NCBI GenBank assembly: GCA_035541135.1
Contig: DATKNW010000041.1
Span: 30,565 to 94,564, forward strand
Length of the DNA stretch: 64,000 bases
Source of the DNA: Verrucomicrobiia bacterium
GTDB lineage: Bacteria > Verrucomicrobiota > Verrucomicrobiia > Palsa-1439
Direction of reading: 5' to 3'
Part shown: one piece after another, positions 1 through 64,000 of the stretch
Position numbering within the stretch: position 1 is the stretch's first letter
Layout: each line of letters starts with the position of its first letter
Position numbers and translations under genes: made by a program
The notes under the pieces: generated by a model
What the model saw: the letters and a program-made list of their open reading frames with translations, nothing else
What the model was told of the DNA's origin: nothing
Database searches by the model: none

Positions 1-1525
1 TTGGCTCGAATCGGAGCGTGTCGTTCTGCAACTCGGCTGGACCAGATACGACAAAGAACTGTACTGGCAGACCGGCGTCTGCTGTCGCGTGAAGTTCCAT
101 GCTCTTTGTCCCAAGGCGCTGATCCGGGATCTTGGGGAAATCAATCGTCTGCGGCTTCCCTTCCTTGTTTATGACGTTGACCCAAAAGTGAATCGGCCGG
201 TCCGCCGAGCGATATTCGTTGTTGCCCGGGTGATATGCCATCCCCCACGGTTCCCACGGCGGTCCTTGCCGAACCACCCCGCCGCGTCCGAGCCACACGC
301 GAAACGTATCCGTTCCCGTCTGTGTGATCGCGCCCGTGCTGACCTTGTACAGAATTGGCCCGGGCGCGTGGCCCACTTCCGCGCCGCCGTAGAGGTTCGT
401 GGGCGAGCGATCGAGAAATGCGGCCTCGACCTTCCACGTCACGCCATCTTCCAAGAATTGCGGATGAATCTCCGCCGTGCCAGCCTTTTCCAGTGGCGCA
501 GGTTGACCGTTGATAATAAAATCGATCACCTGCGGCTTCTTGGAGAGAGGCGCTGCCATGAAGTCATTCACCGTACGGGCAAGCTCCTCGTCAAAGTACC
601 AATACGCCTTCGCCCTGTCTCCTTGCCATTTGTTGTAGGGCACCGCCTTGAAGTTGGCTGTGCCCAGCGATGACGCGTCGACCAGCACACCCGACGCCAC
701 GTCGATGGGCTTGAGGTCAACGGTCTGATTCAGCGCGGCCCCCGCGGGGAGGCGATACTGAACGGCCTTGCGAATAAACATCGCGATGACGCCAGCCGAC
801 ACCCCGTTCCAGTCGTAGTGCCCGTTTCCGAGCTCCGCGCATTCGCCAATGAGACACCGGTCGCTTCTGGCCCGAAGCTTAAGGACCGACGCGCTGTCTT
901 TGCGCCACGTCTCGCCCCAATTCGAACCGCCCACTTCGGCCCACTCGGAAGAAACGTGGAAGATCGGGACGTCGTCGGTTACGTGGCCCGGATACCAGCC
1001 CTTGTACGGCAAGATGGCGAACACGCGTTTCGGGTTCCATTCCGCCATGCCCCAAACGAACGGCGTGGCCGCCGAGTGACCCACCGCCAATAGCGGGGCG
1101 AATTCGATCTCCTGATAACCAGACTCCTTCGCCAGATCGACAAGCACCTGTTGAAGCTGGTCACCCGCGTCTTTCAACGGACCGAACTTGAGGCTGAGCG
1201 GAGGGTCACTCTTGCCAATTGATCCGGGAGAGATCCAAACGATGCCCAGTCCGGAGTCGGTCGCAGCCTGCCGAATTACTGAATCCTGAAACATCGGTTT
1301 CTCCAGCATGTTCTGCAGGCCAACAATCAGACCTCTCACACGTGTGCAATCAGGTGGAAGCCATAAGTACGCCCTCTGCTCGGAATTCGTGCCCACCGGC
1401 ACTGAGTATTGCCATACGACGGCAAATGAGGAAGGAATCGCTGTCGGCAGCAAGATTACAGCCCAAACCAAGTACGCGTATCGGAAAAACGTCGTGCAGG
1501 TTCTCGTAAGAATGGTCTTTGCCAT
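1..1525 (-). CDS. secreted alpha/beta-hydrolase-fold-like protein (C-terminus lies beyond left window edge); paralog of 42903..44573
   Basis: Not in the ORF track because it is truncated by the window edge. Manual minus-strand translation from ATG at 1525..1523 gives an uninterrupted frame to position 1 (MAKTILTRTFFRYAYLVWAVILLPTAIPSSFAVVWQYSVPVGTNSEQRAYLWLPPDCTRVRGLIVGLQNMLEKPMFQDS...EFAPLLAVGHSAATPF...). The N-terminus looks like a signal peptide. It is clearly paralogous to the 556-aa product of 42903..44573 (FLWIPPNCRRVRAVVVGQNNMIEEG..., LEFAPVAPLGHSAMASY). The plus-strand ORFs 89..673, 818..1093 and 1219..1509 are antisense artefacts of this gene. Confidence 0.7.
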   Translation of the reverse strand, partial: MAKTILTRTCTTFFRYAYLVWAVILLPTAIPSSFAVVWQYSVPVGTNSEQRAYLWLPPDCTRVRGLIVGLQNMLEKPMFQDSVIRQAATDSGLGIVWISPGSIGKSDPPLSLKFGPLKDAGDQLQQVLVDLAKESGYQEIEFAPLLAVGHSAATPFVWGMAEWNPKRVFAILPYKGWYPGHVTDDVPIFHVSSEWAEVGGSNWGETWRKDSASVLKLRARSDRCLIGECAELGNGHYDWNGVSAGVIAMFIRKAVQYRLPAGAALNQTVDLKPIDVASGVLVDASSLGTANFKAVPYNKWQGDRAKAYWYFDEELARTVNDFMAAPLSKKPQVIDFIINGQPAPLEKAGTAEIHPQFLEDGVTWKVEAAFLDRSPTNLYGGAEVGHAPGPILYKVSTGAITQTGTDTFRVWLGRGGVVRQGPPWEPWGMAYHPGNNEYRSADRPIHFWVNVINKEGKPQTIDFPKIPDQRLGTKSMELHATADAGLPVQFFVVSGPAELQNDTLRFEP

Positions 1526-1530
1526 TACCG

Positions 1531-3858
1531 TTAAGTCTCCTTTTCCAGGCACAGCACGATGGTTGAGCGCGGCGCGACTTTCAGTGGGGCTCTCAGAACG
1601 ACCCTTTTACCCGAGACCAATTCCTGCGCCTTTCGGACCCCGGCCGGTGGGCTCAGTTCATACGTCTTGTCCTTTGTCATGTTCATGCCAATGAGAAATG
1701 GGCCGTAGCGGAGGGTGTAAAACGATCCCTTGCCCGCGTACACGTTTTCATCGCCGGGACGGAACCGGACACCCTCGGGGATCTTGGCGATGGGGAGTTC
1801 CTCCCCGGCCAACGCCGAGTGAAGGTCGCCGGGGTACCGCAAGCCACCACCGCCGAAACCGAAGTTGACCCAATCGGGCCGCGTGAACGTGAGGCCGCTG
1901 GGTTCGAACTCGGTCTTCTCCCACGAAACCGCGATCCGATCGAATCGCGGAACGATGTAATGAGTGCGGGCGAGAAAGTTGATGGCATTCCGCGCCCGCC
2001 AATACAGCGACGCGTAAAGCATCTCGTCACCATGCTTGAGGGCGACCACGCCGTCTTCCTCGTCCGCCCACACAAAGTCGGGCCGACCCGCGGTCATCGG
2101 TACCCGGTGCGAACTGGGCGGCTGCGCTTTGAGCAGCTCGTACTGGTCGGGAACCTCCAAAAGCTCGGCCGTTACGCGCAGGCTCTTGTCCTTCATGCGG
2201 TCTTCGACCGATTTGAAGAACTGATTGTCCGAGAACATCTGTTGCGCATAGCCAACAGCCTCGGGATCGAGCGTGGCCGCGACCGCGTATAAAGCCGAAC
2301 CATCCCACGACACGCGCTCGCCGTAGGTCACTTCTCCCGGATAATGAGCATCGCGCCAACCGATGATTGTCTCGGCGCGCATCGCTCGGTTGCCATCCGC
2401 ATCGAGCATCGGATATCGGAAGACAGCGCGCGTGTGCGCGATCTTCTCCAACTGGCTCGCTATTGTTTTGTCGCCCGGCTGACCGGGATCGGGTCGTGTG
2501 GCGTCGTAAATCTGCGTCACCCAGTCCAACACTTCGCCGTAGTAGCCGACGAACCCCAGTTCCTTTGTCAGCCCCTTGTCCGTAAGCTGATAGTAGTTGT
2601 CACCCACGGGCTTCGCGGGGCCGTTGTCGGTGTCGCTGCCCAACCACGGCTGCAAGCCGACCGACTCGTAGAGATAATGGCGCACGTCCGGTTCTGTCAG
2701 CGCCTTGGCGGGTTCCAGAACCGCGATGCCACGATTTGCCAGGTATATGTACAAATCGGTGATCATCGATTGGTTGGTGTACAGCCGGCGGTGACGACGG
2801 TGCCAATCACGGCTCGCCTGAAGCATTGCGGAGAACCCGTCACGGCGTTTCACTTTGCCGCCCACACCATCGTTGATGTCCTCATCGAGATGGGGCGTCA
2901 ACGGTCCAATCAGCAGCCGCACCACGTCACCCGATGGTCCAAGCCCAAACCAGTCCGGATTTGGAGTCGCTGGATCCGATTCGGCCAGTCGCGGATTCTG
3001 GCGGTAAGCGACATAGATATGGTCGAGTCCGTCGATCACCTTCTCGATCATGCGCTGATTGTGCCAAGCGGCCGACCACTTCACGTGGTATGCTCTGGCG
3101 AGAAACTGCATTTGCATTTGGGTCAACGGCTTGTCCGCGGCCAACAACCCGTTGATCTCGTGGTTGATTCGGAGTTTCAGTTGATCGAGCACTTCCGGCC
3201 CGGGCTCCTTGCGGACCGGCGGATCGCCCGGAACCTTGCCCTGTTTCTCGTCGGCGGGAGGGACGAAGAAAGCATCCGTGTGAGTATACAGACGGTACAA
3301 GCCACGGGTTGGTTCCGTCATTGGTTTCTGATATTGGGCGAATGCAGTTCCGTATGGCCAGATCCGGCCGATGCTGCGGACCTCAAAATGCAGATTGGTC
3401 CGCCCCTTGGTCATCGACACTGGCAACGGCGACGTGTTGTAGAAGAAACGACCATTGTACCCCGGCGCATCGCTGTCACTGCCGAAATCGAGCAGGTCGA
3501 CGTCGCCGAGGTGACGATAACCAATCTGTTTGCCTTCGCAGAACAGGATCAGGCGGTTCGAGTTGGTGTCCGAGCCCCACAGACGAATTGTCACGTAGGT
3601 CGGCTTGTCCGGGTCGACATTGAGAAGAAACGATATGTGTCCGCCTTCCCAGCTTTCTGTTTTGGATGGGAGAAGCCGACGCGCCGGCTCATCCAAGCCT
3701 CCTTTGATGACATCACAGGCGTCGCACTGCACTTGATGTTGCTGTTCGGAATCGCGGTTGCCGAACACAAGCGTGTCCATGAGTCCGCCAGCTTTCGCGG
3801 AAGGTAATGCCAAAAGAAACACGGAGGTATAGATGAGGAACAGTGGACAGGTCTTCAC
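1531..3858 (-). CDS. secreted putative glycan-degrading enzyme (N-terminal beta-sandwich plus large alpha-helical catalytic-like region); family unresolved
   Basis: 775-aa ORF with a GTG start at 3858 that overlaps the upstream stop codon. Signal peptide MKTCPLFLIYTSVFLLALPSAKA. The first ~650 aa are paralogous to the N-terminal region of 12402..16643 (shared blocks FGN, IRLWG/IKLWGG, QIGYRH, GRFFY, MTKGRTNL, LQPWLGSD). I could not assign a GH or PL family by eye. Confidence 0.6.
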   Translation of the reverse strand: MKTCPLFLIYTSVFLLALPSAKAGGLMDTLVFGNRDSEQQHQVQCDACDVIKGGLDEPARRLLPSKTESWEGGHISFLLNVDPDKPTYVTIRLWGSDTNSNRLILFCEGKQIGYRHLGDVDLLDFGSDSDAPGYNGRFFYNTSPLPVSMTKGRTNLHFEVRSIGRIWPYGTAFAQYQKPMTEPTRGLYRLYTHTDAFFVPPADEKQGKVPGDPPVRKEPGPEVLDQLKLRINHEINGLLAADKPLTQMQMQFLARAYHVKWSAAWHNQRMIEKVIDGLDHIYVAYRQNPRLAESDPATPNPDWFGLGPSGDVVRLLIGPLTPHLDEDINDGVGGKVKRRDGFSAMLQASRDWHRRHRRLYTNQSMITDLYIYLANRGIAVLEPAKALTEPDVRHYLYESVGLQPWLGSDTDNGPAKPVGDNYYQLTDKGLTKELGFVGYYGEVLDWVTQIYDATRPDPGQPGDKTIASQLEKIAHTRAVFRYPMLDADGNRAMRAETIIGWRDAHYPGEVTYGERVSWDGSALYAVAATLDPEAVGYAQQMFSDNQFFKSVEDRMKDKSLRVTAELLEVPDQYELLKAQPPSSHRVPMTAGRPDFVWADEEDGVVALKHGDEMLYASLYWRARNAINFLARTHYIVPRFDRIAVSWEKTEFEPSGLTFTRPDWVNFGFGGGGLRYPGDLHSALAGEELPIAKIPEGVRFRPGDENVYAGKGSFYTLRYGPFLIGMNMTKDKTYELSPPAGVRKAQELVSGKRVVLRAPLKVAPRSTIVLCLEKET

Positions 3859-6800
3859 GGATGATCCTCCGCCGAGTCCTCCGTCCGGACCACGCGACCA
3901 TCCTTGCTCTCGGTGACATCCACCGAGACGTCGTTGCCATCCAAGTCGTGAATGTTGATTTCCTGAATGCGTCCATCGGCCAGTTCCACTCGCAGGCGAT
4001 CCGCGCTGGTGGCTTCGGCAGACCCAATCACCGGCGAGTTCTCGTATGGCTCAATCACCGTAAGCAGTCGGGCTTCAGTCCCGTTGATGCGGATTGCATA
4101 CGCCTTGCGCCGTTGGCTTTCGTCACCGGGCGGATAGTCGCTGCCCAGCGTCGCTTTGAAGCGCGCGGCCCCACGCCCGCTGAGATCAACCCGCACAAAT
4201 GCCGGCTGCTTGCCATCGGCTGGTTGACCCGGCGTCGCCGTCTTGTATTCCGTCCCGACGATCTTGATTGGTCCTCCAAAATAATCCTGCCCGGACTGCT
4301 TGGGCTGTTCCACGTTTACGAACGTGGGGGCGAACTCCGATAGAGGAATCTCTTTGCCGTCGGCCATCACAATTCGCGCATTCGCCCAGAACACCGTCGG
4401 CTTCCGTGACAGCTCGACCTTCGTCTCCAGCTCGAGTTGTTTGACGCCTGCAACCGACACATCAATGTCAGCTTTCCCCAGAATCCATGCGCCAAATCTG
4501 CCCTCGGACAAAACCTTTCCGTCCCCGCGCACCGTGTAGAACAAGCGCTTCTCGACTTCATGATCCTCGGGAACCGTGCCAATCATGATCTCCTGCGATT
4601 TTGGCCAAAGAGTGTGAACATCGAGTTTGAGCACGCCATTCTCGCTGGCCAGCGCGCGGGTGCCTTCGTTGTCGGCGCCCGGCCCCCACCGCATTTCGAA
4701 CCGGCTGACCGCCGGGGCATTCGCCGAGTACCAATCGCAGTCCGTCACAAATTGCGCGCCGCCGACCGGATCGGGATTCCACTGGGCATCATGCCGCAGG
4801 AACTTCTTGCCGGGCGCCTCCAGCCCCCGAAATCCTTTCATCTGAAGCAGACTCTCGAAGACGTGGGGCCGCGTGCCCTTCACATAATCCGCCAGCACCA
4901 CGTAATCATCCGTCACCACCAAAAGGCGGCGCTGAAGGATTGGCTCGGTGAAATCCGTGAGGGTTCCATACTGCGGCGCGTTCGTGGGGATGGGGACATA
5001 GCGGCCCTCGCGCCACGTCTTTTCTTCAAAGGTCTTGACCGGCACGTAATCGTACACCATTCCTCCGTAGGGGGGATTCGACCAGCGAGTAGTTGTCTCG
5101 ACCGCGGCGGCCTGCATCAGCTTTCCGGTGTGAAACAACAGGCGATTGCCCGGAGAGGCTTCCTGCATCTTCCGATCCACGACAACCATGTTGTGGGCGA
5201 TGGACGTCTGCGTGTAGAACTTGTACATGAACGGCTCGTAGCCGTACCACACCATCTCGGGATTGTAGAAGCTGCGCCCGTACCGCATCAGCGAGAGCAG
5301 GTCGGTGCGGTCGAAATGGCCGTGCGCCCAGCCGTGCGTCCCGTAGTGCAACACCGCCTGAATCTGCTCGCGAATCGGCCGGTTCTCGGTCTGCGACCGC
5401 AACATAACCAAACCAACGTTGTCCGCGAAGGCGGAGTTGCGAAACTGCTCTGGCGTTTCCGCCGGCAACTCCGGCACGCCGTAGAGCAGGTCACGTTTTC
5501 CGTCGCCGCGTTTGATAACGGCGGCATAGGCCGGATCGCGAAACAGGAAGTAGGCAATCTCGAACGGCTGTCCCCCCACTTCGGTGCGGTTTCCCGACAC
5601 CCGATTCTCCGTTGAATCGTTCACGCCGAACATGACCCCGCGGTAGTCGAGGAACGGCAACAAACTGTTCCACAAATCCGTGATCTGCCGGTAGGGACGA
5701 TGAATGGGGCCCCAGATCTCGTTGCACATCCCAAAGGGTCGGTCGGTCCCGGCTCCTCCGCGCCCGCCCGAGAGTTCGGACGAGAGCATCACCTTGGGCG
5801 AGTAATTTGCTGGAACCCACATATCTCTGAAGTTGATGCCCCATGGCTGCATGGCCAGCGCCACCTGCGAGAACTCGCTGGCGCACCAGACGTTGTAACT
5901 GATCGAGCACTCATACCACCAACCGTCATCCATCGTTCCCTTGGCCAATTGGTCGACCACCCCGGCGGGTCCGGAAAAAAAGCGCTCGGCCGCTGCCAGG
6001 TCCTGCAGCGCCAGCGCGCAATACAACGCGCCACACATTTCCGAGAGATTCCAATTGTTGATGGGGCCGTTGAGGCTCGCCTGATTGAGGGTCTCCATGA
6101 GCATTCGAAACATCCGTTCAATCTGCTGTCGATCGGACTCGCTCAGCACGTCGGCATCAAGGATCATATCGTAGACCATTGCGACGTGCTGGAAGAAATG
6201 GCCCTCTTGAACCAGGCTCTGATTGCAGGCGCGCAGGGTTTTCGGGTAACCCTCATTTGGATCGGACAATCGCCGCAAAAACTCGGCGGCTTTCTCCGCG
6301 TACTGTTTGTTTCCCGTGAGCTGCCAGGCAATTCCGCACGCCATCAGGTCGTTCTCGTTTGGGGTACGAAACAGAAACGGTCCCATCGTGTCGTCCGGGT
6401 CATTATTCGGCGGTCGGGCAACCTCGGGCACGTTCCATCGTTCCGCCCGCCGCACGTAATCGTCCTGCGCGGCCTTCGCCCAATCGTACTTCCGCGCCTT
6501 TTCGCGAACTTCCCGCCAGCGATCAGCCGTATGGAGAATGTTCGGATGCGGAAGCGCTGCGGCGGTGACGAACGTCAACGTGCCAGCGGCAGACGCGTTT
6601 CCATTGGCGATGGCCTGCAGTACCTGGTTTTCGTGGCCTCCCGCTGGGATGGACGAAGGCACGCTGACACGTACGATGCACGGCTTGCTCTCCCCGGGAG
6701 CCAGCCATAACTCTGACGGCTCCGCCGACGCGGTCATGGCTGTCCAGCCGTAGTGCATGAACGACAATCTCGCTGATTGGGGTTCATCCGTGCAATTGCC

Positions 6801-7469
6801 TACCGTCACTTGGTACTCGACATTTCCCCCCGTCGGCACCGATTTGCCCCGCACTTCGGCCTGGAGCGACACGACGGGCGCCTTGATCAGCCGGACATTC
6901 TTGATTTCGATCCGGCCCGTCTTCTGGTTGCCGGAGAATCGAGCCTTAAGCCGCAGTTCTTTGACAAATCGCAGATACGCCGTTCGCGCCTGTTCGGCGG
7001 CAAAGGCCGACCACGGAAGTGTTACCGAGTGCCAACCCGAGCCGCGCACGACCACGCTCGCCCCAACATCTCCCTGGGTCCGATCCGTCGGACAAATCAG
7101 CGCCTGGAGTTCAACCGGTTGGTCGTCGGAGAGGTGAACCTGCAGTCGCACTCCGTAGAAATCGCGCCAGTCGGCCGTGCTATCGTTCTCGATGCGAAAA
7201 CCATGTTTGTACCAGCCGCGTGGCCCGTCCGGGTAGCGAAAGACCGCTTCACCGGGGACACTCAGGGTCGCAGTCTCATCGTTGGCGGTGAGCCCCAAGC
7301 CGCTCCATCCGCCAAGTTTCGCGTCACCCAACGGCTGCATCAGCGCACCCAGGCATGTGCCTGGAATTGCGATCACAACGCTGATGAAACAGACCCATCC
7401 TCCAAAATTCATTCGTCTCGATATCGAAGTCATGCTAACCAAGCCCAATCCCCACCACATGCGTGACAC
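3855..7469 (-). CDS. heparinase II/III-like polysaccharide lyase with long C-terminal beta-rich extension
   Basis: 1204-aa ORF with an N-terminal signal or anchor (WVCFISVVIAIPGTCLGA). Central region carries the heparinase II/III-type motif block HYGTHGWAHGHFDRTDLLSLMRYGRSFYNPEMVWYGYEPF...SIAHNMVVVD, preceded by an (alpha/alpha)-toroid-like region. Alternative internal start codons exist at 7433 and 7412. Confidence 0.75.
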   Translation of the reverse strand: MSRMWWGLGLVSMTSISRRMNFGGWVCFISVVIAIPGTCLGALMQPLGDAKLGGWSGLGLTANDETATLSVPGEAVFRYPDGPRGWYKHGFRIENDSTADWRDFYGVRLQVHLSDDQPVELQALICPTDRTQGDVGASVVVRGSGWHSVTLPWSAFAAEQARTAYLRFVKELRLKARFSGNQKTGRIEIKNVRLIKAPVVSLQAEVRGKSVPTGGNVEYQVTVGNCTDEPQSARLSFMHYGWTAMTASAEPSELWLAPGESKPCIVRVSVPSSIPAGGHENQVLQAIANGNASAAGTLTFVTAAALPHPNILHTADRWREVREKARKYDWAKAAQDDYVRRAERWNVPEVARPPNNDPDDTMGPFLFRTPNENDLMACGIAWQLTGNKQYAEKAAEFLRRLSDPNEGYPKTLRACNQSLVQEGHFFQHVAMVYDMILDADVLSESDRQQIERMFRMLMETLNQASLNGPINNWNLSEMCGALYCALALQDLAAAERFFSGPAGVVDQLAKGTMDDGWWYECSISYNVWCASEFSQVALAMQPWGINFRDMWVPANYSPKVMLSSELSGGRGGAGTDRPFGMCNEIWGPIHRPYRQITDLWNSLLPFLDYRGVMFGVNDSTENRVSGNRTEVGGQPFEIAYFLFRDPAYAAVIKRGDGKRDLLYGVPELPAETPEQFRNSAFADNVGLVMLRSQTENRPIREQIQAVLHYGTHGWAHGHFDRTDLLSLMRYGRSFYNPEMVWYGYEPFMYKFYTQTSIAHNMVVVDRKMQEASPGNRLLFHTGKLMQAAAVETTTRWSNPPYGGMVYDYVPVKTFEEKTWREGRYVPIPTNAPQYGTLTDFTEPILQRRLLVVTDDYVVLADYVKGTRPHVFESLLQMKGFRGLEAPGKKFLRHDAQWNPDPVGGAQFVTDCDWYSANAPAVSRFEMRWGPGADNEGTRALASENGVLKLDVHTLWPKSQEIMIGTVPEDHEVEKRLFYTVRGDGKVLSEGRFGAWILGKADIDVSVAGVKQLELETKVELSRKPTVFWANARIVMADGKEIPLSEFAPTFVNVEQPKQSGQDYFGGPIKIVGTEYKTATPGQPADGKQPAFVRVDLSGRGAARFKATLGSDYPPGDESQRRKAYAIRINGTEARLLTVIEPYENSPVIGSAEATSADRLRVELADGRIQEINIHDLDGNDVSVDVTESKDGRVVRTEDSAEDHP

Positions 7470-7511
7470 GGCTAGTAATACGTGTCATCGTACAGATCGC
7501 CCCGCGCCTAG

Positions 7512-7940
7512 TTACGGTACCAGGACCCGCACACGATAGTACCTGGACGGTTCGTTGGTCACCCCGCCGCTGTCGACCATGTTGGTGACCACTCCCAGTC
7601 CGTTGCCCCCGCTCAAGATGTTGGTTTGACCGGTGCTGGTGAAGTTGTTCGAATAACTGCCGTCGCCTGCCCCAATCGTGAACTCCAGAACGTTTGTCCG
7701 CGAAGCGATTCCCGGCGACCACGTATTGTCGCCATTGGCACCGAGATAGGTCACCGTCACATTGCTGCCGGCGGATGTGATGCTGATGACGTGCACGTAT
7801 GCCGCCGTGTTGGTAGGATTGAAACCTGCCAGAAATTGGTTGGTGTTGCTCATCCCTTTGCCCAACGGATCGGCATTGGCCGCAGCCTGGGGACAGTTGG
7901 TGCAACCGAAGTATTGCAGTTGCCACGATTGGTAGGCTGT
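7512..7940 (-). repeat. conserved 3'-terminal gene segment encoding the shared C-terminal domain (copy 1 of 4)
   Basis: Encodes AYQSWQLQYFGCTNCPQAAANADPLGKGMSNTNQFLAGFNPTN...SRYYRVRVLVP. By eye it is about 85-90 percent nucleotide-identical to 12402..12830 and clearly related to 23321..23750 and 45689..46100. Confidence 0.8.
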
Positions 7941-10900
7941 CAACACCCCAACGCAATTCGGTTGAGCATTGGTGCTGACCCCGCCGGCCCCACTGACAAC
8001 AAGTGTCACAGTGTAACTGCCCGCGGCGTACACATGGCTCACACTGGTGGCGGTGGTGTTGGTCGTGCTGCCATCCCCGAAATTCCAGAACCGGTTGGAG
8101 ATGATGCCAGTTGAGGCGTCGGTGAACAACACCGTGAGCGGCTCGAACCCGGTGGAGGGACCGACAGAAAAACTCGCGACCGGTGCCGAGGGCGTAAGCC
8201 TGAAGACAGTACCATTGGCACTGGCCCCCGAGCCGGAGCCTTCCGTCGTTCCATAGAAATAGCCGTCGACACCCTGAACCAACAGAGCAGAGGAATTGGC
8301 GCCATCCACGCCGTTGGTAAACAACCACAGCGTCATCAGGCTGCCGTTGGTCGCAATCTGGAATACGGTGCCGTATCCGCCGTCTCCGCCGCTCTCGGTT
8401 GTCCCGTAGAGATTGCCATCGCTCCCCTGGACCAGCCCGGCATAGGGGTTGGCTCCATCGCCGCAACCAACAAACGACCAAAGACTCGTCAGGCTGCCGC
8501 TCGCGCTGATCCGAAATACGGTGCCATAAGCGCTCGATCCCGATCCGGATCCCGAGGTCGTCCCGTAGAAATTCCCATCGCTGCCCTGCACGAGTGGCGC
8601 GTAGGGGGTGGCCCCGTCCACGCCGTTGGTGAACGACCAGAGCGCTGTCAGGCTGCCGCTGGAGCTGATCCGAAATACGGTGCCATAGGCGCTCGATCCC
8701 GAGCCGGACCCCAAAGTCGTCCCGTAGAAATTGCTGTCGCTGCCTTGAACCAACCCGGCATAGGGAAACGCCCCATCACTGCCACCGCTAAACGACCAGA
8801 GGTTTGTCAGGCTGCCGTTCGCAGTGATCCGAAATACAGTGCCATAAGCGCTCGATCCCGAGCCGGACCCGTAGGTCGTCCCATAGAAATTGCTGTCGCT
8901 GCCTTGAACCAGCCCCGCATAGGGGTACGCCCCGTCACTGCCACCGCTAAACGACCAGAGGTTTGTCAGGCTGCCGTTCGCAGTGATCCGAAATACGGTG
9001 CCGTAGCCATTCGCACCACCGCCGCTGACGGTCGTCCCGTAGAAATTGCCGTCGCTGCCTTGAACCAGCCCGGCATAGGGAACCGCCCCGTCGCTCCCGC
9101 CGCTAAACGACCTGAGGTTTGTGAGGCCACCATTGGTTTGGATCGCAGAAAAGATCAGTGAGAAATTGGCCACCAAGCTCTGGTTCGTTGTCGCCGTGAA
9201 GCTGTAACAGGCCGTGGTACTGACCACCTTGCTGTGTTGGTCGGTCCAGTCCACAAAACTGTAGCAGCCGTTCGGGGTCGCGCACACCGTGACGTTGGAG
9301 CCACAGACCACGGTCCCAGTGCCGCTGATCGAACCGCCTGCCAGCGGGGAACTGGTCGCGCTAATGGTGTTTGAGGTCGGTGCAAACCACGCCACCAACG
9401 TCTCGTTGCTCGTCACCGCAATCGTGTAACAGCGCGAGGTACTGACCACATTACTGTTCTGGTCCGTCCAGTTCACAAAGTTATAGCACGCGTTGGCTGT
9501 CGCGCAGACCGTCACGTTCGACCCGCAGGGGATTGTCCCGCCACCGCTGGTCGTGCCGCCCCCAGATGGCTGGCTGATTGTGGTAATCGTGTTGGAAGAA
9601 ACAACACTGAAGTTGGCCACCAAGCTCCGGTTGGTGGTGACGGTAAAGCCATAGTTGGTGGCCATGCTGACCGCCGATCCGTTTTCTGTCCAGTCGACAA
9701 AAGCGTAGCAAGCATTCGGAGTGGCAGTCACTGTCGCCGTGGACCCATTCGTGTAGATGCCGCCCCCACCAGTGGTGCCGCCGACCGAAGGCGATGAACT
9801 CGTGCTAATCGAGTTGGTCAGCCCCGTGGTAATGCAGTTGGCCACCGTGTCTGTACCGGAGCCGCCCGCGCCATTGACGATCTCCGTCACGTTGAAAGCA
9901 CCGGCCGTGTTGTAGGTGTGGACCACGCCGCCTGTGGCCAGATTGGTCGTGCCGCCATCCCCAAAAGACCAGTACCAGTTGGTGATGCTGCCGCTCGACT
10001 TGTCGGTAAACGTCACCGCCAGGGGCGCGACTCCACTGGTCGGCGCTGCCGTGAAACTGGCCACCGGAGCGGCGCTCCAGCCCGGTACACTCACGTTGTC
10101 GAAGGTGGAAACATTCAACGAGTACGTGAGGCGGGAGCAAACCTCAAGGCCCACCAGAATCGTGTTATTGAGTGAGCTGAACGTGGTTGATCCGACCTGC
10201 GTCCACGTCGTCCCGTTGGTGGAAGAGAAACCGATGATCGTGTTTCCCGTGCGCTCCAGACGGTACCACTGGGGCAGCTTTGTTGCGTCCGCACCGAATG
10301 TCCCGGCAGAGCCACCGCCGGTCGAAGAGCGATAACCAAAGAGGTTGGTGGCAACATCCGCTGGTGTTGACCCTACCAGTACTTGCGACGACTGTCGCGT
10401 CATTTCCGCAGCCCGGGAATTATTGTTCGTGGTTTCGCGCATCATCAGACCCACCTGGTCGATGGTTCCTCCCTGAATTTCGCTGCTGAGACGCGCGGTG
10501 AGTGTGCCATTCCCCGTCATATTGAGATAGGTAAAGTGAAATATGTCGCAATTGTACCCGAAGGAAAGGTTAAGTCCTTGTCCCGCGCCTCTGACTGTGA
10601 ACACAGCGTTGGAATAGACGGCGTTGCCGACCGTGCCGACCGCGCCAACATCCTGATCCAACCACGGCGTGGGCAAGGACGGCAGTGTGGTCGTCGACAC
10701 TTGTGCGGAGTTAGTGCTTTCACCAATGCCGTTGGTCGCTGACACGACGTAATAATACAGAGTACCAGCGGCCAAGACGTTATCGGCATAGCTCGCGAAC
10801 GTCTGGACATTGGCGACGTTGGCGTACGACCCGCCGTTGGTAAGGGAGCGTTTGACGTTGTAACTCCTCGCCCCGGAACTGTTTGTCCACGAAAGCCCGA

Positions 10901-12380
10901 TTTGACTGGCAGACAACGCCGTTGCCACAAGATTAGTTGGGGTCGATGGCACCACGTTGGTGGGCATGGCAATGTCCAGACCCGAGCCCATGGTTTCCCC
11001 GGCTCCGTTCACCGCAGAAACGACGTAGTAGTACGTCGTCCCGTTCGATGCCGTTGTGTCGGTGTAGCTGGTGGTCACCACATTCGAGGCGATAGTCGTG
11101 CAGGGCCCACCCCTGGCAGTCGCGCGCTTGACATTGTAGCTCGTCGCCCCAGAACTGGCTGACCAACTCAAGCTGACTTGCGCGTTGCCCGGCGTCGCCG
11201 TCAAGCCGATGGGCGTCAGTGGCAGACCCGACGTGCGCGTCGGCAACGAGAACAGTAACGTGCCGAAGCCGGGATGATCGGTACACTGGTTGATCGTCAT
11301 CGCGTTTTCAGGTCGGATCGTGCTGGCCATGGTCGCCGTCCAGATCGGATTGGTGATCCCCATGCGGTTGTAGTAATGGTTCCACACCATCTCGTAAATG
11401 GGGCGGAAGAAGGTGCTCGCGTATGTCGCGATGCTGCCCTTGGCCGTGCCGTCGCATGCCGTCCACGAACTGAACGGTACATTCGTGACCAGCAGCCATT
11501 TCGCTTGGTATTCAAAGCCCGTGAACACGCGATCAATGCCGTAGCTGTACAAATCCAGCCCCTGCTTCCAAGCAATCTCGGCGTTTTCGGCCAGAAGGCC
11601 AATGCCAAGTTGGGAGTGATCGAGGTCGCGACTGGTTTCGTAGTTCCAGCCCTGCGCCTGAATGTAATTGGTCACAGCGCCGCTGCAATCAACCGCCGGG
11701 CCGTATTTGAACGCGTTCACCGCCGAATCGAACATTGCCTCATTATCAAGAAAGATGCCGAGGGACATAACGAACTCCATGCTGCTGCTGCTCCAGCCCC
11801 CGTCACCGGAAAAATCCTTGCAGATCGGATAGAAAACATTGAGCATCATCGTGCCGAACCGATTGTAATTGGTCCAGCCGGAGCCGGTATAGCGGAGGAT
11901 TTCGGCAGAGTTGATGAGCTTGGTCCCGTCGAGCGCGGCCAACAACCGCACGTCAGTGCCAGTTAGGTTTGTCAACAACCCGGACCAACCATCCAAGATT
12001 TGGATGGCTTTGTTCGCATACGCCTGGTTGCCCGTGATATACCATCGCAGCGCAAGATCATACGCCGCGACGCTGTTTTGATCCAGCGCGGTTCGATTCA
12101 CGTCAGGATTTCGTCCAGCAGTCGCAAAACCGAACGGACCGCTTCCACCGTAGCTGGATTGGGAGAATTCATTGGTGGAGAACACATAATACCCGCTGGC
12201 CCAAGGCTGGGTATTTGACGCCACCATGCTCTTCATGCGGTCCAGATCCGCCTGGCTATGGTAAATCCCGGGATGAATGAAGTCGGCCCGCACGGGCCGA
12301 CTGGCCGCCGTGAGCCAGAGCAACCAGAACACTCCGACGACAACGAAGCGGCTGGTGACGTCGTCTTGCGAAACCCTCAT
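7512..12380 (-). CDS. giant secreted multidomain surface protein with alginate-lyase-like N-domain, FN3, LamG-like, PKD, InlB B-repeats, GloVer repeats and a conserved C-terminal domain
   Basis: 1622-aa ORF with signal peptide ([18 protein letters not shown]). N-domain ([17 protein letters not shown]...) is alginate-lyase-like and paralogous to the N-domain of 45689..48235. FN3 signature [16 protein letters not shown]...[10 protein letters not shown]. LamG-like domain ([15 protein letters not shown]). PKD domain (WYWSFGDGG). InlB B-repeat units ([10 protein letters not shown]). Six GloVer units ([32 protein letters not shown]...GTVFRI). C-terminal ~140 aa is shared with three other genes in the window. 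Confidence 0.8.
   Translation of the reverse strand: [1622 protein letters not shown]
8240..9140. repeat. tandem ~153-156-nt repeat array encoding GloVer (Gloeo_Verruco) peptide repeats inside 7512..12380
   Basis: Successive units such as gtcgtcccgtagaaattgc(t/c)gtcgctgccttgaacca(g/a)ccc(c/g)gcataggg...gatccgaaatacggtgcc are near-identical at nucleotide level. The last units are almost perfect copies. Confidence 0.7.
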
Positions 12381-12401
12381 CGGTTTCAGCTCCCATCGTT
12401 G

Positions 12402-12830
12402 CTACGGTACCAACACCCGCACACGATAATACCTCGAGGGTTCATTGGTCGCCCCGCCGCTGTCCACCATGTTCGTGACCACTCCCAGTCCGCCGCCTCC
12501 GCTCAAGATGTTGGTTTGACCGGTGCTGGCGAAGTTGTTCGAATAGCTGCCGTCGCCCGCGCCGGCGGTGAACTCCAAGACGTTCGTGCGCGAGGCGATT
12601 CCGGGCGACCACGTATTGTCGCCATTGGCACCGAGATAGGTCACCGTTACATTGGTACCGTCCGACGCGACGTCGACAATATACAGATACGCCGCGCCAT
12701 TGGTTGGATTGAACCCAGCCAGGAACTGGTTGGTGTTGCTCATCCCTTTGCCCAACGGATCCGCATTCGGACTCGCCTGAGAACAAGCGGTGCAGCCGAA
12801 ATACTGGAGCTGCCACGATTGAAATGCGCT
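12402..12830 (-). repeat. conserved 3'-terminal gene segment encoding the shared C-terminal domain (copy 2 of 4)
   Basis: Near-identical at nucleotide level to 7512..7940, including the 60-nt perfect block ccacgtattgtcgccattggcaccgagataggtcacc. Confidence 0.8.
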
Positions 12831-15800
12831 CAACGGCGTTGCGCTGACCTGAAAGGAGTTCGTGCTTTCGCCAAACGTATTCGTCGCAGTGACTACATAG
12901 TAATACGTCGTTCCGTCGCTGAGGCCGGTGTTGGTGAACACCACGCTGCTCACGCTGGCAATCGTCGCATACGACCCGCCGTTGATCGGGGAGCTTTTCA
13001 CGTTGTAGCCGGTGGCATTCGTCACCGCGGACCAACTCAAGGCGACCTGTGAATCGCCGGCGGCGGCCGTCAGGTTAGCTGGCGCCGCAGGGGGGGAACC
13101 GGGTGTGGCGCTGACCACGGTGGAATTGGAACTTTCGCCGGCCAGGTCTAGGGCCGAAACCACGTAGTAATACGTTGTCCCGTTGCTCAGACCCGTGTTG
13201 GTAAAGACCAAGCTCGTCGTGTTCGCAGCAATAATCGCATACGTGCCATTGCTGATTGTTGCACTCTTCACATTATAGCCGGTCGCGCCCGAACTGGCGG
13301 ACCAACTCAATGCCACCTGTTGGTTGCCACCAACGGCCGACAAGCCGGTGGGGGCCGCCGGCGCCGACCAACCCGGTGTGACGGTGACGTTATCGAACGT
13401 GGAAACGTCCAGTTGCGCGGTGTTACGCGAGCACACGCCCAACCCGGCGACATACGCGCTGGCCATGCTGAATGTCCCGGTCGTTCCCACCTGTGTCCAT
13501 GTGACGCCGTTGGAGGATATGAAACCGATGAATGAATTCCCGGATCGCTGGAGCTTCAACCACTGCGGCGGCGAGAGCACCGCCGGGCCGTTTGTCCAAT
13601 TCATGCTGCTCCCCGTGACGGTTCGCGTTGCCAAACGGCTGGTGGCGAGCTGCGTGTCGATGATCACCGCCGCCAACGTGGAATTGGCATTGGTCGTCTC
13701 GCGCATTATGATCCCCACTTTGTCCAGCGTGCCGCCATCCTGAATCGTGGCGACGCGGGCGACAATGGTGCAGTTGTTCGTTACGCTCATGTAGGCGAAA
13801 TTCATCGAATCGGCGGTCCCGCCGATGTCCGAGCCGGCGCCTTCGACCTTGAACGTGGTGCCGTCATAGCTGGCGCCGCCGGCCGTGCCGACGCCGTCGA
13901 TGTCCACATCCGACCATGGCGACGGCATCCCGGTGCCTGCGCCTGTCTCCATGGAATTGTAATCGCTCTCCCCGCACGAATTACTGCCCGAAACCACATA
14001 GAAGTAGTAGCCGTTCTGAACCACCGTCGAATCCGTATAGTTGGTGGTGGTGATGCCCGTGGCAATCGTCGTGTACGGTCCACCCGTGGTCGTGGAGCGT
14101 TTGACGGCGTAACTGGTCGATCCCGAGGATGCATTCCAGCTTACGGAAATGTTCGATGCCGTACTGCTGGACACAGCGAGCGAGAGTGGGGGTGTGGGAA
14201 CAGAGCAACTATTCGTCACCGAATCCAGGTACAACACGACGGTGGATTTCGGACCGACGTCGACCGGTGCGGTCATCACGGCTCCCGAGACAAGATCCGT
14301 GGCCGAGGTGAATCCGGATGGAACTTTCAACTGGTAGGTGTTGCTGGCGTCTCGATTGATACCGATGAGGTAGTTGCCGTACCGGCAAGCCCAGAACAAC
14401 GCTTTGCCGCGAAACGGCATATCGCTTGTCGCATAAGGGTCATTCGGTCCCAGCGGCAGCCGCTCACCCATGTAAGCCTGGGCCGGGTTGTCGGGCGGCA
14501 CGTAAAAGTTCTGCTCGGGTTTGTCCACGATATTCGGTCTCACGTAGAATGAGACGCTGGACGGGACCTGCGGAATGTTCTCGACCACGCCGTACAAATC
14601 ATAGTTCGTGGTGCTGTAGTAGAAGCGACCGAGGCCATTGACGCCTGTGCCGGTCTTGGCCTGCCAATATGTCTCCAGCCACAACCGGTTCGAGCCGTGC
14701 TTGACCGCCACAATGCCGTCGTCCTCGTCCGCCCAGGCAAAATCCGGCTGGCCCTCAGTCATCGGCAACCGAATGCCACTGTCGGTCGCGGCTTTTACCC
14801 CCGAATAATCGCTGAAGACGCCCATGACGTAACGGCCGTCGAAGCTGTTCGCCGCCAGACTGCTGCCGCTGTACCATCTGGTATCGTAGACCAGATTGGT
14901 GAAGTACTGATTGTCGTCGTTGATCATCTGTTTGGCATACCCGACCACGTTCGAGTCAAGCGTTGCCGCCGCAGCTTGCATCCCGTGCGACCACCCGGAG
15001 CTGTCGCCATAGGCGGGGAAATCGGCAAACTCGACATCCGACTCGTTGGCACCCCGCCAGGCAAGCAGACCGATGTCTTCCATCCAATGGTAGTAGTTGG
15101 TCACACTCCCGTGAACGAAGGTCCCCATGTTCGGACGGCGGAACGGCGCGCGCGCCTTGGCCATCTTGACTGCCTGGGTTTGGAACACTGAATTACTGGT
15201 CATCCCATAGAAACTGGCGGCAAAATACTGCATCTCGCCATACGAATTCCCCACGTACCCTTGCTCCCGTGACAGGCCCTTGGCCGTGACCTCCGTGTAG
15301 TTGGTGCCATACATTAAGGAGCTGCCGCCACCGGCCAAGTCGCTGCCCAGCCACGGCTGCAAGCCAATCGCTTCCAGAAGGTACCGCTGGGCGTTGGTCT
15401 CAGTGAAAGCATTCGCGTTCCCGAGATCCTCCAGCCCGCGATTGGCCTTGTAGATGTTCGCATTCGCGATCAATCCCTGGTTCGACAGGTACCAACTGTT
15501 CCGGTTGAGCCTCCCGTAATCGCGGCTGGCGACCAACATGGCGCCCCAAGCCTGCCGACGCGTCAGGCTGCCGCCGCCGCTATAATACACCGTCGCATCG
15601 ACGTTCGTGCCAATTTGGGGAAGCAGGAGATGAATGGCCCATCCCAGGGCCCCGAATCGCCCTCCCCAATTCTCGTTCCCACCGCCTGAACTGACGCTGG
15701 TGCTGGGATTGGCATAGTAACCTGACGCGAACGTGTCCAGCGCGGTAATGACCTGGCTCACGAGAGCGGAATTCTGATAGGCGGCGGTTAGATTGGAAAT

Positions 15801-16643
15801 GGAGTAGGCTTCCGCCAGGAGTTCGACGTCCGAACAGATCCAGTTGGTCACCGCTGTGCTCAATCGGCCACTCACATAACTGTTTACACCGGCCGTGAAC
15901 GTGCCCGAAGCCCCCAAGACCTGACTCTCTGTTGGCACCGAGGGCACGGTGGTGGTCGGCGCCACTCCTTGTGTTTCGCCGGTGGGGATCAGCAGCGGGT
16001 CGACGTGCGTGTAGGCCGCATAAATGGCGCGGCTGTTGGTGATCATGGCGAACTGGTAATTGCCACTCGGTGGTCCACCTGATCCGAGTGTATAAATCCG
16101 CCCGGCGGAAACGATTTCGACCGTCAAGTTCGTCCGGCCTTGCGTCATCCACAGCGGCAGAAGCGTGGTCGAATAGAAGAAACGCCCGGGCAACGGCGGG
16201 AAGCAAGCCGCGGCGTTCAGACCGATGTAATCACCCTCGTGTCGATAGCCGATTTGCCAGTTCGTTGTCGAGCCCGCGTGGAACTGGCTATCGGGAACAT
16301 ACAGGTACAGCCTCCCCATGTTGGAGTCCTGCTCGAGGACGCTGCTCGAGTCTTCCCCACCCCAAAGTTTTATCGAGACGTAATTCCGGCGGAACGAATC
16401 CACATTCATCGTGAAGGTCAGGTTGCCGCCATACACGCCGGAAGCGCTGCTGTTGCTGATGCAACGGCGCGCTGTCTGCCCCAACGCTCCGGTCAGCGAA
16501 AACGTGTTGTTGGCGACAAGCGAATGGCCGGCCTCGGAACTCGCGTTGCCAAAAACAATCGTGTCCGATTGTTGCGCCGGACATGGCACCAGCCACGCCC
16601 ATAGGCCACACCCGCACAATGCCATCCTGAGCACCGTCTTCAT
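12402..16643 (-). CDS. giant secreted multidomain surface protein with a putative glycan-degrading N-domain (paralog of 1531..3858), FN3, LamG-like, FN3 x2 and the conserved C-terminal domain
   Basis: ORF 12402..16700. The likely start is ATG at 16643 ([25 protein letters not shown], signal peptide, preceded by agcaagagaagggaacagaggt). N-domain matches 1531..3858. FN3 motifs ([32 protein letters not shown]). LamG-like domain ([15 protein letters not shown]). C-terminal [43 protein letters not shown]...[11 protein letters not shown]. Confidence 0.8.
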   Translation of the reverse strand: [1413 protein letters not shown]

Positions 16644-16677
16644 ACCTCTGTTCCCTTCTCTTGCTTGTGTTCTCACC

Positions 16678-17490
16678 CTAAAACTCTGGTGGCAATTCAT
16701 TGTTCACGTCGGCCTGCCGGATTTGTTCCAGCGCCGTCTCATTCAACGCCTTCGCATAGACGCGCAAATCGTCGATGCTGCCATTGAACGGCCGATGGTA
16801 TTTCGTTTGCATCGTGTTCCCGATCACGTCGGGTCGCTGGCTCCGGTCGCCGCGTTCGCCGAGGGCACCGACGGAAACGTTCCGCGTCTTACACAGCGCC
16901 TTTTGTACCCGGCCGGATTTGCCACCCTGATAAAAACACACCTCACTCGCTGACTTTTTCCAGACAACCGCGAGGAACACCCAGTCGTTCGGTTGCAGCC
17001 ACCCTGCGTATGGTCCGTCGTCCCCGCTTTCGAACCAATACAGCGTGCCTTTGGGGATATCCGTCGCCGCGACGCGGAGTACCCACGTGCCGTTCGTCTT
17101 GGCAATCAGGTACATCGACGCCAGATCGAACAACGACGCATCGAGCGCCTGCCGTTCGCCGGGTTTGTACCAGCAGGTGATTGTCATTTCCTCCAACCCA
17201 CGGACCGGCAACAACACGTTCACCAGGGCTACTGGTCCGGAGGCAGGGTCCACGAAGTTCGGCACTTCTCCGACATAGCACCTGTCCGCAGGCTGTCCCG
17301 AGACGCCCGAGCCGTCTGGGCCGTATTTCGCCCCGTCGCGCAGCAGCACCTGGTCGGCGGACTCGTTGAACCTTTCGGCGAACAACAGAGCGCTGACCTG
17401 TACTTTCACCGCCGCGCGCGCCGTCAGAGTCGTGGCTGAAACCGCGAAGACCGTCACGGCCCTCACAACAAACCATCGCAGCATTTTCAT
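16678..17490 (-). CDS. secreted LamG / concanavalin-A-like lectin domain protein
   Basis: ORF 16678..17697. The likely start is ATG at 17490 (MKMLRWFVVRAVTVFAVSATTLTARA signal peptide). That start overlaps the symporter stop as ATGA. LamG-type C-terminal motif PFNGSIDDLRVYAKALNETALEQI. Confidence 0.7.
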   Translation of the reverse strand: MKMLRWFVVRAVTVFAVSATTLTARAAVKVQVSALLFAERFNESADQVLLRDGAKYGPDGSGVSGQPADRCYVGEVPNFVDPASGPVALVNVLLPVRGLEEMTITCWYKPGERQALDASLFDLASMYLIAKTNGTWVLRVAATDIPKGTLYWFESGDDGPYAGWLQPNDWVFLAVVWKKSASEVCFYQGGKSGRVQKALCKTRNVSVGALGERGDRSQRPDVIGNTMQTKYHRPFNGSIDDLRVYAKALNETALEQIRQADVNNELPPEF

Positions 17491-19298
17491 GAAGTGGATC
17501 CTGCAACTCTGGTCGCTTCCAATGTGCCTGTGGTCGCTTCCACAGAAATAGTGTCTCGCTGTCGACGGCGGGAAATGCCGTACAGGATCGCTCCCACGCC
17601 GAAGATCGTACCGCCGCAAAACACGAAACACATTCGTCCGCGAAGGCTGTTGGGAATCAGTATCAGGAGCAGAATGAACGCACCGTACACCATGCACAGC
17701 CCGCCGAGCAGTCTGTAAATCGAAGTCTGCACACCTTCCTCGCCGTGTTTGTCCACGGGCGTGCGCAGGTTTCTAAAGAACATTTCGACGGAGTCTTTGT
17801 ATTCCTGGGGACTCGACTTGTAAAACAAGCTGGCGAAAAAATACCATCCAGTGCCGATGACCACGGTTCCGAAAGTGGTCGTCGCCAGCATCAGATAGGT
17901 TTTTTCGTCGGCGGACAAAGCCGTCTTCCAACCCATAAAATGCTGAAACATCTCCGGTTTGATGAACTGGCCAAGCAGAAACGAAGCCACGCCACCGATC
18001 AGCACCGTGCTCCATGCTGACCAACCGGGTGTGCGTTTATAGAACATGCCGAAAATCAACGGCAGCGCGATGGGCATGAGCAGGTTGGCGGCGAATTGGT
18101 TCAGCAAATCAAACAAACCGACCGTCCGGAACTTGTTCACCAGAAGCGCGACGATGATGATGATCACGCCGAACGCGAGCGTGCACAATTTGCCGGTGAC
18201 GAGCAGATGCTTTTCTGACGCATTGGATTTGAACAACGGTTTGTAAAGGCTGCGAACGAAAATACCGACGCCTTTGTTCAAACCCGCGTCCATGTTCGTC
18301 ACGCTTGCACCCAGCATGGCGCACAGCAGCAAACCCAGCAGCCCTTGCGGCATCACGTCCATCGATACCGCCACGAACGCCGCCTCGTGCGGTTGCCTCA
18401 ACAACGGGTATTCCGCCGCCAGATTTGGGTGCAGGATCGTCGCCGCCATCGACGGGATGAACCAGATGAACGGCCCGATGAACGAGCCGATCAAAGGAAT
18501 CAGCACCATCCGTCGCGCGTCCTTGTCACTACGCGCCATCAGATACATGGTGGAGTTCTCGATGTTGTTCGTGTCGGAAAACTTGAACCAGATCATCACC
18601 ACCGCCCACATGGCGATAAGTGGCATCCGGGCCAGCTCTGTCCAATCAAAGTGCGCGCTCGGAACTTTCTCGATCAGTCCGCTCAACCCGCCAACATCCG
18701 GTCGCACCAGCACCAACACCGCCGTCACAATCGCGATCGTCAGCATGAGAAACATCTGCACAAAATCGCTCGCCAGTACCGCCCAGGCGCCGCCCGCAAA
18801 TGCCACCAGAGTCACCACGATTCCCAACACGATCAGCACGGTGTTCATGTCCACATGAAATACCGACGCCATGAATACCCCGATGGCGTTCAGACCGGCA
18901 CCCGCGAAAAACAATCGCACCGGAACCATTACCCAGGTGTAGAATTGCTCCGAGAACGGCCCGTAACGCAGCCGCACCGCTTCGATCCACGTGATCACGC
19001 GCATTCGGCGGAAGCGCACACACGTGGCGATCATCAGGATTGCCAGCGCGATAACCGAAGCCCAATACACCACCAGCACCAATGTGCCCGTCTCATACAC
19101 CTTGCCCGCCGCACCCGTGAACGTCCACGCGCTGAAAGTCGCAATCCACGCTGACGTTCCAGTGATCCACCACGGCATCGCCCCGCCACACCGGAAATAA
19201 TCCGACGTGTCCTTGCTTAATCGGCGGAAGATCACTCCGATGGCCAGGATGAACACGAGGTAAAACCCGATGATAAAATAATCGTAACGGGAGATCAT
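17487..19298 (-). CDS. sodium:solute symporter (SSS/SLC5 family) transporter
   Basis: 603 aa with 13-14 predicted TM helices. N-terminus MISRYDYFIIGFYLVFILAIGVIFRRLSKDTSDYFRCGGAMPWWITGTSAWIATFSAWTF is typical of the SSS family. Confidence 0.85.
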   Translation of the reverse strand: MISRYDYFIIGFYLVFILAIGVIFRRLSKDTSDYFRCGGAMPWWITGTSAWIATFSAWTFTGAAGKVYETGTLVLVVYWASVIALAILMIATCVRFRRMRVITWIEAVRLRYGPFSEQFYTWVMVPVRLFFAGAGLNAIGVFMASVFHVDMNTVLIVLGIVVTLVAFAGGAWAVLASDFVQMFLMLTIAIVTAVLVLVRPDVGGLSGLIEKVPSAHFDWTELARMPLIAMWAVVMIWFKFSDTNNIENSTMYLMARSDKDARRMVLIPLIGSFIGPFIWFIPSMAATILHPNLAAEYPLLRQPHEAAFVAVSMDVMPQGLLGLLLCAMLGASVTNMDAGLNKGVGIFVRSLYKPLFKSNASEKHLLVTGKLCTLAFGVIIIIVALLVNKFRTVGLFDLLNQFAANLLMPIALPLIFGMFYKRTPGWSAWSTVLIGGVASFLLGQFIKPEMFQHFMGWKTALSADEKTYLMLATTTFGTVVIGTGWYFFASLFYKSSPQEYKDSVEMFFRNLRTPVDKHGEEGVQTSIYRLLGGLCMVYGAFILLLILIPNSLRGRMCFVFCGGTIFGVGAILYGISRRRQRDTISVEATTGTLEATRVAGSTS

Positions 19299-19323
19299 CG
19301 ACTCATGCCTGATATTGCCATCC

Positions 19324-19956
19324 CTAGGGTGTTAAAGCCGCGGCTGTTTCGGGGGTGACCACCTGATAATTGAAATCGAACCACTCGCGCGGCGTTTTTG
19401 GATTCGCCGGGGCGTCGGGCGCACGTGTCGTGCGAGGGATGATGGCCAGATCAACAATTCTCGCCTCCATGAGCCGTTTGATTTCCTGATCATGATCGCC
19501 GTTCGACGCAACGACTACCAGTCTGGAGTTTCCTTTGGACACCCGGTCGGCCTTCATGGCGGGTACTCCAATGAGCGACACCACGGCATCCACGTCGGGA
19601 TGGCTCTCCAAGATCCGCGCATACACATCCCCCGGCAGGGACAACTGCGAGTCATCCGTCAATGGAACCAACTCGGTGCCCACCACGGTGAGTTTTCCCG
19701 CCCGTCTGACCGATTGTCCGAAGATCTGCCGGAGTTTCATCGTTTGTTCGCACATGGCGCAATCTGCCGCCGCGACCACAACAATTCTGCCGTGATTCCC
19801 CAACAACTTCCCGGTCTGCTCGACCGCCGCGTCCCCGACTCCCTGCACCATCGAGTCCCCGACCGTGATCGGCTGTCGCTGCGTCTGCACCATCATCACA
19901 ATCGCCACCGCAAGCATCAGGCCCACAACCACCCCGATCAATTTCTGGTTACTCAT
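19324..19956 (-). CDS. membrane-anchored periplasmic CxxC protein, thioredoxin-fold-like (inferred); paralog of 21331..21936
   Basis: 210 aa. N-terminal TM (LIGVVVGLMLAVAIVMMV). Beta-strand-CxxC-helix pattern RIVVVAAADCAMCEQTMKLRQIF. A later V-P loop (SLIGVPA) could be the cis-Pro loop. It is encoded directly downstream of a pseudopilin gene. Confidence 0.6.
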   Translation of the reverse strand: MSNQKLIGVVVGLMLAVAIVMMVQTQRQPITVGDSMVQGVGDAAVEQTGKLLGNHGRIVVVAAADCAMCEQTMKLRQIFGQSVRRAGKLTVVGTELVPLTDDSQLSLPGDVYARILESHPDVDAVVSLIGVPAMKADRVSKGNSRLVVVASNGDHDQEIKRLMEARIVDLAIIPRTTRAPDAPANPKTPREWFDFNYQVVTPETAAALTP

Positions 19957-20022
19957 AATCTAGTCCATGCCGCGGGTTTCTGTCGGGTCAAATGTTGAAA
20001 GATGGTCAACCTGATCCGGTCA

Positions 20023-20748
20023 TCAATCACCCGGGGTGATTGTCCACATTCCTTTGGGGCTGATGAGCGTGCCGCTGCCGATCGTCTGGATCGGCCTCAA
20101 TGCCTCCACGTGGCCATCCGCAAACAGATAGTTCGATATCGACTTGTTCATATGCAACTCGCCATTCCCCGAGGCCTGGTACCGATACGCTGGGGACGCG
20201 AGTTCCGTGCATTGACCGCCGCTCTGCCAATTATTGAACTGGCTGCGTTCCGTGATGTAGATGGTTCCTGAAGGATCCGGGACATCCGAGCTGAGCTTCT
20301 TGAATTGGGTGAAGAACCCGGTCGGGCCACCATATACAGGAGCCCACTCGGACATGATTGAGTACGACCGGCGCTTTGCGCCACTGGTACAGCCCGAGTT
20401 GGAAATATCGAGGCGCAGCGTGTCTGAAGGGCACGTAAACACGCCACGTCCTCTCGGCGCCGCCATCTTGCTGATTTTTTCCGACCCCATGTATCCTGAT
20501 AGGTATTCGTCAAAAGTGACGGCACAACTATTATAGTTGTACGAGGTGGGCAGGTAATCGTTCCAGTCGTTCGCGTACATGTAGGCCGCCACGCCCATCT
20601 GCTTCAGATTGCTCGCACACGCCGCCATCCGTCCCTTCTCTCGCGCCTGACCCAGCGCTGGTAAGAGCATCGCCGCCAGAATCCCGATGATGGCAATGAC
20701 GACCAGCAATTCGATCAACGTAAACCCTTGCTTACCCCTTCTCGTCAT
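20023..20748 (-). CDS. prepilin-type N-terminal cleavage/methylation domain protein with H-X9-DG (DUF1559) C-terminal domain (pseudopilin-like)
   Basis: ORF 20023..21006. The likely start is ATG at 20748 ([32 protein letters not shown]). C-terminal [12 protein letters not shown] is the H-X9-DG motif. The mature part has five Cys. Confidence 0.8.
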
Positions 20749-21149
20749 TCTCCCGTTGATTCCCTGCCGCACGACCATCCAGCCCGATGTCCCTTCGCTC
20801 TTGGCCCCGTGGACCGTGGGTTTGTTGCTCCGAGCCAGCCAACAATCCGCATACGAGAAATGGTCAAACTGTGATCTTCGCAAGTTCATCACGTTGAAAA
20901 AAGTGTTGGTTTCGTCGGCGCTCAGACCTGATTCAGCGTGCGGCTTTGCTCGTTCGTCCGGTTTATCCCAATAGCTCTGGCGTACGGGTGGCGCAATGCT
21001 TGACAATCCACATCTGGCGCACAGGAATAGTCAGCGAGTACAATCCCTTTTTGCATGGCGACCGTCGTCCAGTTCGGAGGCAAGCATTTCCAACTTACTG
21101 CTGAAACAGAGCTTATCCATCCCGAAGTGTCAGCACAAGGCCGACTCCT

Positions 21150-21163
21150 TGCATACTGATGCA
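21150..21163. promoter_or_regulatory. palindromic motif TGCATACTGATGCA (candidate operator), about 400 bp upstream of pseudopilin 20023..20748
   Basis: Perfect inverted repeat TGCAT-N4-ATGCA. The same motif, or a 1-2 mismatch variant, lies at 22886, 30789, 32020 and 48608, always in intergenic promoter regions of this locus. Confidence 0.35.
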
Positions 21164-21330
21164 CCCATCGCGCATCCCCAGACTCAAATCAAGTCGGCAT
21201 CCTATCATTCAGTATCGGCAAGAACCCTTGCACCCTGGATCGCGCCTGATCGTCACGCACTTCTGCTTCACCACCATGGCACCGGTGTGATCGCTTCGAG
21301 GAAGGACAACCATCACCGCAACACGATTTC

Positions 21331-21936
21331 TCAGGGCGTGACCAACTGATAGTTCGATTGGAACCATTCGGCTGGCGTCGTCGGGTTTTGCGGGGCGCCG
21401 GGCGGGCGCGTCGTCAAGGGTACAATGGCGGCATCCACCAGTCGATGATCCAACATGTCACGTGCCTCCTTGTCGTGATCGCCGTCGGTAACAATCGCCA
21501 GCACCTTGACAGCCCGATTGGCAACAGGTTCGGTTCCCGGCGCGGGAAAACCCATCAGGGACACAATGACACCCGCATCCGCGTGATCTCGCAATACTTG
21601 AGCATACACGTCTGCCGACAGGTGAATCTGACTCTCGCTGATAATATTAACGGTTACGGTTGCCACCGTATGCACCCCCTTCTGGCGGGCAATCTCTCGA
21701 AAGGCAGCTTTCAGCTTTTTCGTTTGATTGCAAGCTTCGCAATCCGAAGGTTGAACGACGACAACGCTTGCCCGGTTCGCCGCCAGCTTCCCGACTTCCT
21801 GCACAGCGGCTTCACCCACCCCTTGCATCAATTTGTCAGCAAATGACATCGGCGGTTCATGCCATTTTACGAGCAACAACATCGACCCCAGAATCGCGAT
21901 GGCCGCTACGAAGCCCATGGCCACTTGCTTGTTCAT
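21331..21936 (-). CDS. membrane-anchored periplasmic CxxC protein, thioredoxin-fold-like (inferred); paralog of 19324..19956
   Basis: 201 aa. N-terminal TM (MGFVAAIAILGSMLLLV). CxxC block SVVVVQPSDCEACNQTKKLKAAF. Collinear with 19324..19956 throughout, including ...DGDHD...IVDLAIIP...PAEWF.NYQ.VTP. Confidence 0.6.
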   Translation of the reverse strand: MNKQVAMGFVAAIAILGSMLLLVKWHEPPMSFADKLMQGVGEAAVQEVGKLAANRASVVVVQPSDCEACNQTKKLKAAFREIARQKGVHTVATVTVNIISESQIHLSADVYAQVLRDHADAGVIVSLMGFPAPGTEPVANRAVKVLAIVTDGDHDKEARDMLDHRLVDAAIVPLTTRPPGAPQNPTTPAEWFQSNYQLVTP

Positions 21937-21998
21937 GCTCTCCTTGCTTGTCGAGGCTGAATTTGGTCGCCGAGGTCAGAGCTCATGTTAGATCGGCC

Positions 21999-22772
21999 TC
22001 ACTTCTTGCTTGGGTTGACGACCCACAATCCCTTTGGAGCGGCCAAGGTGCCGGAACCGATCGTCGCCAGTGCTGGCAAGGCCTCGACATGACCATCACA
22101 AAACAGGAAGTTGTTCAATCCCAAGTGGCGGTTTGCCAGGCCGTTGCAACTGTTGATCTCCGCCCCCGACCAGTCGCCCTGATAGCAGGGACCCGAAGTC
22201 TGGTCACGCTCCGTAATCAGGATCGTGCTGCTGGGTTGTGGGATATCGCCTATTTTATAATTGTACTGACCATACCCATTGAACACATTGGCTCCAATGG
22301 GGTCATCCAAAGAAAATGTCTTGCTGGCCGTACCCACGCTATTGATCGCATAGGACCTCGGCAACTTATTGATACCGACTGACCCGCAAACACACAAGGC
22401 GCCATTCTTTGTGGGGCTCTTGTCGCTTGGGCATACGAGCGTCGGGCGTCGACTGGTGTACAATCCGCCACTACTGGTGACGCCCGTGTTGCCTTGTGCG
22501 ACACCCAAATAGGTGGCCACCCAGCGGTCCCACGCCCAGCATGAGCCGACTTGAACGCTCAGACGGTCATTCCAATCCCCCGCATATAGAAACTCGGCAA
22601 CCCCGATCTGTTTTAGATTGGAGACACAGAGAGCACTCTTGCCTTTTTCCCTCGCCTTCGCCAGAGCCGGCAACAACATCGAGGCCAAGATGCCGATAAT
22701 CGCGATGACCACCAGCAGCTCGATCAATGTGAACCCATCTCCGAGCAAAATCCGGACAAAGTTCCTCTTCAT
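21999..22772 (-). CDS. prepilin-type N-terminal cleavage/methylation domain protein with H-X9-DG (DUF1559) C-terminal domain (pseudopilin-like)
   Basis: ORF 21999..22874. The likely start is ATG at 22772 ([37 protein letters not shown]). C-terminal [12 protein letters not shown]. Eight Cys. Confidence 0.8.
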
Positions 22773-22885
22773 GGGCGATTCCTGTCTGTTAGCATAAAGC
22801 TGCTCACAAGCTCCGTCTTCACTTCCTACATCCACTACCGGCCATATACTACGCCAACGCGGCTGCTGCGCCAATAATAACGCCG

Positions 22886-22899
22886 TGCATACTGATACA
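22886..22899. promoter_or_regulatory. palindromic motif variant TGCATACTGATACA, 114 bp upstream of pseudopilin 21999..22772
   Basis: One mismatch to TGCATACTGATGCA. Intergenic. Confidence 0.3.
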
Positions 22900-23320
22900 T
22901 GACTACTCCCGCTTACGCGCTGAGTTTTACGCAGATATGTCCACGCCGCCAGTTATCACGATGCCATCGTGAACAGCGCATGAGCTTCTGATAAAGCGAT
23001 CCGTCTTCGGGTGCCGGCGAGATTGAATGTGTGGCGCTCCACACTCAGCGAATACAGGTTTACGACACGAGTCACGACATCGCCTAAACAACCCCATCGC
23101 GACTGCTGCCGAGTGCGCGATTGTCGAATCCGGTCCATGCGCCCACCAGTCTTGAAGCACCAACACGGCACACGATTGTCCTCTCAGCAGCTACAGGCTG
23201 AGAGGATCAGAAATGTGGAGAGCGCAGCCGCCGTATTTCACCGAGTCGTGAACGAGGCATTCGTTGTTACCTGTTATGCCTGTTACCGCACGGCTGCGCT
23301 CTGTCATTGGGCTACCGCCG

Positions 23321-23750
23321 TTACGGGAGCAGCACGCGGACACGATAGAACCGTGAGGGTTTGTTCGTCGCGCCGCCGCTGTCCACCATGTTGGTGACCG
23401 CTCCCAGCCCGGTTCCGCCACTGAGGATATTGGTCTGACCAGTGCTCACGAAATTGTTCGTGTAGCTGCCGTTGGCCGTGCCTGTCGTAAACTCCAATAC
23501 GTTCGTGCGCGACGCGACACCCGGTGACCAGGTACTGTCACCGCTGGCGCCCAGATAAGTCACCTTGACGTCCGCGGTGTTCGTCTTGGCGACGCTGATG
23601 ATATGCAGATTCGCCGTGCTGTTGGTCGGGTTGAAACCCGCCAGGAACTCATTGGTGTTGTTCATGCCATCGCCGTCCGGATCAGCCGTACCGGCCGCGC
23701 TCGCGCCGCCGCCAGGGAAGTAGTGGGCCTTCCACGCGGTGTATGAATCC
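23321..23750 (-). repeat. conserved 3'-terminal gene segment encoding the shared C-terminal domain (copy 3 of 4)
   Basis: About 75 percent nucleotide identity to copies 1 and 2 by eye. The protein is collinear through the TSP3-like DPDGDGM..N.EFLAGFNPTN block and the terminal FYRVRVL.P. Confidence 0.7.
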
Positions 23751-26700
23751 GTCACTCCGGTGACGTGCAGGATCACCGACCCGGCGACGCTCGTATCAAT
23801 CGTGTACGTCAAGCTGGGGTTCGGCTTCGTCCCCACGAGCAGACCGTTGTTTACCAACGTCCCCGTGTACGTGATCAGCGTGTAGTCGCCAATGCCAAAC
23901 CCGCCGGCATCGGAGAGGTTAACGATTCCGCCCAACGTGAGGTTACCATGGCCTTCCAGTCGATCACAGGTGCCCGGACTGCCCAAGTCCCAGGCCATGA
24001 TTGACAGATTCCCTAATACGACGTCATTGCTGGCGACGATCGTACCAATCGAAAAGCCCGGCGAGAGCGCGCCGTTCACCGTCAGCGTGCCGATAATCGA
24101 ACCGACGCCGCGCAGTGTGGCGTTGTTGTTGATGACCAGACCATCATTAAACGCGTGGAAACCGGTCCCGCCCGCGGCCAATTCCAAGCTTGCCGCATCA
24201 ACGCCATCGCCCACCGTCAACGTCCCGCTACCGGCGTCGACCGTCGTGCCGCCCGTGTTGAGCGTGCCCGCGTTAAACACAATGGGGTTCCCCGCGATCG
24301 CGCGCATGCCGCCGGCTGCCACCTTGCCACCGGTGATAGCCAGGATGTTGTTCGTCGTTGCCGCGCCGTTCGGGCCAACCCACAAGAAACCGACGTTGGT
24401 GACGATGCCGCCGGAGCTGACCTGGAGCACGTCATTCGTGCAGGCCTGATCGCCGATGGCCACGTTCGTTGCACCGCCAGCGTCCCACGTCGCGCCATTG
24501 CCCGCGACTACCATGGTGTTGCTGGTTCCACCACCGCGGCCAACTTCCCAGTAGGAGTTGATCGCGCTGGTAACTGACGGCGCGCCGGTAAACAACTTGC
24601 CGCCGTTTGTGACGATCAGGACGTTCCCCACAGCCTCCGGGCCGTTGCCCCAAATGATTTCGCCGGCGTTGGTGACAATGCCGCCGCTGTTGATGATCAT
24701 GGTGCCATTGACGCCAGGGGACTGCAGGCGAGCGTCGCCCAAATTCACCGTTGCGCCAGCCAACACCCATACCGTGTTATTGGTGGCGTCACCGACGCCC
24801 GTTGCGCCGTAGCCAATTGTGAAGGCGCCGTTGGTCCCGGCATTCCCATTGATACCCATATTCAGCACCGCGTTGGTGATGACCATATTGCAGAACGTAC
24901 TTCCGACACGTCCGCCGACATCCACGTTGCCACCGAAAGTATTTGGTGAAGAAATGCCGACACCGCCGGAGTTGGGACCGTCATCAAACGTTCCTACGAC
25001 GACCGAGGCGGGCGCTCCCGCGCTGCCGATCTGCAAGAGGTTGCTGTAGCAACCACTGCCTGCACCGACCATGAGTTCGTGGGCGACAACCAAGCTGGCG
25101 CCATTGTTGACAATCAACGAGCAATTCGTGTTGGCCCCGTTATCGGCAATATACACCGAATTGACATTCGTGACGGCTGCGCCCGCGGCAATCGTTACAG
25201 TTTCGCCCTGACAGGTGCCGCCGGGCCCCTGGCCAGGCCGCAGGAAACCGCCGCCGCAATCGACCACGGTGTTGGGATCAGTGATTAGTGCCATGTTATT
25301 GGCGTTGAGGCTGTCCCCGCCGCCGCCAGGGCTACCGTTGCCGACGTGGAGGGTCACACAGAACAACGTGCTGCCGCCCGCGACAACCAACGAGCCATTC
25401 GTTGTCGCACCGCTCTGGCCGACCACCACTTCGCCCATGCAGAACACCTTGGCACCATTGGTAATGATCAGTTGCTCATTGAGGCTCGGCACGTTGTCCC
25501 CGATAAAGATCCGGGCCACGTTGGTCAGCACGCCGCCGCTGGTCACCACCATCATGTCGTTCGTGTTAGCCGCCACAGCGGTGCTGCCACTCGAGAAAAA
25601 GCCAACTTCAAAATCATTGGATCCGAGATCCCACACCGAGCCACTACCGGTGAGCGTCCCGATGTTGTAAGCGTCCCCGGTGCCCCAGCCAATACCGCTG
25701 CCCTGACCGGAGCCGGTATTGGGATTCGTGAGGTACACCTGGCTGCCATTGGTAATGATCAGTGTGTTGTTATTCGCGCCAGCGCCACAGCGACCCGCTA
25801 TCAGTTTGCCCGCGTAGACAACGACCGGCGCGCCATTGCTGCCGACCTGGAACAGGTTGTTACTGCTGATCGCGCCCGCGCCAATGCCGATGTCTCCATC
25901 GACGAACAACTGGGCGCCATTGTTAAGAATCAGGCTGTTGTTGGCACCCGGTCCGTTGTCGCCCGCATAGATTCGCGCGACGTTTGTGACGATCGCACCA
26001 TCCTTGATCAGCAGCGTGTTATTTGTTGCGCAGCCAGAGGGCAGCCCCGCCCCAAAACCGACTCTCAAATCATTGGAGCCAAGGTCCCACGTTGTGCCAG
26101 CGCCCGTGACGATACCCAGATTGTTGAGCGCGCCGCCACCGTTGGCGAATCCGATGCCCGACTGATCTGATACCGCGCCACTACCCGTCGTGTACACCGC
26201 GCTGCCGTTCGTGATGATCAGCGTGTTCAGGCCGGCACTCGGCCCGAGGCCGACCTGGATCGGACCGGTCCCGATCGTAACAGGGGCACCGGCGCCGCCA
26301 ACCTGAAACAGGTTGTTGGACGCACCCTGACCCGAGCCGACCCCAATCATACGGTATGTAAAAAGCTGGCCGCCGTTGTTGACGACGACGTTGTTGCTGT
26401 AACCAGGGCCATTGTCGGCAATGAACAATCGGTTCACATTGGTCACCGCGCCGCCCGATGTAATCAGCAGCGTATTGCTGCGGGTATTGCCCGCCGTTAT
26501 CAACCCGAATCCGACGCGCAGATCGTTGGAGCCAAGATCCCATATGGAACCATTGCCGGTAACAACCCCGACATTGTTGGATGAGAAGCTGCCGGTTCCG
26601 ATGCCCGCCACGCCGGTGGCCAGAAGCCCACCGTTGGTGACCAGCAACTGACAGGACGACCCGCCATACCCAACCGTAAGTGTGCCAAAGTTGGGGACGT

Positions 26701-27271
26701 TGGAAAACACGCCGCTGCCGCTGATCGTCAGCGTACCAAGACCAACATTGGATCCGAGATTGGTGCCGAGCACCGCGCATGTCGTCGCCACCGTCCCATT
26801 CGTCAGGAAATAACTCCCACGACTACCGAAGCCCAACACAAACGCCGGGGTGTTGGTCGCCGTGGCAGTAATATAATTGGTGGCCACGAGCGTCCCGCTG
26901 GCCTGATACACGGTCACCGGGGCTGAGGACGCGGGAGGGTAGCCAATGATGAACGCAGGCGCGCCTGACGTTGGTGCCAGTGTCCAAGTCTGAGCCCGGA
27001 TATCCAGGGTCACAGTCCCGCCGTTCTTAAACCAGTTGCTCGAGAGAACCGCTGGCGCGGACGGAAAACTAACCGTATAGGCCGTGTTGTTGGTAAAAAA
27101 AGTGCCGTCCCCGGTTGCCGGAGCGACCCCGGTGCTCCAGTTACCGCCGTCGTTGAAGTTCCCGCTATTGACGTTCGTCCATGTCAACACGTTGGCTCGC
27201 GCCACCACGGCCCCGCCAACAATCACGGCCGTCACCAACAAAACTCCCCGCCACAAAGCTGATCTATTCAT
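23321..27271 (-). CDS. giant secreted beta-strand-repeat protein (autotransporter-associated beta-strand-repeat-like passenger) ending in the conserved C-terminal domain
   Basis: ORF 23321..27448. The likely start is ATG at 27271 (MNRSALWRGVLLVTAVIVGGAVVARA, preceded by ggagcggtaaggatc). N-terminal LTWTNVNSGNFNDGGNW module. Many ~75-aa repeats of the type GSGSVWDLGSNDLRVGF...NTLLITSGGAVTNV..L.IADNGPG.NNSL..NNGGQLF. C-terminus SYTAWKAHYFPGGGASAAGTADPDGDGMNNTNEFLAGFNPTN...SRFYRVRVLLP. Confidence 0.75.
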   Translation of the reverse strand: MNRSALWRGVLLVTAVIVGGAVVARANVLTWTNVNSGNFNDGGNWSTGVAPATGDGTFFTNNTAYTVSFPSAPAVLSSNWFKNGGTVTLDIRAQTWTLAPTSGAPAFIIGYPPASSAPVTVYQASGTLVATNYITATATNTPAFVLGFGSRGSYFLTNGTVATTCAVLGTNLGSNVGLGTLTISGSGVFSNVPNFGTLTVGYGGSSCQLLVTNGGLLATGVAGIGTGSFSSNNVGVVTGNGSIWDLGSNDLRVGFGLITAGNTRSNTLLITSGGAVTNVNRLFIADNGPGYSNNVVVNNGGQLFTYRMIGVGSGQGASNNLFQVGGAGAPVTIGTGPIQVGLGPSAGLNTLIITNGSAVYTTGSGAVSDQSGIGFANGGGALNNLGIVTGAGTTWDLGSNDLRVGFGAGLPSGCATNNTLLIKDGAIVTNVARIYAGDNGPGANNSLILNNGAQLFVDGDIGIGAGAISSNNLFQVGSNGAPVVVYAGKLIAGRCGAGANNNTLIITNGSQVYLTNPNTGSGQGSGIGWGTGDAYNIGTLTGSGSVWDLGSNDFEVGFFSSGSTAVAANTNDMMVVTSGGVLTNVARIFIGDNVPSLNEQLIITNGAKVFCMGEVVVGQSGATTNGSLVVAGGSTLFCVTLHVGNGSPGGGGDSLNANNMALITDPNTVVDCGGGFLRPGQGPGGTCQGETVTIAAGAAVTNVNSVYIADNGANTNCSLIVNNGASLVVAHELMVGAGSGCYSNLLQIGSAGAPASVVVGTFDDGPNSGGVGISSPNTFGGNVDVGGRVGSTFCNMVITNAVLNMGINGNAGTNGAFTIGYGATGVGDATNNTVWVLAGATVNLGDARLQSPGVNGTMIINSGGIVTNAGEIIWGNGPEAVGNVLIVTNGGKLFTGAPSVTSAINSYWEVGRGGGTSNTMVVAGNGATWDAGGATNVAIGDQACTNDVLQVSSGGIVTNVGFLWVGPNGAATTNNILAITGGKVAAGGMRAIAGNPIVFNAGTLNTGGTTVDAGSGTLTVGDGVDAASLELAAGGTGFHAFNDGLVINNNATLRGVGSIIGTLTVNGALSPGFSIGTIVASNDVVLGNLSIMAWDLGSPGTCDRLEGHGNLTLGGIVNLSDAGGFGIGDYTLITYTGTLVNNGLLVGTKPNPSLTYTIDTSVAGSVILHVTGVTDSYTAWKAHYFPGGGASAAGTADPDGDGMNNTNEFLAGFNPTNSTANLHIISVAKTNTADVKVTYLGASGDSTWSPGVASRTNVLEFTTGTANGSYTNNFVSTGQTNILSGGTGLGAVTNMVDSGGATNKPSRFYRVRVLLP

Positions 27272-27451
27272 GATCCTTACCGCTCCCAACTCAGTTGTTG
27301 TAGTTGTTTCAGAAATCTGTCGTCCCACCTCATCGCCCAGCCCTCGGAGCCACTCCGGTACACAGCCTGCCTGCTTCCCGCCTGTTCCACAGCACCATTG
27401 CTGCCAGCCGGCCGTCAACACGGCCGGCTGGCAGCCAACCAAACACAATGC

Positions 27452-30400
27452 TCAGGCAGACCGGCGACTCCGCCGCAGCAGCGCGATCATCAGGGTCACG
27501 CCTACGCCCATGAGAGCCATCGTCGACGGCTCCGGAATCACGATCGCAATGTCATCCAGTCCCTGATAGTTGTAGTCGACCGAGTATCCGGCCGGCACGC
27601 CCACTACGTTCCCGAATGTCCCGCTCAACGTACCGTAGTCGGCAATCACGTAGGCCGATTCATCCAAGGAAACCGCATTCACGCTGAGGGTCCCGCTGAG
27701 GGTCAACAGACCGGTGACATTCACCACGTCTTCAGTCTCGCTGCCCATGCCGAACACGTTGCACTGGTAGGTGCCACCGAGCGTCATACTGCCGTTGTCG
27801 GTCAATATGCCAACCTGCGAGTTAAGCGAGGGCGACAGGGTCCCGTTCTCCGTCACATTGCCCGCGCCGCCGTTGACATTGAGAGTCCCACTGCCACGCA
27901 GTATCTGCCCGCCATTAACCGTCACGCTGTTGACGTTGGCGATGCCGTTGGCCATCTCCAAGGCGTTATTGCCGCCGCCGCCGACCACAATCGCGCCATT
28001 CTGAACCACGCCGCCATTGGCCAGCCGCAGCACGTTGTTGGTGGTCGCGCCAAACGTGCCGCCAACCGTCAGCGTGTGTCCGCCGATGTCCCAGACAGAG
28101 CCTGCACCATCAACCGTTACGTTGTTGTTGTTCGCGCTGTTGCCGCGTCCGATCTCCCAGTACGTGCCGGCAGCCGAGCCGTTGGACAATTGACCGCCGT
28201 TGGTAACGATGAGGGAATTTCCAGATCCTCCGTTGCCCCAGATGGTCTCGCCAACGTTGGCAACCGTGCCCTGATTGATCACCAGGCTTCCCCCGAATCC
28301 GGACGCTTGGAGGCGATTCGTGATGTTGGCAACATTGCCGACCGTCCAGGTGCCGCCGGCCAGCACGCTCACACTGCTATTGGTCGACGTAGCATTACCG
28401 CCAACATTGATGTTTCCAGAGGCTTCTATTACCGCCGCGTTGGTGACAATTATGTAGTTGTTCAGCGTGCTCGCGCTGTTCCCGATCGTGATACCGTTAC
28501 CTGCGGTAAGAGTGCTCGCCGCACCCGCGCCGCCCACCAAGGCGTAGCTGTTGCTGGCGCCGGTCGCCTGACCAACATTGAAGACGCCGTTGTCGAAGAA
28601 CTGGCCGCCGTTGTTGATGATGATGCCGTTACCGCTTGATGTCCCGGAGTCCGTGATATACATGGCGCTCACGTTCGTCACCACGCCGCCGGCGGTAACT
28701 GTCAGGCTGGCGCCAAACGTGGCCGTCCCGCCGGTAAAATTCGCATACGCCTCATGCAACGCCTGGTTGCCCAGATTCCACATGGAACCAGACCCGGTGA
28801 CCAGCATCGTGGCATTGGTCGACCCGCCGCCGCCGATGTAGCTGTTGCCCGAGCTGAACACCTGGCCGCCGCTATTGATGGTCATGTATGGGTTTACGTC
28901 ACCGACGTGCTGGCCGACCGCGATCGCACTGCCACTGCTCAGGAAGAGTTTACCGCCATTGCTAACGATGACCCCGTCATTATATCCGGGGTTGTTATCG
29001 GCAATGTACACAGTACCCGCGTTGGTGACCACCCCGCCGGAGGTTACCGTCAAGGTGTTGCCGTAGTTGGTGGCGCCAACGCCGATATTGAGAGCCGTGT
29101 TGCCCATATTCCAAACCGATCCGGTGTCCGTGACCAGGGCAAAGTTGTTGCTTGTAGCAGTCGAGGAGCCGACGGCCAAGCCGCCACTGGAAATGAACCC
29201 GCCGCCGCTAACGATCACCCCGTTCTTAGTGCCGCCGGTGCCCGAAGCAATGCTGACCGTGCCAGCGTTGAACCAAATCTGACCGCCGTTGGTGACGATC
29301 AACAGGTTGCCGTATCCGGCTCCGTTGTCAGAGATAAATGCCCTCTGGACGTTGGTCATGACACCACCGCCAGTAACCACAAAGGTGTTGTTGCTGTTGG
29401 GCGATCCGCTTCCACCTGCACCCGATCGCAAGGTCCCATTGCCCATGTTCCACAGGGTGCCCGAGGTAACCGTCGCAACGTTGCCGACCGCGAAGCTGGC
29501 GGAACCGACGGCCACATTTCCTCCGCCGGTAAAGATGTTGATGTTGGTGACGATCATCTGGTTGTTGTGAGAATTCATGCCGCTGCCAACAATGATGTTG
29601 GCACTGCCGGCATTCGCGTTGGTGATAAAGCTGGCCGCTCCCGCGCCGCCCGCGTAGAAGATATTGCCGTTGGCGCCGGAGCCTGACCCCACGTAAACGC
29701 CCGATGCAATCGTGGAATTGTTGGCAAAAACCAGCCTGCCGCCATCGTTAATGGCCAAGCTGTTGTTCACGCCGGCGCTGTTGTCCGCGATGAATACCCG
29801 AAGGACGTTGGAAACCGCTCCGCCCGAAGTAACGAGGAGCGAGTTGTTACTCTGGCTGCTCCCGCCAAACCCAGCGGCAATCCGCATGTCCACAGCCTGG
29901 TTATTCCACACCGATCCGCTGCCGGTCACTACCGCGGAGTTGTTGGAAGCGCCGCCGCCGTAACCAACGTACGAATACCCGGTAACCAGTTTGCCGCCGT
30001 TGGTGACGATCACCTGGTTGCCCGCGCTGCCGTTGCCCACCGTGAACGCGCCGTATGAGCTGGCGACGTTGGTGAAGTACGAGTTGGCGCCGCTGATGGT
30101 CAGCGCGCCCTGGCCGGTGCTGGCGTTACCCAAGGTGGTAGCTGCTGTCAGCACCGAGCCGTTGGTCAAGACGTAGCTCCCTTGGCCCGCGTCACCAACA
30201 ATGAAGTTGTTTGTGGGCACCCCGCCGTAAGTGGTATTGGCAATGACCGCGCCACCGTCCTGATAGACCGTCGCGACGCTGCCGGCCGTCTGCCCGACGT
30301 CAATCGCGCCGTAGTTGCTACCAAGCACCCATGTGTTAGTCCCTGCCTCCAGCGTCACAGTGCCGCCATTAAACCCAGCGGAGTTAACTTCCGCACCTAC

Positions 30401-30649
30401 GCCAGTACTGAAGTACACCGAATAGTTCATGTAATTGGTGAACGCCAAACTATCCAACTGCGGCGCATCCGAGCCGGGATACACGATGTCCCCAAAGCCC
30501 AGGCCGTCATCCCAATTCGCCGGATCCAGATAGTTGCCGCTGCCCAGATTTGTCCACGTCAAACTCTGTTGCGCTTGCACGGTCCTGCTCACCATCATGA
30601 CCGCCGCAAACATGACCAAAATCCACATCAAGACACTCGACTTCCTCAT
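27452..30649 (-). CDS. PEP-CTERM sorting-domain surface protein with autotransporter-associated beta-strand-like repeats
   Basis: 1065 aa. Signal peptide MRKSSVLMWILVMFAAVMMVSRTVQA. Same N-terminal module as 23321..27271 (LTWTNLGSGNYLDPANW). Repeats ...NNSLLVTSGGAVSNVLRVFIADNSAGVNNSL.INDGGRL.... C-terminus IVIPEPSTMALMGVGVTLMIALLRRSRRSA is the PEP motif, TM helix and Arg-rich tail. Confidence 0.8.
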   Translation of the reverse strand: MRKSSVLMWILVMFAAVMMVSRTVQAQQSLTWTNLGSGNYLDPANWDDGLGFGDIVYPGSDAPQLDSLAFTNYMNYSVYFSTGVGAEVNSAGFNGGTVTLEAGTNTWVLGSNYGAIDVGQTAGSVATVYQDGGAVIANTTYGGVPTNNFIVGDAGQGSYVLTNGSVLTAATTLGNASTGQGALTISGANSYFTNVASSYGAFTVGNGSAGNQVIVTNGGKLVTGYSYVGYGGGASNNSAVVTGSGSVWNNQAVDMRIAAGFGGSSQSNNSLLVTSGGAVSNVLRVFIADNSAGVNNSLAINDGGRLVFANNSTIASGVYVGSGSGANGNIFYAGGAGAASFITNANAGSANIIVGSGMNSHNNQMIVTNINIFTGGGNVAVGSASFAVGNVATVTSGTLWNMGNGTLRSGAGGSGSPNSNNTFVVTGGGVMTNVQRAFISDNGAGYGNLLIVTNGGQIWFNAGTVSIASGTGGTKNGVIVSGGGFISSGGLAVGSSTATSNNFALVTDTGSVWNMGNTALNIGVGATNYGNTLTVTSGGVVTNAGTVYIADNNPGYNDGVIVSNGGKLFLSSGSAIAVGQHVGDVNPYMTINSGGQVFSSGNSYIGGGGSTNATMLVTGSGSMWNLGNQALHEAYANFTGGTATFGASLTVTAGGVVTNVSAMYITDSGTSSGNGIIINNGGQFFDNGVFNVGQATGASNSYALVGGAGAASTLTAGNGITIGNSASTLNNYIIVTNAAVIEASGNINVGGNATSTNSSVSVLAGGTWTVGNVANITNRLQASGFGGSLVINQGTVANVGETIWGNGGSGNSLIVTNGGQLSNGSAAGTYWEIGRGNSANNNNVTVDGAGSVWDIGGHTLTVGGTFGATTNNVLRLANGGVVQNGAIVVGGGGNNALEMANGIANVNSVTVNGGQILRGSGTLNVNGGAGNVTENGTLSPSLNSQVGILTDNGSMTLGGTYQCNVFGMGSETEDVVNVTGLLTLSGTLSVNAVSLDESAYVIADYGTLSGTFGNVVGVPAGYSVDYNYQGLDDIAIVIPEPSTMALMGVGVTLMIALLRRSRRSA

Positions 30650-30788
30650 TGTCGTGATCCCTTCATTTTTGGTAGGTCCACTCGCTTATCCCGTCCCACT
30701 TGTCACAAATGCTTTCTCTCGCTAGCACTTTCTCTCGCTGCGTCACCCATCTTATTTGGCGCGGCAAATAGCAGCAAGATCAACGTGA

Positions 30789-30802
30789 TGCATACTGATG
30801 CA
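30789..30802. promoter_or_regulatory. palindromic motif ATGCATACTGATGCAT (16-bp form) in the divergent region between the PEP-CTERM gene and the LacI gene
   Basis: Extended 16-bp form (30788..30803) is two self-palindromic ATGCAT hexamers separated by ACTG. It lies ~140 bp upstream of 27452..30649 and ~25-60 bp upstream of the LacI start. Confidence 0.4.
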
Positions 30803-30825
30803 TTTGGCTTCCATTTCCGCTCCGC

Positions 30826-31905
30826 TTGGCGTATTCTGCTCTCGTTTTTGACAGAGTACGTATGGAACAGACGCCTCCAAAGCCGCGTATTAGTTTGCAC
30901 GATATTGCCCGGCGACTGAACGTAAGTCAGCCGACCGTCTCGCGCGCGTTGAAAGACGATCCCCGCATTTCCATCGCCACGCGTGAACGGGTGCAACGCG
31001 TCGCCCGCGAGATGGGGTACCAGCCCGATCCGATGCTCACGGCACTCGCCCATTACCGCCGCGGAAAAACTCAAACGCCCGTCAGTTCTGCGCTTGCCTG
31101 GATCAACCGCTGGACAAAACCGGAGCAACTCCGTCGACACCAGGAATTCGAGTTATACTGGAAAGGCGCGACGCAAGAAGCTGAACGTTGCGGGTATCGG
31201 CTTGAGGAGTTTGTCTGCGATGAGCGCTTGCCACTGCCCAGGCTGGAGAAAATTCTTCTGACCCGCAATATCCGTGGCATTCTGATTCCGCCGCATCTTT
31301 CCTGCCCCGACTGGGGCGATTTTGATTGGGCCCAGTTTTGCGTAGTCCGATTCGGTCATTCCATCGACACACCTCGCGCCCACCTGGTCACCAGCGACCA
31401 ACTGACCGACAGTTTGATGGCCTTTCAGCACATCCTGAAAATGGGATACCGGCGGATCGGCTTTGTAGCCGCCGACCAACCGCATATCCGATTCAAGGCC
31501 GGCTATTTATTTGCCCAGTTAACTCTCGATCTGAAACAACGGCTTCCGTTGCTGGATTTGACAGACCCCAACTCCGAGGAGGGCAAGCGGCGACTAGCCT
31601 CGTGGTTGAAGCAGGTCCAGCCAGACGCGATTCTTACGGATGTCGCCCCTTTGCGAGATATGCTCTCCAAACTTCGTTGGCGCGTGCCCGAGGACGTTGG
31701 ACTGGCCGCCCTGAGCGTGCTGGATGGAAACGCCGACGCCGGAATTTATCAGAATTCAGCCGAGATTGGGCGGGCGGCGGTGCAATTGGTCATTTCGTTG
31801 ATCCACCACAATGAACGCGGCGTTCCCGAGGTTTGCCGCGAACTACTTGTCGAAGGTCAATGGGTCGATGGTCAAACGCTGCCAACACGTAATGGCAAAC
31901 GCTGA
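30826..31905 (+). CDS. LacI family transcriptional regulator
   Basis: N-terminal HTH ISLHDIARRLNVSQPTVSRALKDDPRISIATRERVQRVAREMGYQPD followed by a periplasmic-binding-protein-like sugar-sensor domain. Alternative start ATG at 30862 (MEQTPPKP). Confidence 0.85.
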   Translation: MAYSALVFDRVRMEQTPPKPRISLHDIARRLNVSQPTVSRALKDDPRISIATRERVQRVAREMGYQPDPMLTALAHYRRGKTQTPVSSALAWINRWTKPEQLRRHQEFELYWKGATQEAERCGYRLEEFVCDERLPLPRLEKILLTRNIRGILIPPHLSCPDWGDFDWAQFCVVRFGHSIDTPRAHLVTSDQLTDSLMAFQHILKMGYRRIGFVAADQPHIRFKAGYLFAQLTLDLKQRLPLLDLTDPNSEEGKRRLASWLKQVQPDAILTDVAPLRDMLSKLRWRVPEDVGLAALSVLDGNADAGIYQNSAEIGRAAVQLVISLIHHNERGVPEVCRELLVEGQWVDGQTLPTRNGKR

Positions 31906-32019
31906 TGCACCGATCGCAGCTTATACGCAACCACTTACACGATATTATGGCGCCATATATACAGGTGACTTCGACAAACTCGTTGGCCACGTCGCATAAC
32001 TTGAGCGCGGCCCTGATGG

Positions 32020-32033
32020 TTATACTGATGCAT
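32020..32033. promoter_or_regulatory. degenerate copy of the palindromic motif (GTTATACTGATGCA) upstream of the heparinase/GH operon
   Basis: Right arm and spacer are conserved and the left arm is degenerate. The site is ~315 bp upstream of ATG 32349. The downstream region is locally AT-richer (tattatgcgtactccatcatgaatcc). Confidence 0.25.
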
Positions 32034-32348
32034 ACACATCACAAGAGTATTATGCGTACTCCATCATGAATCCTCATAACGCGCCAATATACGAGATACG
32101 TGCTCGCAGCCTTGTCACAGCGTTCACGCCCCTTCCAATAAGGATTGGAGAGGAGAACTCGCTACTGGTTGATGGCGCAATTAGAAGAAGGACTGATCGC
32201 CCGTGATCTCGTTACACCAACGACTAACAACCGCCGCGCAACCAGACCGGGAACGTTCTGAGTCGAAAAGAATTGACGTTACTGCGAACATCCTGTTTTC
32301 TACGAGCAGTTGTTTGACGGTGCGAGCGCATTTCTACGTCACATAACC

Positions 32349-34547
32349 ATGAATTCTTACAGTTCATTCTTCACTTGGATCAACACTGATAGGCCGGGCC
32401 TCGAACATGTGAGGGCAAAGGCGGACGCCAGGCAATTTGAGGAGGCGGCCGAGGCGCTACTGGCCTATTATCGGACGCGGAAAGGCGTCAATTACTACAA
32501 CGGTTGGGACAGGCGCGAGTTGAATTCCCAGTATGACACCACCCAGGCCGACCAAATTTGCCAAAATCACATACTGGGCCAGAAACTGCCGCAGGACATT
32601 GATTGGCAGGCGGACCCGCACCACGACCCTGAATGGAAGTATTGCCTTCACCGACACGAGTACTTAACCGAATTAGGCCGTGCATATTGGTACACCGGCA
32701 ACGAGAAGTACACCCTGGCGTTCAAGCGGCTTCTCACCGACTGGATCAAGAAGAATCCGATGCCGGACCTGGAATGGATGCTGAACGTGCCGAGCGAAAC
32801 GAGCCGGATGCACTTCATGAGGATGGGCAACTGGAGGCCGCTGACACTTGGCATCCGCATGTACACCTCGTTTGTCCCGTGTTTTTATCACTTCCTGCAC
32901 TCCCCCAACTTCACACCGGATTTTCTCGTTCAGATGCTCACCTCGATGGTGGAACACGCCCGGCATACGCGACTGTATTACACGCGGCATAAGAGCTACT
33001 TCAACGTGTCACCCAACTGGGGATTGATGGAGTCGAACGGCCTCGCCCACATGGGCATCTTGTTCCCGGAATTCAAGGAGTCGACGGACTGGCAGGTCGA
33101 GGCGATGTCGCGGTTTGAGGAACAGGCGCGGATGCAGGTGCTTCCCGACGGGATGCAAGTCGAGCGCGCCTCGGGCTATCATCTGGTCTGCACGTTCTGC
33201 TTTCTGCAGATTCTTGACCTGGCCCTGCGCAACAACATCCGCGTAAGCGACACGTACAAGAAGGTCGCCGAGTCGATGATTGACTGGGTCATGAGTGTGA
33301 TGAAACCGCACGGCGTCTACCCGATGTTGAAAGACGGCGACGAAAGCGATGTCTTCGGCGTGCGCGCGTCGTATGGGTTGTGGGAGGACATTAACAACCT
33401 GAACATGCTCGAAGACGCCAACGATCTGCGCTGGGTGCTCAAGACCGGCGCGCGCTTGTTCGACCGACCGGACATGTTGTCCGTGGCAACACATGGCAAG
33501 TCCGGGCACAAACCCAAGATCGGTTCCGTCGCCCTGCGCGAATCCGGCTTCTATACGATGCGGACTGGTTGGGAGCACGACGACCTTTATTCGATATTCA
33601 CCTGCGGGGAATTGGGCGTAATGGACCAAAGCTGCGTGCACGGCAACGCCGATGCGCTAAGCCTCGACCTATCCGGTTTTGGGGAGACGTTGCTCATCGA
33701 CCCGGGCCGGTATATGTACGAAGGTCCGTACCGGATTTGGTTTAAATCCACCAAAGCCCATAACACGATCGTCGTGGACGGCCAGGATTCTTCGGAGCTT
33801 GCCGACGGATGGATGTTCAAGACCAAGGCGAACAGTACGCTGAACTGCTGGGCCGCGACGGATCAGTTTGACTATGTGGATGGCTGGCATGACGGCTACC
33901 AACGACTGAAAGACCCGGTCACGCACCGTCGCCGCATCGTGTTCATCAAACCCTGTTTCTGGCTCGTCCTCGATGAACTAACGGCCGGCGCGCCCCACTT
34001 GTACGACCAGTATTTTCATTTCGGCGCTGACGCCGAACTCACCCAGGGTGACAATCTCTCCTTCACGGGCCGGTACAAAAACGGGGCGGGTATCATGATC
34101 AGCCCGTTGATCAGCAACGGGCTCAAGGTGGAGACCTATCGCGGCAGCACTGATCCGATCCAAGGCTGGGTTTCGTACGATTACGGAGTCAAGCGGCCGG
34201 CCCACGCGCTGAAGTTTTCCAAATCGGACAACCAGACGACGTATTTCGCAACGCTCCTGGTGCCGTTCAAGAATCGACCAAGGGCATACCAGGCAGAGGT
34301 TCTCAACGAGAAGGCATACCGCATAACTGATGATGCCGGCTCGCATTTGATTCTATTCTCAGACGGCTCCGAAACCAAGCAGGGTGACTTTGAATTTGAC
34401 GGTGAAGTGTTATGTGCACGGTTCGACAATCGCGGCAGATTGACAACTTGTTCTGGAGCGCACACTTCACTTATCAACTATAAGGGGAAACGATTACTGG
34501 ATTCCGTCGGGCGCATGAAAATAGATGCGGGCAACGTGATGTCTTAA
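32349..34547 (+). CDS. heparinase II/III-like protein (polysaccharide lyase-like), no signal peptide
   Basis: ORF 32310 uses TTG and the first ATG is at 32349. Heparinase II/III N- and C-domain blocks: DPEWKYCLHRHEYLTELGRAYWYTGNEKY; NWGLMESNGLAHMGILFPEF; CVHGNADALSLDLSGFGETLLIDPGRYMY; KAHNTIVVDGQDS. Confidence 0.8.
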   Translation: MNSYSSFFTWINTDRPGLEHVRAKADARQFEEAAEALLAYYRTRKGVNYYNGWDRRELNSQYDTTQADQICQNHILGQKLPQDIDWQADPHHDPEWKYCLHRHEYLTELGRAYWYTGNEKYTLAFKRLLTDWIKKNPMPDLEWMLNVPSETSRMHFMRMGNWRPLTLGIRMYTSFVPCFYHFLHSPNFTPDFLVQMLTSMVEHARHTRLYYTRHKSYFNVSPNWGLMESNGLAHMGILFPEFKESTDWQVEAMSRFEEQARMQVLPDGMQVERASGYHLVCTFCFLQILDLALRNNIRVSDTYKKVAESMIDWVMSVMKPHGVYPMLKDGDESDVFGVRASYGLWEDINNLNMLEDANDLRWVLKTGARLFDRPDMLSVATHGKSGHKPKIGSVALRESGFYTMRTGWEHDDLYSIFTCGELGVMDQSCVHGNADALSLDLSGFGETLLIDPGRYMYEGPYRIWFKSTKAHNTIVVDGQDSSELADGWMFKTKANSTLNCWAATDQFDYVDGWHDGYQRLKDPVTHRRRIVFIKPCFWLVLDELTAGAPHLYDQYFHFGADAELTQGDNLSFTGRYKNGAGIMISPLISNGLKVETYRGSTDPIQGWVSYDYGVKRPAHALKFSKSDNQTTYFATLLVPFKNRPRAYQAEVLNEKAYRITDDAGSHLILFSDGSETKQGDFEFDGEVLCARFDNRGRLTTCSGAHTSLINYKGKRLLDSVGRMKIDAGNVMS

Positions 34548-34640
34548 CGACGGTGAGTTTTTCGCAGCTTGAGGACCTCAGCCCACTTTCCAACATTTCA
34601 CCACTCATTACAACGAAACGGTTCAGGGGAACACCAGCGT

Positions 34641-36488
34641 ATGTATAACACCAACACAAACGATAAGCAGCGGGACAAATTCATCAACGGGATCATTTCC
34701 ACAATGTCGCTCGACCAGAAAGTTGGTCAGTGCTTTACGATCCATTGGGGCGGGTCGATGGTTACTCCGTACCTACTGGAGGCGATCGAGCGGCTCCACA
34801 TCGGGGGCATCCGCGTGACGCCATTCGGTCAGAACTCGAGGCGCGGCAAGCACTATCACCAAGATCTTAGTTACGACTACACCTTTTCCACAGGTTACAC
34901 ACCAATCAAGCAGAACTTGTTCATTCCTGGGTCAGAGGTGTATGTCTCACCCGAGGATTACGCGGAACGGCTGAATCAATTACAGGCAGTAGCCTGCAAA
35001 CGCAAGCCGGGGATTCCCTTGCACGTGTCTATCGATCAGGAAGGCGACATTAGCCGTGACTACTGCATGGGCGGGATCAACTTATTCCCTTCAGCCATGG
35101 GACTAACCGCCACTGGCGATCCGAAGCTAGTCTACGAGGCCTGCAAGGCGGTCGCCACACAACTCAGTGCCATTGGCGCCACGAATATCCACTCGCCCGT
35201 GCTGGACGTGAACCTGAATCCAAACAATCCCGAGATTAACATCCGAGCGTACGGTGATGATGCCGAGGTTGTCGCGGAATATGCACTGGCTTCCATTCGA
35301 GGATACATGGACGGAGGATTGGTTCCGACGGCCAAACATTTCCCGGGACGGGGCAATTCCGACGTCGATGCGCACTACGCGTTGCCGGAGGTTCCCGGCA
35401 ACTGGGAACGACTGGAGAGGGTGGAGCTGTTTCCCTATCGCCGTTTAATTGAGAACGGGCTTCCCAGCATTATGCTGGCGCATACAGCGGTGCCTGCAGC
35501 CGATCCGAGCATGGAGATTTCGACTGTGTCGCGTAAGATCGTGACCGGACTACTGCGCGAACGGCTGGGATTCAACGGTGTTATTACGACGGACTCCATT
35601 ACCATGGGTGCGTTGATGAAGAAGTACGGGGTTGCCAAATCCTGCGCGCTGGCGATCAAGGCAGGCTGCGACCTCGTGCTGAACAAGACCGAGGACGAGT
35701 TCCGCGACCAGGCATTCTGCGAGTTGAAGCGGTTTGTCGAAGACGGAGAAGTAACGGAGGAACAATTGGACGTAGCGGTGCGACGCATCCTGACGATGAA
35801 GTACAATCTGGGGCTACTCCAGCGCCATGGCCAGGTCGATGCAGCGGCAGCCAGCAAGCCGATTCGGGACAAATACATTATCACCACTGCGCGCAAGGTC
35901 GCGGAGAAATGCGTGACCGTCTTGCGCGACGAAGAGAAACTGCTTCCCCTCGAGCCGGGCCAGACCGTGATGGTGATTGAGCAACAGGTGCTCGACGGGT
36001 ATGCCGGATTTGACGTGCACTGCCACAAGAAGATGTTCAACGCCGTCATGTATGAACAGTCGAAAAACATCATCGGCTTGGACACGAAGTTTAAGGCTTC
36101 CAAGGAAGACGAAGAGTTCCTGATGCAATATATCGATCAAGCGGATGTGATCGTCGCCACCAATTATTACTGGCGACTCTGTCCGGCCAACAACACGGAT
36201 CTCATCAGGCAACTGATTGCCAAAGGCAAAAAGGTGATCGTTGTGACCAACTGTCCTTACGAGATGGGGGTCCCGGCGGAAGCCAAGACCGTGATCTGCA
36301 ATTATTCGGTAACTCCCGAAAGCCTTCGGGCGGCGGCCCGGGTCATCTATGGGAAACTCAAGCCGCAGGGCAAGTGGATGTTGAAACATTACGCCAAACC
36401 CGTCCGGTCCAAGGGAGAAACTTCGTTCAAGCTGATGGGGGGCATCACGGCGTCAGGCGAGAACGAGATCACGCAGGTTGTGTTTTAG
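34641..36488 (+). CDS. glycoside hydrolase family 3 protein (NagZ / beta-glucosidase-like), apparently cytoplasmic
   Basis: First ATG at 34641 (ORF 34569 begins with TTG), preceded by aggggaa. GH3 blocks: PLHVSIDQEGD; KHFPGRGNSDVDAHYALPEV; GFNGVITTDSITMGAL; GCDLVL. No signal peptide. Confidence 0.8.
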   Translation: MYNTNTNDKQRDKFINGIISTMSLDQKVGQCFTIHWGGSMVTPYLLEAIERLHIGGIRVTPFGQNSRRGKHYHQDLSYDYTFSTGYTPIKQNLFIPGSEVYVSPEDYAERLNQLQAVACKRKPGIPLHVSIDQEGDISRDYCMGGINLFPSAMGLTATGDPKLVYEACKAVATQLSAIGATNIHSPVLDVNLNPNNPEINIRAYGDDAEVVAEYALASIRGYMDGGLVPTAKHFPGRGNSDVDAHYALPEVPGNWERLERVELFPYRRLIENGLPSIMLAHTAVPAADPSMEISTVSRKIVTGLLRERLGFNGVITTDSITMGALMKKYGVAKSCALAIKAGCDLVLNKTEDEFRDQAFCELKRFVEDGEVTEEQLDVAVRRILTMKYNLGLLQRHGQVDAAAASKPIRDKYIITTARKVAEKCVTVLRDEEKLLPLEPGQTVMVIEQQVLDGYAGFDVHCHKKMFNAVMYEQSKNIIGLDTKFKASKEDEEFLMQYIDQADVIVATNYYWRLCPANNTDLIRQLIAKGKKVIVVTNCPYEMGVPAEAKTVICNYSVTPESLRAAARVIYGKLKPQGKWMLKHYAKPVRSKGETSFKLMGGITASGENEITQVVF

Positions 36489-36545
36489 TGGGAAACACGG
36501 AGATTGTGGCGGCGTGTCGCGATTACCAGTGGTGTGAGCTCGGCC

Positions 36546-38453
36546 ATGGACCAGAAGCCAAAGAGTGACGATACATTTCAGGCCAGAGTCGTCTCGCCAG
36601 ACGGTCACCTGAAAATGACGTTCCTGCACCGGGTTGATGGGGAAAGGCTTCCGCGGATGTTCTACCAGATCGACTTTCAGGAGCGGCCTGTCATTCTTGA
36701 ATCCGAACTCGATATCCGTTTGGACAACCATCTGTCCGAGTTGGCTCTGGGATTGAAACCGGACACGCGAGAACGATGGTGTGAGAACCTGATCATAAAG
36801 GAAGTCCGGGAAACCAGCAATGACTCGGTCTGGCAACCACCATACGGAGAAAAGAGCCGGATATGCGACAACTATCGCCAGACCACGATCCATCTGGTCA
36901 AGGACGACAACCCGACCTACGAACTGCATCTGATCATACGGGCCTACAATGAAGGCATCGCGTTCCGGTACTTCTTCCCCGAGGATCCTAAGGCGGTGTA
37001 TTATCAGATCACGGCCGAGAACACGCAATTCACGCTGCCTCCGGGCACGCAGGCGTACTTCACGAACTGGGCGCAAGGGGCGTACACGTGTCTGCCCTTG
37101 AAGGATTGGCCAGATCGGAGCGAGCGACCTCTCACGCTCCAACTGAAGAACGGGCTGTATGTCTGCCTGGCCGAGGCGGAGATGGTGGATTACGCGCGCA
37201 CCCATTTCGCGCTGAGCCGCGAGAAGCCCGACACCATCGTCACGTCCCTGTACAGCGGGGTGGATCTGATCACGCCGTTCGGTACGCCGTGGCGTGTGGT
37301 GATGGTGGCCGAAAAACCGGGAGACCTGATCGAAAACAATCACATCATCCTGAATCTGAATCCTCCCTGCGCCATCGACGACACGAGCTGGATCAAGCCC
37401 GGCAAGGTCATTCGTGACATGACCGTCTCAACACGGGGCGCCAAAGCGTGTGTCGATTTTGCCGTGAAACACAAGCTTCAATATGTCGAGATCGATTGGG
37501 GATGGTACGGCGTAGAGCGAATCTTCGCTTCGGACGCGCGCAAAGTGGACGTGGATCCCCGGTTGAATCCCAATCGCGACCTCGACCTCCCCGAGGTGAT
37601 TCGATATGCCAAGGCCAACGATATCGGAATTATCGTTTATGTGAATCAGCGCGCGTTGCTCCGGCAAATCGACGAAATCCTCCCTCTCTATCAGAAATGG
37701 GGACTTGCCGGCGTGAAGTTTGGCTTCGTGCAGGTGGGTTCACATCGTTGGACCACGTGGCTGCATGAGGCGGTCAAGAAAGCCGCCGCGCACCGCCTCC
37801 TTGTTGACGTTCACGACGAATACCGGCCGACCGGTTTCAGCCGGACGTATCCGAATTTGCTGACGCAGGAGGGCATTCGTGGGAACGAAGAAATGCCCGA
37901 CGCCACTCACAACACGACGCTGCCGTTCACGCGCTACATCGCCGGAGCCGCCGACTATACGATCTGTTATTACAAGCAGAAAGAGTTGAGCGATTTTCAT
38001 GGCAAACTGATCAAGACGACCTCAGCGCACCAGTTGGCTCTGGCAGTCGTCTATTATAGTCCTCTCCAATTTCTGTTCTGGTACGATAAGCCGTCGGACT
38101 GCCAGGATGAGCCGGAGATCGAGTTCTTCGAGCAAGTCCCGGCCGTTTGGGACGAGACCAGAGTTCTCGCGGGCGAGGTTGGGCAATACATCGCCACCGC
38201 CCGTCGCAGCGGCGAAGACTGGTTCGTGGGTATCATCACTAACAATGATGCACGCGAATTGAAGATTCCGTTAGGGTTCCTGCCGTCGAGAACAAAATAC
38301 ATTGCCACCATTTATTCCGACGATCCCTCGATCAATACGCGGACACATGTGAGCGTTAGGGACATCGAACTACACGCCTCACAAACGATTGACGCGAAGT
38401 TGTTGCCCTCCGGCGGAATGGCCATCTTATTGAAACCCAGGATCGCAACCTAA
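36546..38453 (+). CDS. glycoside hydrolase family 97 protein (alpha-glucosidase / alpha-galactosidase family), no signal peptide
   Basis: First ATG at 36546 (ORF 36504 begins with TTG). GH97-type N-domain SPDGHLKMTF...FYQIDFQERPVILESELDIRL. Hallmark TPWRVVMVA. Catalytic-domain blocks YVEIDWGWYG, GVKFGFV, TQEGIRGNE. Confidence 0.75.
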   Translation: MDQKPKSDDTFQARVVSPDGHLKMTFLHRVDGERLPRMFYQIDFQERPVILESELDIRLDNHLSELALGLKPDTRERWCENLIIKEVRETSNDSVWQPPYGEKSRICDNYRQTTIHLVKDDNPTYELHLIIRAYNEGIAFRYFFPEDPKAVYYQITAENTQFTLPPGTQAYFTNWAQGAYTCLPLKDWPDRSERPLTLQLKNGLYVCLAEAEMVDYARTHFALSREKPDTIVTSLYSGVDLITPFGTPWRVVMVAEKPGDLIENNHIILNLNPPCAIDDTSWIKPGKVIRDMTVSTRGAKACVDFAVKHKLQYVEIDWGWYGVERIFASDARKVDVDPRLNPNRDLDLPEVIRYAKANDIGIIVYVNQRALLRQIDEILPLYQKWGLAGVKFGFVQVGSHRWTTWLHEAVKKAAAHRLLVDVHDEYRPTGFSRTYPNLLTQEGIRGNEEMPDATHNTTLPFTRYIAGAADYTICYYKQKELSDFHGKLIKTTSAHQLALAVVYYSPLQFLFWYDKPSDCQDEPEIEFFEQVPAVWDETRVLAGEVGQYIATARRSGEDWFVGIITNNDARELKIPLGFLPSRTKYIATIYSDDPSINTRTHVSVRDIELHASQTIDAKLLPSGGMAILLKPRIAT

Positions 38454-39374
38454 ATGGGGAATCCTCTCACCGCAGCCATGACAATCCCAAGACATGATAG
38501 TTCTCTCGATTTCAAGCCCAAGCACAAATGGTTTCTCGGGTTCGACTCTGACGGGACGGTATTCAACTCGATGGAAATCAAACAGAAGCGCATTTTTCTG
38601 CCCCTCGCGGTAGAGCTGTTTGGTCTCCAAGCGGTTGCGAAGGAGTTTCACGAGATCGGGGAATCCATCAACCTGTACTCGGAAACCCGCGGGATTAATC
38701 GCTTCCAAGCGATGGCAAGGGCGCTTAATTCTCTGCAACGGCACCCGCAGGTGCGCGCCAAAGGAATCCGACTTCCCGATTTCTCAGCGCTGCAGGATTT
38801 CGTGCGTTCCGGTCGCGCGCTTACGACCGCTTCGCTGGCAGATTACAATCGCGAGAAATCAGATCCCTTCCTCGCAAAGGTAATCGCCTGGAGCACGCGC
38901 AGTGATGATCAGTACGCGCAAATTACAAAAGAGGAAGGCAACCCTCCTTATCCGCAGATTCGACCGGTGTTGGAGCGCGCGGCCGGTAATGCCGACCTCA
39001 TGATTGTTTCCGGCACGCCGCGTCGGGCGTTGCTACAGGATTGGGGGGACACAAATCTGTTGCCCTTCATCAACTTCATCGGATGCCAGGAGATGGGAAG
39101 CAAAACGGATCAATTGCGATTCGCGGTGAATGGCAACTACGAACCGCACCGGACGTTGATGATCGGCGATGCTCCCGGTGATCTCAAGGCGGCACAAGCG
39201 AACCACGTGATGTTTTACCCAATCATGCCCGGCCAGGAAGCGCAGTCTTGGGCTCGTTTTCTGGATGAAGGGTTCGACAGGTTTCTCAGCGAGCGGTACG
39301 CTGGCGATTACGAGCGACAACTGGTCGACGAGTTTGTCAGCCGGTTACGAATGGGCCACCCGAAGGAAGCCTAG
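38454..39374 (+). CDS. HAD-superfamily hydrolase (putative sugar phosphatase)
   Basis: ATG immediately follows the GH97 stop (taaATG). HAD motif I in FLGFDSDGTVF and motif IV in LMIGDAPGDLKAA. Confidence 0.65.
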   Translation: MGNPLTAAMTIPRHDSSLDFKPKHKWFLGFDSDGTVFNSMEIKQKRIFLPLAVELFGLQAVAKEFHEIGESINLYSETRGINRFQAMARALNSLQRHPQVRAKGIRLPDFSALQDFVRSGRALTTASLADYNREKSDPFLAKVIAWSTRSDDQYAQITKEEGNPPYPQIRPVLERAAGNADLMIVSGTPRRALLQDWGDTNLLPFINFIGCQEMGSKTDQLRFAVNGNYEPHRTLMIGDAPGDLKAAQANHVMFYPIMPGQEAQSWARFLDEGFDRFLSERYAGDYERQLVDEFVSRLRMGHPKEA

Positions 39375-39436
39375 GAGACCCTCGGCGTGAAAGCCGGGAA
39401 GGAGCACTACGCACGTTGCATCAGTGGTGTGGTACA

Positions 39437-41794
39437 ATGGCTCTCTCAATCGTCATATGCCGGCATCTTGAATCCGAAGCGCAAGTGAAACCCGACACGA
39501 ATACGCGCCTGACAGCAACTCCGTTTGCACTTTCTCAGGTTTGTCTGCAGGACGGGCCTTTCAAGGAACGCGAAGATGTCAATGCACGGTTTCTTCTGAC
39601 GGTCGACACAGACCGTTTGCTGGCCCGGTTCCGCCAGGAGGCCGGGCTTGCTCCCAAGGCGGAGCCGTACAGAGGATGGGAATCCAAGGAGCTCGGAGGC
39701 CATAGCCTTGGGCATTACCTCTCAGCTCTGTCTCTGCTTTACGCGTCGACGGGCAGTTCGCACGCGCTGGAACGCATTCGGTATATCATCGATGAACTCG
39801 ATGCCTGCCAGACCGCAAACGGTGGCGGCTACGTATTGTCCGTTCCTAGAAGGGTTTTTGAAGATCTTCGGCAGGGCAAAATCAAGGCCTCTGGGGCAAA
39901 CCTGAATGACTGCTGGGCACCGAACTATACACTCCACAAAATGTTGGCCGGCCTTCGCGACGCTTATCGTCTCGCAGGCAACAACAAGGCGCTCGAAGTG
40001 GAACGGAAGTTCGTGGACTGGCTGGCGGACGTCTTGTCCGGGCTCACGGAGGCCCAAATCCAGGAGATGCTCAAGGCGGAACACGGTGGGATGAACGAAG
40101 TGTTGGCCGATCTCGCGGCGGACGCCGGCGACGCGCGTTATCTGCGCATAGCGGAGAGAGAGTTCCATCACAAGGCCGTTCTCGACCCGCTCGCCAACGG
40201 CGAAGACAACCTGAACGGTCTTCACGGCAACACGCAGATTCCAAAAGTCATTGGCCTCGCCCGCGAGTACGAGATGACATCCAACCCGAAATGCCGCGTT
40301 GCAGTGGAGACATTCTGGGACAGCGTGGTGAACCGGCGCTCATTCGCCATGGGCGGGCACGGCGAAAGCGAATACTTTTTCCCACCGGAGCAATTTCCCG
40401 AGAAGCTGACGCCGTACACGGCCGAGACTTGCAACACCTACAACATGATCAAGCTCACGGGGCATTTGTTTTCGTGGGAACCGAAGGCGGCCCACATGGA
40501 TTTTGTGGAGCGCGCGTTGATCAACCACGTGCTCGCCAACATCGGACACCGGCCCGGCGAGTTTGGCTACTTCCTCAGCCTGGCCTCCGTCGGAGTCAAA
40601 GCGTTTTCGCCGCCGTTCGACGCGTGGTGGTGCTGCGTAGGGACGGGCATGGAAAACCCGGCCCGATATGGGGAGATGGTGTATTTCCACGGGCCGGACA
40701 CGCTGTGGGTGAACCTCTTTATGGGCAGCACGCTCGCGTGGGCGGAAAAAGGCGTGAGTTTCAGGCAGGAGACGCGTTTTCCTGAAGAGGATTCGGTGCG
40801 TCTCGTATTCACGTGCAAAAGGCCGGTGCCGTTCGCGCTGAAAATCCGTCACCCCTATTGGTGCGAACACCCGAAGGTGAAAATCAATGGCAAAGCGATG
40901 ACCGTGAAGTCTACGCCGTCTTCATACATGACATTCGAGCGCACTTGGAAGAGCGGCGACACAATACAATTGCGCCTGCCCATGGCGTTGCGTTTGGAGT
41001 TTTTGCCACATTCTGATGACAGGATTGTTGCCGTGATGTATGGACCGATCGTGCTGGCGGGCATCGTTCCCGTCGAACCGGGCGTTTCCAATCCGGCAAC
41101 GCAACGTTTTGCGGATCACCTCGCCGCGAAGAGAAAGTTCGACGCGTTTGCTCCTGTTTTCGTCGGCGCCAGCGCTGCCGACGTGGTGGCGCATCTGCGG
41201 CCGACGGGCGGAACGTTTGCCGAGTTCCGCAGCGAAGGAGTCGTCAAGCTCGCGGACCTCACGTTCGAGCCTCTCTATCGGGTCTACGAGGAACCTTATG
41301 CCGTCCAGTTTCCGTTGATGACGGCAGCGGAATGGGACCGTCGGGAAGTCGAGCTTCGCGCGGAGCAGGAGCAGCGGGCCCGATGGGAAGCCAACACGCT
41401 CGACACGGTCACGCCGGGTTTCCAGCAGTCCGAGATCGAGCACGGAATGCAGTCGGAAAACAGCACGACCGGGGATTTTCTTAATCGGAAGTGGCGGGAG
41501 GCGCACAATGGTTGGTTTTCCTATGAGATGGCCGTCGATCCCGCCGCGCCCAACGTCCTCGTTGCCACGTATTGGGGCGGCGAATGGCAATCCCACAACT
41601 TTGACATTCTGATCGATGGGCAGAAGATCGGCGCCCAGAAATTGCGCGCAAACAGCCCCGGAGATTTCTTCGAGGAGACTTATCCCATCCCGCTCGTCCT
41701 AACGAAGGGCAAATCGAACGTCACCATCCGGTTTCAAGCGCATGCGAACGACACGGCGGGCAGCGTTTACGGATTGCGCACGAGGCGGGACTAA
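39437..41794 (+). CDS. GH127 / DUF1680 family protein (beta-L-arabinofuranosidase-like)
   Basis: First ATG at 39437 (ORF 39416 begins with TTG). DUF1680/GH127 blocks: RFLLTVDTDRLLARFRQEAGL, YRGWESKELGGHSLGHYLSA, ETCNTYNMIKL, WWCCVGTGMEN. No obvious signal peptide. Confidence 0.75.
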   Translation: MALSIVICRHLESEAQVKPDTNTRLTATPFALSQVCLQDGPFKEREDVNARFLLTVDTDRLLARFRQEAGLAPKAEPYRGWESKELGGHSLGHYLSALSLLYASTGSSHALERIRYIIDELDACQTANGGGYVLSVPRRVFEDLRQGKIKASGANLNDCWAPNYTLHKMLAGLRDAYRLAGNNKALEVERKFVDWLADVLSGLTEAQIQEMLKAEHGGMNEVLADLAADAGDARYLRIAEREFHHKAVLDPLANGEDNLNGLHGNTQIPKVIGLAREYEMTSNPKCRVAVETFWDSVVNRRSFAMGGHGESEYFFPPEQFPEKLTPYTAETCNTYNMIKLTGHLFSWEPKAAHMDFVERALINHVLANIGHRPGEFGYFLSLASVGVKAFSPPFDAWWCCVGTGMENPARYGEMVYFHGPDTLWVNLFMGSTLAWAEKGVSFRQETRFPEEDSVRLVFTCKRPVPFALKIRHPYWCEHPKVKINGKAMTVKSTPSSYMTFERTWKSGDTIQLRLPMALRLEFLPHSDDRIVAVMYGPIVLAGIVPVEPGVSNPATQRFADHLAAKRKFDAFAPVFVGASAADVVAHLRPTGGTFAEFRSEGVVKLADLTFEPLYRVYEEPYAVQFPLMTAAEWDRREVELRAEQEQRARWEANTLDTVTPGFQQSEIEHGMQSENSTTGDFLNRKWREAHNGWFSYEMAVDPAAPNVLVATYWGGEWQSHNFDILIDGQKIGAQKLRANSPGDFFEETYPIPLVLTKGKSNVTIRFQAHANDTAGSVYGLRTRRD

Positions 41795-41844
41795 TAGGCG
41801 CTGCTGTCCGACCGCTGCAACGAATTGACACTGCCGGACGGGTC

Positions 41845-42702
41845 TCACTGTTTCGTGTCTGCTTTCTGCGATTCCTTGTCCAGCCGAATAACAGGAAACC
41901 CATCTCGGCCCAGTTCTTCACCGTATACTCCAGTGCGACGCATCGGTGTGAAACAGTTTTCCTTTTCCTTCTTGAGCAACAACAGATAAAGATCTTCAGG
42001 CTTGGGCTGAAAATCGAGACTGAACGAGCATGGCCGGCTGGTGTCCCAATTGTCTGGCGGCGGCCGTTCGTAATAGCGGAACACAAACCTCTTTGTCCCG
42101 TTCTCTCCTTTCAGCACGCTCTTGACGACGAACTCCGTTTCATACCCGGCAAGATATTGGGGTGGTGAACAATCCGCCTTGCCGTGGTAGAGCTCGGACC
42201 ACGTTTTCGTGTCCACGTACCTCCTCTCTGAAAGGGGCCTGGCGATTGCAGCCAAGTCGATTTGATCGGCGGGCAAAACGCCGCAATAGCCAGGATCGGC
42301 CTGGCCGTTAATCGGGGCGAAGCGACCGTCAGGCTCTTTCGTCAAGAACAGCAAATAAGCCTCCTTTTTGGCTGGATCAAACGAAACAAGCCATGGACCA
42401 CTTCGATAAAGTAGTGAGGGATCGCGTTGCCGGTAGTGGTGGAGCACAAAATTCGTAATCGACTGGCTGCCTTTCAACAGTGTCTGGACACGAAATTCCG
42501 TTTCCAACCCCACGACGTCGACTGCAGGGGCAATGTTCGCAAGCACTGTGCATTCCGAGGTGTCTTTGGTCGAAAGGGGTTGAGCAATGACGACAAGGTC
42601 TGCCTGATCGAACCTCTTTTGGTAGCTCATGGTTTGCACGAACCGTGCGTGAGCCACAAGGGCAAAACTATGGATCAGTAGCACTACAGGAATTGTCTTC
42701 AT
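41845..42702 (-). CDS. secreted hypothetical protein made of two tandem ~130-aa homologous halves
   Basis: Signal peptide MKTIPVVLLIHSFALVAHA. The halves align on (E/D)LVVIAQPLS...TEF(R/V)V(Q/K)(T/S)(L/V)LKG...F(V/V)..YY(R/E)..P... and on ...EAYLLFL(T/K)KE.... No family recognised. Confidence 0.6.
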   Translation of the reverse strand: MKTIPVVLLIHSFALVAHARFVQTMSYQKRFDQADLVVIAQPLSTKDTSECTVLANIAPAVDVVGLETEFRVQTLLKGSQSITNFVLHHYRQRDPSLLYRSGPWLVSFDPAKKEAYLLFLTKEPDGRFAPINGQADPGYCGVLPADQIDLAAIARPLSERRYVDTKTWSELYHGKADCSPPQYLAGYETEFVVKSVLKGENGTKRFVFRYYERPPPDNWDTSRPCSFSLDFQPKPEDLYLLLLKKEKENCFTPMRRTGVYGEELGRDGFPVIRLDKESQKADTKQ

Positions 42703-42902
42703 AGGTACATTTGCTCATGCCCCTTTACCGCGTTCCGAAGCGTACGGCCAATCCAAAAGCTCTCGTCTAAACCAGTGCTCCCATATCCACCAGTGTCAAT
42801 ACGGGTCGTGATTTTCCGGGTTAAACTGATAACCAAGCCGAAACTCGATGGTTCCCGCCAATCGTCTCACGACTAGCATTGCCGCACAAGCGGCTTGCTT
42901 GA

Positions 42903-44573
42903 TTACTGCTTAATGATGAATTGCCGCACCACCGGGGTGGCGGATTGCAGCTTTGGCTCGACGGTGCGGCCCCATTGCCACGCCACAATCGTAATCGTCA
43001 ACGGGAATTTTGCACGGGGGGGAATCTTGGTAAGCGTGAGCGTATCACCATCCACTTCCGCAGGGCCTTCGCGAACGTAGAAGTACACCGGCACGTTCGC
43101 ATCGGATGTGGCATTCAACTTCAGTGTCTTTAGGCCGAGTTTCTGATCGGGGATTGGCGGAAAAGTGATCTGTTGCGCGGCGCCCTCCAGATTGCGCGGC
43201 GGCAGGCGCAACACAGCTTGTTGGACTGCGCTCTTGTATTTCGCATCACCGGGATGACTTGCCAGCAACCAGATGTCGCCCATGCGCCGGTCCGCCGGAA
43301 TACTCGCGCGGTTGAAGCGGACCGCAAATTTGTCCGCGGCCAACTGAACCACGGGACCGCTGATTCGCGAAAGCACGACCGGGCCACCACCGGAGGCGTG
43401 GCCGATTGCCACGCCGTTCGTCAACCCGGTCCACTTCGCCGGATTGGTGCCGGCAGGTACTGTGTCGAGGAACGCGCCCGTCAACGTGAACGTGAGGCTG
43501 TCGTCGAGCCGCGGCAATTTCAGACGGATTTGTTCGTGTGTGTTAGGTGTTTGATCTACGATCTTCCCGTCCTGAACGAAGCCGACGAGTTGCGGCGCTT
43601 TGCCACGCTGAGGATTAAACTTCTCCGTGGCGCGCGCCATCTCACCGTCGAAACACCAAAACGCTTCCCTGACATCGCCCGTGTAGGAGCCAAACGGCGC
43701 GGCGACCGCGCGCGGCCCTTCCTCTTTGCGCCAGCGATCCACCAGCCAACCTTTCCGTGGATCCACGGGGACCAACGCTGGCGGACGGTCTGAGGGCGCG
43801 TCCGCCGGCAGACGTTGCTCGCAGGCCTTGCGCAGAAACATCGCCAGAAAGCGCACCAGCTCATCGGAGTAGTCAAAATGCCCATGCCCAACGTCGGCCA
43901 GCATTGCCACCGGCGTATCCGGATGCTTGGCACGAAATTCCATCGCGGGCGTGAGGCGATCTTCCCACCATTCGTATTCGCCCATGACCATCAGGCCCGG
44001 CACGCCCTCGATGCCCCGACTTCCCCAGTCCAGATTTGGACGGCCATTGCCGGTGAGACGGGTGAGAGGCGCATCACCGTGCACGGACAGGATCGCGAGC
44101 GTGCGGGCCTGGTTCCAAGCGGCAAAATTCCACGGGTAACTCGCCATGGCTGAGTGTCCCAACGGCGCGACCGGCGCAAACTCAAGTTCGTCATATCCCG
44201 ATTTGCGCGCCAAGGTCTTCAACATATCGTTGAAGCGTTCGGTGGCCACGTCATTGGTGGCGGCGTTTTGGAAGTAGTCCAGCATCGGCGCAATGAAGAT
44301 TTCGGCAACACCGAGTTCCGCAAGAGTCTGTCGGAAATCGGGATGTTCCAGAATCCCCTCTTCGATCATGTTGTTCTGTCCGACGACAACGGCTCGCACC
44401 CGCCGGCAATTCGGCGGAATCCACAGGAAGGCCATGGGATGCTCGGTCGAATTTGGCAACGTGATGGAATCGATCGGAACCGACCACTGCCATTCAGCCG
44501 CACGAGCCCGAGACGCGAATGCACCGAAAACAAATGCGCTGAGCAGAGCTAATGCATATGCGATGCGGTTCAT
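42903..44573 (-). CDS. secreted alpha/beta-hydrolase-fold-like protein; paralog of the truncated gene at 1..1525
   Basis: 556 aa. Signal peptide MNRIAYALALLSAFVFGAFASRARA. Collinear with the 1..1525 product (WIPPNCRRVRAVVVGQNNMIEEG; LEFAPVAPLGHSAMASYPWNFAAWN; VMGEYEWWEDR; DVGHGHFDYSDELVRFLAMFLRKA). Confidence 0.65.
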   Translation of the reverse strand: MNRIAYALALLSAFVFGAFASRARAAEWQWSVPIDSITLPNSTEHPMAFLWIPPNCRRVRAVVVGQNNMIEEGILEHPDFRQTLAELGVAEIFIAPMLDYFQNAATNDVATERFNDMLKTLARKSGYDELEFAPVAPLGHSAMASYPWNFAAWNQARTLAILSVHGDAPLTRLTGNGRPNLDWGSRGIEGVPGLMVMGEYEWWEDRLTPAMEFRAKHPDTPVAMLADVGHGHFDYSDELVRFLAMFLRKACEQRLPADAPSDRPPALVPVDPRKGWLVDRWRKEEGPRAVAAPFGSYTGDVREAFWCFDGEMARATEKFNPQRGKAPQLVGFVQDGKIVDQTPNTHEQIRLKLPRLDDSLTFTLTGAFLDTVPAGTNPAKWTGLTNGVAIGHASGGGPVVLSRISGPVVQLAADKFAVRFNRASIPADRRMGDIWLLASHPGDAKYKSAVQQAVLRLPPRNLEGAAQQITFPPIPDQKLGLKTLKLNATSDANVPVYFYVREGPAEVDGDTLTLTKIPPRAKFPLTITIVAWQWGRTVEPKLQSATPVVRQFIIKQ

Positions 44574-44582
44574 CTGTGGCGT

Positions 44583-45692
44583 TCACGTAAGTCTGGCCGC
44601 AGCCTCCGCGGTGATCTGCCATTTCAACGGTTTACCGGCCACGAAGCGGCGCAGTTCCTCGACCATGCAGCGACCCATTCGGCCGCATTCGGCTCCCAGG
44701 GAGCCGGCGATGTGGGGAGTCAGCACAACGTTGGGCAGCGTGAGCAGCGGCGAATCAAGCGCCGGCGGCTCGGGATCCGTCACGTCCAAGACCGCCGTCA
44801 GATCGCGCCGTTGACGGAGTACGTCGATCATCTCCTGTTCTCGTATGATCGCTCCTCGAGCCGTGTTAATCAGGGTCCCGCCGCGTTTCATTGAGGCAAT
44901 ATGTCGCCCAGTGACAAGGCCCCGCGTTCCCGTCAGCTTCGGGGTATGAATCGAGACGACGTCCGCGAGCTTGAAAACATCGGGCAGCGAGCACCGTTCG
45001 ACGCGGAGTTGTCTGGCCTCGTCCGCCGTCAGAAATGGACAGTAGACGATTCGACGGATGTCAAATGGGGCAAGGAGTTCCAGGACCTTTCGAGCGACCA
45101 CGCCGACGGAAACCAAACCCACCGTGCTCCGGTATCCGCCGGGCACGGAGCGCGTGTGGTCTGCCCACCCCTCCCCTTTACGGGTGGCGACGGCATAGCT
45201 CCAGAAACGTTTGAGACTGAGAAGGATGACTCCCAGTGTGTATTCGGCAACCGGGACCGCGTTGGCCGCCGACGCGCTGGTGATAATGATGTTACGCTCC
45301 CAAAACGCAGCGCTGGTAATGGGGCGAATTGAGCCGGCCCCGTAAAACACAGCCTGTAGTCTTGGAGACGCCTGCAAAAACGCCTTGTCCATTACCGGCG
45401 CCCCCCAACCAGAAAAGATGACGTCGGCGGGGGCCAGGAGCCAGGGTTTGCGGGCGATGGATTCCCGTGTCTGGAGTGGGGCAACGATATCGACCAACTC
45501 GGCGATCTCGCGTTGTTCTTCCGCACCATAAACCAACTCGAACGCGCCTTTGTCCAGGATGTACAACCCCTTCAGCCGCTTCCCGTCACGCCCGGCCCCG
45601 CGGAAAAACTTCGGGCCTTTGCCACCGAGTGGACGCACCGCCACGCCGCGCACTGTGTGATGTAATTGATTCGCCCGAGCCGCCTTCATCAT
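44583..45692 (-). CDS. D-isomer-specific 2-hydroxyacid dehydrogenase family protein (NAD-binding)
   Basis: Blocks GLVSVGVVARKV (GxGxxG-like), VVSIHTPKLTGTRGLV, VLTPHIAGS. The start ATGATG overlaps the stop of the upstream gene as ATGATGA. Confidence 0.8.
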   Translation of the reverse strand: MMKAARANQLHHTVRGVAVRPLGGKGPKFFRGAGRDGKRLKGLYILDKGAFELVYGAEEQREIAELVDIVAPLQTRESIARKPWLLAPADVIFSGWGAPVMDKAFLQASPRLQAVFYGAGSIRPITSAAFWERNIIITSASAANAVPVAEYTLGVILLSLKRFWSYAVATRKGEGWADHTRSVPGGYRSTVGLVSVGVVARKVLELLAPFDIRRIVYCPFLTADEARQLRVERCSLPDVFKLADVVSIHTPKLTGTRGLVTGRHIASMKRGGTLINTARGAIIREQEMIDVLRQRRDLTAVLDVTDPEPPALDSPLLTLPNVVLTPHIAGSLGAECGRMGRCMVEELRRFVAGKPLKWQITAEAAARLT

Positions 45693-46100
45693 GGCACCAG
45701 TCGAATGCGATAGAACCGGGATGGGGCATTGGTGGCCCCACCGGGATCCGTATAGTTCGTGACCGCCCCGCCCGCGATGGGAAGGACTGTCAGGGAGTTG
45801 ACAATGTCGACGAAGTTATTGCTGTATCCACCGCTGGCGTCGCCGCCACTGACCTGCACCATGTTGGTGCGCACGCCAGCCGTCGTCCAAGCAACCACAA
45901 CATCGCTGGTCTCCCGCGCCACGGACAGGATCCGGAACACCGATGCCGGGTTGGTCGGGTCCAACCCTGCCAAAAACTGATTGGTGTTGCTCATGCCCTT
46001 GCCAAGCGGATCCGCATTGGCCGCAGCCTGTGGGCAATTGGTGCAATTGAAGTGTTGCATCTGCCATTGCTGGAAGATCGACAGGACATATGCGCTGGCC
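45689..46100 (-). repeat. conserved 3'-terminal gene segment encoding the shared C-terminal domain (copy 4 of 4, most diverged)
   Basis: Retains the block ctgattggtgttgctcatgcccttgccaagcggatccgcattggccgcagcctgtgggca, near-identical to copies 1 and 2. Elsewhere it is more diverged. Confidence 0.65.
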
Positions 46101-48235
46101 GCGCCGGAATTCGCGCTCTCGCCACCGGCATTGACCGCCGACACCACATAGTAGTATGTCGTGCCATCGACGACGGTGGTATCGGTGTACGCGGTCGCCA
46201 CCACGTTCGATGCGATGGTGGTATAGGGCCCGCCGGCAACGGTCGAACGCTTCGCGTTGTAGCCGGTTGCTCCGGATGAGGCGTTCCATTTCAAGCTCAC
46301 CTGCGAATTGGAGGCAGTTGCTGTAAGACCCGTGGGCGCCGACGGTGGACTGGCCGTCTGACCCCAGAATTCGACATCCGCCACATTGCAATAGCCACTG
46401 GCGGGACCGAGATACCGCACGTAGCGGTAGCTGTTGGTGTTGGTAATCGCCTGCACCGTCAAGCTCCCATCGGTCGGAGTAACGCTGATTGTAAACAGAG
46501 TCACCGGCGTCGTGAAGGTGGCGTTGGTCGCAGCCTGGAAGACTCCCCCCACCATGCGCGACGCGTACGTGCTCCTTGGGCAATACTTGATCTGCGTGAT
46601 GGGGTACGCATTGCTCAAGTCCAGCCCGGCCCAATCCCCGCTGGCATCCGGTCCGTCAAAGAAATTGTTGAGGCTGCCGTCAAACACGTTCGTGATCGTA
46701 TTGCCGCCATTGGCGTACGATCCCGACGTGCCAATGAGGGTGCTGCTCAGTTTCGCGACATTGGTTGCAGTCACGCTGGCTTCGGACGAATTGGTTGTTT
46801 CACCGCTGGATGACAGCGCCGAGACCACGTAGTAGTAGGTGGTGTCATTGATCAATCCGCTGTCCGTATAAATCGTGCTGGTTGTATTCGACACAACGAT
46901 CGAGTATGGCCCGCCACTAACGGTGGCGCGCTTGAGGTTGTAGCCGGTGGCACCGGCCGAACCCCACCATTGCAGGACGACCGATAATCCGTTGTTGACC
47001 ACGTTTGTTGCCGTCAGCCCGCCGGGAGCGACAACTGATGAGAGGGGGTTCAGCGAATGTGTCAACGTGGTATAGCCCAGTTGGTCATACCCGCCGCTGT
47101 TGGGGCCGTAATTGCCGCCGCCACCTTCCGGCCGCACCATGGCCGCGTATTGCGACGTGTACGGCGCGGCGACGCCTTTGAGATTAACCCAGTGGTTGTA
47201 CCACAGGTCCCAGGTCGGACGGATGTCCCCGAGACTGTTCGTGGAAATCACGGTTTGAATCACCGGGTCGCACGTGTCGTAGCAGACATACGGCACCGGG
47301 TTTGTGAGGTTATATTTGGCGAAATACTCGACCAACATCAACGGTTTGTTGTTTTCATACCCAAACAGATCCAGTCCCTGATTCCAGGCAATCTGGCAGA
47401 ACGCGCCGAGCAACGCGACGTCGAGGCCCGAATGCCCCTGATCGCGCCCTTCCTCCTGACCCTGCCCAACATATCCTGGATGGATATAATCAACGGTCCG
47501 ATCAATGTTTCCGTTTCCGATCCCGCTTTCGAAATAGGTGATGGCTTCGTTGAATTTATTGCTGTCATCACACACAATGCCAATCGCCAGCATCGAGGTC
47601 ATGTTGCACAAATCCCAGTTGGCCCAATAATGAGTGGTGCAGGCATTGTTGTGATTGACGAGAAAATTGTGGTTCAGCGGGTAGAACACATTCGTCATCA
47701 TTTTTTGGAACTGGGCAAAGTTCAGCGGTTGCCAGCCGCTGTAGTTGCGCATCAGTTCTCCGGCACAGGCAAATTCATATCCGTAGAGCCCCGAAGCCAG
47801 ATACTCGTTAGAATCACCGGAAACATTTGTCAGGGTGGAGGACCAGGCATTCATGATCTGCACCGACTTGTTGGCATAATTGGTGTCGCCGCTGCCGTAG
47901 TACCGCAACGCGCACTGATAAGCCGCCGCGATATCGTACATCAAGTCCGGATAGTTCCCACCCGTAGACGTGCGGGTAATGATCGCCTGTGGATCCGGCG
48001 TGTAGTTGGTCTGCGCGTGAGAATTCGCAATTAGGATATTCCAACTATCGATCCAGGGATGATTCCCCGCAGCCACATTGGTGGCCATGCGGTTGAGATC
48101 GGCGGCCGTCTCCAAAGCGCCGGGATGCACGAACTGGCCGCGTGCGGGCAGGATCGCCACCGTCAGTAGGAACAGAAACGCTATTGGCAAGATCCCTTGA
48201 ATTCCGTTCTTCAAAGAAGTTGGCTCTCGTTTCAT
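45689..48235 (-). CDS. secreted multidomain protein with alginate-lyase-like toroid N-domain, FN3, F5/8 type C (discoidin/CBM32-like) domain, FN3 and the conserved C-terminal domain
   Basis: ORF 45689..48364. The likely start is ATG at 48235 (MKREPTSLKNGIQGILPIAFLFLLTVAILPARG). N-domain QFVHPGALETAADLNRM...NHNNACTTHYWANWD...RDQGHSGLDV is paralogous to the N-domain of 7512..12380. FN3 motif LQWWGSAGATGYNLKR...TYYYVVSAL. Discoidin block NVFDGSLNNFFDG...YRYVRYL...VADVEFWG. C-terminus SIFQQWQMQHFNCTNCPQAAANADPLGKGMSNTNQFLAGLDPTN...SRFYRIRLVP. Confidence 0.8.
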   Translation of the reverse strand: MKREPTSLKNGIQGILPIAFLFLLTVAILPARGQFVHPGALETAADLNRMATNVAAGNHPWIDSWNILIANSHAQTNYTPDPQAIITRTSTGGNYPDLMYDIAAAYQCALRYYGSGDTNYANKSVQIMNAWSSTLTNVSGDSNEYLASGLYGYEFACAGELMRNYSGWQPLNFAQFQKMMTNVFYPLNHNFLVNHNNACTTHYWANWDLCNMTSMLAIGIVCDDSNKFNEAITYFESGIGNGNIDRTVDYIHPGYVGQGQEEGRDQGHSGLDVALLGAFCQIAWNQGLDLFGYENNKPLMLVEYFAKYNLTNPVPYVCYDTCDPVIQTVISTNSLGDIRPTWDLWYNHWVNLKGVAAPYTSQYAAMVRPEGGGGNYGPNSGGYDQLGYTTLTHSLNPLSSVVAPGGLTATNVVNNGLSVVLQWWGSAGATGYNLKRATVSGGPYSIVVSNTTSTIYTDSGLINDTTYYYVVSALSSSGETTNSSEASVTATNVAKLSSTLIGTSGSYANGGNTITNVFDGSLNNFFDGPDASGDWAGLDLSNAYPITQIKYCPRSTYASRMVGGVFQAATNATFTTPVTLFTISVTPTDGSLTVQAITNTNSYRYVRYLGPASGYCNVADVEFWGQTASPPSAPTGLTATASNSQVSLKWNASSGATGYNAKRSTVAGGPYTTIASNVVATAYTDTTVVDGTTYYYVVSAVNAGGESANSGAASAYVLSIFQQWQMQHFNCTNCPQAAANADPLGKGMSNTNQFLAGLDPTNPASVFRILSVARETSDVVVAWTTAGVRTNMVQVSGGDASGGYSNNFVDIVNSLTVLPIAGGAVTNYTDPGGATNAPSRFYRIRLVP

Positions 48236-48607
48236 GGCAGCACTCGGGTGGGATGGGATTTGGACGGACTGTCCGTGCCGCCGCCGGAATCCGTGTAGCA
48301 TGTGACCGCGCCGCCCGCGCCTTGGTCGAACCAACAACTCTCGTCGAGCGCAGGGCTCACCCACCCTTTGGCCATGCCAAGACCCGCGCGCACACGGCGC
48401 CCCGCATGGTTATGAATGAAGGCTCGCACGGTAATCATCGAGGCGAGTGCAACTTGCGACAACATATTGGCAGCCCAAAACCTTCCTCGAACGCTTCGCA
48501 CAGGCCGCCGTGGCCCTATCGAAAGCCCGAGAGCCAGCCAGCGTTGCATCCTTGATTGTACGAGACACATTGTAGATTCCACCGGAAAGAGAAACAAGGC
48601 GAAGCCA

Positions 48608-48623
48608 ATGCATACAGGTGCAT
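48608..48623. promoter_or_regulatory. variant of the palindromic motif (ATGCATACAGGTGCAT) in the divergent region between 45689..48235 and 48965..49840
   Basis: Two mismatches to ATGCATACTGATGCAT. Lies in a 729-bp intergenic region. Confidence 0.25.
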
Positions 48624-48964
48624 TATGGCATTTTTCACAATGACGACTGCGCGGATTCTGTCCCATCGGGCCTTGCCAGCAGGCCGCTTTCCCCGGCCTG
48701 TTTGCAAGCGATTCATTTCACAGTGATCCACCGAACGCCCATTTACTCGCCTCGCAACGCAAGAGGAGAACGCGCACCAGTATACATGCCGCTCTTGTTG
48801 CGCTTGAAACACGCGCCGAATAATTTCCGCCGTTAGCGCGACGACAATTCATCGTATCGGCGCCATAAAGAGGGAGGGCCTGTATGACTTGAACTTATCC
48901 GTTGCATAAGGTGACAGATGGAAACAGGAAACCAACAGGATAGTAACCATACCGGAACTGGAAT

Positions 48965-49840
48965 ATGAATTCTCACACTCTAAAGTATATCGTGGTGTTT
49001 GGACTTAGTGTACTCGTTGGCACCGCGGCCCGTGCCCTGACGGTGAATGTCGCTGTCAACGGCGATATTCAAGGCGCGATCAACGAGGTTGCGGCGGCGG
49101 GCGGGGGGACGGTAAACGTCGGGAGCGGCACCGCAACGCTGCAAACGGAACTCGTGATGGCAAACAGTGTGACGCTCAACGGCGCTGGAAATCCCGCGAC
49201 GACGTGGGATCTGGCCAGCGGCGCCGCTGGTGGCGTGAAATCTCCGAGTAGCGCGTGGAGCAACATCGCACTGACAAACTTCAAAATCTATGGCGCCGGG
49301 ACATCAGTCGCCCAGGAAGGATGCAACATCGGAGGAGTCGGGAGCAGTAACAATGGCGGGAAGATGAGCAACATCCAAGTGCTCAACACGGGCTACGGCG
49401 CCGGGCTTATGGCCTGCAATAATGGCAGCGTGAGCTCCTGCAACTTCCACAACAGCGGCATGAGCAACCTCTACCACGGTTTCTATTTCGGTGGCGGATC
49501 GGCGACCGTGATCTCCGGCAACCAAATGAACAATTCGCCGATGGGATCGGGATTGCACGTGAACAACTGGGCGACGATCAACAGCGGTTCGGACAACAAC
49601 AATACGACCAGCAATAACGGGCAGAACGGCCACAGTTTTACGGCATCGACGAGTGATCCGTTCACCAATTGGACAATCAACAGTTGCACAGCCAATAGTA
49701 ATGGCTATGCCTACACCACCGGAAGCGAGTACGGTTTCTACCTCGGAGCCGGTTCCGGCACGATTGAGAATTGCACGGCCAGTGGGAATCGCACAGCCAA
49801 CTACTACACGGGTGCCTTCAAGCAAATCAACAACCATTAA
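48965..49840 (+). CDS. secreted right-handed parallel beta-helix repeat protein, Asn/Gly/Ser-rich
   Basis: Signal peptide MNSHTLKYIVVFGLSVLVGTAARA. Block NVAVNGDIQGAINEVAAAGGGTVNVGSGTA is typical of pectin-lyase-fold proteins. Repeated ..N.G.. turns run through the rest of the protein. Confidence 0.7.
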   Translation: MNSHTLKYIVVFGLSVLVGTAARALTVNVAVNGDIQGAINEVAAAGGGTVNVGSGTATLQTELVMANSVTLNGAGNPATTWDLASGAAGGVKSPSSAWSNIALTNFKIYGAGTSVAQEGCNIGGVGSSNNGGKMSNIQVLNTGYGAGLMACNNGSVSSCNFHNSGMSNLYHGFYFGGGSATVISGNQMNNSPMGSGLHVNNWATINSGSDNNNTTSNNGQNGHSFTASTSDPFTNWTINSCTANSNGYAYTTGSEYGFYLGAGSGTIENCTASGNRTANYYTGAFKQINNH

Positions 49841-49861
49841 GCAGGGTCTCGCGTAACCCCG

Positions 49862-51121
49862 GTGGAACCCGGGGCAGCATCGCCCGGGTTCCACTCTCGT
49901 TTGCAGCAAAGTCTCCACGGCGATCACGTGACGCAGAAGCGTTCCTCGATCTGGCGGTATTCCATCAGTCTGGTTTTGATGTCCACCGCATTTGTTGCGG
50001 GACGTTTCACAGCGCGGGGGCGGCCTGACCAAATCCGGGAGACGGCCACTCCTGCGGAATTCACAAGGTCAGCGGCGGACGAATTGGATGCCAACAGGGC
50101 GGCATTAGTGGGGATCGGCTCGGATGGAGATTATCTGGAGGGATTGAAAGCAATCGGCGAGCGGCCGGAGAGTGAGGCCAGTTACGATGACGCGTTGAAA
50201 TTCCTCCTGAAATGGGTGGGCGTCGATCCTCTGTCCGCGTTGGAGTACGTCCGTGCTCACTACGATCCGAGACATCGGAACGCGTTTCTTTCCAGCTTGC
50301 TGGCGGCGTGGGCCGGCAAAGATGCGGCAGCGGCTTGGGCCTGGACGACACAGAATCTGCCTGGCGATCATACCCAGTACGATGCGGTGCTTTCGACCAT
50401 CGGCAGGAGCGATCCCGAAACCGCCTGGCGGTACGCCACCGAAGCCGCCGATAAAGAAGGGCGGCCCCATGACCAGTCCGTTTATGTCAGCGCGCTCCGG
50501 GGAATTATCTACGCCGGCCAGTACGAGCAGGCCGCTGGTTTGATTGCGAATCTGTCGCTGGGGCCGGGCGAAGAAACGTACGACATGACCGGCTTCTTGG
50601 CGGGCGAATGGGCCCGTTACGATCCGGCAAAAGCGCTCGCATGGGCGACACAGCTTCCGGGCGATGGCAGCCTGTCCCGTCAACAGGCGTTGGTCAACCT
50701 GGGAATATCCTGGGCGCGGAGCGACCCGCAAGCGGTGGCTGACTTTGCGCTGCAACTGCCGCCGGGTGTTACCAGACTGAACCTGCTATCAACGGCGCTT
50801 GATTCATGGATCACCGATCATCCAGATCAAGTCGCCACCTGGCTCAACCAGAATCAGCCCAACGGGTTCGATCCTGATTTCAACCTGGTGTTGATGTCAC
50901 TTGCCTCATCGTCCAAGATCGTTGACGCCAATCATAACTTGGCGATTTGCTGGGCCAACGCCATCGATGACGATGTTGCCCGGATTCAGGCACTGAATCG
51001 AATCATGACCCGTTGGATGGCGACAGACGCCATGTCTGCGGAAAGCTACCTTGATACTACCGCGGACTTGTCTCCACAGGACATTGCGCAACTTCGCAGG
51101 AATCTCAACATCAGCCATTAG
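49862..51121 (+). CDS. membrane-anchored alpha-helical repeat protein (hypothetical); paralog of 51166..52383
   Basis: N-terminal TM (IWRYSISLVLMSTAFVAGRF). Repeated ~35-aa helical units with conserved W/A positions (AAAAWAWTTQNLPGD, PETAWRYATEAADK, PAKALAWATQLPGDG, PDQVATWLNQNQPNG). Confidence 0.6.
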   Translation: MEPGAASPGFHSRLQQSLHGDHVTQKRSSIWRYSISLVLMSTAFVAGRFTARGRPDQIRETATPAEFTRSAADELDANRAALVGIGSDGDYLEGLKAIGERPESEASYDDALKFLLKWVGVDPLSALEYVRAHYDPRHRNAFLSSLLAAWAGKDAAAAWAWTTQNLPGDHTQYDAVLSTIGRSDPETAWRYATEAADKEGRPHDQSVYVSALRGIIYAGQYEQAAGLIANLSLGPGEETYDMTGFLAGEWARYDPAKALAWATQLPGDGSLSRQQALVNLGISWARSDPQAVADFALQLPPGVTRLNLLSTALDSWITDHPDQVATWLNQNQPNGFDPDFNLVLMSLASSSKIVDANHNLAICWANAIDDDVARIQALNRIMTRWMATDAMSAESYLDTTADLSPQDIAQLRRNLNISH

Positions 51122-51165
51122 GTGGCACGTTACGCTATTCGAGATAAAACAGGGGTGAACATCAC

Positions 51166-52383
51166 GTGTCCGTAGCAATGAAACATGCGGCGATCAACGC
51201 GCTTTTGGTTGTCCTGTCGTTCGGAGCCGGCCATCTGATGGCTCCGCCAAAAGCTCGAAATGATAGCCACAGCGACGCGCTGTTAACGGCGGGAAGATCC
51301 AGCGATCAAACGGTAATGAACGCGACAATGCGGGCAGCCCCTGGCAGTCCGACAAATTCAAACGCGCCACTACTGTCGAAAAATGACACCTCAAGAACGG
51401 ACGAGATCAAGAGTTTGCTATACGGACTCGGTGACGAACTGGCCAGTGAACAGGCTTATGACAAACTGATGCAGCGGTTACTGGCTCTGGCGGCGGTAGA
51501 TCCGCATGGAGCCGTTGATTATGCGGTGCATCATCTCAAGCCGCCATTTCAAGAGGTGGCGCTGACAAAGGTCCTCGGAGTCTGGGCGGGAAACGATTCG
51601 CAATCAGCATGGGATTGGGTGAAGACCAACAAGGCGGACGACTCGTTGCTTGTCGGCACCGTGCTGAACGAGGTGGGGAAAACGCAACCGGACACCGCCT
51701 GGCGATTTGCCACGGAGCTTGGGAGCACGATGCCCCAAGAGGCCGCGGGCCTGTATGTCAGCGTCATCAACGGAATGTTGTACGCCGGCAGGTACGAAGA
51801 TGCCACGCGGCTGTTGGATAGCGCCGTTCTGCCGAAAAATGTGCGGGAATCAGAATATGGTCTCGCTGGTTTTCTGGCCGGTCAATGGGCCGAGTATCAG
51901 CCTAATCGGGCGGCTGCATGGGTTCTTACGTTGCCGGAAGGCGGCTCGGCGCGCAGACAAGCGCTGGCCGCTCTCGGTCAGTCGTGGGCCGTTGTTGACC
52001 CGGAGGGGGCAGCCAATTTCGCAGCTGAACTTCCGCCGGGCCCCGAACGTGTTTCCATGATGGCATCGGCTGTCGATGCGTGGTTTGCCAAGGATCCCAA
52101 ACAGGTTGATACGTGGATTGCAATGCTGCCTCAAGGAGCCGATTACGACCAGTTCGCAGCAGCCATTGCTGTGGCGCCGCGGATTATTAACAGCGATCCC
52201 GAAGCCTCGGTGCAGTGGGCCATGGCGATTTCCGACGACGAACTGCGAATGCAGAGCCTGAGCAAGGTCTTTGTCCAATGGTTCCAACAAGCTGATGTCG
52301 ATGCCATGGCCTATCTGACACAGATGCCGCCAGCCATTCAAAGCGAACTCCGTAAGCGAGTAGGGATTGTCAACGGGCCGTGA
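51166..52383 (+). CDS. membrane-anchored alpha-helical repeat protein (hypothetical); paralog of 49862..51121
   Basis: N-terminal TM (AAINALLVVLSFGAGHLMA). Collinear with 49862..51121 (DELASEQAYDKLMQRLLALAAVDPHGAVDY...; SQSAWDWVKTN; PDTAWRFATELG; RAAAWVLTLPEGG; PKQVDTWIAMLPQG). Confidence 0.6.
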   Translation: MSVAMKHAAINALLVVLSFGAGHLMAPPKARNDSHSDALLTAGRSSDQTVMNATMRAAPGSPTNSNAPLLSKNDTSRTDEIKSLLYGLGDELASEQAYDKLMQRLLALAAVDPHGAVDYAVHHLKPPFQEVALTKVLGVWAGNDSQSAWDWVKTNKADDSLLVGTVLNEVGKTQPDTAWRFATELGSTMPQEAAGLYVSVINGMLYAGRYEDATRLLDSAVLPKNVRESEYGLAGFLAGQWAEYQPNRAAAWVLTLPEGGSARRQALAALGQSWAVVDPEGAANFAAELPPGPERVSMMASAVDAWFAKDPKQVDTWIAMLPQGADYDQFAAAIAVAPRIINSDPEASVQWAMAISDDELRMQSLSKVFVQWFQQADVDAMAYLTQMPPAIQSELRKRVGIVNGP

Positions 52384-52573
52384 TCCGAATGCGAACATCG
52401 CGCCGTGACAAGGACCGCTCTCGCTAGCAGTCTGTTAGGCTGCGCTGCTCTGTTGAAATCCTCACAAATTGGCTGATGGTTGCTCGGGGTGGGAACCGAT
52501 GAAAGACCAGTCGTTGTTGGGGCTGCGCGATTCTATTCGATCAAGGAAGGCGGTTCGCCAACTGGCGAATCAC

Positions 52574-53797
52574 CTACGTGGCGGCTTGGTGACTACGCAT
52601 CGGCACCACGTTCGCAGCTTGTTTCGGAGAAATGTTCCACCACACCATGGCGTCCTGGGGAGTGACCAACTCTCGGTAGTGTCGAAAGATCATGGCTGGG
52701 GTGTTACCCATTTCTAACGCGACTTTGGCCGCATCCTGACACTGAGCCAACCGGTAGGTCGCGTAGGAATGTCGCAGGCCGTTCTTCGGCCAACGAACGC
52801 CGATTTCTCTTGCCAAAACAGACGCCTTGCGCCCAATGCGAGACCAGAGGCAGACTGGTCCGGTTTGTGCCCGATATGGAGCAAGCCACGCTTCAAGGTT
52901 GGGCTGAATCGGCACGAGACGGCGCTGTGCGGTCTTGGCCTTCTTTGCCTTCACCTCCACGAACCCTTGATCAAATCGAACATCTTCCCACTCCAGCCGA
53001 AGAAGCTCAGCATGCCGCAGGCCTGTGAAGGCCCCGATTGCCAAGAAAGGCACGAGGTTGCCATCCGCTTTGGCGATCAACCTAGCGAGGTCGGCGGGAC
53101 GGAAAATCTCGATCTCGGTGCCGTTGTCCTTTGCCCGCGGTAGCATGTCGGCTTCGGTGGCCCGATCACGCAACAGATAACCACGCTGGCGGGCAAAGCG
53201 CCAGAGTGTTACCACCAAGCCCCGGTAGTTGTTTCGCGAGCGCAAGGAGCCGGGCAGAGACCGCAGCCAATTCTCAAGCTGACCTTGCGTGACCTGTCCC
53301 ATTGGACCCGAGAAGGCAGCAGCGATGTGCGGTAGCCGCGTGTTCAGGTCTTTGAGGTAGGCCGCACTCACTCCGTCCTGTCGCTTCGCTTCCAGCAACT
53401 CATCGGCGACTTGCTTAACCGTCTTGGCAGGCAGCGCCGTGGGATGATGCCGAAGATAGAAATCTACCGCCTCATTCAGGGATGCCTTTTGGAGTTTGGT
53501 TCTGGCCTTCGCATACGCCTCGACAGCGTCATGGAGCGTCACGCCGAAAGGGTTGAGCACTTCGAGAGAGCGCGCATAGGAATCGCGGTCGGCACCGGTA
53601 AGCATGATGCCCAATGCTTTCTGCCCGTGAATCGCAGTCGCGACTTCCTTGGCGCGGTCAGCGGCTTCATCGCGTGTGGACCGTGATTCTCGCCGACGGC
53701 GCCCGTCTTGGTAATAGCTGATGCACCAGCGACCGCTGGAAAGAGCGTAGACAGGGACCTTGACGGAACCAACGCTGACAAGGAAAGAGCGTTTCAT
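52574..53797 (-). CDS. tyrosine-type site-specific recombinase / phage-type integrase
   Basis: ORF 52574..53812. The likely start is ATG at 53797 (MKRSFLV). Catalytic-domain blocks AFTGLRHAELLRLEWEDV, NGLRHSYATYRL, IFRHYRE (R..H..R..Y). Confidence 0.85.
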   Translation of the reverse strand: MKRSFLVSVGSVKVPVYALSSGRWCISYYQDGRRRRESRSTRDEAADRAKEVATAIHGQKALGIMLTGADRDSYARSLEVLNPFGVTLHDAVEAYAKARTKLQKASLNEAVDFYLRHHPTALPAKTVKQVADELLEAKRQDGVSAAYLKDLNTRLPHIAAAFSGPMGQVTQGQLENWLRSLPGSLRSRNNYRGLVVTLWRFARQRGYLLRDRATEADMLPRAKDNGTEIEIFRPADLARLIAKADGNLVPFLAIGAFTGLRHAELLRLEWEDVRFDQGFVEVKAKKAKTAQRRLVPIQPNLEAWLAPYRAQTGPVCLWSRIGRKASVLAREIGVRWPKNGLRHSYATYRLAQCQDAAKVALEMGNTPAMIFRHYRELVTPQDAMVWWNISPKQAANVVPMRSHQAAT

Positions 53798-53873
53798 AAC
53801 GATGCAGAGCATACCAAATTTGTCACGGATTTGTCACGAGAAAACCGAGGAGTACAGACCTACAGCGGAAAAG

Positions 53874-53947
53874 TGGAGCGGGCGATGGGAATCGAACCCA
53901 CCTCACCAGCTTGGAAGGCTGGCGCATTACCACTATGCTACGCCCGC
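53874..53947 (-). tRNA. tRNA-Gly (anticodon UCC), CCA encoded
   Basis: Minus-strand sequence GCGGGCGTAGCATAGTGGTAATGCGCCAGCCTTCCAAGCTGGTGAGGTGGGTTCGATTCCCATCGCCCGCTCCA folds by hand into a cloverleaf. Acceptor stem is 7 bp (GCGGGCG/CGCCCGC). D-stem GCAT/ATGC. Anticodon stem CCAGC/GCTGG with loop CTTCCAA (anticodon TCC). T-arm GTGGG-TTCGATT-CCCAT. Discriminator U, then CCA. Confidence 0.85.
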
Positions 53948-54018
53948 GTCCGAGCGCCGTCAGCAGTCCGGCGGTTGCGCCGTCAAACTATCCCACCCCA
54001 CCCCGACCGTCAAGCTCG

Positions 54019-55338
54019 CTACGCGACACGGCACGGCGCCATGACCGCATCGGGCATCCCGTGAAGGATCTTCTTGTCGGCCGGGCAAACGGTCGCGAGG
54101 ATGCCGCCCAGTTTCGCGTCGTCACCCGTCACGAAGTAGTACGGACACAGCCGCGTGCGCGCACTGAACTGGCGAAGCTCGTTGGCTTCAAAATCGACGT
54201 ACTGGGCCTCGAACAGTTTTGATTTCTCAAACCGCTGGAGAATGAACGGGTGCGCCGCGAAATCTTTGAGGGCAAGTTCGATGGCTTCGGCCCATTCGTC
54301 CGCCGGCAGATCATGCCCCACATACACGCCGCGGCTACCCCATGCGCGGTCGCTGAAGCCGGAGATCTTCAGGACCAGCTCGCGCTGTTTTTGGGAGAAC
54401 CTCGCCATCTCGCGCCAATCGTGGATGCCCAACTCGGGAATCACCGCGTGCGGCGGCAGCGGGGTTGGATCGACGATCCATGTGTAGGGAAAGACCTCGC
54501 GTAGCGCGGCCAGGGTTTTGTCGCCGAGTTGCTCGCGCCAGAACGCGTGGAGCTGTTCCATCCACAGGAATGCAAACAGCATTTTCTCTTCGAGCTGTGG
54601 TTTGAATGGCGGGGTGACGTGCACGTTGCCCTGCGCGGCGGCATCCATGAGTGCCCGCGCATTCGCGATGTTCGGCAGATCGAACAGTTCAAAGAAACGG
54701 TAGACGATGGCGGCCTTGTCGAGGCTCGTTAATTCCTCCGGGCGGACAATGCGGAAGCCGAGTTGCCGGCCAAGCCATTCCATCTCGGGGCGATATGTTG
54801 CCGCCTCATCGGATACTGCGATAATTGCGAGCGGGTCGTCGGTTTTCGACTCGGCGTGCAGGATCGCACTGAATCCTTCCATCATACCATGGGCGCCACC
54901 GACGATCTGGTCACCCAACTCGGCGTAGGTCTTCCCGAGCCAGCCGGTCAGGCCGATGCCGCCGGGAATGGAATCGAGCTCGGCGATGAAGAAGTGATCG
55001 TTGGTCAGAATCACGTCGGGACGGATCACGCGCGGGACATGCGCCTTGAAGCGGTTGAGCCGGGAGAACTCGATCAGCTCTTTCGGTTTGCCCGCATCGA
55101 GATACTGCGCGATCCATGCGGGCAGCTTGCCTTCGACGCTGTGACGGTACATCACATTGCAGGCGCGATAAAACGCCAGCAGCTGCGGCCCGAGCGCTTC
55201 GAGGCGGGCGACGATCTCGGCGGAAAGCGGGAACGCCTCGGGGGAAATCCGCCACGTCAGCCCGGCAAACAGGCCGGCGGCGGGCAACTGGTCGCGGACA
55301 TACCGGGCGCGCTCGGCGGCGGATTGCGAATCGCTCAT
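54019..55338 (-). CDS. hypothetical enzyme, circularly-permuted ATP-grasp-like (low-confidence family call)
   Basis: ORF 54019..55368 with ATG at 55338 (MSDSQSAAER). The E-x-N/D-x-x-P-G-like element (AELDSIPGG) normally sits near the C-terminus in ATP-grasp enzymes. Here it is in the N-terminal third, as in circularly permuted ATP-grasp proteins. No other family evidence. The gene lies 8 nt downstream of the acyl-CoA synthetase gene on the same strand. Confidence 0.4.
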   Translation of the reverse strand: MSDSQSAAERARYVRDQLPAAGLFAGLTWRISPEAFPLSAEIVARLEALGPQLLAFYRACNVMYRHSVEGKLPAWIAQYLDAGKPKELIEFSRLNRFKAHVPRVIRPDVILTNDHFFIAELDSIPGGIGLTGWLGKTYAELGDQIVGGAHGMMEGFSAILHAESKTDDPLAIIAVSDEAATYRPEMEWLGRQLGFRIVRPEELTSLDKAAIVYRFFELFDLPNIANARALMDAAAQGNVHVTPPFKPQLEEKMLFAFLWMEQLHAFWREQLGDKTLAALREVFPYTWIVDPTPLPPHAVIPELGIHDWREMARFSQKQRELVLKISGFSDRAWGSRGVYVGHDLPADEWAEAIELALKDFAAHPFILQRFEKSKLFEAQYVDFEANELRQFSARTRLCPYYFVTGDDAKLGGILATVCPADKKILHGMPDAVMAPCRVA

Positions 55339-55345
55339 GACGCAC

Positions 55346-56869
55346 TCAGAGCTGCCCGCGCAACTCAACCCGACGGATTTTGCCGCTGGTGGTTTTCGGC
55401 AACGCTTTCACGAACTCGATTTCACGCGGGTATTTGTAGGGCGCCGTAACGAGTTTGCAGTGTTCCTGCAGTTCGACCTTGAGACTGTCGCTGGCGGCGT
55501 AGCCGCTGCGGAGCACGACAAACGCCTTGACGATCTGCCCGCGAATGGCATCGGGTTTGCCGACCACGCCGGATTCCAGCACGGCGGGATGTTCCAGAAG
55601 CGTGCTCTCGACCTCGAACGGTCCGATGCGATACGCGGCGCTTTTGATCACGTCGTCGGCGCGTCCGACAAACCAGTAGTAGCCAGCGGCGTCGCGCCGG
55701 GCGACGTCGCCCGTCAAATACCAGTCGCCGCGGAAACGTTGCGTGGTCAGGTCGGGATTCCGCCAATACTCGCGGAACAGCCCCAGCGGCCGTCGCGGGC
55801 GATAACGCACGGCGATTTCGCCTTCGGTGCCGACTGGCACCTCCTGCAGGTCCGCGTCCAGGAGAGCGATTTCAAAACCCGGGACCGGCTGGCCCATCGA
55901 GCCGGGGCGCACGTCGCAGCCACGGGACCGGATGTTGGCGATCAACACGACCGTTTCGGTTTGACCGTAACCTTCGTAGATGGTCATCCCGGTCGCCTCC
56001 CGCCAGGCCGTGATGACCTCGGGGTTGAGGGGTTCGCCCGCGCTGACGCAATGCCGCAAATGTTTGAGGCGACATTGGCTCAGGTCTTCCCGAACGATGA
56101 GACGCAGAGCGGTTGGCGGCGCGCACCACGTGGTAATGGGATAGCTCGCCAAGGTCCGCAGCGCACACGAAGCACTGAATTTGCGCCGCGCGTCCATGGC
56201 GAACACCGTGGCGCCGGCCAGCCAGGGGCCGAAGAAGCACGACCAGGCGGCCTTCCCCCACCCCGTATCGGTAATGCACCAATGGAGGTCACCCGGTTTC
56301 AAATCGAGCCACAGTTGGCCCGTGACCCGGTGGGCCAGGCCATAACTGGCCTGCGTGTGCAACACCATCTTCGGTTGGCCGGTGGTGGCGCTGGTGAAAT
56401 AGATGATGCCGGGATCATCGGCGCGAGTCGGTTCGCCGGTGAATTTCGGCAAGGCGTCGCGCAGCCCGGCCTTGAAGCTCGTCCAGCCGGCCCGTGGCGA
56501 GCCTACCAAAATCCGTTTGCCGCGGAACCAATCCAGCTTGCTGATTCCACCGTCGTCGGTGATCGCGGCGCGGACGCCCGCCGCCTCGATGCGGTAGCGG
56601 ACATCACGGGTCGTCAACATCGTGGCGCTGGGAATAGGAACCGCGCCCAGACGGATCAGGCCCAGCAACGTGATCCACCATTCCGGGACGCGCGGCAGCA
56701 TCACCAGCACCGGATCGCCCGGTCCAATGCCGCAGTCGCGAAAGAAGTTGGCGGCGCGATGCGCGTCGGCCACGATGTCGGCGACGGTGATTTTGCGTTG
56801 GTGCCGACGGTTTTGGTCCACCCACCACAGCGCCAACGCCTCCGGGGTCCGCCGCGCCCATTCCTCCAT
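55346..56869 (-). CDS. AMP-dependent acyl-CoA synthetase / ligase
   Basis: ORF 55346..57241 has an Arg-rich implausible N-terminus. The likely start is ATG at 56869 (MEEWARRTPEALALWW). AMP-binding motifs YFTSATTGQPK, YGQTE, GDWYLTGD, PKTTSGKIRR. Confidence 0.85.
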   Translation of the reverse strand: MEEWARRTPEALALWWVDQNRRHQRKITVADIVADAHRAANFFRDCGIGPGDPVLVMLPRVPEWWITLLGLIRLGAVPIPSATMLTTRDVRYRIEAAGVRAAITDDGGISKLDWFRGKRILVGSPRAGWTSFKAGLRDALPKFTGEPTRADDPGIIYFTSATTGQPKMVLHTQASYGLAHRVTGQLWLDLKPGDLHWCITDTGWGKAAWSCFFGPWLAGATVFAMDARRKFSASCALRTLASYPITTWCAPPTALRLIVREDLSQCRLKHLRHCVSAGEPLNPEVITAWREATGMTIYEGYGQTETVVLIANIRSRGCDVRPGSMGQPVPGFEIALLDADLQEVPVGTEGEIAVRYRPRRPLGLFREYWRNPDLTTQRFRGDWYLTGDVARRDAAGYYWFVGRADDVIKSAAYRIGPFEVESTLLEHPAVLESGVVGKPDAIRGQIVKAFVVLRSGYAASDSLKVELQEHCKLVTAPYKYPREIEFVKALPKTTSGKIRRVELRGQL

Positions 56870-56910
56870 CACGGTCGCGACGAAATTGAACTCCTTCGGT
56901 GCCGTGCGGT

Positions 56911-58155
56911 TCACTCGCGCACCTGGCCATCTCCCACCACGACGAATTTGTAGCTGGTCAACTCCTCGAGCCCCATCGGCCCGCGGGCGTGAATCTTGTC
57001 CGTGGAAATGCCGATCTCGGCGCCGAACCCGTACTGGCCGCCGTCGGCCAGTCGCGTGCTGGCGTTCCAGAACACGCTGGAGCTGTCGACTTCGCGCAGG
57101 AATTTGTCGGCAGTGGCTTTGTTGGCCGTGACGATGGCATCGCTGTGGGCCGAGCCGTATTTCGTGATGTGAGCGATGGCGGCGTCCACGCCGTTGACCA
57201 CGCGCACGGCGAGAATAAGATCGAGATACTCGGCGTACCAATCATCTTCGATCGCTGGCTTGGCGCTCGACACCAACTGACGGGTGCGTTCGTCGCCACG
57301 CAGTTCGACCTTTTTGTCGGTGAGCGCCTTCCCGATCCGGGGCAGAAACTTGTCGGCGATTTTTTCGTCGATGAGCAGCGTCTCGATGGCGTTGCAAACG
57401 CCGGGCCGCTGGCACTTGGCGTTGATGACGATTTTCTCGGCCATGTCGAAGTCGGCCTCGCGGTCGACGTACACGTGGCAGACGCCCTTGTAGTGTTTGA
57501 TGACGGGAATGCGCGACTTTTCGGCGACGGCGCGAATCAGCCCTTCCCCGCCGCGCGGGATGCAGAGATTGATCAGGTCATCGAGCTTGAGCAGCTCGTC
57601 GATGGCGGCGCGGTCGGTGGTCGGCACGACCGTGATGCTGTTCGGGGGCACCCCGGGCACGGTCATCGCTTCGGCAATGGCGAGATTGCTGTGGATCGCT
57701 TCCGAACCGCCGCGCAGGATGACGGCGTTGCCGGTCTTGAAACACAGGCAGGCGGCATCGGCGGTGACGTTGGGCCGCGACTCGTAAATGATCAGGATCA
57801 CGCCGATGGGCACGCGCACTTTGCGGATGCGGATGCTGTTGGGGCGGGTCCACTCGCTGATCGTGGTGCCGACGGGGTCGGGTAAGTCCGCGACTTCGCG
57901 GACGCCGCGGGCCATTTCGGATACTCGTTTCTCCGTGAGCGTGAGCCGATCGAGCATCGCCGAGGACAACCCGGATTTCCCGGCCGCATCGAGATCTTTG
58001 GCATTGGCCGATTTGATCGTGGCGGCGGATTTCTCGATCCCGTCGGCCATGGCGCGGAGCAGGGCGTTCTTCTGGTTCGCGTCGAGTTTGGCCAGCGCGC
58101 GCGAGGCGTCGCGCGAGCGTTCGGCCAATGACCGCATTTGTTGTTTCAGGTCCAT
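56911..58155 (-). CDS. proA: glutamate-5-semialdehyde dehydrogenase (gamma-glutamyl phosphate reductase)
   Basis: 414 aa collinear with the ProA family (KNALLRAMADGIE...; VPIGVILIIYESRPNVT; CNAIETLLI; HSDAIVT). Confidence 0.9.
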   Translation of the reverse strand: MDLKQQMRSLAERSRDASRALAKLDANQKNALLRAMADGIEKSAATIKSANAKDLDAAGKSGLSSAMLDRLTLTEKRVSEMARGVREVADLPDPVGTTISEWTRPNSIRIRKVRVPIGVILIIYESRPNVTADAACLCFKTGNAVILRGGSEAIHSNLAIAEAMTVPGVPPNSITVVPTTDRAAIDELLKLDDLINLCIPRGGEGLIRAVAEKSRIPVIKHYKGVCHVYVDREADFDMAEKIVINAKCQRPGVCNAIETLLIDEKIADKFLPRIGKALTDKKVELRGDERTRQLVSSAKPAIEDDWYAEYLDLILAVRVVNGVDAAIAHITKYGSAHSDAIVTANKATADKFLREVDSSSVFWNASTRLADGGQYGFGAEIGISTDKIHARGPMGLEELTSYKFVVVGDGQVRE

Positions 58156-59217
58156 TTAGAGAATCACCATGTCGTCACGGTGGATGACCACACCCGTGGC
58201 GGACTTGATTTGGATGCCGGCAACCTTGGTCAGGCCGCGCGCGAATTCAATTTGATCCTTGTCGCGGATGCTGACGACGTCGCCTTCCTCGAACTTCCCT
58301 TCCGAGCCGATGATCCCTTTGGCCAGCAGGCTTTTACCGTTGGAGCACAGCGCCGCTTTTGCCCCGTCGTCGACGGTCAGCACGCCCGCGGGGCGCTGAA
58401 AAAACGCGATCCAGCGTTTGCGGCTGGCCAGCTTGTCGGCGTGCGGGAGAAAGATCGTGCCCACATCTTCGGCGGCGAGAATATCACCAAGGACATTGGC
58501 GCGCTCGCCGTTGGCGATGACGAGCGGGATGCCAACGCGCGTGACGATCTTCGCGGCGTCGATTTTGGATTTCATGCCGCCGACGCTCGTGGCGCGGTTC
58601 GTGCCGCCGGCGAGCAACTCGATTTCGCGCGTGATTTCGGGAACGGCAGGGACGACGTGTCCATCCCGTTCCAGCAATCCATCGACGTGCGACAGGATGA
58701 CCAGCAAATCGGCGTCGACGAGCGTGGCCGCGAGCGCACCGAGCCGGTCGTTATCGCCGAATTTGATCTCGTCGACCGAGACGGTGTCGTTTTCGTTGAT
58801 GATCGGGACTACGCCGCGCGCGAGAAGCGTGGCCAGCGTGTTGTGCGCGTTCAGGTGGCGCGTCCGGTCTTTCAGGTCGTCGTGGGTCAGCAGGATTTGC
58901 GCGACGGTAATCGCGGATTGACTAAACAATTCGTCGTAGACGGCCATCAATTTGCTCTGGCCGATGGCGGCGGCGGCCTGGAGTTCGTCGAGGCGTTTCG
59001 GCCGCTGTTTCAGGCCGAGCTCAGCCATGCCTGCGCCAATGGCACCGGAGGAGACGACGATGATCTGTTTTTTCTGTCCGTGCAGCGCGGCGATCTGGGC
59101 GACCAGCGCTTCGATCTGACGCAGGGCAAGATGGTTTTGCGCATCGGTCAACAAGCCCGTGCCGAGCTTGATAACGACGCGGTTGACCTTGGCGAGGATT
59201 TCGTGGCGCAGTTTCAC
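58156..59217 (-). CDS. proB: glutamate 5-kinase with C-terminal PUA domain
   Basis: ORF 58156..59391 has an implausible Cys-rich N-terminal extension. The likely start is GTG at 59217 (VKLRHEILAKVNRVVIKLGTGLL). ProB kinase blocks VVSSGAIGAG and PIINENDTV, plus a PUA domain. The stop abuts the proA start (TAAATG). Confidence 0.8.
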   Translation of the reverse strand: MKLRHEILAKVNRVVIKLGTGLLTDAQNHLALRQIEALVAQIAALHGQKKQIIVVSSGAIGAGMAELGLKQRPKRLDELQAAAAIGQSKLMAVYDELFSQSAITVAQILLTHDDLKDRTRHLNAHNTLATLLARGVVPIINENDTVSVDEIKFGDNDRLGALAATLVDADLLVILSHVDGLLERDGHVVPAVPEITREIELLAGGTNRATSVGGMKSKIDAAKIVTRVGIPLVIANGERANVLGDILAAEDVGTIFLPHADKLASRKRWIAFFQRPAGVLTVDDGAKAALCSNGKSLLAKGIIGSEGKFEEGDVVSIRDKDQIEFARGLTKVAGIQIKSATGVVIHRDDMVIL

Positions 59218-59298
59218 GTAAACGGAAGAGATTACCAAAACGGCGCGGGTGTGTCGAGAAGGGAGGTTATGGCAGCTTGAGCAGCAAGGACTTGCAAA

Positions 59299-59378
59299 CT
59301 TGATATCGCAAATTGCGATATCAAAAGCAGGGCGAGGCGGGCACCGGTACCAGCCAGGGGTGTTTACCGAGCACGGGT
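59299..59378 (+). pseudogene. degenerate fragment of an ORF6N-domain gene, including a 25-bp perfect palindrome
   Basis: TTGATATCGCAAATTGCGATATCAA plus aagcagggcgaggcgggcaccggtaccagccaggggtgtttaccgagcacgggtag. This parallels 59632..59710 inside the intact gene (TTGAGGTCGCAAATTGCGACCTCAA plus agaaggggcgaggcgggcgtcggtaccagccgtatgttttcaccgagcacgggg). The fragment reads GRGGHRYQPGVFTEHG then a stop. Confidence 0.45.
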
Positions 59379-59383
59379 AGCAC

Positions 59384-60013
59384 TTGTCCAAGAAGCGGCA
59401 GCTCGCTAGACTGCGGGGTCAAATGAGCGACGACAAGGCGATTGTGCCCGTCGAACGAATCGAGCGGTTGATCTATCTGATTCGCGGACAGAAAGTGATG
59501 CTCGATTCTGACCTAGCGGAAATATATGGGGTCACGACGAAACGATTGAACGAACAGGTCGCGCGAAATGTGGAACGCTTCCCGCTTGATTTTGCATTTC
59601 AGCTTACGCGGCAAGAGGTTACACATTTGAGGTCGCAAATTGCGACCTCAAAGAAGGGGCGAGGCGGGCGTCGGTACCAGCCGTATGTTTTCACCGAGCA
59701 CGGGGCGATCATGCTGGCCAGTGTGCTCAACAGCCCGGTGGCGGTGCGGGCCAGCGTCCGGGTCGTGCGGGCGTTCGTGCGGCTGCGGGAGATGTTGGCA
59801 TCGAATCGGGAACTCGCGCAGAAGCTGGCCGAATTGGAAACGAAGTTCGAAGGCCACGACGACGCGATCCGCAGTTTGTTTGAAGCCATCCGCCAACTTC
59901 TCGCAACGCCGGAGCCGAAGCGCCGCAAGATCGGGTTCCATGTCAGGGAGAAGCGGGCGCGGTACGCTGTGCGTGGTGGCGGCGGCAGGAATTCGCAGCG
60001 GCGGCGGATGTAA
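59384..60013 (+). CDS. ORF6N (KilA-N-like) domain protein
   Basis: Block IERLIYLIRGQKVMLDSDLAEIYGVTTKRLNEQVARNVERFPLDFAFQLTRQE...TSKKGRGGRRYQPYVFTEHGAIMLASVLNS is typical of ORF6N-domain proteins. The C-terminal half is helical and charged (KLAELETKFEGHDDAIRSLFEAIRQLL). Confidence 0.75.
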   Translation: MSKKRQLARLRGQMSDDKAIVPVERIERLIYLIRGQKVMLDSDLAEIYGVTTKRLNEQVARNVERFPLDFAFQLTRQEVTHLRSQIATSKKGRGGRRYQPYVFTEHGAIMLASVLNSPVAVRASVRVVRAFVRLREMLASNRELAQKLAELETKFEGHDDAIRSLFEAIRQLLATPEPKRRKIGFHVREKRARYAVRGGGGRNSQRRRM

Positions 60014-60042
60014 TGGGTCAGAGTGGCAAGGAGACGCGACCA

Positions 60043-60396
60043 ATGATCATTCATGATCTAACGGACAACGAGGGACGCGTATTCGCCTTTGAAATAGAGG
60101 ACTTTCAGTTTGGCAGAGAGAGCGTTTGCAGGTTGGTTCAGTCCATTCCGGGCGCACACGTTCTTCGATCACCGAAGAGGTATTTGTCCTGGTTTCGAGA
60201 AGACGTGTTTTGTGAGTTTGAACTACATGGTAAGAGCTTTCGGGCGTGGGAGCCGTTCGGAGATAACAATCGCTATTGGATTGGTCCAGAGCCACCAAAG
60301 TGGTGCGAGGAGATCGGATTAGTTCGTGAAGCCTTCTTGAAGCAGTCACCGGAACCCCGGAAGGGGATCGTCGCGTTGCTGTTTTCGAAGTGGTGA
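60043..60396 (+). CDS. hypothetical small protein, probably co-translated with the ORF6N gene
   Basis: ORF 60013..60396 overlaps the ORF6N stop (TAATG). The internal ATG at 60043 is preceded by AAGGAG with 9-nt spacing (ggcaaggagacgcgaccaATG). Product MIIHDLTDNEGRVFAFEIEDFQFGRE... (117 aa, Trp/Phe-rich, no recognised family). Confidence 0.5.
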   Translation: MIIHDLTDNEGRVFAFEIEDFQFGRESVCRLVQSIPGAHVLRSPKRYLSWFREDVFCEFELHGKSFRAWEPFGDNNRYWIGPEPPKWCEEIGLVREAFLKQSPEPRKGIVALLFSKW

Positions 60397-61133
60397 TGTG
60401 TCAACTGATCGCAGCGGAGACTTCAGCTTTGATCAAGACGGGGCTCATTTGAATCTCTTCGGCCCGCCGGTCCAGGTTCTCGCTTCAATTACCCGTAAAT
60501 GAGACAAGCCCTCGAAGCTGTTGTCGCTATTATTTTCCGTGTTTCGGGGTAAAGTTGGCCCGGTATGCGGAGTCGGCACGGCATGGAAGATGGTCGATGG
60601 GAGATGCCCCCGAGGGAGAAGGGGGAAAGTGGACTGGAGACCTATCGGTCCGATAGTGCGCGCGGTCGGGAGACCTGCGCACAACATACTTGGGATCGGG
60701 CAAGGTCGGAACGGCAAAGCGCCGACCCGTCGACCCCGCTCAGGACGAGCGAGTCGGCGCACTCCAAAAAGGTCGACACGATGGCATTGCCCCCCTCCCC
60801 CCTATTTCTGCGAAACGAAGCCAACGCTTTTCGGGGAACGTTGCTTGTGCATGCCACAGTCGGACAAGGGGTTACGGAAACCAAAAACGCGAAAAACGCG
60901 TTGGCTTCGTTTGGCTTCGTTTTGGGGTCCCGAGTGCCCGTTAGAGGTGTTCTGATGAGGGGTTGTGAGCCGAGATTGGCGATGGTGTGGCGTGCTACGG
61001 ACTGCTTCGGAAAGTACGTTGACAGAGGGGGTGAGTTTGATAGAGTGCCCATGGCGTTACCCCCGTTGATTTGGGAAGTTGGCTCCTGCCTCTCGACAGG
61101 CAGTACAAACTCACAAAGAGGAAGTTTAAGAAC

Positions 61134-63911
61134 ATGGCTACGAAATTGAAATCGAAGAGTTCAGGCAAGAAGTCGTCGAAGTACGTCTATTTCTTCGGCG
61201 GTGGCAAGGCGGATGGCAACGGCGGGCAGAAGCCGTTGCTCGGAGGCAAGGGCGCGAACCTGCATGAGATGACACGGATCGGGCTGCCGGTGCCGCCGGG
61301 ATTCACGATCACGACGGAAGTCTGCACGTACTACTACGCGAACAAGAAGTCCTATCCGAAGGTGTTGACCGAGCAGGTGAACGTGGCGCTGGCGAAACTC
61401 GAAGCGGTCACGGGCAAGAAATTCGGCGACCGTCAGAACCCGCTGCTGGTGTCGGTGCGCTCGGGGGCGCGGGAGTCGATGCCCGGGATGATGGACACGA
61501 TTTTGAATCTCGGACTGAACGACGAGACGGTGGAAGTGCTCGCCAAGAAATCGGGTAACGCGCGTTGGGCGTGGGATTGTTATCGCCGCTTCGTGCAGAT
61601 GTACGGCGACGTCGTCATGGGCGTGCAGAAGCAGGGCAAGGACGACCACGAGCCGTTTGACGAGGTGATGGACCATCTCAAGGAAGAAGCCGGCGTCAAA
61701 GAGGACACGGAACTGAGCGCCAAGGAATTGCGCGTCCTCGTCGACCGGTTCAAGGACCTGATCCAGAAGCGCACGGGCAAAGACTTCCCGCAGGACCCGG
61801 TGAAACAGCTCTGGGGCGCGGTGGGCGCGGTGTTCGGTTCGTGGATGAACGATCGGGCGATCGTGTATCGCCGCAAATACCATATCCCGCACGACTGGGG
61901 CACGGCGGTCAGCGTCCAGACGATGGTGTTTGGCAATCTCGGCGACACGAGCGCGACGGGCGTGGCGTTCACGCGCGACCCGGCGTCGGGCGAGAAAGTG
62001 TTTTATGGCGAATATCTGATCAACGCGCAGGGCGAAGACGTCGTCGCGGGCACGCGGACGCCGCAGCCGATTGCGAAGCTTAAATTGGAAATGCCCAAGG
62101 CGCACGCCGAACTCGTCAACGTCTGCAAGACGCTGGAGAGCCGGTTCAAGGACATGCAGGATTTCGAGTTCACCGTCGAAGACAACAAGCTGTACATGCT
62201 CCAGACGCGCAACGGCAAGCGCACGGGCCTGGCCGCGGTGCGCATCGCCGTCGAGATGGTCGAGGAGAAGGTCATCGACTGGAAGGAAGCGGTCGGCCGC
62301 GTGCCGGCGGATTCCCTGACGCAGGTGCTCGCGCCGATTTTCGACCGCAAAGACCGCGACGCTGCCGTGAAGGGCGGACGATTCCTTTGCAAGGGTCTCC
62401 CGGCGGGTCCCGGCGCGGCTTCGGGCCGGGTGGTGTTCAACGCGGAAGACGCGGTGGCGCGCGCCCACAAGGGTGAACGCGTGTTGCTGTGCCGCGTGGA
62501 GACGAGTCCCGAAGATTTGCGCGGGATGATCGCCGCGGACGGCATTCTCACGGCGCGCGGTGGCGTCTCGTCGCATGCGGCGCTCGTGGCGCGTCAGATG
62601 GGCAAGATCTGCGTGTGCGGCGCGTCGGACATCGTGGTCGATTACACGGCGCGCGTCATGCAGGTGGCGGGCCGCACGATCAAGGAAGGCGATTTCATTT
62701 CGATCGACGGCACGCTGGGCGAAGTGTACGAGGGCGAGCTCAAGACCGCGCCCAGCGAAGTCGTGCAGGTATTGGTCGCCAAGTCGCTCGATCCGAAGCA
62801 GGCGCCGACGTTTCAGCGGTTCGAGAAGTTGATGAAGTGGGCGGACAAGATTCGCCGGCTCGGCATCCGCACCAACGCGGACCAGCCCGACCAGGCGGCC
62901 AACGCGATTGCGTTCGGCGCGACGGGGATCGGTCTGTGCCGCACCGAGCACATGTTCTTCGAAGGCGACCGGATCTACGCGATGCGCGAGATGATCATCG
63001 CCGAGACGAAGGAAGCGCGTGAGGAAGCGCTGAAGAAATTGTTGCCGCTGCAGCGGGATGACTTTGCCGGCATCTTCCGCGCCATGAAGGGTTACCCGGT
63101 GACCATCCGCACGCTCGATCCGCCGTTGCACGAGTTCCTGCCGCACGACGACGAGACGCAACGCGAGACGGCGCACAAGCTGGGCATCAGCCCGGAGAAA
63201 GTGGCGGCGCGCGTGGCGGCCTTGCACGAAGCGAACCCGATGCTCGGACATCGCGGATGCCGGTTGGGGATCACCTATCCCGAGATCACCGAGATGCAGA
63301 CGCGGGCGATCATCGAGGCGGCGATCCAGGTGCGCAAGGAAGGCATTCCCGTCAAGCCCGAGATCATGATCGTGCTGGTCGGGTTCCCGAAGGAACTGCA
63401 GAACCAGTTGGAAATTGTCAATGCCACGGCCAAGAAGGTCATGGAAGAGAAGAAGACCCGGATTGACTACCTGGTCGGCACCATGATCGAGATTCCGCGG
63501 GGTGCGTTGTGCGCCGACGAGATTGCGAAGGACGCGCACTTCTTCAGCTTCGGCACGAACGATCTCACGCAGACCACGCTGGGCATGAGCCGCGACGACA
63601 GCGGCTCGTTCCTGCCGCATTATCAGGAGCTGGAAATCGTCAAGCGCAACCCGTTTGAGGCGATTGACCAGGCGGGCGTCGGCCAGCTGATGCAGATCGC
63701 CATCGAGAAGGGCCGCAAGACGCGTCCCGACATCAAGCTCGGCATCTGCGGCGAGCACGGCGGCGAGCCGACGTCGGTGGAGTTCTGCCATCGGATCGGG
63801 CTGACGTATGTGAGCTGCAGTCCGTTCCGAGTGCCCGTGGCAAGACTTGCCGCGGCGCAGGCGGCGCTGAAGGACCAAAAAGCCGGCGGTAAAGGGCGCG
63901 AGATCAGCTAA
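61134..63911 (+). CDS. ppdK: pyruvate, phosphate dikinase
   Basis: ATG at 61134 preceded by agaggaag (ORF 61071 starts earlier). Hallmark N-terminus [46 protein letters not shown]. Also the central phospho-His domain and the C-terminal PEP-utilising TIM-barrel blocks (GGRTSHAA-equivalent [15 protein letters not shown]; NDLTQ). Confidence 0.95.
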
Positions 63912-64000
63912 ATCGCCCAAAAACAGCGAAAATTGCACAGGGCCGGGTCGGTGACCCGGCCCTGTTCATTTTGGCGCAGGTGTTGCTTTGAACCAAAAGC

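Follow-up and report, generated by a model that had tools for sequence, protein, structure and literature searches.

The locus described here, which occupies positions 1-48235 of a 64,000-nucleotide stretch of DNA (the whole of which is referred to as the window) from the metagenome-assembled genome of a soil Verrucomicrobiae bacterium, raises the question of which glycan such a large set of enzyme genes might degrade, and whether the genes serve one pathway. The region is a carbohydrate-active-enzyme cluster of approximately 48 kb without SusC/SusD, and it continues past the window edge at position 1. Every ORF named in the original prediction, which proposed surface lyases feeding a single cytoplasmic processing block, was present where it had been placed; its gene list was incomplete, omitting 19324-19956, 20023-20748, 21331-21936, 21999-22772, 23321-27271, 27452-30649 and 41845-42702. 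Pfam matches, most of them above curated cut-offs, bore out the SSF, Laminin_G_3, LacI, Hepar_II_III_N and Hepar_II_III_C, GH3, GH97 and HAD assignments, as well as Alginate_lyase with fn3/PKD.

Exported and membrane proteins of the minus strand

By inspection, the N-terminal leaders of the minus-strand products were signal-peptide-like or prepilin-like, as had been proposed, and the folds of families without annotation were assigned by structure prediction. The gene at 3855..7412 (minus strand) encodes an exported, distant PL17-like lyase of 1185 amino acids (the ORF, 3855-7469, is of 1204 aa), assigned using Pfam and profile comparison with the PDB. Its domains are, in order, Ig/NPCBM_assoc-like N-domains, a toroid, a heparinase II/III-C-like sandwich and an NPCBM-like C-terminus. 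The sequence alone scored just 24.7 bits against Pfam Alginate_lyase; among 24 members of this 1204-aa family, Pfam detected Alginate_lyase in 12, NPCBM in 11, NPCBM_assoc in 11, Hepar_II_III_N in seven and Hepar_II_III_C in three. The family profile matched PL17 structure 8bdd (1.1e-11) across both domains, HGxxHGHFD and HNxxVVD included. The earlier description was of a heparinase II/III-like lyase; the resemblance is to PL17, and at family-profile level only.

The secreted 775-aa protein at 1531..3858 (minus strand) belongs to an uncharacterised family and consists of a CBM35/DUF6805-like beta-sandwich, an (alpha/alpha)6 toroid and a C-terminal beta-sandwich. The same family forms the first ~830 aa of the giant at 12402..16643 (minus strand; ORF 1432 aa; 34% identical to 1531-3858 across 812 aa), where it is followed by fn3, DUF1349, fn3 and a C-terminal domain shared with other proteins of the cluster. 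Two further proteins carry PL5/PL38-like N-domains, whose profile matched the PDB marginally (3nfv, 0.002; 1hv6, 0.11). The secreted protein at 45689..48235 (minus strand; Alginate_lyase 49.7 bits; PDB 5g56 2.7e-58) continues with FN3, CBM62, FN3 and the shared C-terminal domain; its binding module, CBM62 (2yb7, 8e-39), takes the place of the predicted discoidin module, none of which was detected. The other is a 1622-aa surface giant (7512..12380, minus strand) with two fn3, DUF1349 (ConA-like), two PKD, three Flg_new_2 and six GloVer repeats and the shared C-terminal domain. Its N-domain is missing the HYWANWD segment conserved among paralogues and, judged by sequence, may be non-catalytic.

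Two secreted alpha/beta-hydrolases are esterase-like: a 556-aa protein of an uncharacterised family with C-terminal beta domains (42903..44573, minus strand) and its paralogue at 1..1525 (minus strand; 32% identity over 526 aa), which is truncated by the window edge. The latter has a signal-peptide-like N-terminus and zero Pfam/NCBIfam matches, its fold being taken from structure prediction for the family.

A sodium:solute symporter (SSS) family transporter is encoded at 17487..19298 (minus strand; PF00474 4.5e-30; TIGR00813). The gene for the secreted Laminin_G_3 protein at 16678..17490 (minus strand; Pfam) has a start that overlaps the symporter stop (ATGA); the protein had been counted among the uptake components, a role which was not supported, and tblastn of related loci found zero homologues. 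Next to the symporter lie two membrane-anchored CxxC proteins with 41% identity, of 210 aa (19324..19956, minus strand; no match in Pfam/NCBIfam searches) and 201 aa (21331..21936, minus strand), and two DUF1559 proteins, one a DUF1559/SBP_bac_10 protein with a prepilin-type N-terminus (20023..20748, minus strand; Pfam/NCBIfam) and the other a pseudopilin-like protein (21999..22772, minus strand) assigned from Pfam, paralogy and its N-terminus. The remaining minus-strand genes encode a secreted 1316-aa protein with the shared C-terminal domain (23321..27271; Pfam/NCBIfam searches empty, fold not recognised), its 1065-aa secreted paralogue with a PEP-CTERM sorting signal (27452..30649; 35% identity over 1055 aa; PF07589 and TIGR02595), a 285-aa secreted protein with no function assigned from its N-terminus and family searches (41845..42702) and a D-isomer-specific 2-hydroxyacid dehydrogenase, predicted to be cytoplasmic (44583..45692; PF02826 2.5e-40).

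The plus-strand block and gene neighbourhoods in other genomes

The plus-strand block opens with a LacI-family regulator (30862..31905; PF00356 and PF13377), followed by a PL12 heparinase-III-like protein (32349..34547; Pfam 5e-72 and 8e-34; PDB 5jmd 1.9e-48 and 4mmh 2e-44), which scored 229.8 bits against the NCBIfam HepC cut-off of 700. The GH3 enzyme (34641..36488) was placed in the correct family and can now be given a subtype, beta-N-acetylhexosaminidase (NagZ) type (Pfam; 6k5j 3.5e-76; motif KHFPGRGNSDVDAH; C-terminal domain 35.9 bits, cut-off 31). It is succeeded by a GH97 alpha-glycosidase (36546..38453) with all three GH97 Pfam domains (8wg0 3e-66; SusB 7e-65; alpha-galactosidase 5e1q 4e-59) and, starting directly at its stop, a HAD-superfamily hydrolase (38454..39374; Pfam). 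The last enzyme (39437..41794; C-terminal DUF6805) has a GH127-type catalytic domain by Pfam, as predicted, but is closest to the GH146 beta-L-arabinofuranosidase BT0349 (5opj, 4.2e-149, full length) and retains the ExC (E337/C339) and CC (C406/C407) motifs. Signal peptides were not seen on inspection of the plus-strand enzymes, in line with the original prediction, except that the GH146 leader MALSIVICRHLESEAQ is ambiguous.

Neighbours were counted by cluster analysis of loci L002-L049 together with tblastn. The 1204-aa family was found in ~50 loci, which span no fewer than six phyla (Verrucomicrobiota, Planctomycetota, Armatimonadota, Lentisphaerota, Bacteroidota and Bacillota). Its neighbours were SSS (14 loci, 44-73% identity), GH43 (14), the 556-aa family (13) and the 775-aa family (12) and, more rarely, the 2-hydroxyacid dehydrogenase (five loci by cluster analysis and six by tblastn, the latter being L009, L015, L016, L020, L041 and L042), PL5/38-like proteins (four and five, respectively) and GH146 (L007, L014 and L042). 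One locus (L042) reads dehydrogenase-SSS-1204-775-556-GH146, and a Victivallis locus (L037) reads LacI-DUF1559-SSS-1204-775, with DUF1559 immediately upstream of SSS and another heparinase II/III-like gene. PL12 and GH3 homologues were adjacent in all 10 close metagenome loci (GH3 67-82% identical), with an SSS gene in eight (37-52%) and LacI, HAD or GH97 joining the pair in some (HAD 41-42% identical in L051 and L053).

On these neighbourhoods, the cluster is two modules joined, each found on its own in other genomes. Module A, the exported one, comprises the PL17-like lyase (1185-1204 aa), the 775-aa family, both as such and as part of the 1432-aa giant, the two esterases, the SSS symporter, the dehydrogenase, GH146 and the two PL5/PL38-like proteins. 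Module B, without signal peptides, comprises LacI, PL12, GH3, GH97 and HAD. The plus-strand block is therefore mixed and not the one unit originally proposed: LacI-PL12-GH3(-HAD/GH97)-SSS stands alone in the 10 metagenome loci, and GH146 is the sole gene of the block which travels with the exported module elsewhere.

Both modules occurred together in this window only, among ~60 loci examined, and they may serve different substrates. An unlikely but serious alternative is that at least two independent glycan loci simply lie side by side, an exported cassette for a plant-type heteroglycan and a cytoplasmic LacI-PL12-NagZ-GH97-HAD module targeting imported GlcNAc/uronate oligosaccharides (e.g. 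fragments of heparosan-like or other microbial exopolysaccharides), with no common substrate. The 10 metagenome loci contain no 1204-, 775- or 556-aa homologue and have different neighbours (GH29, GH141-like, GH28, GDSL); a PL12 or HAD homologue was found in none of 43 genome loci with the 1204-aa family, and GH3 there gave weak matches in two marine loci only. Against independence, both modules have LacI homologues beside them in other loci, at a similar 47-52% identity (L014 and L016 for the 1204-aa family, L051 for the PL12/GH3 pair; further LacI genes occur in L037, L056 and L064, the first and last beside the 1204-aa family), GH146 ends the plus-strand block yet elsewhere neighbours the exported module (L014, L042), and the Victivallis cassette is likewise paired with a heparinase II/III-like gene. 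A shared motif also precedes both gene sets.

An operator-like motif upstream of both gene sets

This 14-bp motif, TGCATACTGATGCA, was present as a single copy in five promoter regions, all of them intergenic, which together serve all six inferred transcription units. Exact copies lie at 21150..21163 (upstream of 20748) and at 30789..30802, where one site serves two divergent units: it precedes the LacI start by 60 bp and 30649 by 140 bp. Copies with one mismatch (TGCATACTGATACA, 22886..22899, 114 bp upstream of 22772) and two (TGCATACAGGTGCA, 48609..48622, upstream of 48235) were also found, together with a weaker site with three mismatches and an intact 8-mer core, ATACTGAT (GTTATACTGATGCA, 32019..32032, 317 bp upstream of the PL12 gene). 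Within the window, 11 matches with three or fewer mismatches were observed (4.2 +/- 1.95 in shuffles), and by arithmetic approximately 5e-4 exact matches to a given 14-mer would be expected when both strands of the 64 kb are counted. The motif was not found in related loci, its orientation is identical at all five sites and the copy before the PL12 block is weak, all of which counts against the reading preferred below. As a sequence pattern, it suggests co-regulation of the cluster units, for which it is new evidence.

The motif sites also suggest at least two transcription units in the minus-strand stretch from 22772 to 1, for which one or two very long transcripts had been envisaged and would be compatible with the gene spacing. 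The overlaps ATGA (17487-17490) and GTGA (3855-3858) and the 5-nt gap (1526-1530) were all found in the sequence. The 582-bp gap (20749-21330), in which the first exact motif lies, holds provided the DUF1559 gene begins at ATG 20748, but the spacing before the 1204-aa gene is 42 nt with a GTG 7469 start or 99 nt with the database call at ATG 7412 (P0241, 1185 aa). A terminator scan gave results no better than chance.

Proposed function and substrate

Gene content, predicted folds, conserved neighbourhoods and motif positions were established directly; enzyme activities, cellular locations, LacI binding to the motif and the substrate we infer. The preferred reading, to which we give a probability of roughly 0.6, is a LacI-controlled, two-module polysaccharide-catabolic cluster without SusC/SusD. 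The exported esterases (1-1525 and 42903-44573) would strip the esters from a complex acidic heteroglycan beyond the cytoplasmic membrane, and toroid-type enzymes (3855-7412, 1531-3858, the N-terminal part of 12402-16643, 7512-12380 and 45689-48235) would next depolymerise or uncap it, several of them being retained at the surface of the cell by their FN3/PKD/CBM62 modules and shared C-terminal domain. Small products would be imported by the SSS symporter (17487-19298), perhaps helped by the adjacent pseudopilin-like DUF1559 and small membrane proteins, and dismantled in the cytoplasm by the PL12-like lyase, GH3, GH97, HAD hydrolase and GH146, with the dehydrogenase converting a keto- or hydroxy-acid product. 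LacI would sit on the quasi-palindromic motif before each unit and let go once a degradation product accumulates.

It is improbable that the giants are mainly adhesins or surface structural proteins with binding or inactive toroids, which would make the minus-strand part a surface-architecture locus. In favour, an enzyme domain could be recognised in the product of neither 23321-27271 nor 27452-30649, the shared C-terminal domain is also carried by proteases, PKD proteins and autotransporter-like adhesins, and the missing HYWANWD segment points the same way. Against this, the 775-, 556- and 1204-aa families keep 60-68% identity between phyla, many of their polar residues being invariant, and in many genomes they adjoin GH43, GH88/105, GH39 and genes for sugar transporters.

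The best guess at the substrate of the catabolic cluster is a plant-type glycan that is esterified, contains uronate and is rich in arabinose/galactose(/rhamnose), e.g. type II arabinogalactan, gum or pectic side chains. An acidic heteroglycan of this kind is favoured over alginate or heparin because of the neighbour content of the ~50 related loci (GH43, GH39, GH35, GH36/27, GH2, GH95, GH88/105 and RhaA/RhaT). GH88/105 lies directly upstream of a 775-aa or 1204-aa homologue in two loci (L002, L040) and in the flanks of two more (L018, L030), which fits with lyase products; the gene is absent from the window. RhaA/RhaT or RhaA is found near family loci (L048, L037), and L064 adds GH35, GH27, GH39, GH43, GH95 and an apiosidase-like gene. 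NagZ-type GH3 and PL12 suggest GlcNAc-uronate glycans and fit poorly with arabinogalactan or pectin.

Alginate or a glycosaminoglycan (heparan/heparosan, chondroitin), to which the names of the families concerned (Alginate_lyase, heparinase II/III and PL12) point, and for which the Pfam matches and the closest solved relatives (PL17 alginate lyases for the 1204-aa family, heparinase III for 32349-34547) speak, is very improbable, as the similarity is remote (E 1e-11 at profile level; 0.002-0.2 for PL5/38-like domains), the PL12 protein is far under the HepC equivalog cut-off, PL6/PL7, KdgF, DEH-reductase, sulfatase and GH88 were not detected in window ORFs of at least 150 aa, relatives come from soil, peat and lakes by database records, neighbouring GH43, GH39, GH35, GH36, GH95 and GH146 are all dispensable for such breakdown, and sulfatases occur beside 32%-identical marine flavobacterial relatives only.

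The original picture of a large glycan-utilisation cluster stands, on recurrent neighbours and a common motif: there are exported lyase- and esterase-like proteins, an SSS importer, a LacI regulator and enzymes lacking signal peptides. The single block and the LamG role found no support, and the neighbour content points away from the alginate or heparin which the family names suggest. Overall the cluster is a fairly ordinary one, and its interest lies in several uncharacterised families of secreted enzymes with wide conservation and in the recurring regulator-binding-like motif before its operons.

Gene content and classified enzymes

The gene map was based on Pfam, NCBIfam and PDB sequence searches, and all of the ORFs named in the original prediction were present in the window. 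The minus-strand overlaps ATGA (17487-17490) and GTGA (3855-3858), the 5-nt gap at 1526-1530 and the 582-bp gap were all found as described; of the gene spacings that had been claimed, only that ahead of the 1204-aa gene varies with the start codon chosen, at 42 nt with the GTG at 7469 and 99 nt with the ATG at 7412 of the database gene call.

Minus-strand products had, on inspection, signal-peptide-like or prepilin-type N-termini. They comprise two exported paralogues without a family model (1-1525 and 42903-44573), an exported 775-aa protein, likewise without a family model (1531-3858), a protein of 1185/1204 aa that matches Alginate_lyase weakly (3855-7412), a 1622-aa giant (7512-12380) carrying an Alginate_lyase-like N-domain, fn3, DUF1349, PKD, Flg_new_2 and GloVer repeats, a 1432-aa giant (12402-16643), an exported Laminin_G_3 protein (16678-17490), an SSS symporter (17487-19298), the products of two tandem gene pairs (19324-22772), each comprising one DUF1559 pseudopilin-like protein and one membrane-anchored CxxC protein of ~205 aa, two paralogues of 1065-1316 aa and unknown fold (23321-27271 and 27452-30649), the latter ending in PEP-CTERM and the former in another type of C-terminal domain, a secreted protein of 285 aa (41845-42702) and an exported protein in which FN3-CBM62-FN3 come after an Alginate_lyase-like domain (45689-48235). 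A D-2-hydroxyacid dehydrogenase on the same strand (44583-45692) had no signal-peptide-like N-terminus. The DUF1559/prepilin proteins, PEP-CTERM and GloVer repeats are Verrucomicrobiota hallmarks. Plus-strand genes at 30862-41794 encode LacI, PL12, GH3, GH97, a HAD hydrolase and GH146, and inspection of the N-termini agreed with the predicted lack of signal peptides among the products of 32349-41794. No Pfam match to SusD or to a TonB-dependent receptor was obtained for window ORFs of at least 150 aa (1-64000), a tRNA was the sole match in the Rfam scan of the window, and promoter and terminator scans of it performed no better than shuffles.

The second heparinase II/III-like protein that had been predicted (32349-34547, plus strand) has both Pfam domains (Hepar_II_III_N, 243.5 bits; Hepar_II_III_C, 117.6 bits) and full-length homology to PL12 (5jmd, 1.9e-48; 4mmh, 2e-44), while it scored 229.8 bits against the HepC equivalog model NF045573, the cut-off of which is 700. 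The enzyme predicted as GH127 (39437-41794, plus strand) is indeed called GH127 by Pfam, but proved to be a full-length relative of the GH146 founder BT0349 (5opj, 4.2e-149, residues 28-788 against 21-799) with a C-terminal DUF6805 (2.3e-26). It contains Glu-x-Cys (E337-T-C339) and Cys-Cys (C406-C407), the putative equivalents of the Zn-binding and nucleophile cysteines of the HypBA1 literature. All three domains expected of the predicted GH97 (36546-38453, plus strand) were detected by Pfam (N, 178.9 bits; catalytic, 197.6 bits; C, 102.4 bits), with inverting glucosidase and retaining galactosidase types both possible, and the predicted LacI regulator (30862-31905, plus strand) has a helix-turn-helix domain (PF00356, 52.5 bits) and a periplasmic-binding-protein-like effector domain (PF13377, 39.3 bits).

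The GH3 protein (34641-36488, plus strand) carries KHFPGRGNSDVDAH, which corresponds to the Asp-His dyad motif of the NagZ subgroup, KH(F/I)PG(H/L)Gx4D(S/T)H, with Ala replacing Ser/Thr; its closest PDB relatives were GH3 N-acetylglucosaminidases (6k5j, 3.5e-76; YbbD, 1e-60), and judged by sequence it is of the NagZ/N-acetylhexosaminidase type. Its gene lies two genes upstream of that for the HAD hydrolase, which begins immediately after the stop of GH97, the gene between them (34641-39374, plus strand). Because histidine-type (NagZ-type Asp-His) GH3 enzymes include glycoside phosphorylases (5vqd was among the PDB matches) and a HAD gene is in the same operon, the cytoplasmic steps could possibly be phosphorolytic, with subsequent sugar-phosphate handling.

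Of the giants, to which alginate-lyase-like or other toroid N-domains had been attributed, 7512-12380, like 45689-48235, exceeded the PF05426 cut-off of 22.2 bits (41.1 and 49.7 bits, respectively). The first ~830 aa of 12402-16643 are paralogous to the 775-aa protein, with 34% identity. A profile of six of these PL5/PL38-like N-domains gave marginal matches only (3nfv, 0.002; 1hv6, 0.11), and the N-domain of 7512-12380 is without the HYWANWD segment kept in its paralogues. The discoidin domain of the original prediction was not found by Pfam, NCBIfam or PDB sequence searches; the binding module in 45689-48235 is CBM62 (2yb7, 8.1e-39; 5g56, 2.7e-58). Literature searches on DUF6805, on DUF1559 and polysaccharide, and on PL12/GH3/SSS in Verrucomicrobiota returned nothing specific.

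The stretch from the glycan cluster to a phage-type integrase gene (52574-53812, minus strand) is occupied by three genes without a family match (48965-52383, plus strand), downstream of an operator-like motif site at 48609 and on the opposite strand; they encode a 291-aa secreted Gly/Asn/Ser-rich, beta-helix-looking protein and two paralogous ~410-aa membrane-anchored helical-repeat proteins (36% identity). The integrase gene directly adjoins tRNA-Gly(tcc) (53874-53947, minus strand) and is followed to the right by housekeeping genes (acyl/acetyl-CoA synthetase-like, proA-like, proB-like and PPDK at 61071-63911). As no repeat of the tRNA end or other att-like repeat of at least 14 nt, and hence no island boundary, was found elsewhere in the window and housekeeping genes follow, a genomic island with the glycan locus as cargo was discarded for want of evidence. 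Long opposite-strand ORFs overlap at 61071-63938 (946 aa, plus; 925 aa, minus); only the plus-strand ORF gave family matches (pyruvate phosphate dikinase domains), and its 925-aa antisense counterpart is, in sequence this GC-rich, probably a shadow ORF.

Unannotated secreted families and a shared C-terminal domain

The 1204-aa, 775-aa and 556-aa families, represented in the window by 3855-7412, 1531-3858 and 42903-44573 (all minus strand), had no Pfam or NCBIfam model, and word-limited searches yielded at least 383, 1020 and 1317 homologues, respectively. The description of 3855-7469 as a heparinase II/III-like lyase was correct as to fold, in a family remote from anything characterised. As a single sequence 3855-7412 matched Alginate_lyase only (24.7 bits); scanned member by member, 24 sequences of the family gave matches to Alginate_lyase (12/24), NPCBM (11/24), NPCBM_assoc (11/24), Hepar_II_III_N (7/24) and Hepar_II_III_C (3/24). 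A profile of the same 24 sequences matched the PL17 alginate lyase 8bdd (1.1e-11) across toroid and sandwich, with the HGxxHGHFD and HNxxVVD segments aligned; two more PL17 chains and one PL35 chondroitinase were also matched, with 7bjt at 3e-4 and 9irq at 0.002. This level of similarity would fit a sister family of PL17 rather than PL17 membership. Alignment with the window PL12 protein in hhalign brought the right motifs together at a non-significant E of 0.086, no relationship to the 775-aa family was detected by the same method, and PL40 ulvan lyase was rejected both for the family itself and for the relatives found in marine bacteria, 9vtk having no sequence match in profile searches.

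Homologues of the 775-aa protein (>1000, 60-68% identity) were found in Verrucomicrobiota, Planctomycetota, Armatimonadota and Sumerlaeota and are all labelled hypothetical. PDB sequence searches with the 775-aa and 556-aa proteins gave nothing useful. The AlphaFold model of the former (pLDDT 80.6) has three domains: an N-terminal beta-sandwich like the GH146 C-terminal domain and CBM35/CBM6, a central (alpha/alpha)6 toroid and a C-terminal beta-sandwich. From this domain model and the best Foldseek matches (PL8 and PL35 lyases and GH78 rhamnosidase, TM ≤0.33), the protein is predicted to be a toroid-plus-sandwich carbohydrate enzyme, lyase or hydrolase, with no close solved relative. The model of the 556-aa protein (pLDDT 88), to which 1-1525 is paralogous, consists of an alpha/beta-hydrolase followed by beta-rich domains; H140-S141-A142 and H232 are invariant in the family and G139 nearly so, giving the fold, nucleophile-elbow Ser and conserved His of an alpha/beta-hydrolase serine esterase.

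In some metagenome proteins the 775-aa and 556-aa families are each fused to a PF00144 beta-lactamase-like serine hydrolase; fusions or neighbours of this type include P0044 (1170 aa), P0127 (907 aa) and the loci L002, L006, L030, L036, L040 and L042. These fusions, together with a free-standing PF00144 neighbour in eight loci, suggest that the cassette may hold a third esterase-type activity.

The last ~145 aa of four giants (7512-7949, 12402-12839, 23321-23758 and 45689-46108, minus strand) form a C-terminal domain, DPLGKGMSNTNQFLAGFNPTN ... SRYYRVRVLVP-COOH, with 54-85% identity among the four and no Pfam or NCBIfam match. A profile search of 1.84 billion representatives identified 3764 proteins (349 at E≤1e-30) of 161-2393 aa, and the match extended to the last residue in ~143 of the 150 best. 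Among the passengers, from Verrucomicrobiia, are a protease and proteins that are autotransporter-like or carry PKD repeats. The domain looks like an undescribed sorting or anchoring domain, which would replace the PEP-CTERM of the paralogue 27452-30649.

Conserved neighbourhoods and a candidate operator

A scan for the 1204-aa family, using one genome per species, gave 43 loci from Verrucomicrobiota, Phycisphaerae, Tepidisphaeraceae, Capsulimonas, Victivallis, Paenibacillus luteus, Arcicella, Bacteroidaceae, Prolixibacteraceae and, at 32% identity, marine Flavobacteriia. Protein look-ups added further loci. Neighbours were counted as loci in a cluster analysis of L002-L049, supplemented by tblastn. 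Beside the 1204-aa gene were found GH43 with GH43_C2 (14 loci), an SSS symporter homologue (14), the 556-aa family (13), the 775-aa family (12), the PF00144 hydrolase (8), a short GH43 (8), GH39 (6), a 2-hydroxyacid dehydrogenase homologue (5 in the cluster analysis, 6 by tblastn), GH36 (5), PL5/38-like proteins (4 and 5, respectively), GH88/105, GH2 and GH95 (4 each), a GH146 homologue (3) and LacI homologues (several). The Phycisphaerales locus L042 has dehydrogenase-SSS-1204-775-556-GH146 in a single row, and in Victivallis (L037) RhaA is followed by LacI-DUF1559-SSS-1204-775 and by a further gene of heparinase II/III-like type. GH35, GH27, GH39, GH95 and an apiosidase-like gene are additional at L064, and at L048 the 1196-aa homologue has no carbohydrate genes next to it other than RhaT and RhaA. 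As the same genes are neighbours in the 1204-aa loci of other genomes, the far ends of the cluster (1-19298, the GH146 gene at 39437 and that for the dehydrogenase at 44583) appear to be functionally tied. A 291-aa gene of locus L002 was rejected as a homologue of 41845-42702 (E 0.36).

The 60-68% identity of the three secreted proteins is unusually high for exported enzymes, and its extent across Verrucomicrobiota, Planctomycetota, Armatimonadota and Sumerlaeota suggests that the cassette may have spread recently by horizontal transfer among soil and peat bacteria.

The tandem-duplicated DUF1559/CxxC gene pairs (19324-22772, minus strand) lie just upstream of the SSS gene, each with an operator-like site of its own. 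In Victivallis vadensis, too, the gene ahead of SSS is a DUF1559 gene (L037:7155-7940), a hint that these proteins may act in uptake.

Used as a metagenome-scan query, the PL12-like protein retrieved 10 close loci. A NagZ-type GH3 directly followed PL12 in all 10 (67-82% identity) and an SSS homologue was present in eight; LacI occurred in L051 and L056, HAD in L051 and L053 and GH97 in L053, with GH29, GH141-like and GH28 enzymes, an Alginate_lyase-like protein and GDSL esterases as other neighbours. The 1204-, 775- and 556-aa families were found in none of the 10. Since the PL12-GH3 pair recurs without these families, LacI-PL12-GH3(-GH97-HAD) is a module of its own, and among ~60 loci it adjoins the module of exported enzymes, symporter, dehydrogenase and GH146 in this window only.

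The 14-mer TGCATACTGATGCA has 5-bp palindromic arms around ACTG (quasi-palindrome TGCAT-ACTG-ATGCA). Exact copies were located at 21150, in the 582-bp gap upstream of 20748, and at 30789, 60 bp upstream of LacI and 140 bp upstream of 30649. Copies with one mismatch (22886, 114 bp upstream of 22772), two mismatches (48609, upstream of 48235) and three mismatches with the 8-mer core intact (32019, 317 bp upstream of the PL12 gene) were also identified. All five sites are in intergenic promoter regions, all copies have one orientation and the flanking sequence is not conserved. These regions would serve six inferred units (22772 to 21331; 20748 to 1 and beyond; 30649 to 23321; LacI; 32349 to 41794; 48235 to 41845), the 30649 unit and the divergent LacI gene having one common site. 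At up to three mismatches 11 matches were counted, compared to 4.2 ± 1.95 in shuffles, none of which reached 11; the motif was absent from the related loci. We infer that the 14-mer is a candidate LacI operator.

Proposed substrate and relation to known systems

The analysis shows which genes are present, what folds are predicted for their products, which neighbourhoods are conserved and where the motif lies; the mechanism proposed on this footing is as follows. Outside the cytoplasmic membrane, esterases would remove ester groups, and the PL17-like, 775-type and PL5/38-like enzymes, several of them tethered via FN3, PKD, CBM62 and the C-terminal domain, would cut or uncap the glycan. Small products would be imported by the SSS symporter, perhaps aided by the DUF1559/CxxC pairs, and breakdown would be completed in the cytoplasm by the PL12-like enzyme, NagZ-type GH3, GH97, HAD and GH146, the dehydrogenase handling a keto- or hydroxy-acid and LacI derepressing all units.

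GH88/105 enzymes act on unsaturated uronates and CBM62 binds galactose. The neighbours (GH43, GH39, GH35, GH27/36, GH2, GH95, GH146, GH88/105, CBM62, rhamnose genes and several esterases) argue for an esterified, uronate-bearing, arabinose/galactose/rhamnose-rich heteroglycan as the probable substrate, such as type II arabinogalactan, gum or pectic side chains, and against alginate or heparin. The PL12/NagZ pair fits such a heteroglycan poorly, and the alternative of two substrates is therefore kept alive.

A more far-reaching reading, to which a probability of roughly one in three is given, is that the PL17-like 1204-aa, 775-aa and 556-aa proteins and the SSS symporter form a horizontally spread cassette of three unclassified CAZyme families directed against an abundant but unassigned soil and peat glycan motif and, separately, that the ~145-aa C-terminal domain ending ...YYRVRVLVP is an undescribed Verrucomicrobiia cell-surface sorting signal. 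One candidate motif for the cassette would be an esterified, rhamnose-uronate-capped arabinogalactan, from which the 1204-aa enzyme would release rhamnose by beta-elimination.

Bacteroides PULs for arabinogalactan-proteins/gum arabic and pectic glycans contain the PL27 Rha-GlcA lyase, GH105/88, GH43, GH127/GH146 (BT0349), GH2 and GH97, and are the closest analogues. Both systems combine exported lyase, hydrolase and esterase sets with downstream exo-glycosidases, the window GH146 is a close relative of BT0349, and loci related to the window hold GH43, GH88/105, GH2, GH35, GH39, GH95 and rhamnose genes. PL27 has an N-terminal beta-sandwich and an (alpha/alpha)6 barrel (PMC8377490), which is the layout of the first two domains of the 775-aa model, although PL27 was not among the structural matches of that model. 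In contrast to the Bacteroides systems, the scanned ORFs included neither SusC/SusD nor a TonB-dependent transporter and import is apparently via SSS; LacI takes the place of a hybrid two-component system or SusR as regulator; the late enzymes, having no signal peptides on inspection of their N-termini, appear cytoplasmic rather than periplasmic; and the core enzymes are without Pfam or NCBIfam models.

The 1204-aa protein resembles two-domain PL17 lyases (8bdd, 7bjt) in its toroid and beta-sandwich and in the two aligned segments, but this kinship is seen only via the family profile (E 1e-11). It exceeds these lyases by 450 aa, has domains that are Ig/NPCBM_assoc-like at the N-terminus and NPCBM-like at the C-terminus, and has no alginate-pathway genes in its genomic context. 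The window PL12 protein aligns over its full length, with both Pfam domains, to heparinase III of Pedobacter heparinus and Bacteroides thetaiotaomicron; unlike these, it has no signal peptide and scores far below the HepC cut-off, its homologues are always paired with a NagZ-type GH3 and usually with an SSS transporter, and no sulfatase or GH88 gene was found among the scanned ORFs of the window.

The adjacent SusC and SusD genes of a Bacteroidota-type PUL were not found among the scanned ORFs, while the CAZyme, transporter and regulator of a CAZyme gene cluster are all present within 48 kb (PL12, GH3, GH97, GH146, PL-like genes, SSS and LacI). Functionally the cluster resembles a PUL, but with no SusC/SusD it belongs most naturally with the CAZyme gene clusters that are common in Verrucomicrobiota. 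With the Verrucomicrobiota and Planctomycetota clusters lacking SusC/D it shares a phylum-level plant-polymer-degrader lifestyle and the DUF1559, PEP-CTERM and GloVer hallmarks; it differs in joining two otherwise separate modules. Limisphaera genomes are rich in GH43, GH78, GH146 (multi-copy) and PLs (PMC13608581), and the repeated operator-like motif is a feature not described in that study.

The cluster is above routine in that three abundant, highly conserved families have no model, two modules appear to be under one putative operator and the giants carry a common unannotated C-terminal domain; should none of the family, operator and sorting-domain ideas hold, it would be just another CAZyme cluster. 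Verrucomicrobiota and Planctomycetota, major degraders of polymers in soil, peat and lakes, have exported enzymes that are mostly unannotated. Together, LacI and the candidate 14-bp site would define a small regulon, and the C-terminal domain, which Verrucomicrobial surface proteins carry in their thousands, may be the tag of a route for export or anchoring that is as yet unknown. Characterisation of the 1204-, 775- and 556-aa families could establish new families of lyases, hydrolases and esterases and could name a substrate for a cassette common to at least six phyla.

Follow-up and report, generated by a model that had tools for sequence, protein, structure and literature searches.

Which role would one and the same C-terminal domain play at the end of four long exported proteins, and what accounts for the likeness of its copies? 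The question is raised by the 64-kb stretch of soil Verrucomicrobia DNA analysed here (the window), a polysaccharide-degradation locus for which an initial annotation had described a shared calcium-binding module, kept nearly identical in DNA by gene conversion and serving as a sorting or anchoring domain equivalent to PEP-CTERM.

Four exported proteins of the locus end in the same module

The four genes so described (here g1 to g4) are present at the positions given in Table 1, all on the minus strand, and each ends in a homologous module of 131-143 aa, with tblastn E-values between the copies of 1e-25 to 1e-79. Signal peptides are predicted in all four products (4/4); the mechanical ORFs of g2, g3 and g4 start further upstream, and the ATG starts of the initial annotation give good signal peptides. 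The lyase domains of g1 and g4 are 35% identical, and g3 has no Pfam match. We also observe a decayed fifth copy, missed previously, whose stop codon overlaps the ATG of g4 and which is 70% identical over 88 nt to the 3' end of g4 itself; no remainder of a module was found upstream of it.

Table 1. Module-bearing genes of the window, their terminal modules, the partial copy and the PEP-CTERM paralog.
Feature	Coordinates	Strand	Length	Description
g1 (HVM61327.1)	7512..12380	-	1622 aa	Sec-exported; alginate-lyase-like N-terminal domain, 2 fn3, DUF1349-like, PKD, 3 Flg_new_2, 6 GloVer repeats, PKD, module
g1 module	7515..7943	-	143 aa	Long subtype; loop DPLGKGMSNTNQ at 7836-7871 (Lys-substituted form), CxxC upstream of it; C-terminus RYYRVRVLVP, then stop codon
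g2	12402..16643	-	1413 aa	Sec-exported; 21 nt downstream of g1 (increasing coordinate); large N-terminal region without annotation, fn3, DUF1349-like, 2 fn3, module
g2 module	12405..12833	-	143 aa	Long subtype; DPLGKG loop at 12726-12761
g3	23321..27271	-	1316 aa	Adhesin-like beta-strand-repeat protein ending in module
g3 module	23324..23752	-	143 aa	Long subtype; loop DPDGDGMNNTNE at 23648-23683 (canonical EF-hand/DxDxDG)
g5	27452..30649	-	1065 aa	Paralog of g3; C-terminus is PEP-CTERM (residues 1038-1063, nt 27461-27538), no module
g4 (HVM61346.1)	45689..48235	-	848 aa	Alginate-lyase-family protein; lyase domain, fn3, domain without assignment, fn3, module
g4 module	45692..46084	-	131 aa	Short subtype; DPLGKG loop at 45977-46012; C-terminus RFYRIRLVP, then stop codon
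Relic	48235..48321	-	29 aa	Decayed partial fifth copy, last 29 aa of a short-type module, GAGGAVTCYTDSGGGTDSPSKSHPTRVLP

Anatomy of the module and two forms of its loop

The module opens with an amphipathic helix (W-x3-[YH]F), behind which a CxxC is frequently present, continues with a 12-residue EF-hand/DxDxDG-type loop and an exit helix (N-x-F-L-A-G-x-[ND]-P-T-N), and closes with an FN3-like beta-sandwich whose final strand, R-[FY]-Y-R-[IV]-R-[LV]-x-P, terminates the protein. The consensus string first written for it fits g1, g2 and g4, and g3, which has no CxxC, only loosely. AlphaFold predicts the same succession of helix, loop and helix followed by a generic FN3-like sandwich (AF2 models m324d876fc055 for the g3 module, pLDDT 75.6, with a 6-strand sandwich, and mddcb1f77aa0a for the g4 module, pLDDT 82). 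As modelled, the fold is generic, so that the structure gives no specific functional clue. Its similarity to fibronectin type III (PF00041) is one of fold class only: there is no Pfam fn3 match in the module, though fn3 matches occur elsewhere in these proteins, and hhalign of the module against the window's own fn3 domains gives a probability of 1.9%. No TM segment is present. Conservation peaks in the last strand (3.4 bits per column) and in the loop/helix/NPTN segment (3.0 bits).

The loop was originally taken for a TSP3-like calcium-binding motif, a description that holds for g3 but not for the other three copies. In g3 (DPDGDG...E) the residues D, D, D, N and E at positions 1, 3, 5, 9 and 12, with Gly at 6, match EF-hand-type oxygen ligands by sequence, and this would be the calcium-binding form. 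In g1, g2 and g4 the loop DPLGKG...Q has D, L, K, N and Q at these positions and G at 6; three acidic ligands are lost and a Lys is gained, which probably replaces the cation in loops of the DP[LYF]GKG...Q type, making them, that of g1 included, probably calcium-free. Across the family this dimorphism is sharp, with 101 DDE as against 154 [LYFQC]KQ loops and zero mixed forms. Each form is found in the long as well as the short subtype, and this genome alone contains both; the acidic ligands have been lost from about 60% of copies. The canonical form D-P-D-G-D-G-x-x-N-x-x-E, with acidic or amide residues at 1, 3, 5, 9 and 12 and Gly at 6, does resemble the bacterial TSP3 repeat (PF18884) and similar DxDxDG loops, and 5/63 relatives, with canonical loops, score on PF18884. 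The module loop differs in being a single element and no repeat array, and in the L, K and Q at positions 3, 5 and 12 of g1, g2 and g4, and the window modules match neither PF18884 nor PF02412 even at E≤10.

A large family confined almost entirely to protein ends

Profile A1 matches 13,786, 2,767 and 648 representative proteins at E≤1e-3, 1e-10 and 1e-30, respectively. As had been suspected, none of this carries a family name: Pfam-A (E≤10), NCBIfam (E≤1) and the PDB sequences have no match covering the module, the public names of carriers are only 'hypothetical' or 'PKD repeat protein', and literature searches for the module found nothing. The identifiable carriers all come from Verrucomicrobiia MAGs, and the profile matches place the module in an extensive domain family of Verrucomicrobiia that has so far gone without a name.

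The C-terminal position proposed at the outset was borne out by the profile search in so far as a full copy lies ≤5 aa from the C-terminus in 146/149 top representatives, and 97/100 genomic copies (74 genome loci plus the window, counted independently of gene calling) end exactly at the stop codon. The position is overwhelmingly rather than strictly terminal, as in 17/149 top representatives the full module occurs twice or three times, in some cases internally, in a top-150 list that is ranked by score and so over-represents multi-copy proteins. Among single proteins, P0124 bears an N-terminal copy, P0169 is a stand-alone protein of signal peptide and module only, and P0205 is a prepilin N-terminus fused to the module; the contexts of stand-alone copies showed nothing notable.

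About 21 Verrucomicrobiia MAGs account for the 74 loci, some with as many as 9 or more each. Within ±6 kb of them we found no partner, receptor or dedicated machinery gene. The sole recurrent neighbour is a prepilin-type N-methyl/DUF1559-like gene (12/74 loci, a frequency that may equal the expected background), and prepilin-type genes occur twice in the window.

Diverse cargo and alternation with PEP-CTERM

The 63 carrier proteins contain 73 Pfam families, including pectate lyases, GH28, GH5, apiosidase, pectinesterase, RGL11, PATR and Ig, with PKD in 30/63, and the cargo takes in enzymes for unrelated substrates as well as non-enzymatic proteins (PATR, Ig, RCC1 and GloVer). Polysaccharide lyases, hydrolases and adhesin-like repeat proteins exported by Sec carry the module at their ends, in many cases behind a PKD or Ig spacer, and because the cargo is so diverse these data suggest that its role is independent of the cargo.

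The neighbouring gene g5 had been read as ending in PEP-CTERM, and both Pfam (E=2.9e-5) and TIGR02595 (E=4.1e-5) confirm this; with 35% identity over about 1050 aa, g3 and g5 are true paralogs with different endings. Homologous cargo bearing either the module or PEP-CTERM was seen in three independent cases (g3/g5 and two more) and no ORF in 75 loci has both; the combination of PEP motif, hydrophobic helix and basic tail is absent from g1-g4. The GloVer repeats of g1 are themselves 'choice-of-anchor' in NCBIfam naming. Such alternation on the same cargo points to a selected, specific function. PEP-CTERM (exosortase; PF07589, TIGR02595) thus takes the module's place at the end of homologous proteins within the same genomes, and like the module it is found on GloVer and beta-strand-repeat proteins. 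It is, however, a signal of about 25 aa (motif, TM helix and basic tail), whereas the module is a soluble folded unit of 130-143 aa, and the mechanism must differ.

A possible surface-docking tag

We tentatively propose that the module is a folded C-terminal tag for non-covalent surface docking or sorting, a reading that seems to us the likeliest of those considered, though short of probable. It retains the sorting or anchoring role suggested at the outset, which the terminal position and the alternation with PEP-CTERM fit and which we infer from them. The cargo would be exported by Sec and then fold, and the tag would attach it, without a covalent bond, to a single shared receptor of the envelope or matrix, either a protein or a glycan, so that the enzymes stay at the cell surface or close to it. 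The module would in this way fill the functional slot that PEP-CTERM fills in paralogs, acting like a dockerin or cell-surface-binding domain and not like a cleaved sortase-type signal. The tandem and internal copies (17/149), the stand-alone P0169 and the lack of a TM segment argue for a folded docking domain over such a cleaved signal. In addition, the best-conserved parts, the last strand and the loop/helix/NPTN segment, would fit a common interface, and the signal peptides of the four window proteins, together with CxxC in 177/326 module copies, point to an extracytoplasmic location.

A working analogy for the proposed mechanism may be the type I dockerin (PF00404) of cellulosomes, which docks non-covalently to a common receptor, is likewise small and usually C-terminal on diverse polysaccharide-degrading enzymes, and combines an EF-hand-type calcium loop with a helix. 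The module differs in having one loop instead of a duplicated pair, in its attached FN3-like sandwich, absent from dockerins, and in the frequent loss of acidic ligands; it has no match to PF00404 in Pfam at E≤10, and no cohesin-like recurrent partner was identified in the 74 loci.

Secretion, substrate binding or stabilization

The strict ending at the stop codon (97/100 copies) would be no less expected of a secretion signal that depends on the terminus than of a docking domain, and the module might instead be recognised for outer-membrane transport by a dedicated or adapted machine, functionally comparable to the T9SS CTD or to a recognition domain of type II secretion, and afterwards perhaps be removed or attached. 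We regard this as unlikely, although it would agree with the final strand and terminal Pro being the most conserved features, with the alternation with PEP-CTERM, and with the high copy number per genome on cargo of unrelated kinds, frequently behind a PKD or Ig spacer as in T9SS cargo. The prepilin-type genes near 12/74 loci and the fusion P0205 could also be cited for it, but that neighbour frequency may be chance. Tandem or internal full copies and the N-terminal copy of P0124 would be unusual for a signal read from the terminus, and no conserved machinery gene occurs in the 74 loci.

T9SS is a system of Bacteroidota and allies. Its CTD (TIGR04183/PF18962 Por_Secre_tail) resembles the module in being lineage-specific, in its dozens of copies per genome and in its structure and place, an Ig/FN3-like folded sandwich (about 80-100 aa) that forms the very end of many unrelated enzymes and adhesins exported by Sec and frequently follows PKD or Ig domains. 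The module differs in its extra N-terminal helix, EF-hand loop and helix, in its Verrucomicrobiia carriers and in its tandem and internal copies, so that against the single terminal copy typical of the CTD it is terminal in 146/149 and 97/100 cases, yet multi-copy in 17/149. No PorU/PorV-like partner was seen. Neither the type A (TIGR04183/PF18962) nor the type B (TIGR04131) model matches over the module (NCBIfam E≤1, Pfam E≤10), and none of the T9SS core genes (PorK/L/M/N, Sov/SprA, PorU, PorV) was seen within the 64-kb window and the ±6-kb loci.

Considering that the cargo is rich in acidic-polysaccharide enzymes, a substrate-targeting carbohydrate-binding module (CBM) is a further candidate: the sandwich would bind a polysaccharide, perhaps an acidic one, via conserved exposed Arg and Tyr residues (Y87, Y125, R126 and R128 are conserved) and concentrate enzymes on their substrate. 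In size the beta-sandwich is that of a typical CBM, enzymes acting on pectin, alginate or uronate are frequent among the carriers, the window is itself a polysaccharide-degradation locus, and tandem copies would give avidity. We nevertheless doubt that this is the explanation, since the 73 Pfam families extend to the non-enzymatic PATR, Ig, RCC1 and GloVer cargo and to enzymes for unrelated substrates, confinement to the last residue of the protein is not normal for CBMs, and away from the terminus conservation is highest in the helix-loop-helix and not on a face of the sandwich. Alternation with PEP-CTERM on the same cargo would not be expected either.

It is more doubtful still that the module is a passive spacer or stabilising domain that neither sorts nor binds and owes its frequency at 3' ends solely to the ease with which 3' cassettes shuffle. 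The generic FN3-like sandwich and the failure to find a partner would suit such a domain, as would the signs of 3'-end shuffling, namely the relic at 48235-48321, the young g1/g2 module and some 28 changes of loop type along the sandwich tree. Against it stand the dN/dS of about 0.12 between the g1 and g2 modules, the near invariance of the surface-type loop, NPTN and RxR residues over hundreds of paralogs, the further exported proteins of the same locus that lack the module, and the alternation with a known sorting signal, which speaks for a specific function.

Divergence among the copies

The likeness of the four copies had been put down to gene conversion, with g1 and g2 said to be 85-90% identical in DNA and to share 60-nt perfect blocks. 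The measured identity of these two is 82.5-83.1% over 429-433 nt with a longest perfect run of 44 nt, and all other pairs, far from near-identical, reach 56-70% over the codon alignment. At the protein level identity is 86% for g1/g2, 66-68% for g1 or g2 against g3, and 44-55% for any pair with g4. What does stand is that the g1 and g2 modules are more alike than the rest of these genes: they are mutual nearest neighbours (86% aa identity, as against ≤74% to any other collected copy), and their dS of 0.72 compares with 2.25 for the remaining domains common to both, which on synonymous divergence makes these modules younger than those domains.

Conversion as the cause of this likeness found no support, and we rejected homogenised paralogs as a description of the four copies. 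Ongoing conversion that keeps them nearly identical in DNA is scarcely credible and largely refuted, with 38/119 synonymous-capable codons differing between g1 and g2 without clustering (p=0.12 and 0.25), dS of 1.07-1.9 in all remaining pairs, and the closest matches of the g3 and g4 modules (74% and 71%) coming from other genomes and not from the window; an old g1/g2 exchange is its residual possibility. The young modules of the adjacent g1 and g2 can be explained, without continuing conversion, by an old event in which a 3' end was duplicated or swapped between them, and under the docking proposal the likeness of the window copies would reflect purifying selection on a shared fold or interface together with this one event. 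A 27-aa stretch identical in g1 and g4 has only 82% DNA identity, which argues for selection on the protein.

A common C-terminal module on four exported proteins

The ORF list and translations agree with the four large genes of the initial annotation (g1 to g4; see table for coordinates), and their domain annotation likewise bears out that the N-terminal parts differ. While g1 carries an alginate-lyase-like domain, fn3, DUF1349-like, PKD and Flg_new_2 domains and six GloVer repeats, g2 has a large region without annotation plus fn3 and DUF1349-like domains, g3 has beta-strand repeats without a Pfam match, and g4 has Alginate_lyase and fn3 domains, the lyase domains of g1 and g4 being paralogs (35% over ~480 aa). 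As had been claimed, one homologous module ends all four, in a long (g1, g2, g3) or a short (g4) subtype: tblastn between the window copies gives E = 1e-25 to 1e-79, and amino acid identity is 86% for g1/g2, 66-68% between either of these and g3, and 44-55% in all pairs that include g4, a likeness which by these scores is far beyond chance. A partial fifth copy, absent from the initial annotation, has a decayed YYRIRL motif and a stop codon that overlaps the ATG of g4, and is 70% identical to the 3' end of g4 over 88 nt. These features point to an earlier module-bearing gene upstream, cut down by rearrangement.

Coordinates of module-bearing genes, their modules and other features of the window
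Feature	Position	Strand	Remarks
g1	7512-12380	minus	1622 aa; signal-peptide-like N-terminal segment
g2	12402-16643	minus	1413 aa; signal-peptide-like N-terminal segment
g3	23321-27271	minus	1316 aa; signal-peptide-like N-terminal segment
g4	45689-48235	minus	848 aa; signal-peptide-like N-terminal segment
g5	27452-30649		PEP-CTERM ending
Module of g1	7515-7943	minus	143 aa
Module of g2	12405-12833	minus	143 aa
Module of g3	23324-23752	minus	143 aa
Module of g4	45692-46084	minus	131 aa
Partial fifth module copy (decayed relic)	48235-48321	minus	last 29 residues, short type; within ORF 48232-48666
Third alginate-lyase-like protein	3855-7469		1204 aa; signal peptide
Duplicated two-gene cassette	19324-22874	minus	between g2 and g3
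N_methyl + DUF1559 prepilin-type genes of cassette	21999-22874 and 20023-21006	minus
Second ORFs of cassette, paralogous	21331-21936 and 19324-19956	minus	~200 aa; N-terminal TM segment; no Pfam match
Three ORFs in a row	48965-52383	plus	no Pfam match
First of the three	48965-49840	plus	Gly/Asn-rich; signal peptide
Second of the three	49862-51121	plus	419 aa
Third of the three	51166-52383	plus	405 aa
Integrase-like ORF	52574-53812

The module belongs to no named family, as first thought: no Pfam-A (E<=10) or NCBIfam (E<=1) model spans it, the best match in a profile search of all PDB sequences has only E=0.36, its homologs bear the generic public names 'hypothetical protein' or 'PKD repeat protein', and we did not find it described in literature on thrombospondin/TSP3, PEP-CTERM, choice-of-anchor or dockerin in Verrucomicrobia(ota) and Planctomycetes. 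A profile built from 37 sequences and searched exhaustively against 1.84 billion representative proteins matched 13,786 of them at E<=1e-3, 2,767 at E<=1e-10 and 648 at E<=1e-30; the best 150 matches, ranked by score, served for analyses of representative proteins, and a crude heuristic scored 75/109 of the Met-initiated ones as positive for a signal peptide. The window proteins HVM61327 and HVM61346 come from a Verrucomicrobiae MAG, and the best 74 loci from species-representative genomes, found with back-translated patterns and hence biased to close relatives, all derive from ~21 MAGs of Verrucomicrobiia or Verrucomicrobiota, chiefly from peat and soil, a single MAG contributing as many as nine or more. 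The EF-hand-type loop and FN3-like sandwich described below are familiar as single elements; what is new is their combination, the terminal restriction, the family's size in Verrucomicrobiia and the Ca/Lys dimorphism of the loop.

Module anatomy and two forms of the loop

AlphaFold2 models of the short subtype (g4, pLDDT 82) and the long subtype (g3, pLDDT 76) show the same layout with moderate confidence. It runs from a first helix (W-x3-[YH]F) through a linker to a 12-residue loop, its exit helix (N-x-FLAG) and NPTN, and ends in a five- to six-strand sandwich; in the long subtype the 10 inserted residues loop out between strands 2 and 3. Descent of the sandwich from the fn3 domains in these same proteins was considered and rejected (hhalign probability 1.9%). 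Across 326 unique copies conservation is highest in the final strand, R-[FY]-Y-R-[IV]-R-[LV]-x-P (3.4 bits per column), with 3.0 bits per column in the loop/helix/NPTN segment, and 177/326 have a CxxC before the loop, which fits an extracytoplasmic protein.

In a canonical loop, D-P-D-G-D-G-x-x-N-x-x-E, oxygen ligands occupy EF-hand positions 1, 3, 5, 9 and 12, with Gly at 6. The Ca-binding motif originally assigned to all four genes takes this form only in g3, whereas g1, g2 and g4 read D-P-L-G-K-G-M-S-N-T-N-Q, without three of the acidic ligands and with a Lys. The g3 loop also gives a match (23648-23683, E=0.17) to NCBIfam NF042425, the Amuc_1099 family of the Akkermansia pilus-like system, which is confined to the loop, is too weak to use and probably reflects just a common DxDxDG loop. 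Among 255 parsable loops, 101 are D/D/E versus 154 non-acidic (152 of these being [LYFQC]/K/Q) and none is mixed (Fisher p≈1e-73, with the relatedness of copies ignored). Both forms are present in both length subtypes and in the window's one genome, and a neighbour-joining tree restricted to the sandwich implies at least ~28 switches of loop form, a noisy figure, which could reflect swapping of the N-terminal segment. That the three acidic ligands are lost together with the gain of Lys suggests that the Lys amine stands in for Ca2+ in the non-canonical loop; the all-or-none swap to Leu/Lys/Gln would then be a clear-cut natural example in which a side-chain amine replaces a cation site.

Terminal position, cargo and alternation with PEP-CTERM

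A full module copy ends <=5 residues from the protein end in 146/149 best representatives, and when the 74 loci and the window are translated from stop to stop, so that gene calling plays no part, 97/100 full copies end exactly at the stop codon. Thus the C-terminal placement held as a rule, although tandem and internal copies exist: 17/149 best representatives, a list ranked by score in which multi-copy proteins are over-represented, have two or three full copies. Two carriers have three each (P0090, 1012 aa; P0095, 1547 aa), the former with an apiosidase/GH5-like part followed by PKD-module-PKD-module-module, which shows the module to be, as judged from sequence, a repeatable unit of folding and function. 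In P0124 a copy follows the signal peptide directly, and the metagenomic P0205 (381 aa) opens with a prepilin-type methylation segment ([21 protein letters not shown]) that runs straight into a long-type module with ~130 further residues behind it, one of only three best-149 representatives with a non-terminal module. P0169 is a genuine signal peptide plus module and nothing else; no machinery genes were seen in its context. A second apparent stand-alone copy, P0033, was dropped as a gene split by a frameshift. At L078 (757-2254, long-read assembly) only 14 nt separate a pectate-lyase ORF from a 'stand-alone' module ORF of 142 aa; a frameshift has most likely broken a single gene in two here, which calls for caution over many short 'module-only' proteins in databases.

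The cargo is diverse, the 63 complete carriers matching 73 different Pfam families, among them pectate lyases, Pel9A-like helices, GH28, GH5, apiosidase, pectinesterase, RGL11 and chondroitinase B, as well as CBM96, LamG, PATR, RCC1 and Ig domains, with PKD in 30/63. PEP-CTERM-like tails occur in 12 related loci and never on the same ORF as the module, and in three independent cases homologous cargo has one or the other ending: g3 and its neighbour g5, whose PEP-CTERM end and paralogy had been correctly noted (35% over ~1050 aa); an adjacent pair in L074; and GloVer proteins (L036/L038/L042 against L061). Since the other exported proteins of the window have neither ending, the tag is selective.

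A putative docking tag

The initial annotation took the module for a sorting or surface-attachment domain equivalent to PEP-CTERM. Its terminal position and alternation with PEP-CTERM fit such a role, and within it we tentatively favour a folded docking tag that would hold cargo non-covalently at the cell surface. After Sec export of the cargo, the module would bind a common envelope or matrix receptor and so keep diverse enzymes and adhesins on the cell, filling the slot of PEP-CTERM in paralogs and acting like a dockerin or cell-surface-binding domain. Cargo that is independent of the tag, a tag on only some exported proteins, exchange with PEP-CTERM on homologous cargo, strongly conserved surface-type motifs, the avidity expected from tandem copies and the existence of a stand-alone copy all point this way; however, no partner was seen among the loci examined, and the strict ending at the stop codon would suit a terminus-dependent secretion signal equally well, an alternative that we nonetheless consider unlikely. 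A substrate-binding CBM, which would suit the fold and the many uronate-active enzymes, seems similarly doubtful, being at odds with the non-enzymatic cargo, the terminal restriction and the PEP-CTERM alternation. That the module is a passive end-cap is less probable still, given a dN/dS of ~0.12 and the conserved surface motifs.

By function, the closest systems to this putative docking tag are the T9SS C-terminal domain, the type I dockerin and PEP-CTERM; in the sequence tests run the module belongs to none of them, and comparison would place it in kind among C-terminal folded sorting or docking tags. A broader reading, which we hold to be improbable, is that it is the address tag of an undescribed Verrucomicrobiota protein-sorting pathway, read by a dedicated outer-membrane or pseudopilus-associated machine that would export or attach many of the enzymes and adhesins in each genome. 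The module would then be the PVC equivalent of the T9SS C-terminal domain in Bacteroidota, and its recognition loop an inbuilt switch between a Ca-dependent and a Lys-substituted state.

In soil, peat and water, Verrucomicrobia play a major part in breaking down the polysaccharides of plants and algae. To our knowledge the delivery of their very large enzymes to the surface is poorly understood, and we know of no general cargo tag for the phylum besides PEP-CTERM, nor did we find one in the literature. The distinct secreted CAZymes and adhesins whose C-terminus the module marks may number in the hundreds to thousands, and the same cargo can carry PEP-CTERM in its place. The module could thus offer a handle, from sequence alone, on which proteins of uncultured Verrucomicrobiia make up the surface or secreted proteome, could be used in phylogenetic profiling to seek a receptor or machine, and would lend itself to modelling as a Pfam or NCBIfam family.

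Divergence of the module copies

The g1 and g2 modules had been put at 85-90% DNA identity with 60-nt perfect blocks, whereas we find 82.5% over 429 nt (83.1% over 433 nt by blastn) and a longest perfect run of 44 nt. By Nei-Gojobori their dS is 0.72 and dN 0.088, with dS at 1.07-1.92 for every other module pair of the window. Where g1 and g2 share a residue and a synonymous change is possible, 38/119 codons differ, and these differences are unclustered (longest identical run p=0.12; number of runs p=0.25); short conversion tracts behind the patchy identity were dropped on these non-significant permutation tests. g1 and g4 share a stretch of 27 identical residues whose DNA matches at only 82%, and the identity of this stretch is therefore held by selection on the protein. 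In a comparison with 339 copies collected from other genomes and metagenomes, the g1 and g2 modules are each other's closest match (86% vs <=74%), while the closest relatives of g3 (74%) and g4 (71%) lie in other genomes, outside the window. Consequently dS, run lengths, clustering and nearest neighbours give no sign of continuing homogenisation: with dS from 0.72 to 1.9 and g3 and g4 not grouping by genome, the copies do not behave as paralogs homogenised by gene conversion, and the proposal that ongoing conversion keeps them alike is rejected as highly improbable. The other domains common to g1 and g2 (fn3 and DUF1349-like) are 42% identical in amino acids with a saturated dS of 2.25, and the simplest reading of the g1 and g2 sequences would be one old duplication, or a 3'-end swap between adjacent genes, followed by divergence.

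Neighbouring genes

The window is a polysaccharide-degradation locus with three alginate-lyase-like genes, heparinase II/III, GH3, GH97 and GH127, and also holds a LacI regulator, an SSF transporter and two DUF1559 pseudopilin genes. The third alginate-lyase-like protein has neither module nor PEP-CTERM. Over the 74 loci a prepilin-type N-methyl/DUF1559-like gene is the only recurrent non-cargo neighbour (12/74), which may be background and was not counted as evidence; the largest module-free neighbour cluster (115 ORFs, 50 loci) proved to be antisense shadow ORFs of module genes, 93/115 overlapping them. An integrase-like ORF lies in the same window as the relic. Of three consecutive ORFs on the plus strand, the first might encode a beta-helix protein, and the C-terminal sequences of the other two are alike by eye.

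Follow-up and report, generated by a model that had tools for sequence, protein, structure and literature searches.

Tandem DUF1559/H-X9-DG pseudopilin genes paired with predicted membrane-anchored half sugar-binding proteins in a glycan-utilisation locus of a Verrucomicrobiia bacterium

Two pseudopilin–small protein modules in tandem

Within the window, the whole 64-kb stretch of DNA that we analysed, six minus-strand open reading frames listed in an earlier note are all present, each running from an ATG to one stop codon. In minus-strand order they encode a pseudopilin (pilin2, 21999..22772, 257 aa), a small membrane-anchored protein (small2, 21331..21936, 201 aa), a second pseudopilin (pilin1, 20023..20748, 241 aa), a second small protein (small1, 19324..19956, 210 aa), an SSS/SSF Na+/solute symporter (17487..19298, 603 aa) and a secreted LamG/concanavalin-like protein (16678..17490; Pfam Laminin_G_3 43.7 bits, above the cut-off). 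Intergenic gaps measure 62 bp between pilin2 and small2, 582 bp between small2 and pilin1, 66 bp between pilin1 and small1 and 25 bp between small1 and the symporter gene, whose stop overlaps the LamG start in an ATGA that can be read directly in the sequence. The symporter matches PF00474 (SSF) over all 406 model positions (1-406; 105.3 bits, cut-off 22.8). As previously proposed, the two small proteins are paralogs (41% identical, E 7e-59), and the two pilins are 41% identical as well (E 1e-53). A conserved module of two genes, for a DUF1559/H-X9-DG pseudopilin and then a small protein of ~210 aa, thus occurs twice in tandem.

Both modules lie in an operon-like string with the Na+/solute symporter, the LamG protein and giant polysaccharide-lyase-like proteins. 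The suggested glycan-utilisation setting is borne out by alginate-lyase-like, heparinase II/III, GH3, GH97 and GH127 proteins, a LacI regulator and a PEP-CTERM protein around the pairs. Four giant proteins of the window have a C-terminal domain in common, which could be a sorting tag.

A 14-bp operator-like palindrome precedes both pilin genes and the LacI gene of the locus. One copy, TGCATACTGATACA (22886..22899), is found 113 bp upstream of the pilin2 start and another, TGCATACTGATGCA (21150..21163), inside the 582-bp gap, ~400 bp upstream of the pilin1 start. The same palindrome occurs at 30789..30802, 23 bp upstream of the plus-strand LacI-family gene (30826..31905; Pfam LacI 52.5 bits, Peripla_BP_3 39.3 bits), where the motif begins 37 bp before the listed TTG start. 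The window holds 5 copies of the motif CATACTGATRCA against 0.3 expected. The LacI-family regulator is a candidate repressor acting on these palindromes.

Few paralog families of Planctomycetota and Verrucomicrobiota are as large as the DUF1559/H-X9-DG pseudopilins, for which, to our knowledge, no function is established. Published genomes carry 67-68 DUF1559 pilins each, and two DUF1559/H-X9-DG pseudopilins are essential in Planctopirus. Both window pilins have a prepilin-type N-terminal signal with the cleavage/methylation motif G-F-T-L-I-E (PF07963 N_methyl, 38.7 bits for pilin1 and 30.2 bits for pilin2, cut-off 21.2; TIGR02532, both above cut-off). The signal is joined to a DUF1559/SBP_bac_10 head (PF07596, 35.2 bits for pilin1 and 32.4 bits for pilin2, cut-off 23.3), in which we found no detectable PBP (periplasmic binding protein) similarity. 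Scores for the C-terminal H-X9-DG model TIGR04294 (16.0 and 18.3 bits) fall just below its cut-off of 19. Both pilins had been described as H-X9-DG proteins; pilin2 has the motif literally, whereas pilin1 has an H-X11-DG variant. The mature pilins are indeed rich in cysteine, with 5 and 8 residues. C44 and C106 (pilin1 numbering) are invariant in 19/19 aligned partner pilins, whether or not the partner small protein has a CxxC motif, so part of this richness is common to partner pilins.

Fold of the small protein and its CxxC motif

The small proteins belong to an unnamed family of ~210-aa proteins, for which the family profile retrieved 497 cluster representatives, with small2 as its second-best match; members here come from Verrucomicrobiota and Kiritimatiellia. 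A high-confidence structure model of small1 predicts an N-terminal helix (~residues 3-25) followed by a soluble domain of ~170 aa, an all-parallel beta/alpha lobe with ~six strands. Its parallel sheet flanked by helices is the lobe fold of type-I PBPs, and every top structural match is either a type-I sugar-binding protein or a LacI core. Low-rmsd alignments matched 145-165 residues on targets of 270-320 aa, and when the family HMM is aligned with a complete SBP, the region matched is residues 118-260. The model thus does not show the two hinge-joined lobes that enclose ligand. For Peripla_BP_4, small1 scores 13.2 bits against a Pfam cut-off of 35.1, and 61 of 139 family members reach E<=0.01 (best 1.3e-7), which argues for homology rather than membership. 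By this model, from which the fold of small2 was also inferred, the small protein is an N-terminal transmembrane (TM) helix joined to one lobe of a type-I (ribose/arabinose-binding-protein-like) periplasmic sugar-binding protein, a natural "half-PBP".

The closest folds are the type-I sugar-binding proteins of CUT2 ABC transporters (RbsB, AraP, GanP, XylFII; Peripla_BP_4) and LacI-family ligand cores. Compared with the former, the small protein has one lobe (~170 aa versus ~270-300) and no hinge, and it is held by an uncleaved TM helix where they carry a signal peptide or lipobox. Its gene directly follows a pseudopilin gene and mostly lacks an ABC permease/ATPase partner; no ABC genes are found among the genes of the window.

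The earlier note had read the small protein as a periplasmic thiol-disulfide oxidoreductase paired with its Cys-rich pseudopilin. Such an enzyme, membrane-anchored and of thioredoxin fold like TlpA or ResA, would oxidise or isomerise the pilin. Part of that reading stands. Both paralogs carry CxxC at residues 66-69 (nt 19750-19761 in small1, 21730-21741 in small2), as do the three closest database homologs, and the model contains the strand-CxxC-helix element locally (strand 56-63, C66/C69, helix from 70). An N-terminal anchor followed by this element is also seen in TlpA, ResA and CcmG/DsbE, as in the sub-clade of the window. The cysteines of the partner pilins and a sub-threshold Redoxin match of small2 (13.6 bits, cut-off 26.6) point in the same direction. 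Globally, however, the predicted fold is a PBP lobe and not that of TlpA, ResA or CcmG/DsbE. No thioredoxin-fold protein is among the top structural matches, and the "V-P loop" taken for a thioredoxin cis-Pro loop corresponds to a G-x-P that the family conserves behind strand 3. Small1 has no match to Pfam Thioredoxin, Redoxin or AhpC-TSA, and no thioredoxin or redoxin family appears among the Pfam matches of the 139 members at E<=0.01.

The note had named lack of conservation of the Cys pair as grounds for refutation, and the pair is complete in only 5/139 aligned homologs; 96% of the family lack CxxC, and 52/139 members have no cysteine at all. Cys-free members pair with pilins equally well (for example, P0006/L054 and P0019/L056), and the two invariant pilin cysteines are kept regardless of the partner's CxxC. 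CxxC lies in the loop that follows strand 1 and is limited to the window sub-clade, so it is not the catalytic motif of the family. The PBP-like fold and the rarity of the Cys pair rule against a thioredoxin-fold oxidoreductase, which we regard as very improbable here and as largely refuted at the family level. A clade-specific redox role of CxxC on a non-thioredoxin scaffold is possible.

Conservation of the pairing in other genomes

The proposal that every pseudopilin comes with a small membrane-anchored protein of its own fared well in other genomes, where the pairing is strongly conserved. A co-oriented DUF1559/H-X9-DG pseudopilin gene lies directly upstream of the small-family gene in 22 of 31 evaluable loci, against a background of ~1% per kb. 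Database look-ups gave the same arrangement in 8/10 evaluable cases and an adjacent but divergent pilin in the remaining 2. Sampling by the TPREWFD pattern is biased, and some of the loci it retrieved are related to one another. Partner pilins and small proteins co-diverge (Mantel r 0.64), and the gaps between their genes are tight or overlapping in relatives. About 30% of sampled members have no adjacent pilin, and some adjoin ABC-transport genes; in L002 the small-family gene comes after those for an SBP and an ABC ATPase. Our literature search found no description of a pseudopilin paired with a half sugar-binding protein.

Close relatives repeat the operon orders LacI-pilin-small-SSS symporter or pilin-small-lyase/GH. 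In these relatives the SSS symporter immediately follows the pair, in line with the suggested placement of pairs in glycan-utilisation operons with a symporter, and the window symporter is 50% identical to the one that follows the pair in L047. Adjacent secondary transporters are confined to the clade near the window and a few others, and more distant pilin-linked loci have heterogeneous neighbours.

The small protein could instead be an independent sensor or regulator, possibly a membrane-tethered, cytoplasmic LacI-core-like domain that modulates the transporter or another partner, with pilin adjacency reflecting operon history. The LacI-family cores among the structural matches and the members unlinked to pilins are consistent with this. 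Topology is ambiguous: the charge bias flanking the TM helix gives no clear direction, the C-terminal flank often being more positive in members with a short N-terminus. Single cysteines outnumber pairs in the family and odd counts are common, unlike in a typical periplasmic protein. However, the N-terminus is too short for signalling across the membrane, and the enrichment of upstream pilins over background, the inheritance of pairs as units and the tight or overlapping gaps are hard to explain without functional coupling. We judge a sensor or regulator improbable.

Strict adjacency and co-divergence also fit the main rival, a pilin-specific assembly or docking factor. At the inner membrane, such a factor would engage its cognate H-X9-DG pseudopilin and either pass it on to a type II secretion/type IV pilus machine used in common or prevent its assembly; the PBP-like lobe would serve as a scaffold that binds protein and not sugar. 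In that case the pseudopilins may act as adaptors, specific to cargo or substrate, in the secretion of the co-encoded giant lyases, and the C-terminal domain common to four giant proteins of the window could be a sorting tag. In size, predicted overall layout (short N-terminus, one TM helix, juxtamembrane helix, alpha/beta domain) and genetic association with (pseudo)pilins, the small protein resembles PilN/PilO/GspM, although these have a cytoplasmic N-terminus and a periplasmic domain and the side of the membrane is ambiguous for the small protein. Its juxtamembrane helix (G-x-V-x-A-E-E-T-A-K-L-L) is conserved in the family. In L010, L012, L020, L035 and L043 the small protein recurs in a triple with two pilins, one of them GspG-like (PF08334) and the other H-X9-DG. 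In one family member, P0129, the plain anchor is replaced by a genuine prepilin signal, but it is a single 762-bp contig and its nearest relatives have the ordinary anchor. For a comparable locus of Verruconatronum alginivorum, type II secretion of alginases has been proposed (PMC13274419).

PilN/PilO/GspM proteins, however, have a ferredoxin-like periplasmic domain, a fold that differs from the modelled lobe of the small protein, and are encoded with machinery genes, not one-to-one with individual pilins. No PilN/PilO/GspM-type match to the small proteins was found in Pfam, NCBIfam or the listed top structural matches, and the 64-kb window has no secretion or pilus machinery genes. The small family is also modest (497 cluster representatives) beside the number of DUF1559 pilins in each published genome, although the former is not a per-genome count; if the contrast holds, a minority of pilins have a small partner and there is no general assembly requirement. 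Members without an adjacent pilin, some of them beside ABC-transport genes, also argue against an assembly role, which we consider somewhat unlikely.

A possible substrate-recognition module

The explanation that we favour, at a probability of roughly 0.35, is a pilin-tethered half-PBP module that recognises substrate and feeds the co-encoded symporter. The pilin-small pair would be the substrate-recognition unit of a glycan-utilisation operon. The half-PBP would be held at the inner-membrane surface beside its cognate pseudopilin, whose own N-terminal helix would also lie in the inner membrane before assembly. A sugar-binding cleft would be completed by a second half-PBP copy or paralog, or against the pilin head. 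Oligosaccharides released by the co-encoded lyases would be captured there and handed to the adjacent secondary transporter, much as TRAP and TTT systems use a binding protein and a carrier.

Several observations run against the module. A single lobe cannot close on ligand alone, and the pilin head lacks PBP similarity. The limited adjacency of secondary transporters, the members without an adjacent pilin, the ambiguous charge bias and the excess of single cysteines over pairs also fit it poorly. That natural half-PBPs pair with one another or with the head of a cognate DUF1559 pilin, and with the pilin make up a new binding-protein-dependent secondary (SSS/MFS) uptake system, seems to us doubtful.

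Such an uptake system, if real, would give part of the DUF1559/H-X9-DG expansion in PVC bacteria its first concrete function, as substrate-specific receptors of glycan-utilisation operons. The half-PBP partner is encoded alongside secondary sugar transporters, LacI regulators and polysaccharide lyases/hydrolases. A conserved, co-evolving, one-to-one partner with a sugar-binding-protein lobe makes DUF1559 function approachable by experiment (binding, complex, uptake), and for annotation, an unnamed family of ~500 cluster representatives gains a fold, a context and a name.

Until now, half-PBPs have figured as a hypothetical stage in evolution and as laboratory-made proteins; the small protein would be a natural example of the single-lobe PBP postulated by evolutionary models of the fold. 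Engineered single-lobe halves of Thermotoga ribose-binding protein fold alone and bind ligand only as a two-lobe assembly (Michel, Romero-Romero & Hocker 2023; PMC10601554; PMC9815098), a mechanistic precedent for a working half-PBP. Those halves are laboratory models of a hypothetical ancestor, whereas the predicted half-PBP is natural, membrane-anchored, widespread in PVC bacteria and pilin-linked. TRAP DctPQM and TTT TctABC follow the same proposed principle, an extracytoplasmic binding protein feeding a neighbouring secondary carrier; in both, the binding proteins are type-II PBPs with both lobes and the carriers lie outside the SSS family, and we claim no homology.

The V. alginivorum locus, an alginate-induced pseudopilin/SSF-symporter/LamG/LacI/polysaccharide-lyase operon (PMC13274419), is of the same kind as the window locus and comes from the same phylum. 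Its published description mentions no half-PBP partner; the pilin gene is followed by one for a 298-aa hypothetical protein grouped by the authors with PL29, and the symporter gene is divergently oriented (PMC13274419). Its PulG-like pseudopilin, which has 67 paralogs in the genome, is strongly induced on alginate (PMC13274419).

Fold of the small proteins

The window's two DUF1559/H-X9-DG pseudopilins (pilin1 and pilin2) and their membrane-anchored partners (small1 and small2) lie on the minus strand with a Na+/solute symporter (SSS) and a concanavalin-like secreted protein (LamG). As in the earlier note, the six reading frames, each running from an ATG to its only stop, are pilin2 (21999-22772), small2 (21331-21936), pilin1 (20023-20748), small1 (19324-19956), SSS (17487-19298) and LamG (16678-17490). 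Pfam assigns N_methyl and SBP_bac_10/DUF1559 to both pilins, SSF to the symporter and Laminin_G_3 to LamG. Small1 and small2, which are 41% identical (E 7e-59), are assigned to no family by Pfam or NCBIfam, where their sub-threshold matches are to Peripla_BP_4 and the LacI-family (GntR) ligand domain. Small1 exactly matches a 'hypothetical protein' in a Verrucomicrobiae MAG.

Word-indexed homolog searches returned the query alone or a handful of relatives, and an exhaustive HMMER search was required. With a profile of the two paralogs, this search recovered 497 cluster representatives at E<=1e-3, of which 207 also pass E<=1e-10. Almost all are 200-270 aa long and aligned over their full length. 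A PDB sequence search with the same profile gave noise only. AlphaFold run on the two paralogs alone was uninformative (pLDDT 51) and was replaced by a run with a 139-sequence alignment, which produced a confident model (pLDDT 93.7, pTM 0.85) with a TM helix (3-25), a second helix (32-51) and then repeated strand-helix units. Conserved features of the family include the juxtamembrane helix A-E-E-T-A-K-L-L, G56, F79, D-A-I-V-S-F-x-G-x-P after strand 3, A-I-x-P-R after strand 5 and the C-terminal motif P-x-T-P-R-E-W-F-D..Y-Q-V-V-T-P. S127-F-x-G130-x-P132, R175 and T188-P-R-E-W-F-D194 belong to the conserved surface.

At E<=0.01 in Pfam, 61 of the 139 aligned members match Peripla_BP_4 and none matches a thioredoxin or redoxin family. 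The family HMM also matches residues 118-260 of a genuine Peripla_BP_4 protein in one retrieved locus, L002. Together with the fold, the Peripla_BP_4 matches and the absence of thioredoxin matches indicate that the small proteins are one lobe of a type-I periplasmic sugar-binding protein (PBP) on a membrane anchor. These half-PBPs are homologous to PBPs, yet they fall outside the PBP family as defined because they have one lobe and no hinge and score under the Pfam cut-off.

The earlier note had read the small proteins as thioredoxin-fold CxxC oxidoreductases serving Cys-rich pseudopilins. The mature pilins do carry 5 and 8 cysteines, and C44 and C106 are invariant across all 19 aligned partner pilins. 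The local strand-CxxC-helix element also exists (strand 56-63, C66/C69, helix from 70), but it is not part of a thioredoxin fold; the model shows a Rossmann-like lobe with the CxxC in its first crossover loop. The motif is kept in only 5/139 homologs, which are the two window proteins and their three closest matches, and 52/139 members are cysteine-free. Fold, cysteine conservation and Pfam therefore rule out the thioredoxin or TlpA reading, and an oxidoreductase role is very improbable, even as a clade-specific extra. A Cys2-His-Asp metal site using the GDHD motif was also rejected, as the His is lost in the closest CxxC homologs.

An N-terminal extension of ~50 aa is present in 17 of the 139 members (for example P0031, P0047 and P0053; L006 7842-8687 and L007 5870-6700). 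It consists of a conserved amphipathic or hydrophobic helix (MSILKMLAKAIWDLI…) and a Lys/Arg-rich linker, followed by the TM anchor.

Coupling to pseudopilins

Pattern-based retrieval yielded 12 genome loci, from Verrucomicrobiota, Limisphaerales, Kiritimatiellia and one 'PVC group' MAG, and 34 metagenome loci. We classified the neighbours of family members with a pilin HMM built on 19 partner pilins. Of 31 evaluable cases, counted without redundancy, 22 have a co-oriented pilin that ends no more than a few hundred bp upstream, and usually tens of bp (binomial p ~2e-37, for loci that are not independent). By the same HMM, the background away from family genes is 2 pilins per 146 kb of retrieved loci, and a pilin-motif scan of the remaining ~58 kb of the window found no further pilin. 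Exact-sequence look-ups in pre-called, Pfam-annotated genes (n=12) left 10 evaluable cases, since the contigs of P0009 and P0129 are too short for the adjacency count. A pilin is immediately upstream and co-oriented in eight of these (P0003, P0004, P0005, P0007, P0006, P0019, P0026 and P0154), and in P0011 and P0022 the neighbouring pilin is divergent. Thus, the family is enriched next to H-X9-DG pilins in other genomes, and the earlier proposal of a dedicated partner for each pseudopilin, in a glycan-uptake context, is borne out. Members without an adjacent pilin make up ~30% of the sample.

Pilin1 and pilin2 are, like their partners, 41% identical (E 1e-53), and tandem pilin-small pairs also occur in L020, L035 and L043. 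Pairwise distances among pilins and among partners are correlated (Mantel r 0.64, p 2e-4), and both genes of paralogous pairs have the same nearest neighbour (win1 with L047, L020a with L043b). These data indicate that the pair is inherited and duplicated as a unit. As PBP-like proteins of one lobe on a membrane anchor, the half-PBPs form a widespread, unnamed family that is genetically coupled to DUF1559/H-X9-DG pseudopilins. As for the motif that names these pilins, pilin2 has the canonical H-X9-DG, but pilin1 has H-X11-DG (residues ~199-213); both score slightly below the TIGR04294 cut-off.

Variations on the pair were also seen. L060 (2742-5143) has the order small-pilin-small, where the gene that precedes the pilin (250 aa) is an apparent half-PBP member, judged by eye from conserved family motifs, so that this pilin appears to be flanked by two paralogs. 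In distant members a GspG-like (PF08334) pilin is often upstream of the H-X9-DG pilin. A three-gene unit of GspG-like pseudopilin, larger H-X9-DG pseudopilin (~370 aa) and half-PBP recurs in L010 (6007-8537), L012 (6048-8534), L020 (1813-4067), L035 (3023-5790) and L043 (3749-6571). L002 (5535-8639) provides a family context without a pilin: a full-length Peripla_BP_4 SBP, an ABC ATPase and a half-PBP member are consecutive genes, a permease gene is absent, and a convergent hybrid histidine kinase comes next.

From 1.5 to 51 kb, the window is a glycan-utilisation locus with alginate-lyase-like giants, heparinase II/III, GH3, GH97, GH127, a LacI regulator and a PEP-CTERM protein. A glycan and transporter context is established for the clade around the window, where close relatives have the same arrangement. 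L047/L048 encode, in this order, a PATR giant, pilin, small protein, SSF symporter (with 50% identity to that of the window) and a homolog of the window 1531-3858 protein, and L054 encodes LacI, pilin, small protein and SSF in order. In L050-L052, pilin and small protein are followed by lyase-like giants with 64-66% identity to the window 7512-12380 and 12402-16700 proteins. The pair comes before GH3, MFS_2 and GH8/GH115 in L056, after GH43 in L057 and beside a LacY-like symporter in L058. Distant members have mixed neighbours (melibiase, PL8, GDSL lipases and others). Linkage to SSS or LamG is not family-wide, having been found in the clade around the window alone.

Possible function of the pair

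The literature searched refers to DUF1559 solely as a large family of paralogs whose function is unknown, and 'H-X9-DG' gave no relevant result. We found no description of a pilin with a single-lobe PBP-like protein in the literature available. The pairing opens a concrete experimental route to the function of this very large orphan family. According to a 2026 study of Verruconatronum alginivorum, alginate induces an operon that encodes a PulG-like pseudopilin (with 67 paralogs in the genome), an SSF symporter, LamG, LacI, a hydroxyacid dehydrogenase, PL29/PL39 and heparinase II/III-type lyases (PMC13274419). By this gene content, it is a locus of the same kind as the window's. This pseudopilin is one of the proteins with the highest induction, and type II secretion is the route suggested by the authors for the alginases; they do not describe a half-PBP partner (PMC13274419).

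Our preferred model, tentatively held at a probability of about 0.35, is that half-PBP and pseudopilin bind substrate and feed the adjacent secondary transporter. The half-PBP would be located beside its pseudopilin at the inner-membrane surface, with its binding cleft completed by self-pairing, by pairing with a paralog or against the pilin head. Lyase products would then be handed by the half-PBP to the transporter. In engineered halves of ribose-binding protein, single lobes fold, and ribose is bound only after heterodimerisation (PMC10601554).

The main alternative is that the small protein is a docking or assembly factor specific to its pilin, and that the pseudopilins may be adaptors for secretion of the co-encoded giants. 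Its layout can be likened to that of PilO/GspM, but the fold differs, and we consider this role only slightly less probable than the preferred model. In hhalign comparisons of the pilin and small families, the TM helices alone align, and matches of the pilin in a PDB profile search are confined to its N-terminal helices. The idea that the pilin head is a hidden PBP lobe thus found no support, and this lack of PBP similarity weakens substrate binding and docking alike. So does the membrane topology, which is ambiguous by positive-inside and Cys-parity analyses.

In P0129 (L059 94-762), the plain TM anchor is replaced by a genuine prepilin signal (…NQEGFTLIEMIAVLV…), suggesting a pilin whose head is the half-PBP lobe. 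If genuine, this protein would put the domain on the periplasmic side. Its source is one contig of 762 bp. The proteins most closely related to it, P0154 and P0155 (62-63% identity), have an ordinary anchor and follow a DUF1559 pilin. For these reasons, P0129 was reduced from Rosetta-stone evidence to a hint.

Regulation and organisation of the window locus

The motif CATACTGATRCA has 5 copies in the window, compared to 0.3 expected. The full 14-mer palindrome TGCATACTGATGCA occurs at three sites: 113 bp upstream of pilin2 (22886-22899), in the 582-bp gap between small2 and pilin1, ~400 bp upstream of the latter (21150-21163), and 23 bp upstream of the LacI-family gene at 30826 (30789-30802). 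The heparinase II/III gene has a near-copy upstream of it (~32019-32032), and another is at ~51460-51473. The palindrome is probably a LacI operator defining a regulon, to which we infer that both pilin-small pairs belong.

An Rfam search of the 582-bp gap found no riboswitch or other RNA. The remaining gaps are short (pilin2-small2 62 bp, pilin1-small1 66 bp, small1-SSS 25 bp), and an ATGA overlap joins SSS and LamG. Terminator and promoter scans performed no better than on shuffled sequence. The short gaps and lack of convincing terminators are compatible with the predicted co-transcription of pilin1, small1, SSS and LamG.

Four giant secreted proteins of otherwise different architectures (7512-12380, 12402-16700, 23321-27448 and 45689-48364, all minus strand) share a C-terminal domain of ~120-130 aa, encoded by the last ~130 codons of each. 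The domain ends ...SR(Y/F)YR(V/I)R(V/L)(L)VP, with 49-86% identity across the last 130 residues, and may be a tag that all four use for sorting, anchoring or secretion. The C-terminus of a fifth giant (27452-30649) is PEP-CTERM instead. The glycan locus is bordered on the right by a phage-type integrase gene (52574-53812, minus strand) that adjoins a tRNA gene (53877-53947, minus strand), with housekeeping genes beyond. All 50 kb of the glycan-utilisation region may have integrated as a genomic island.
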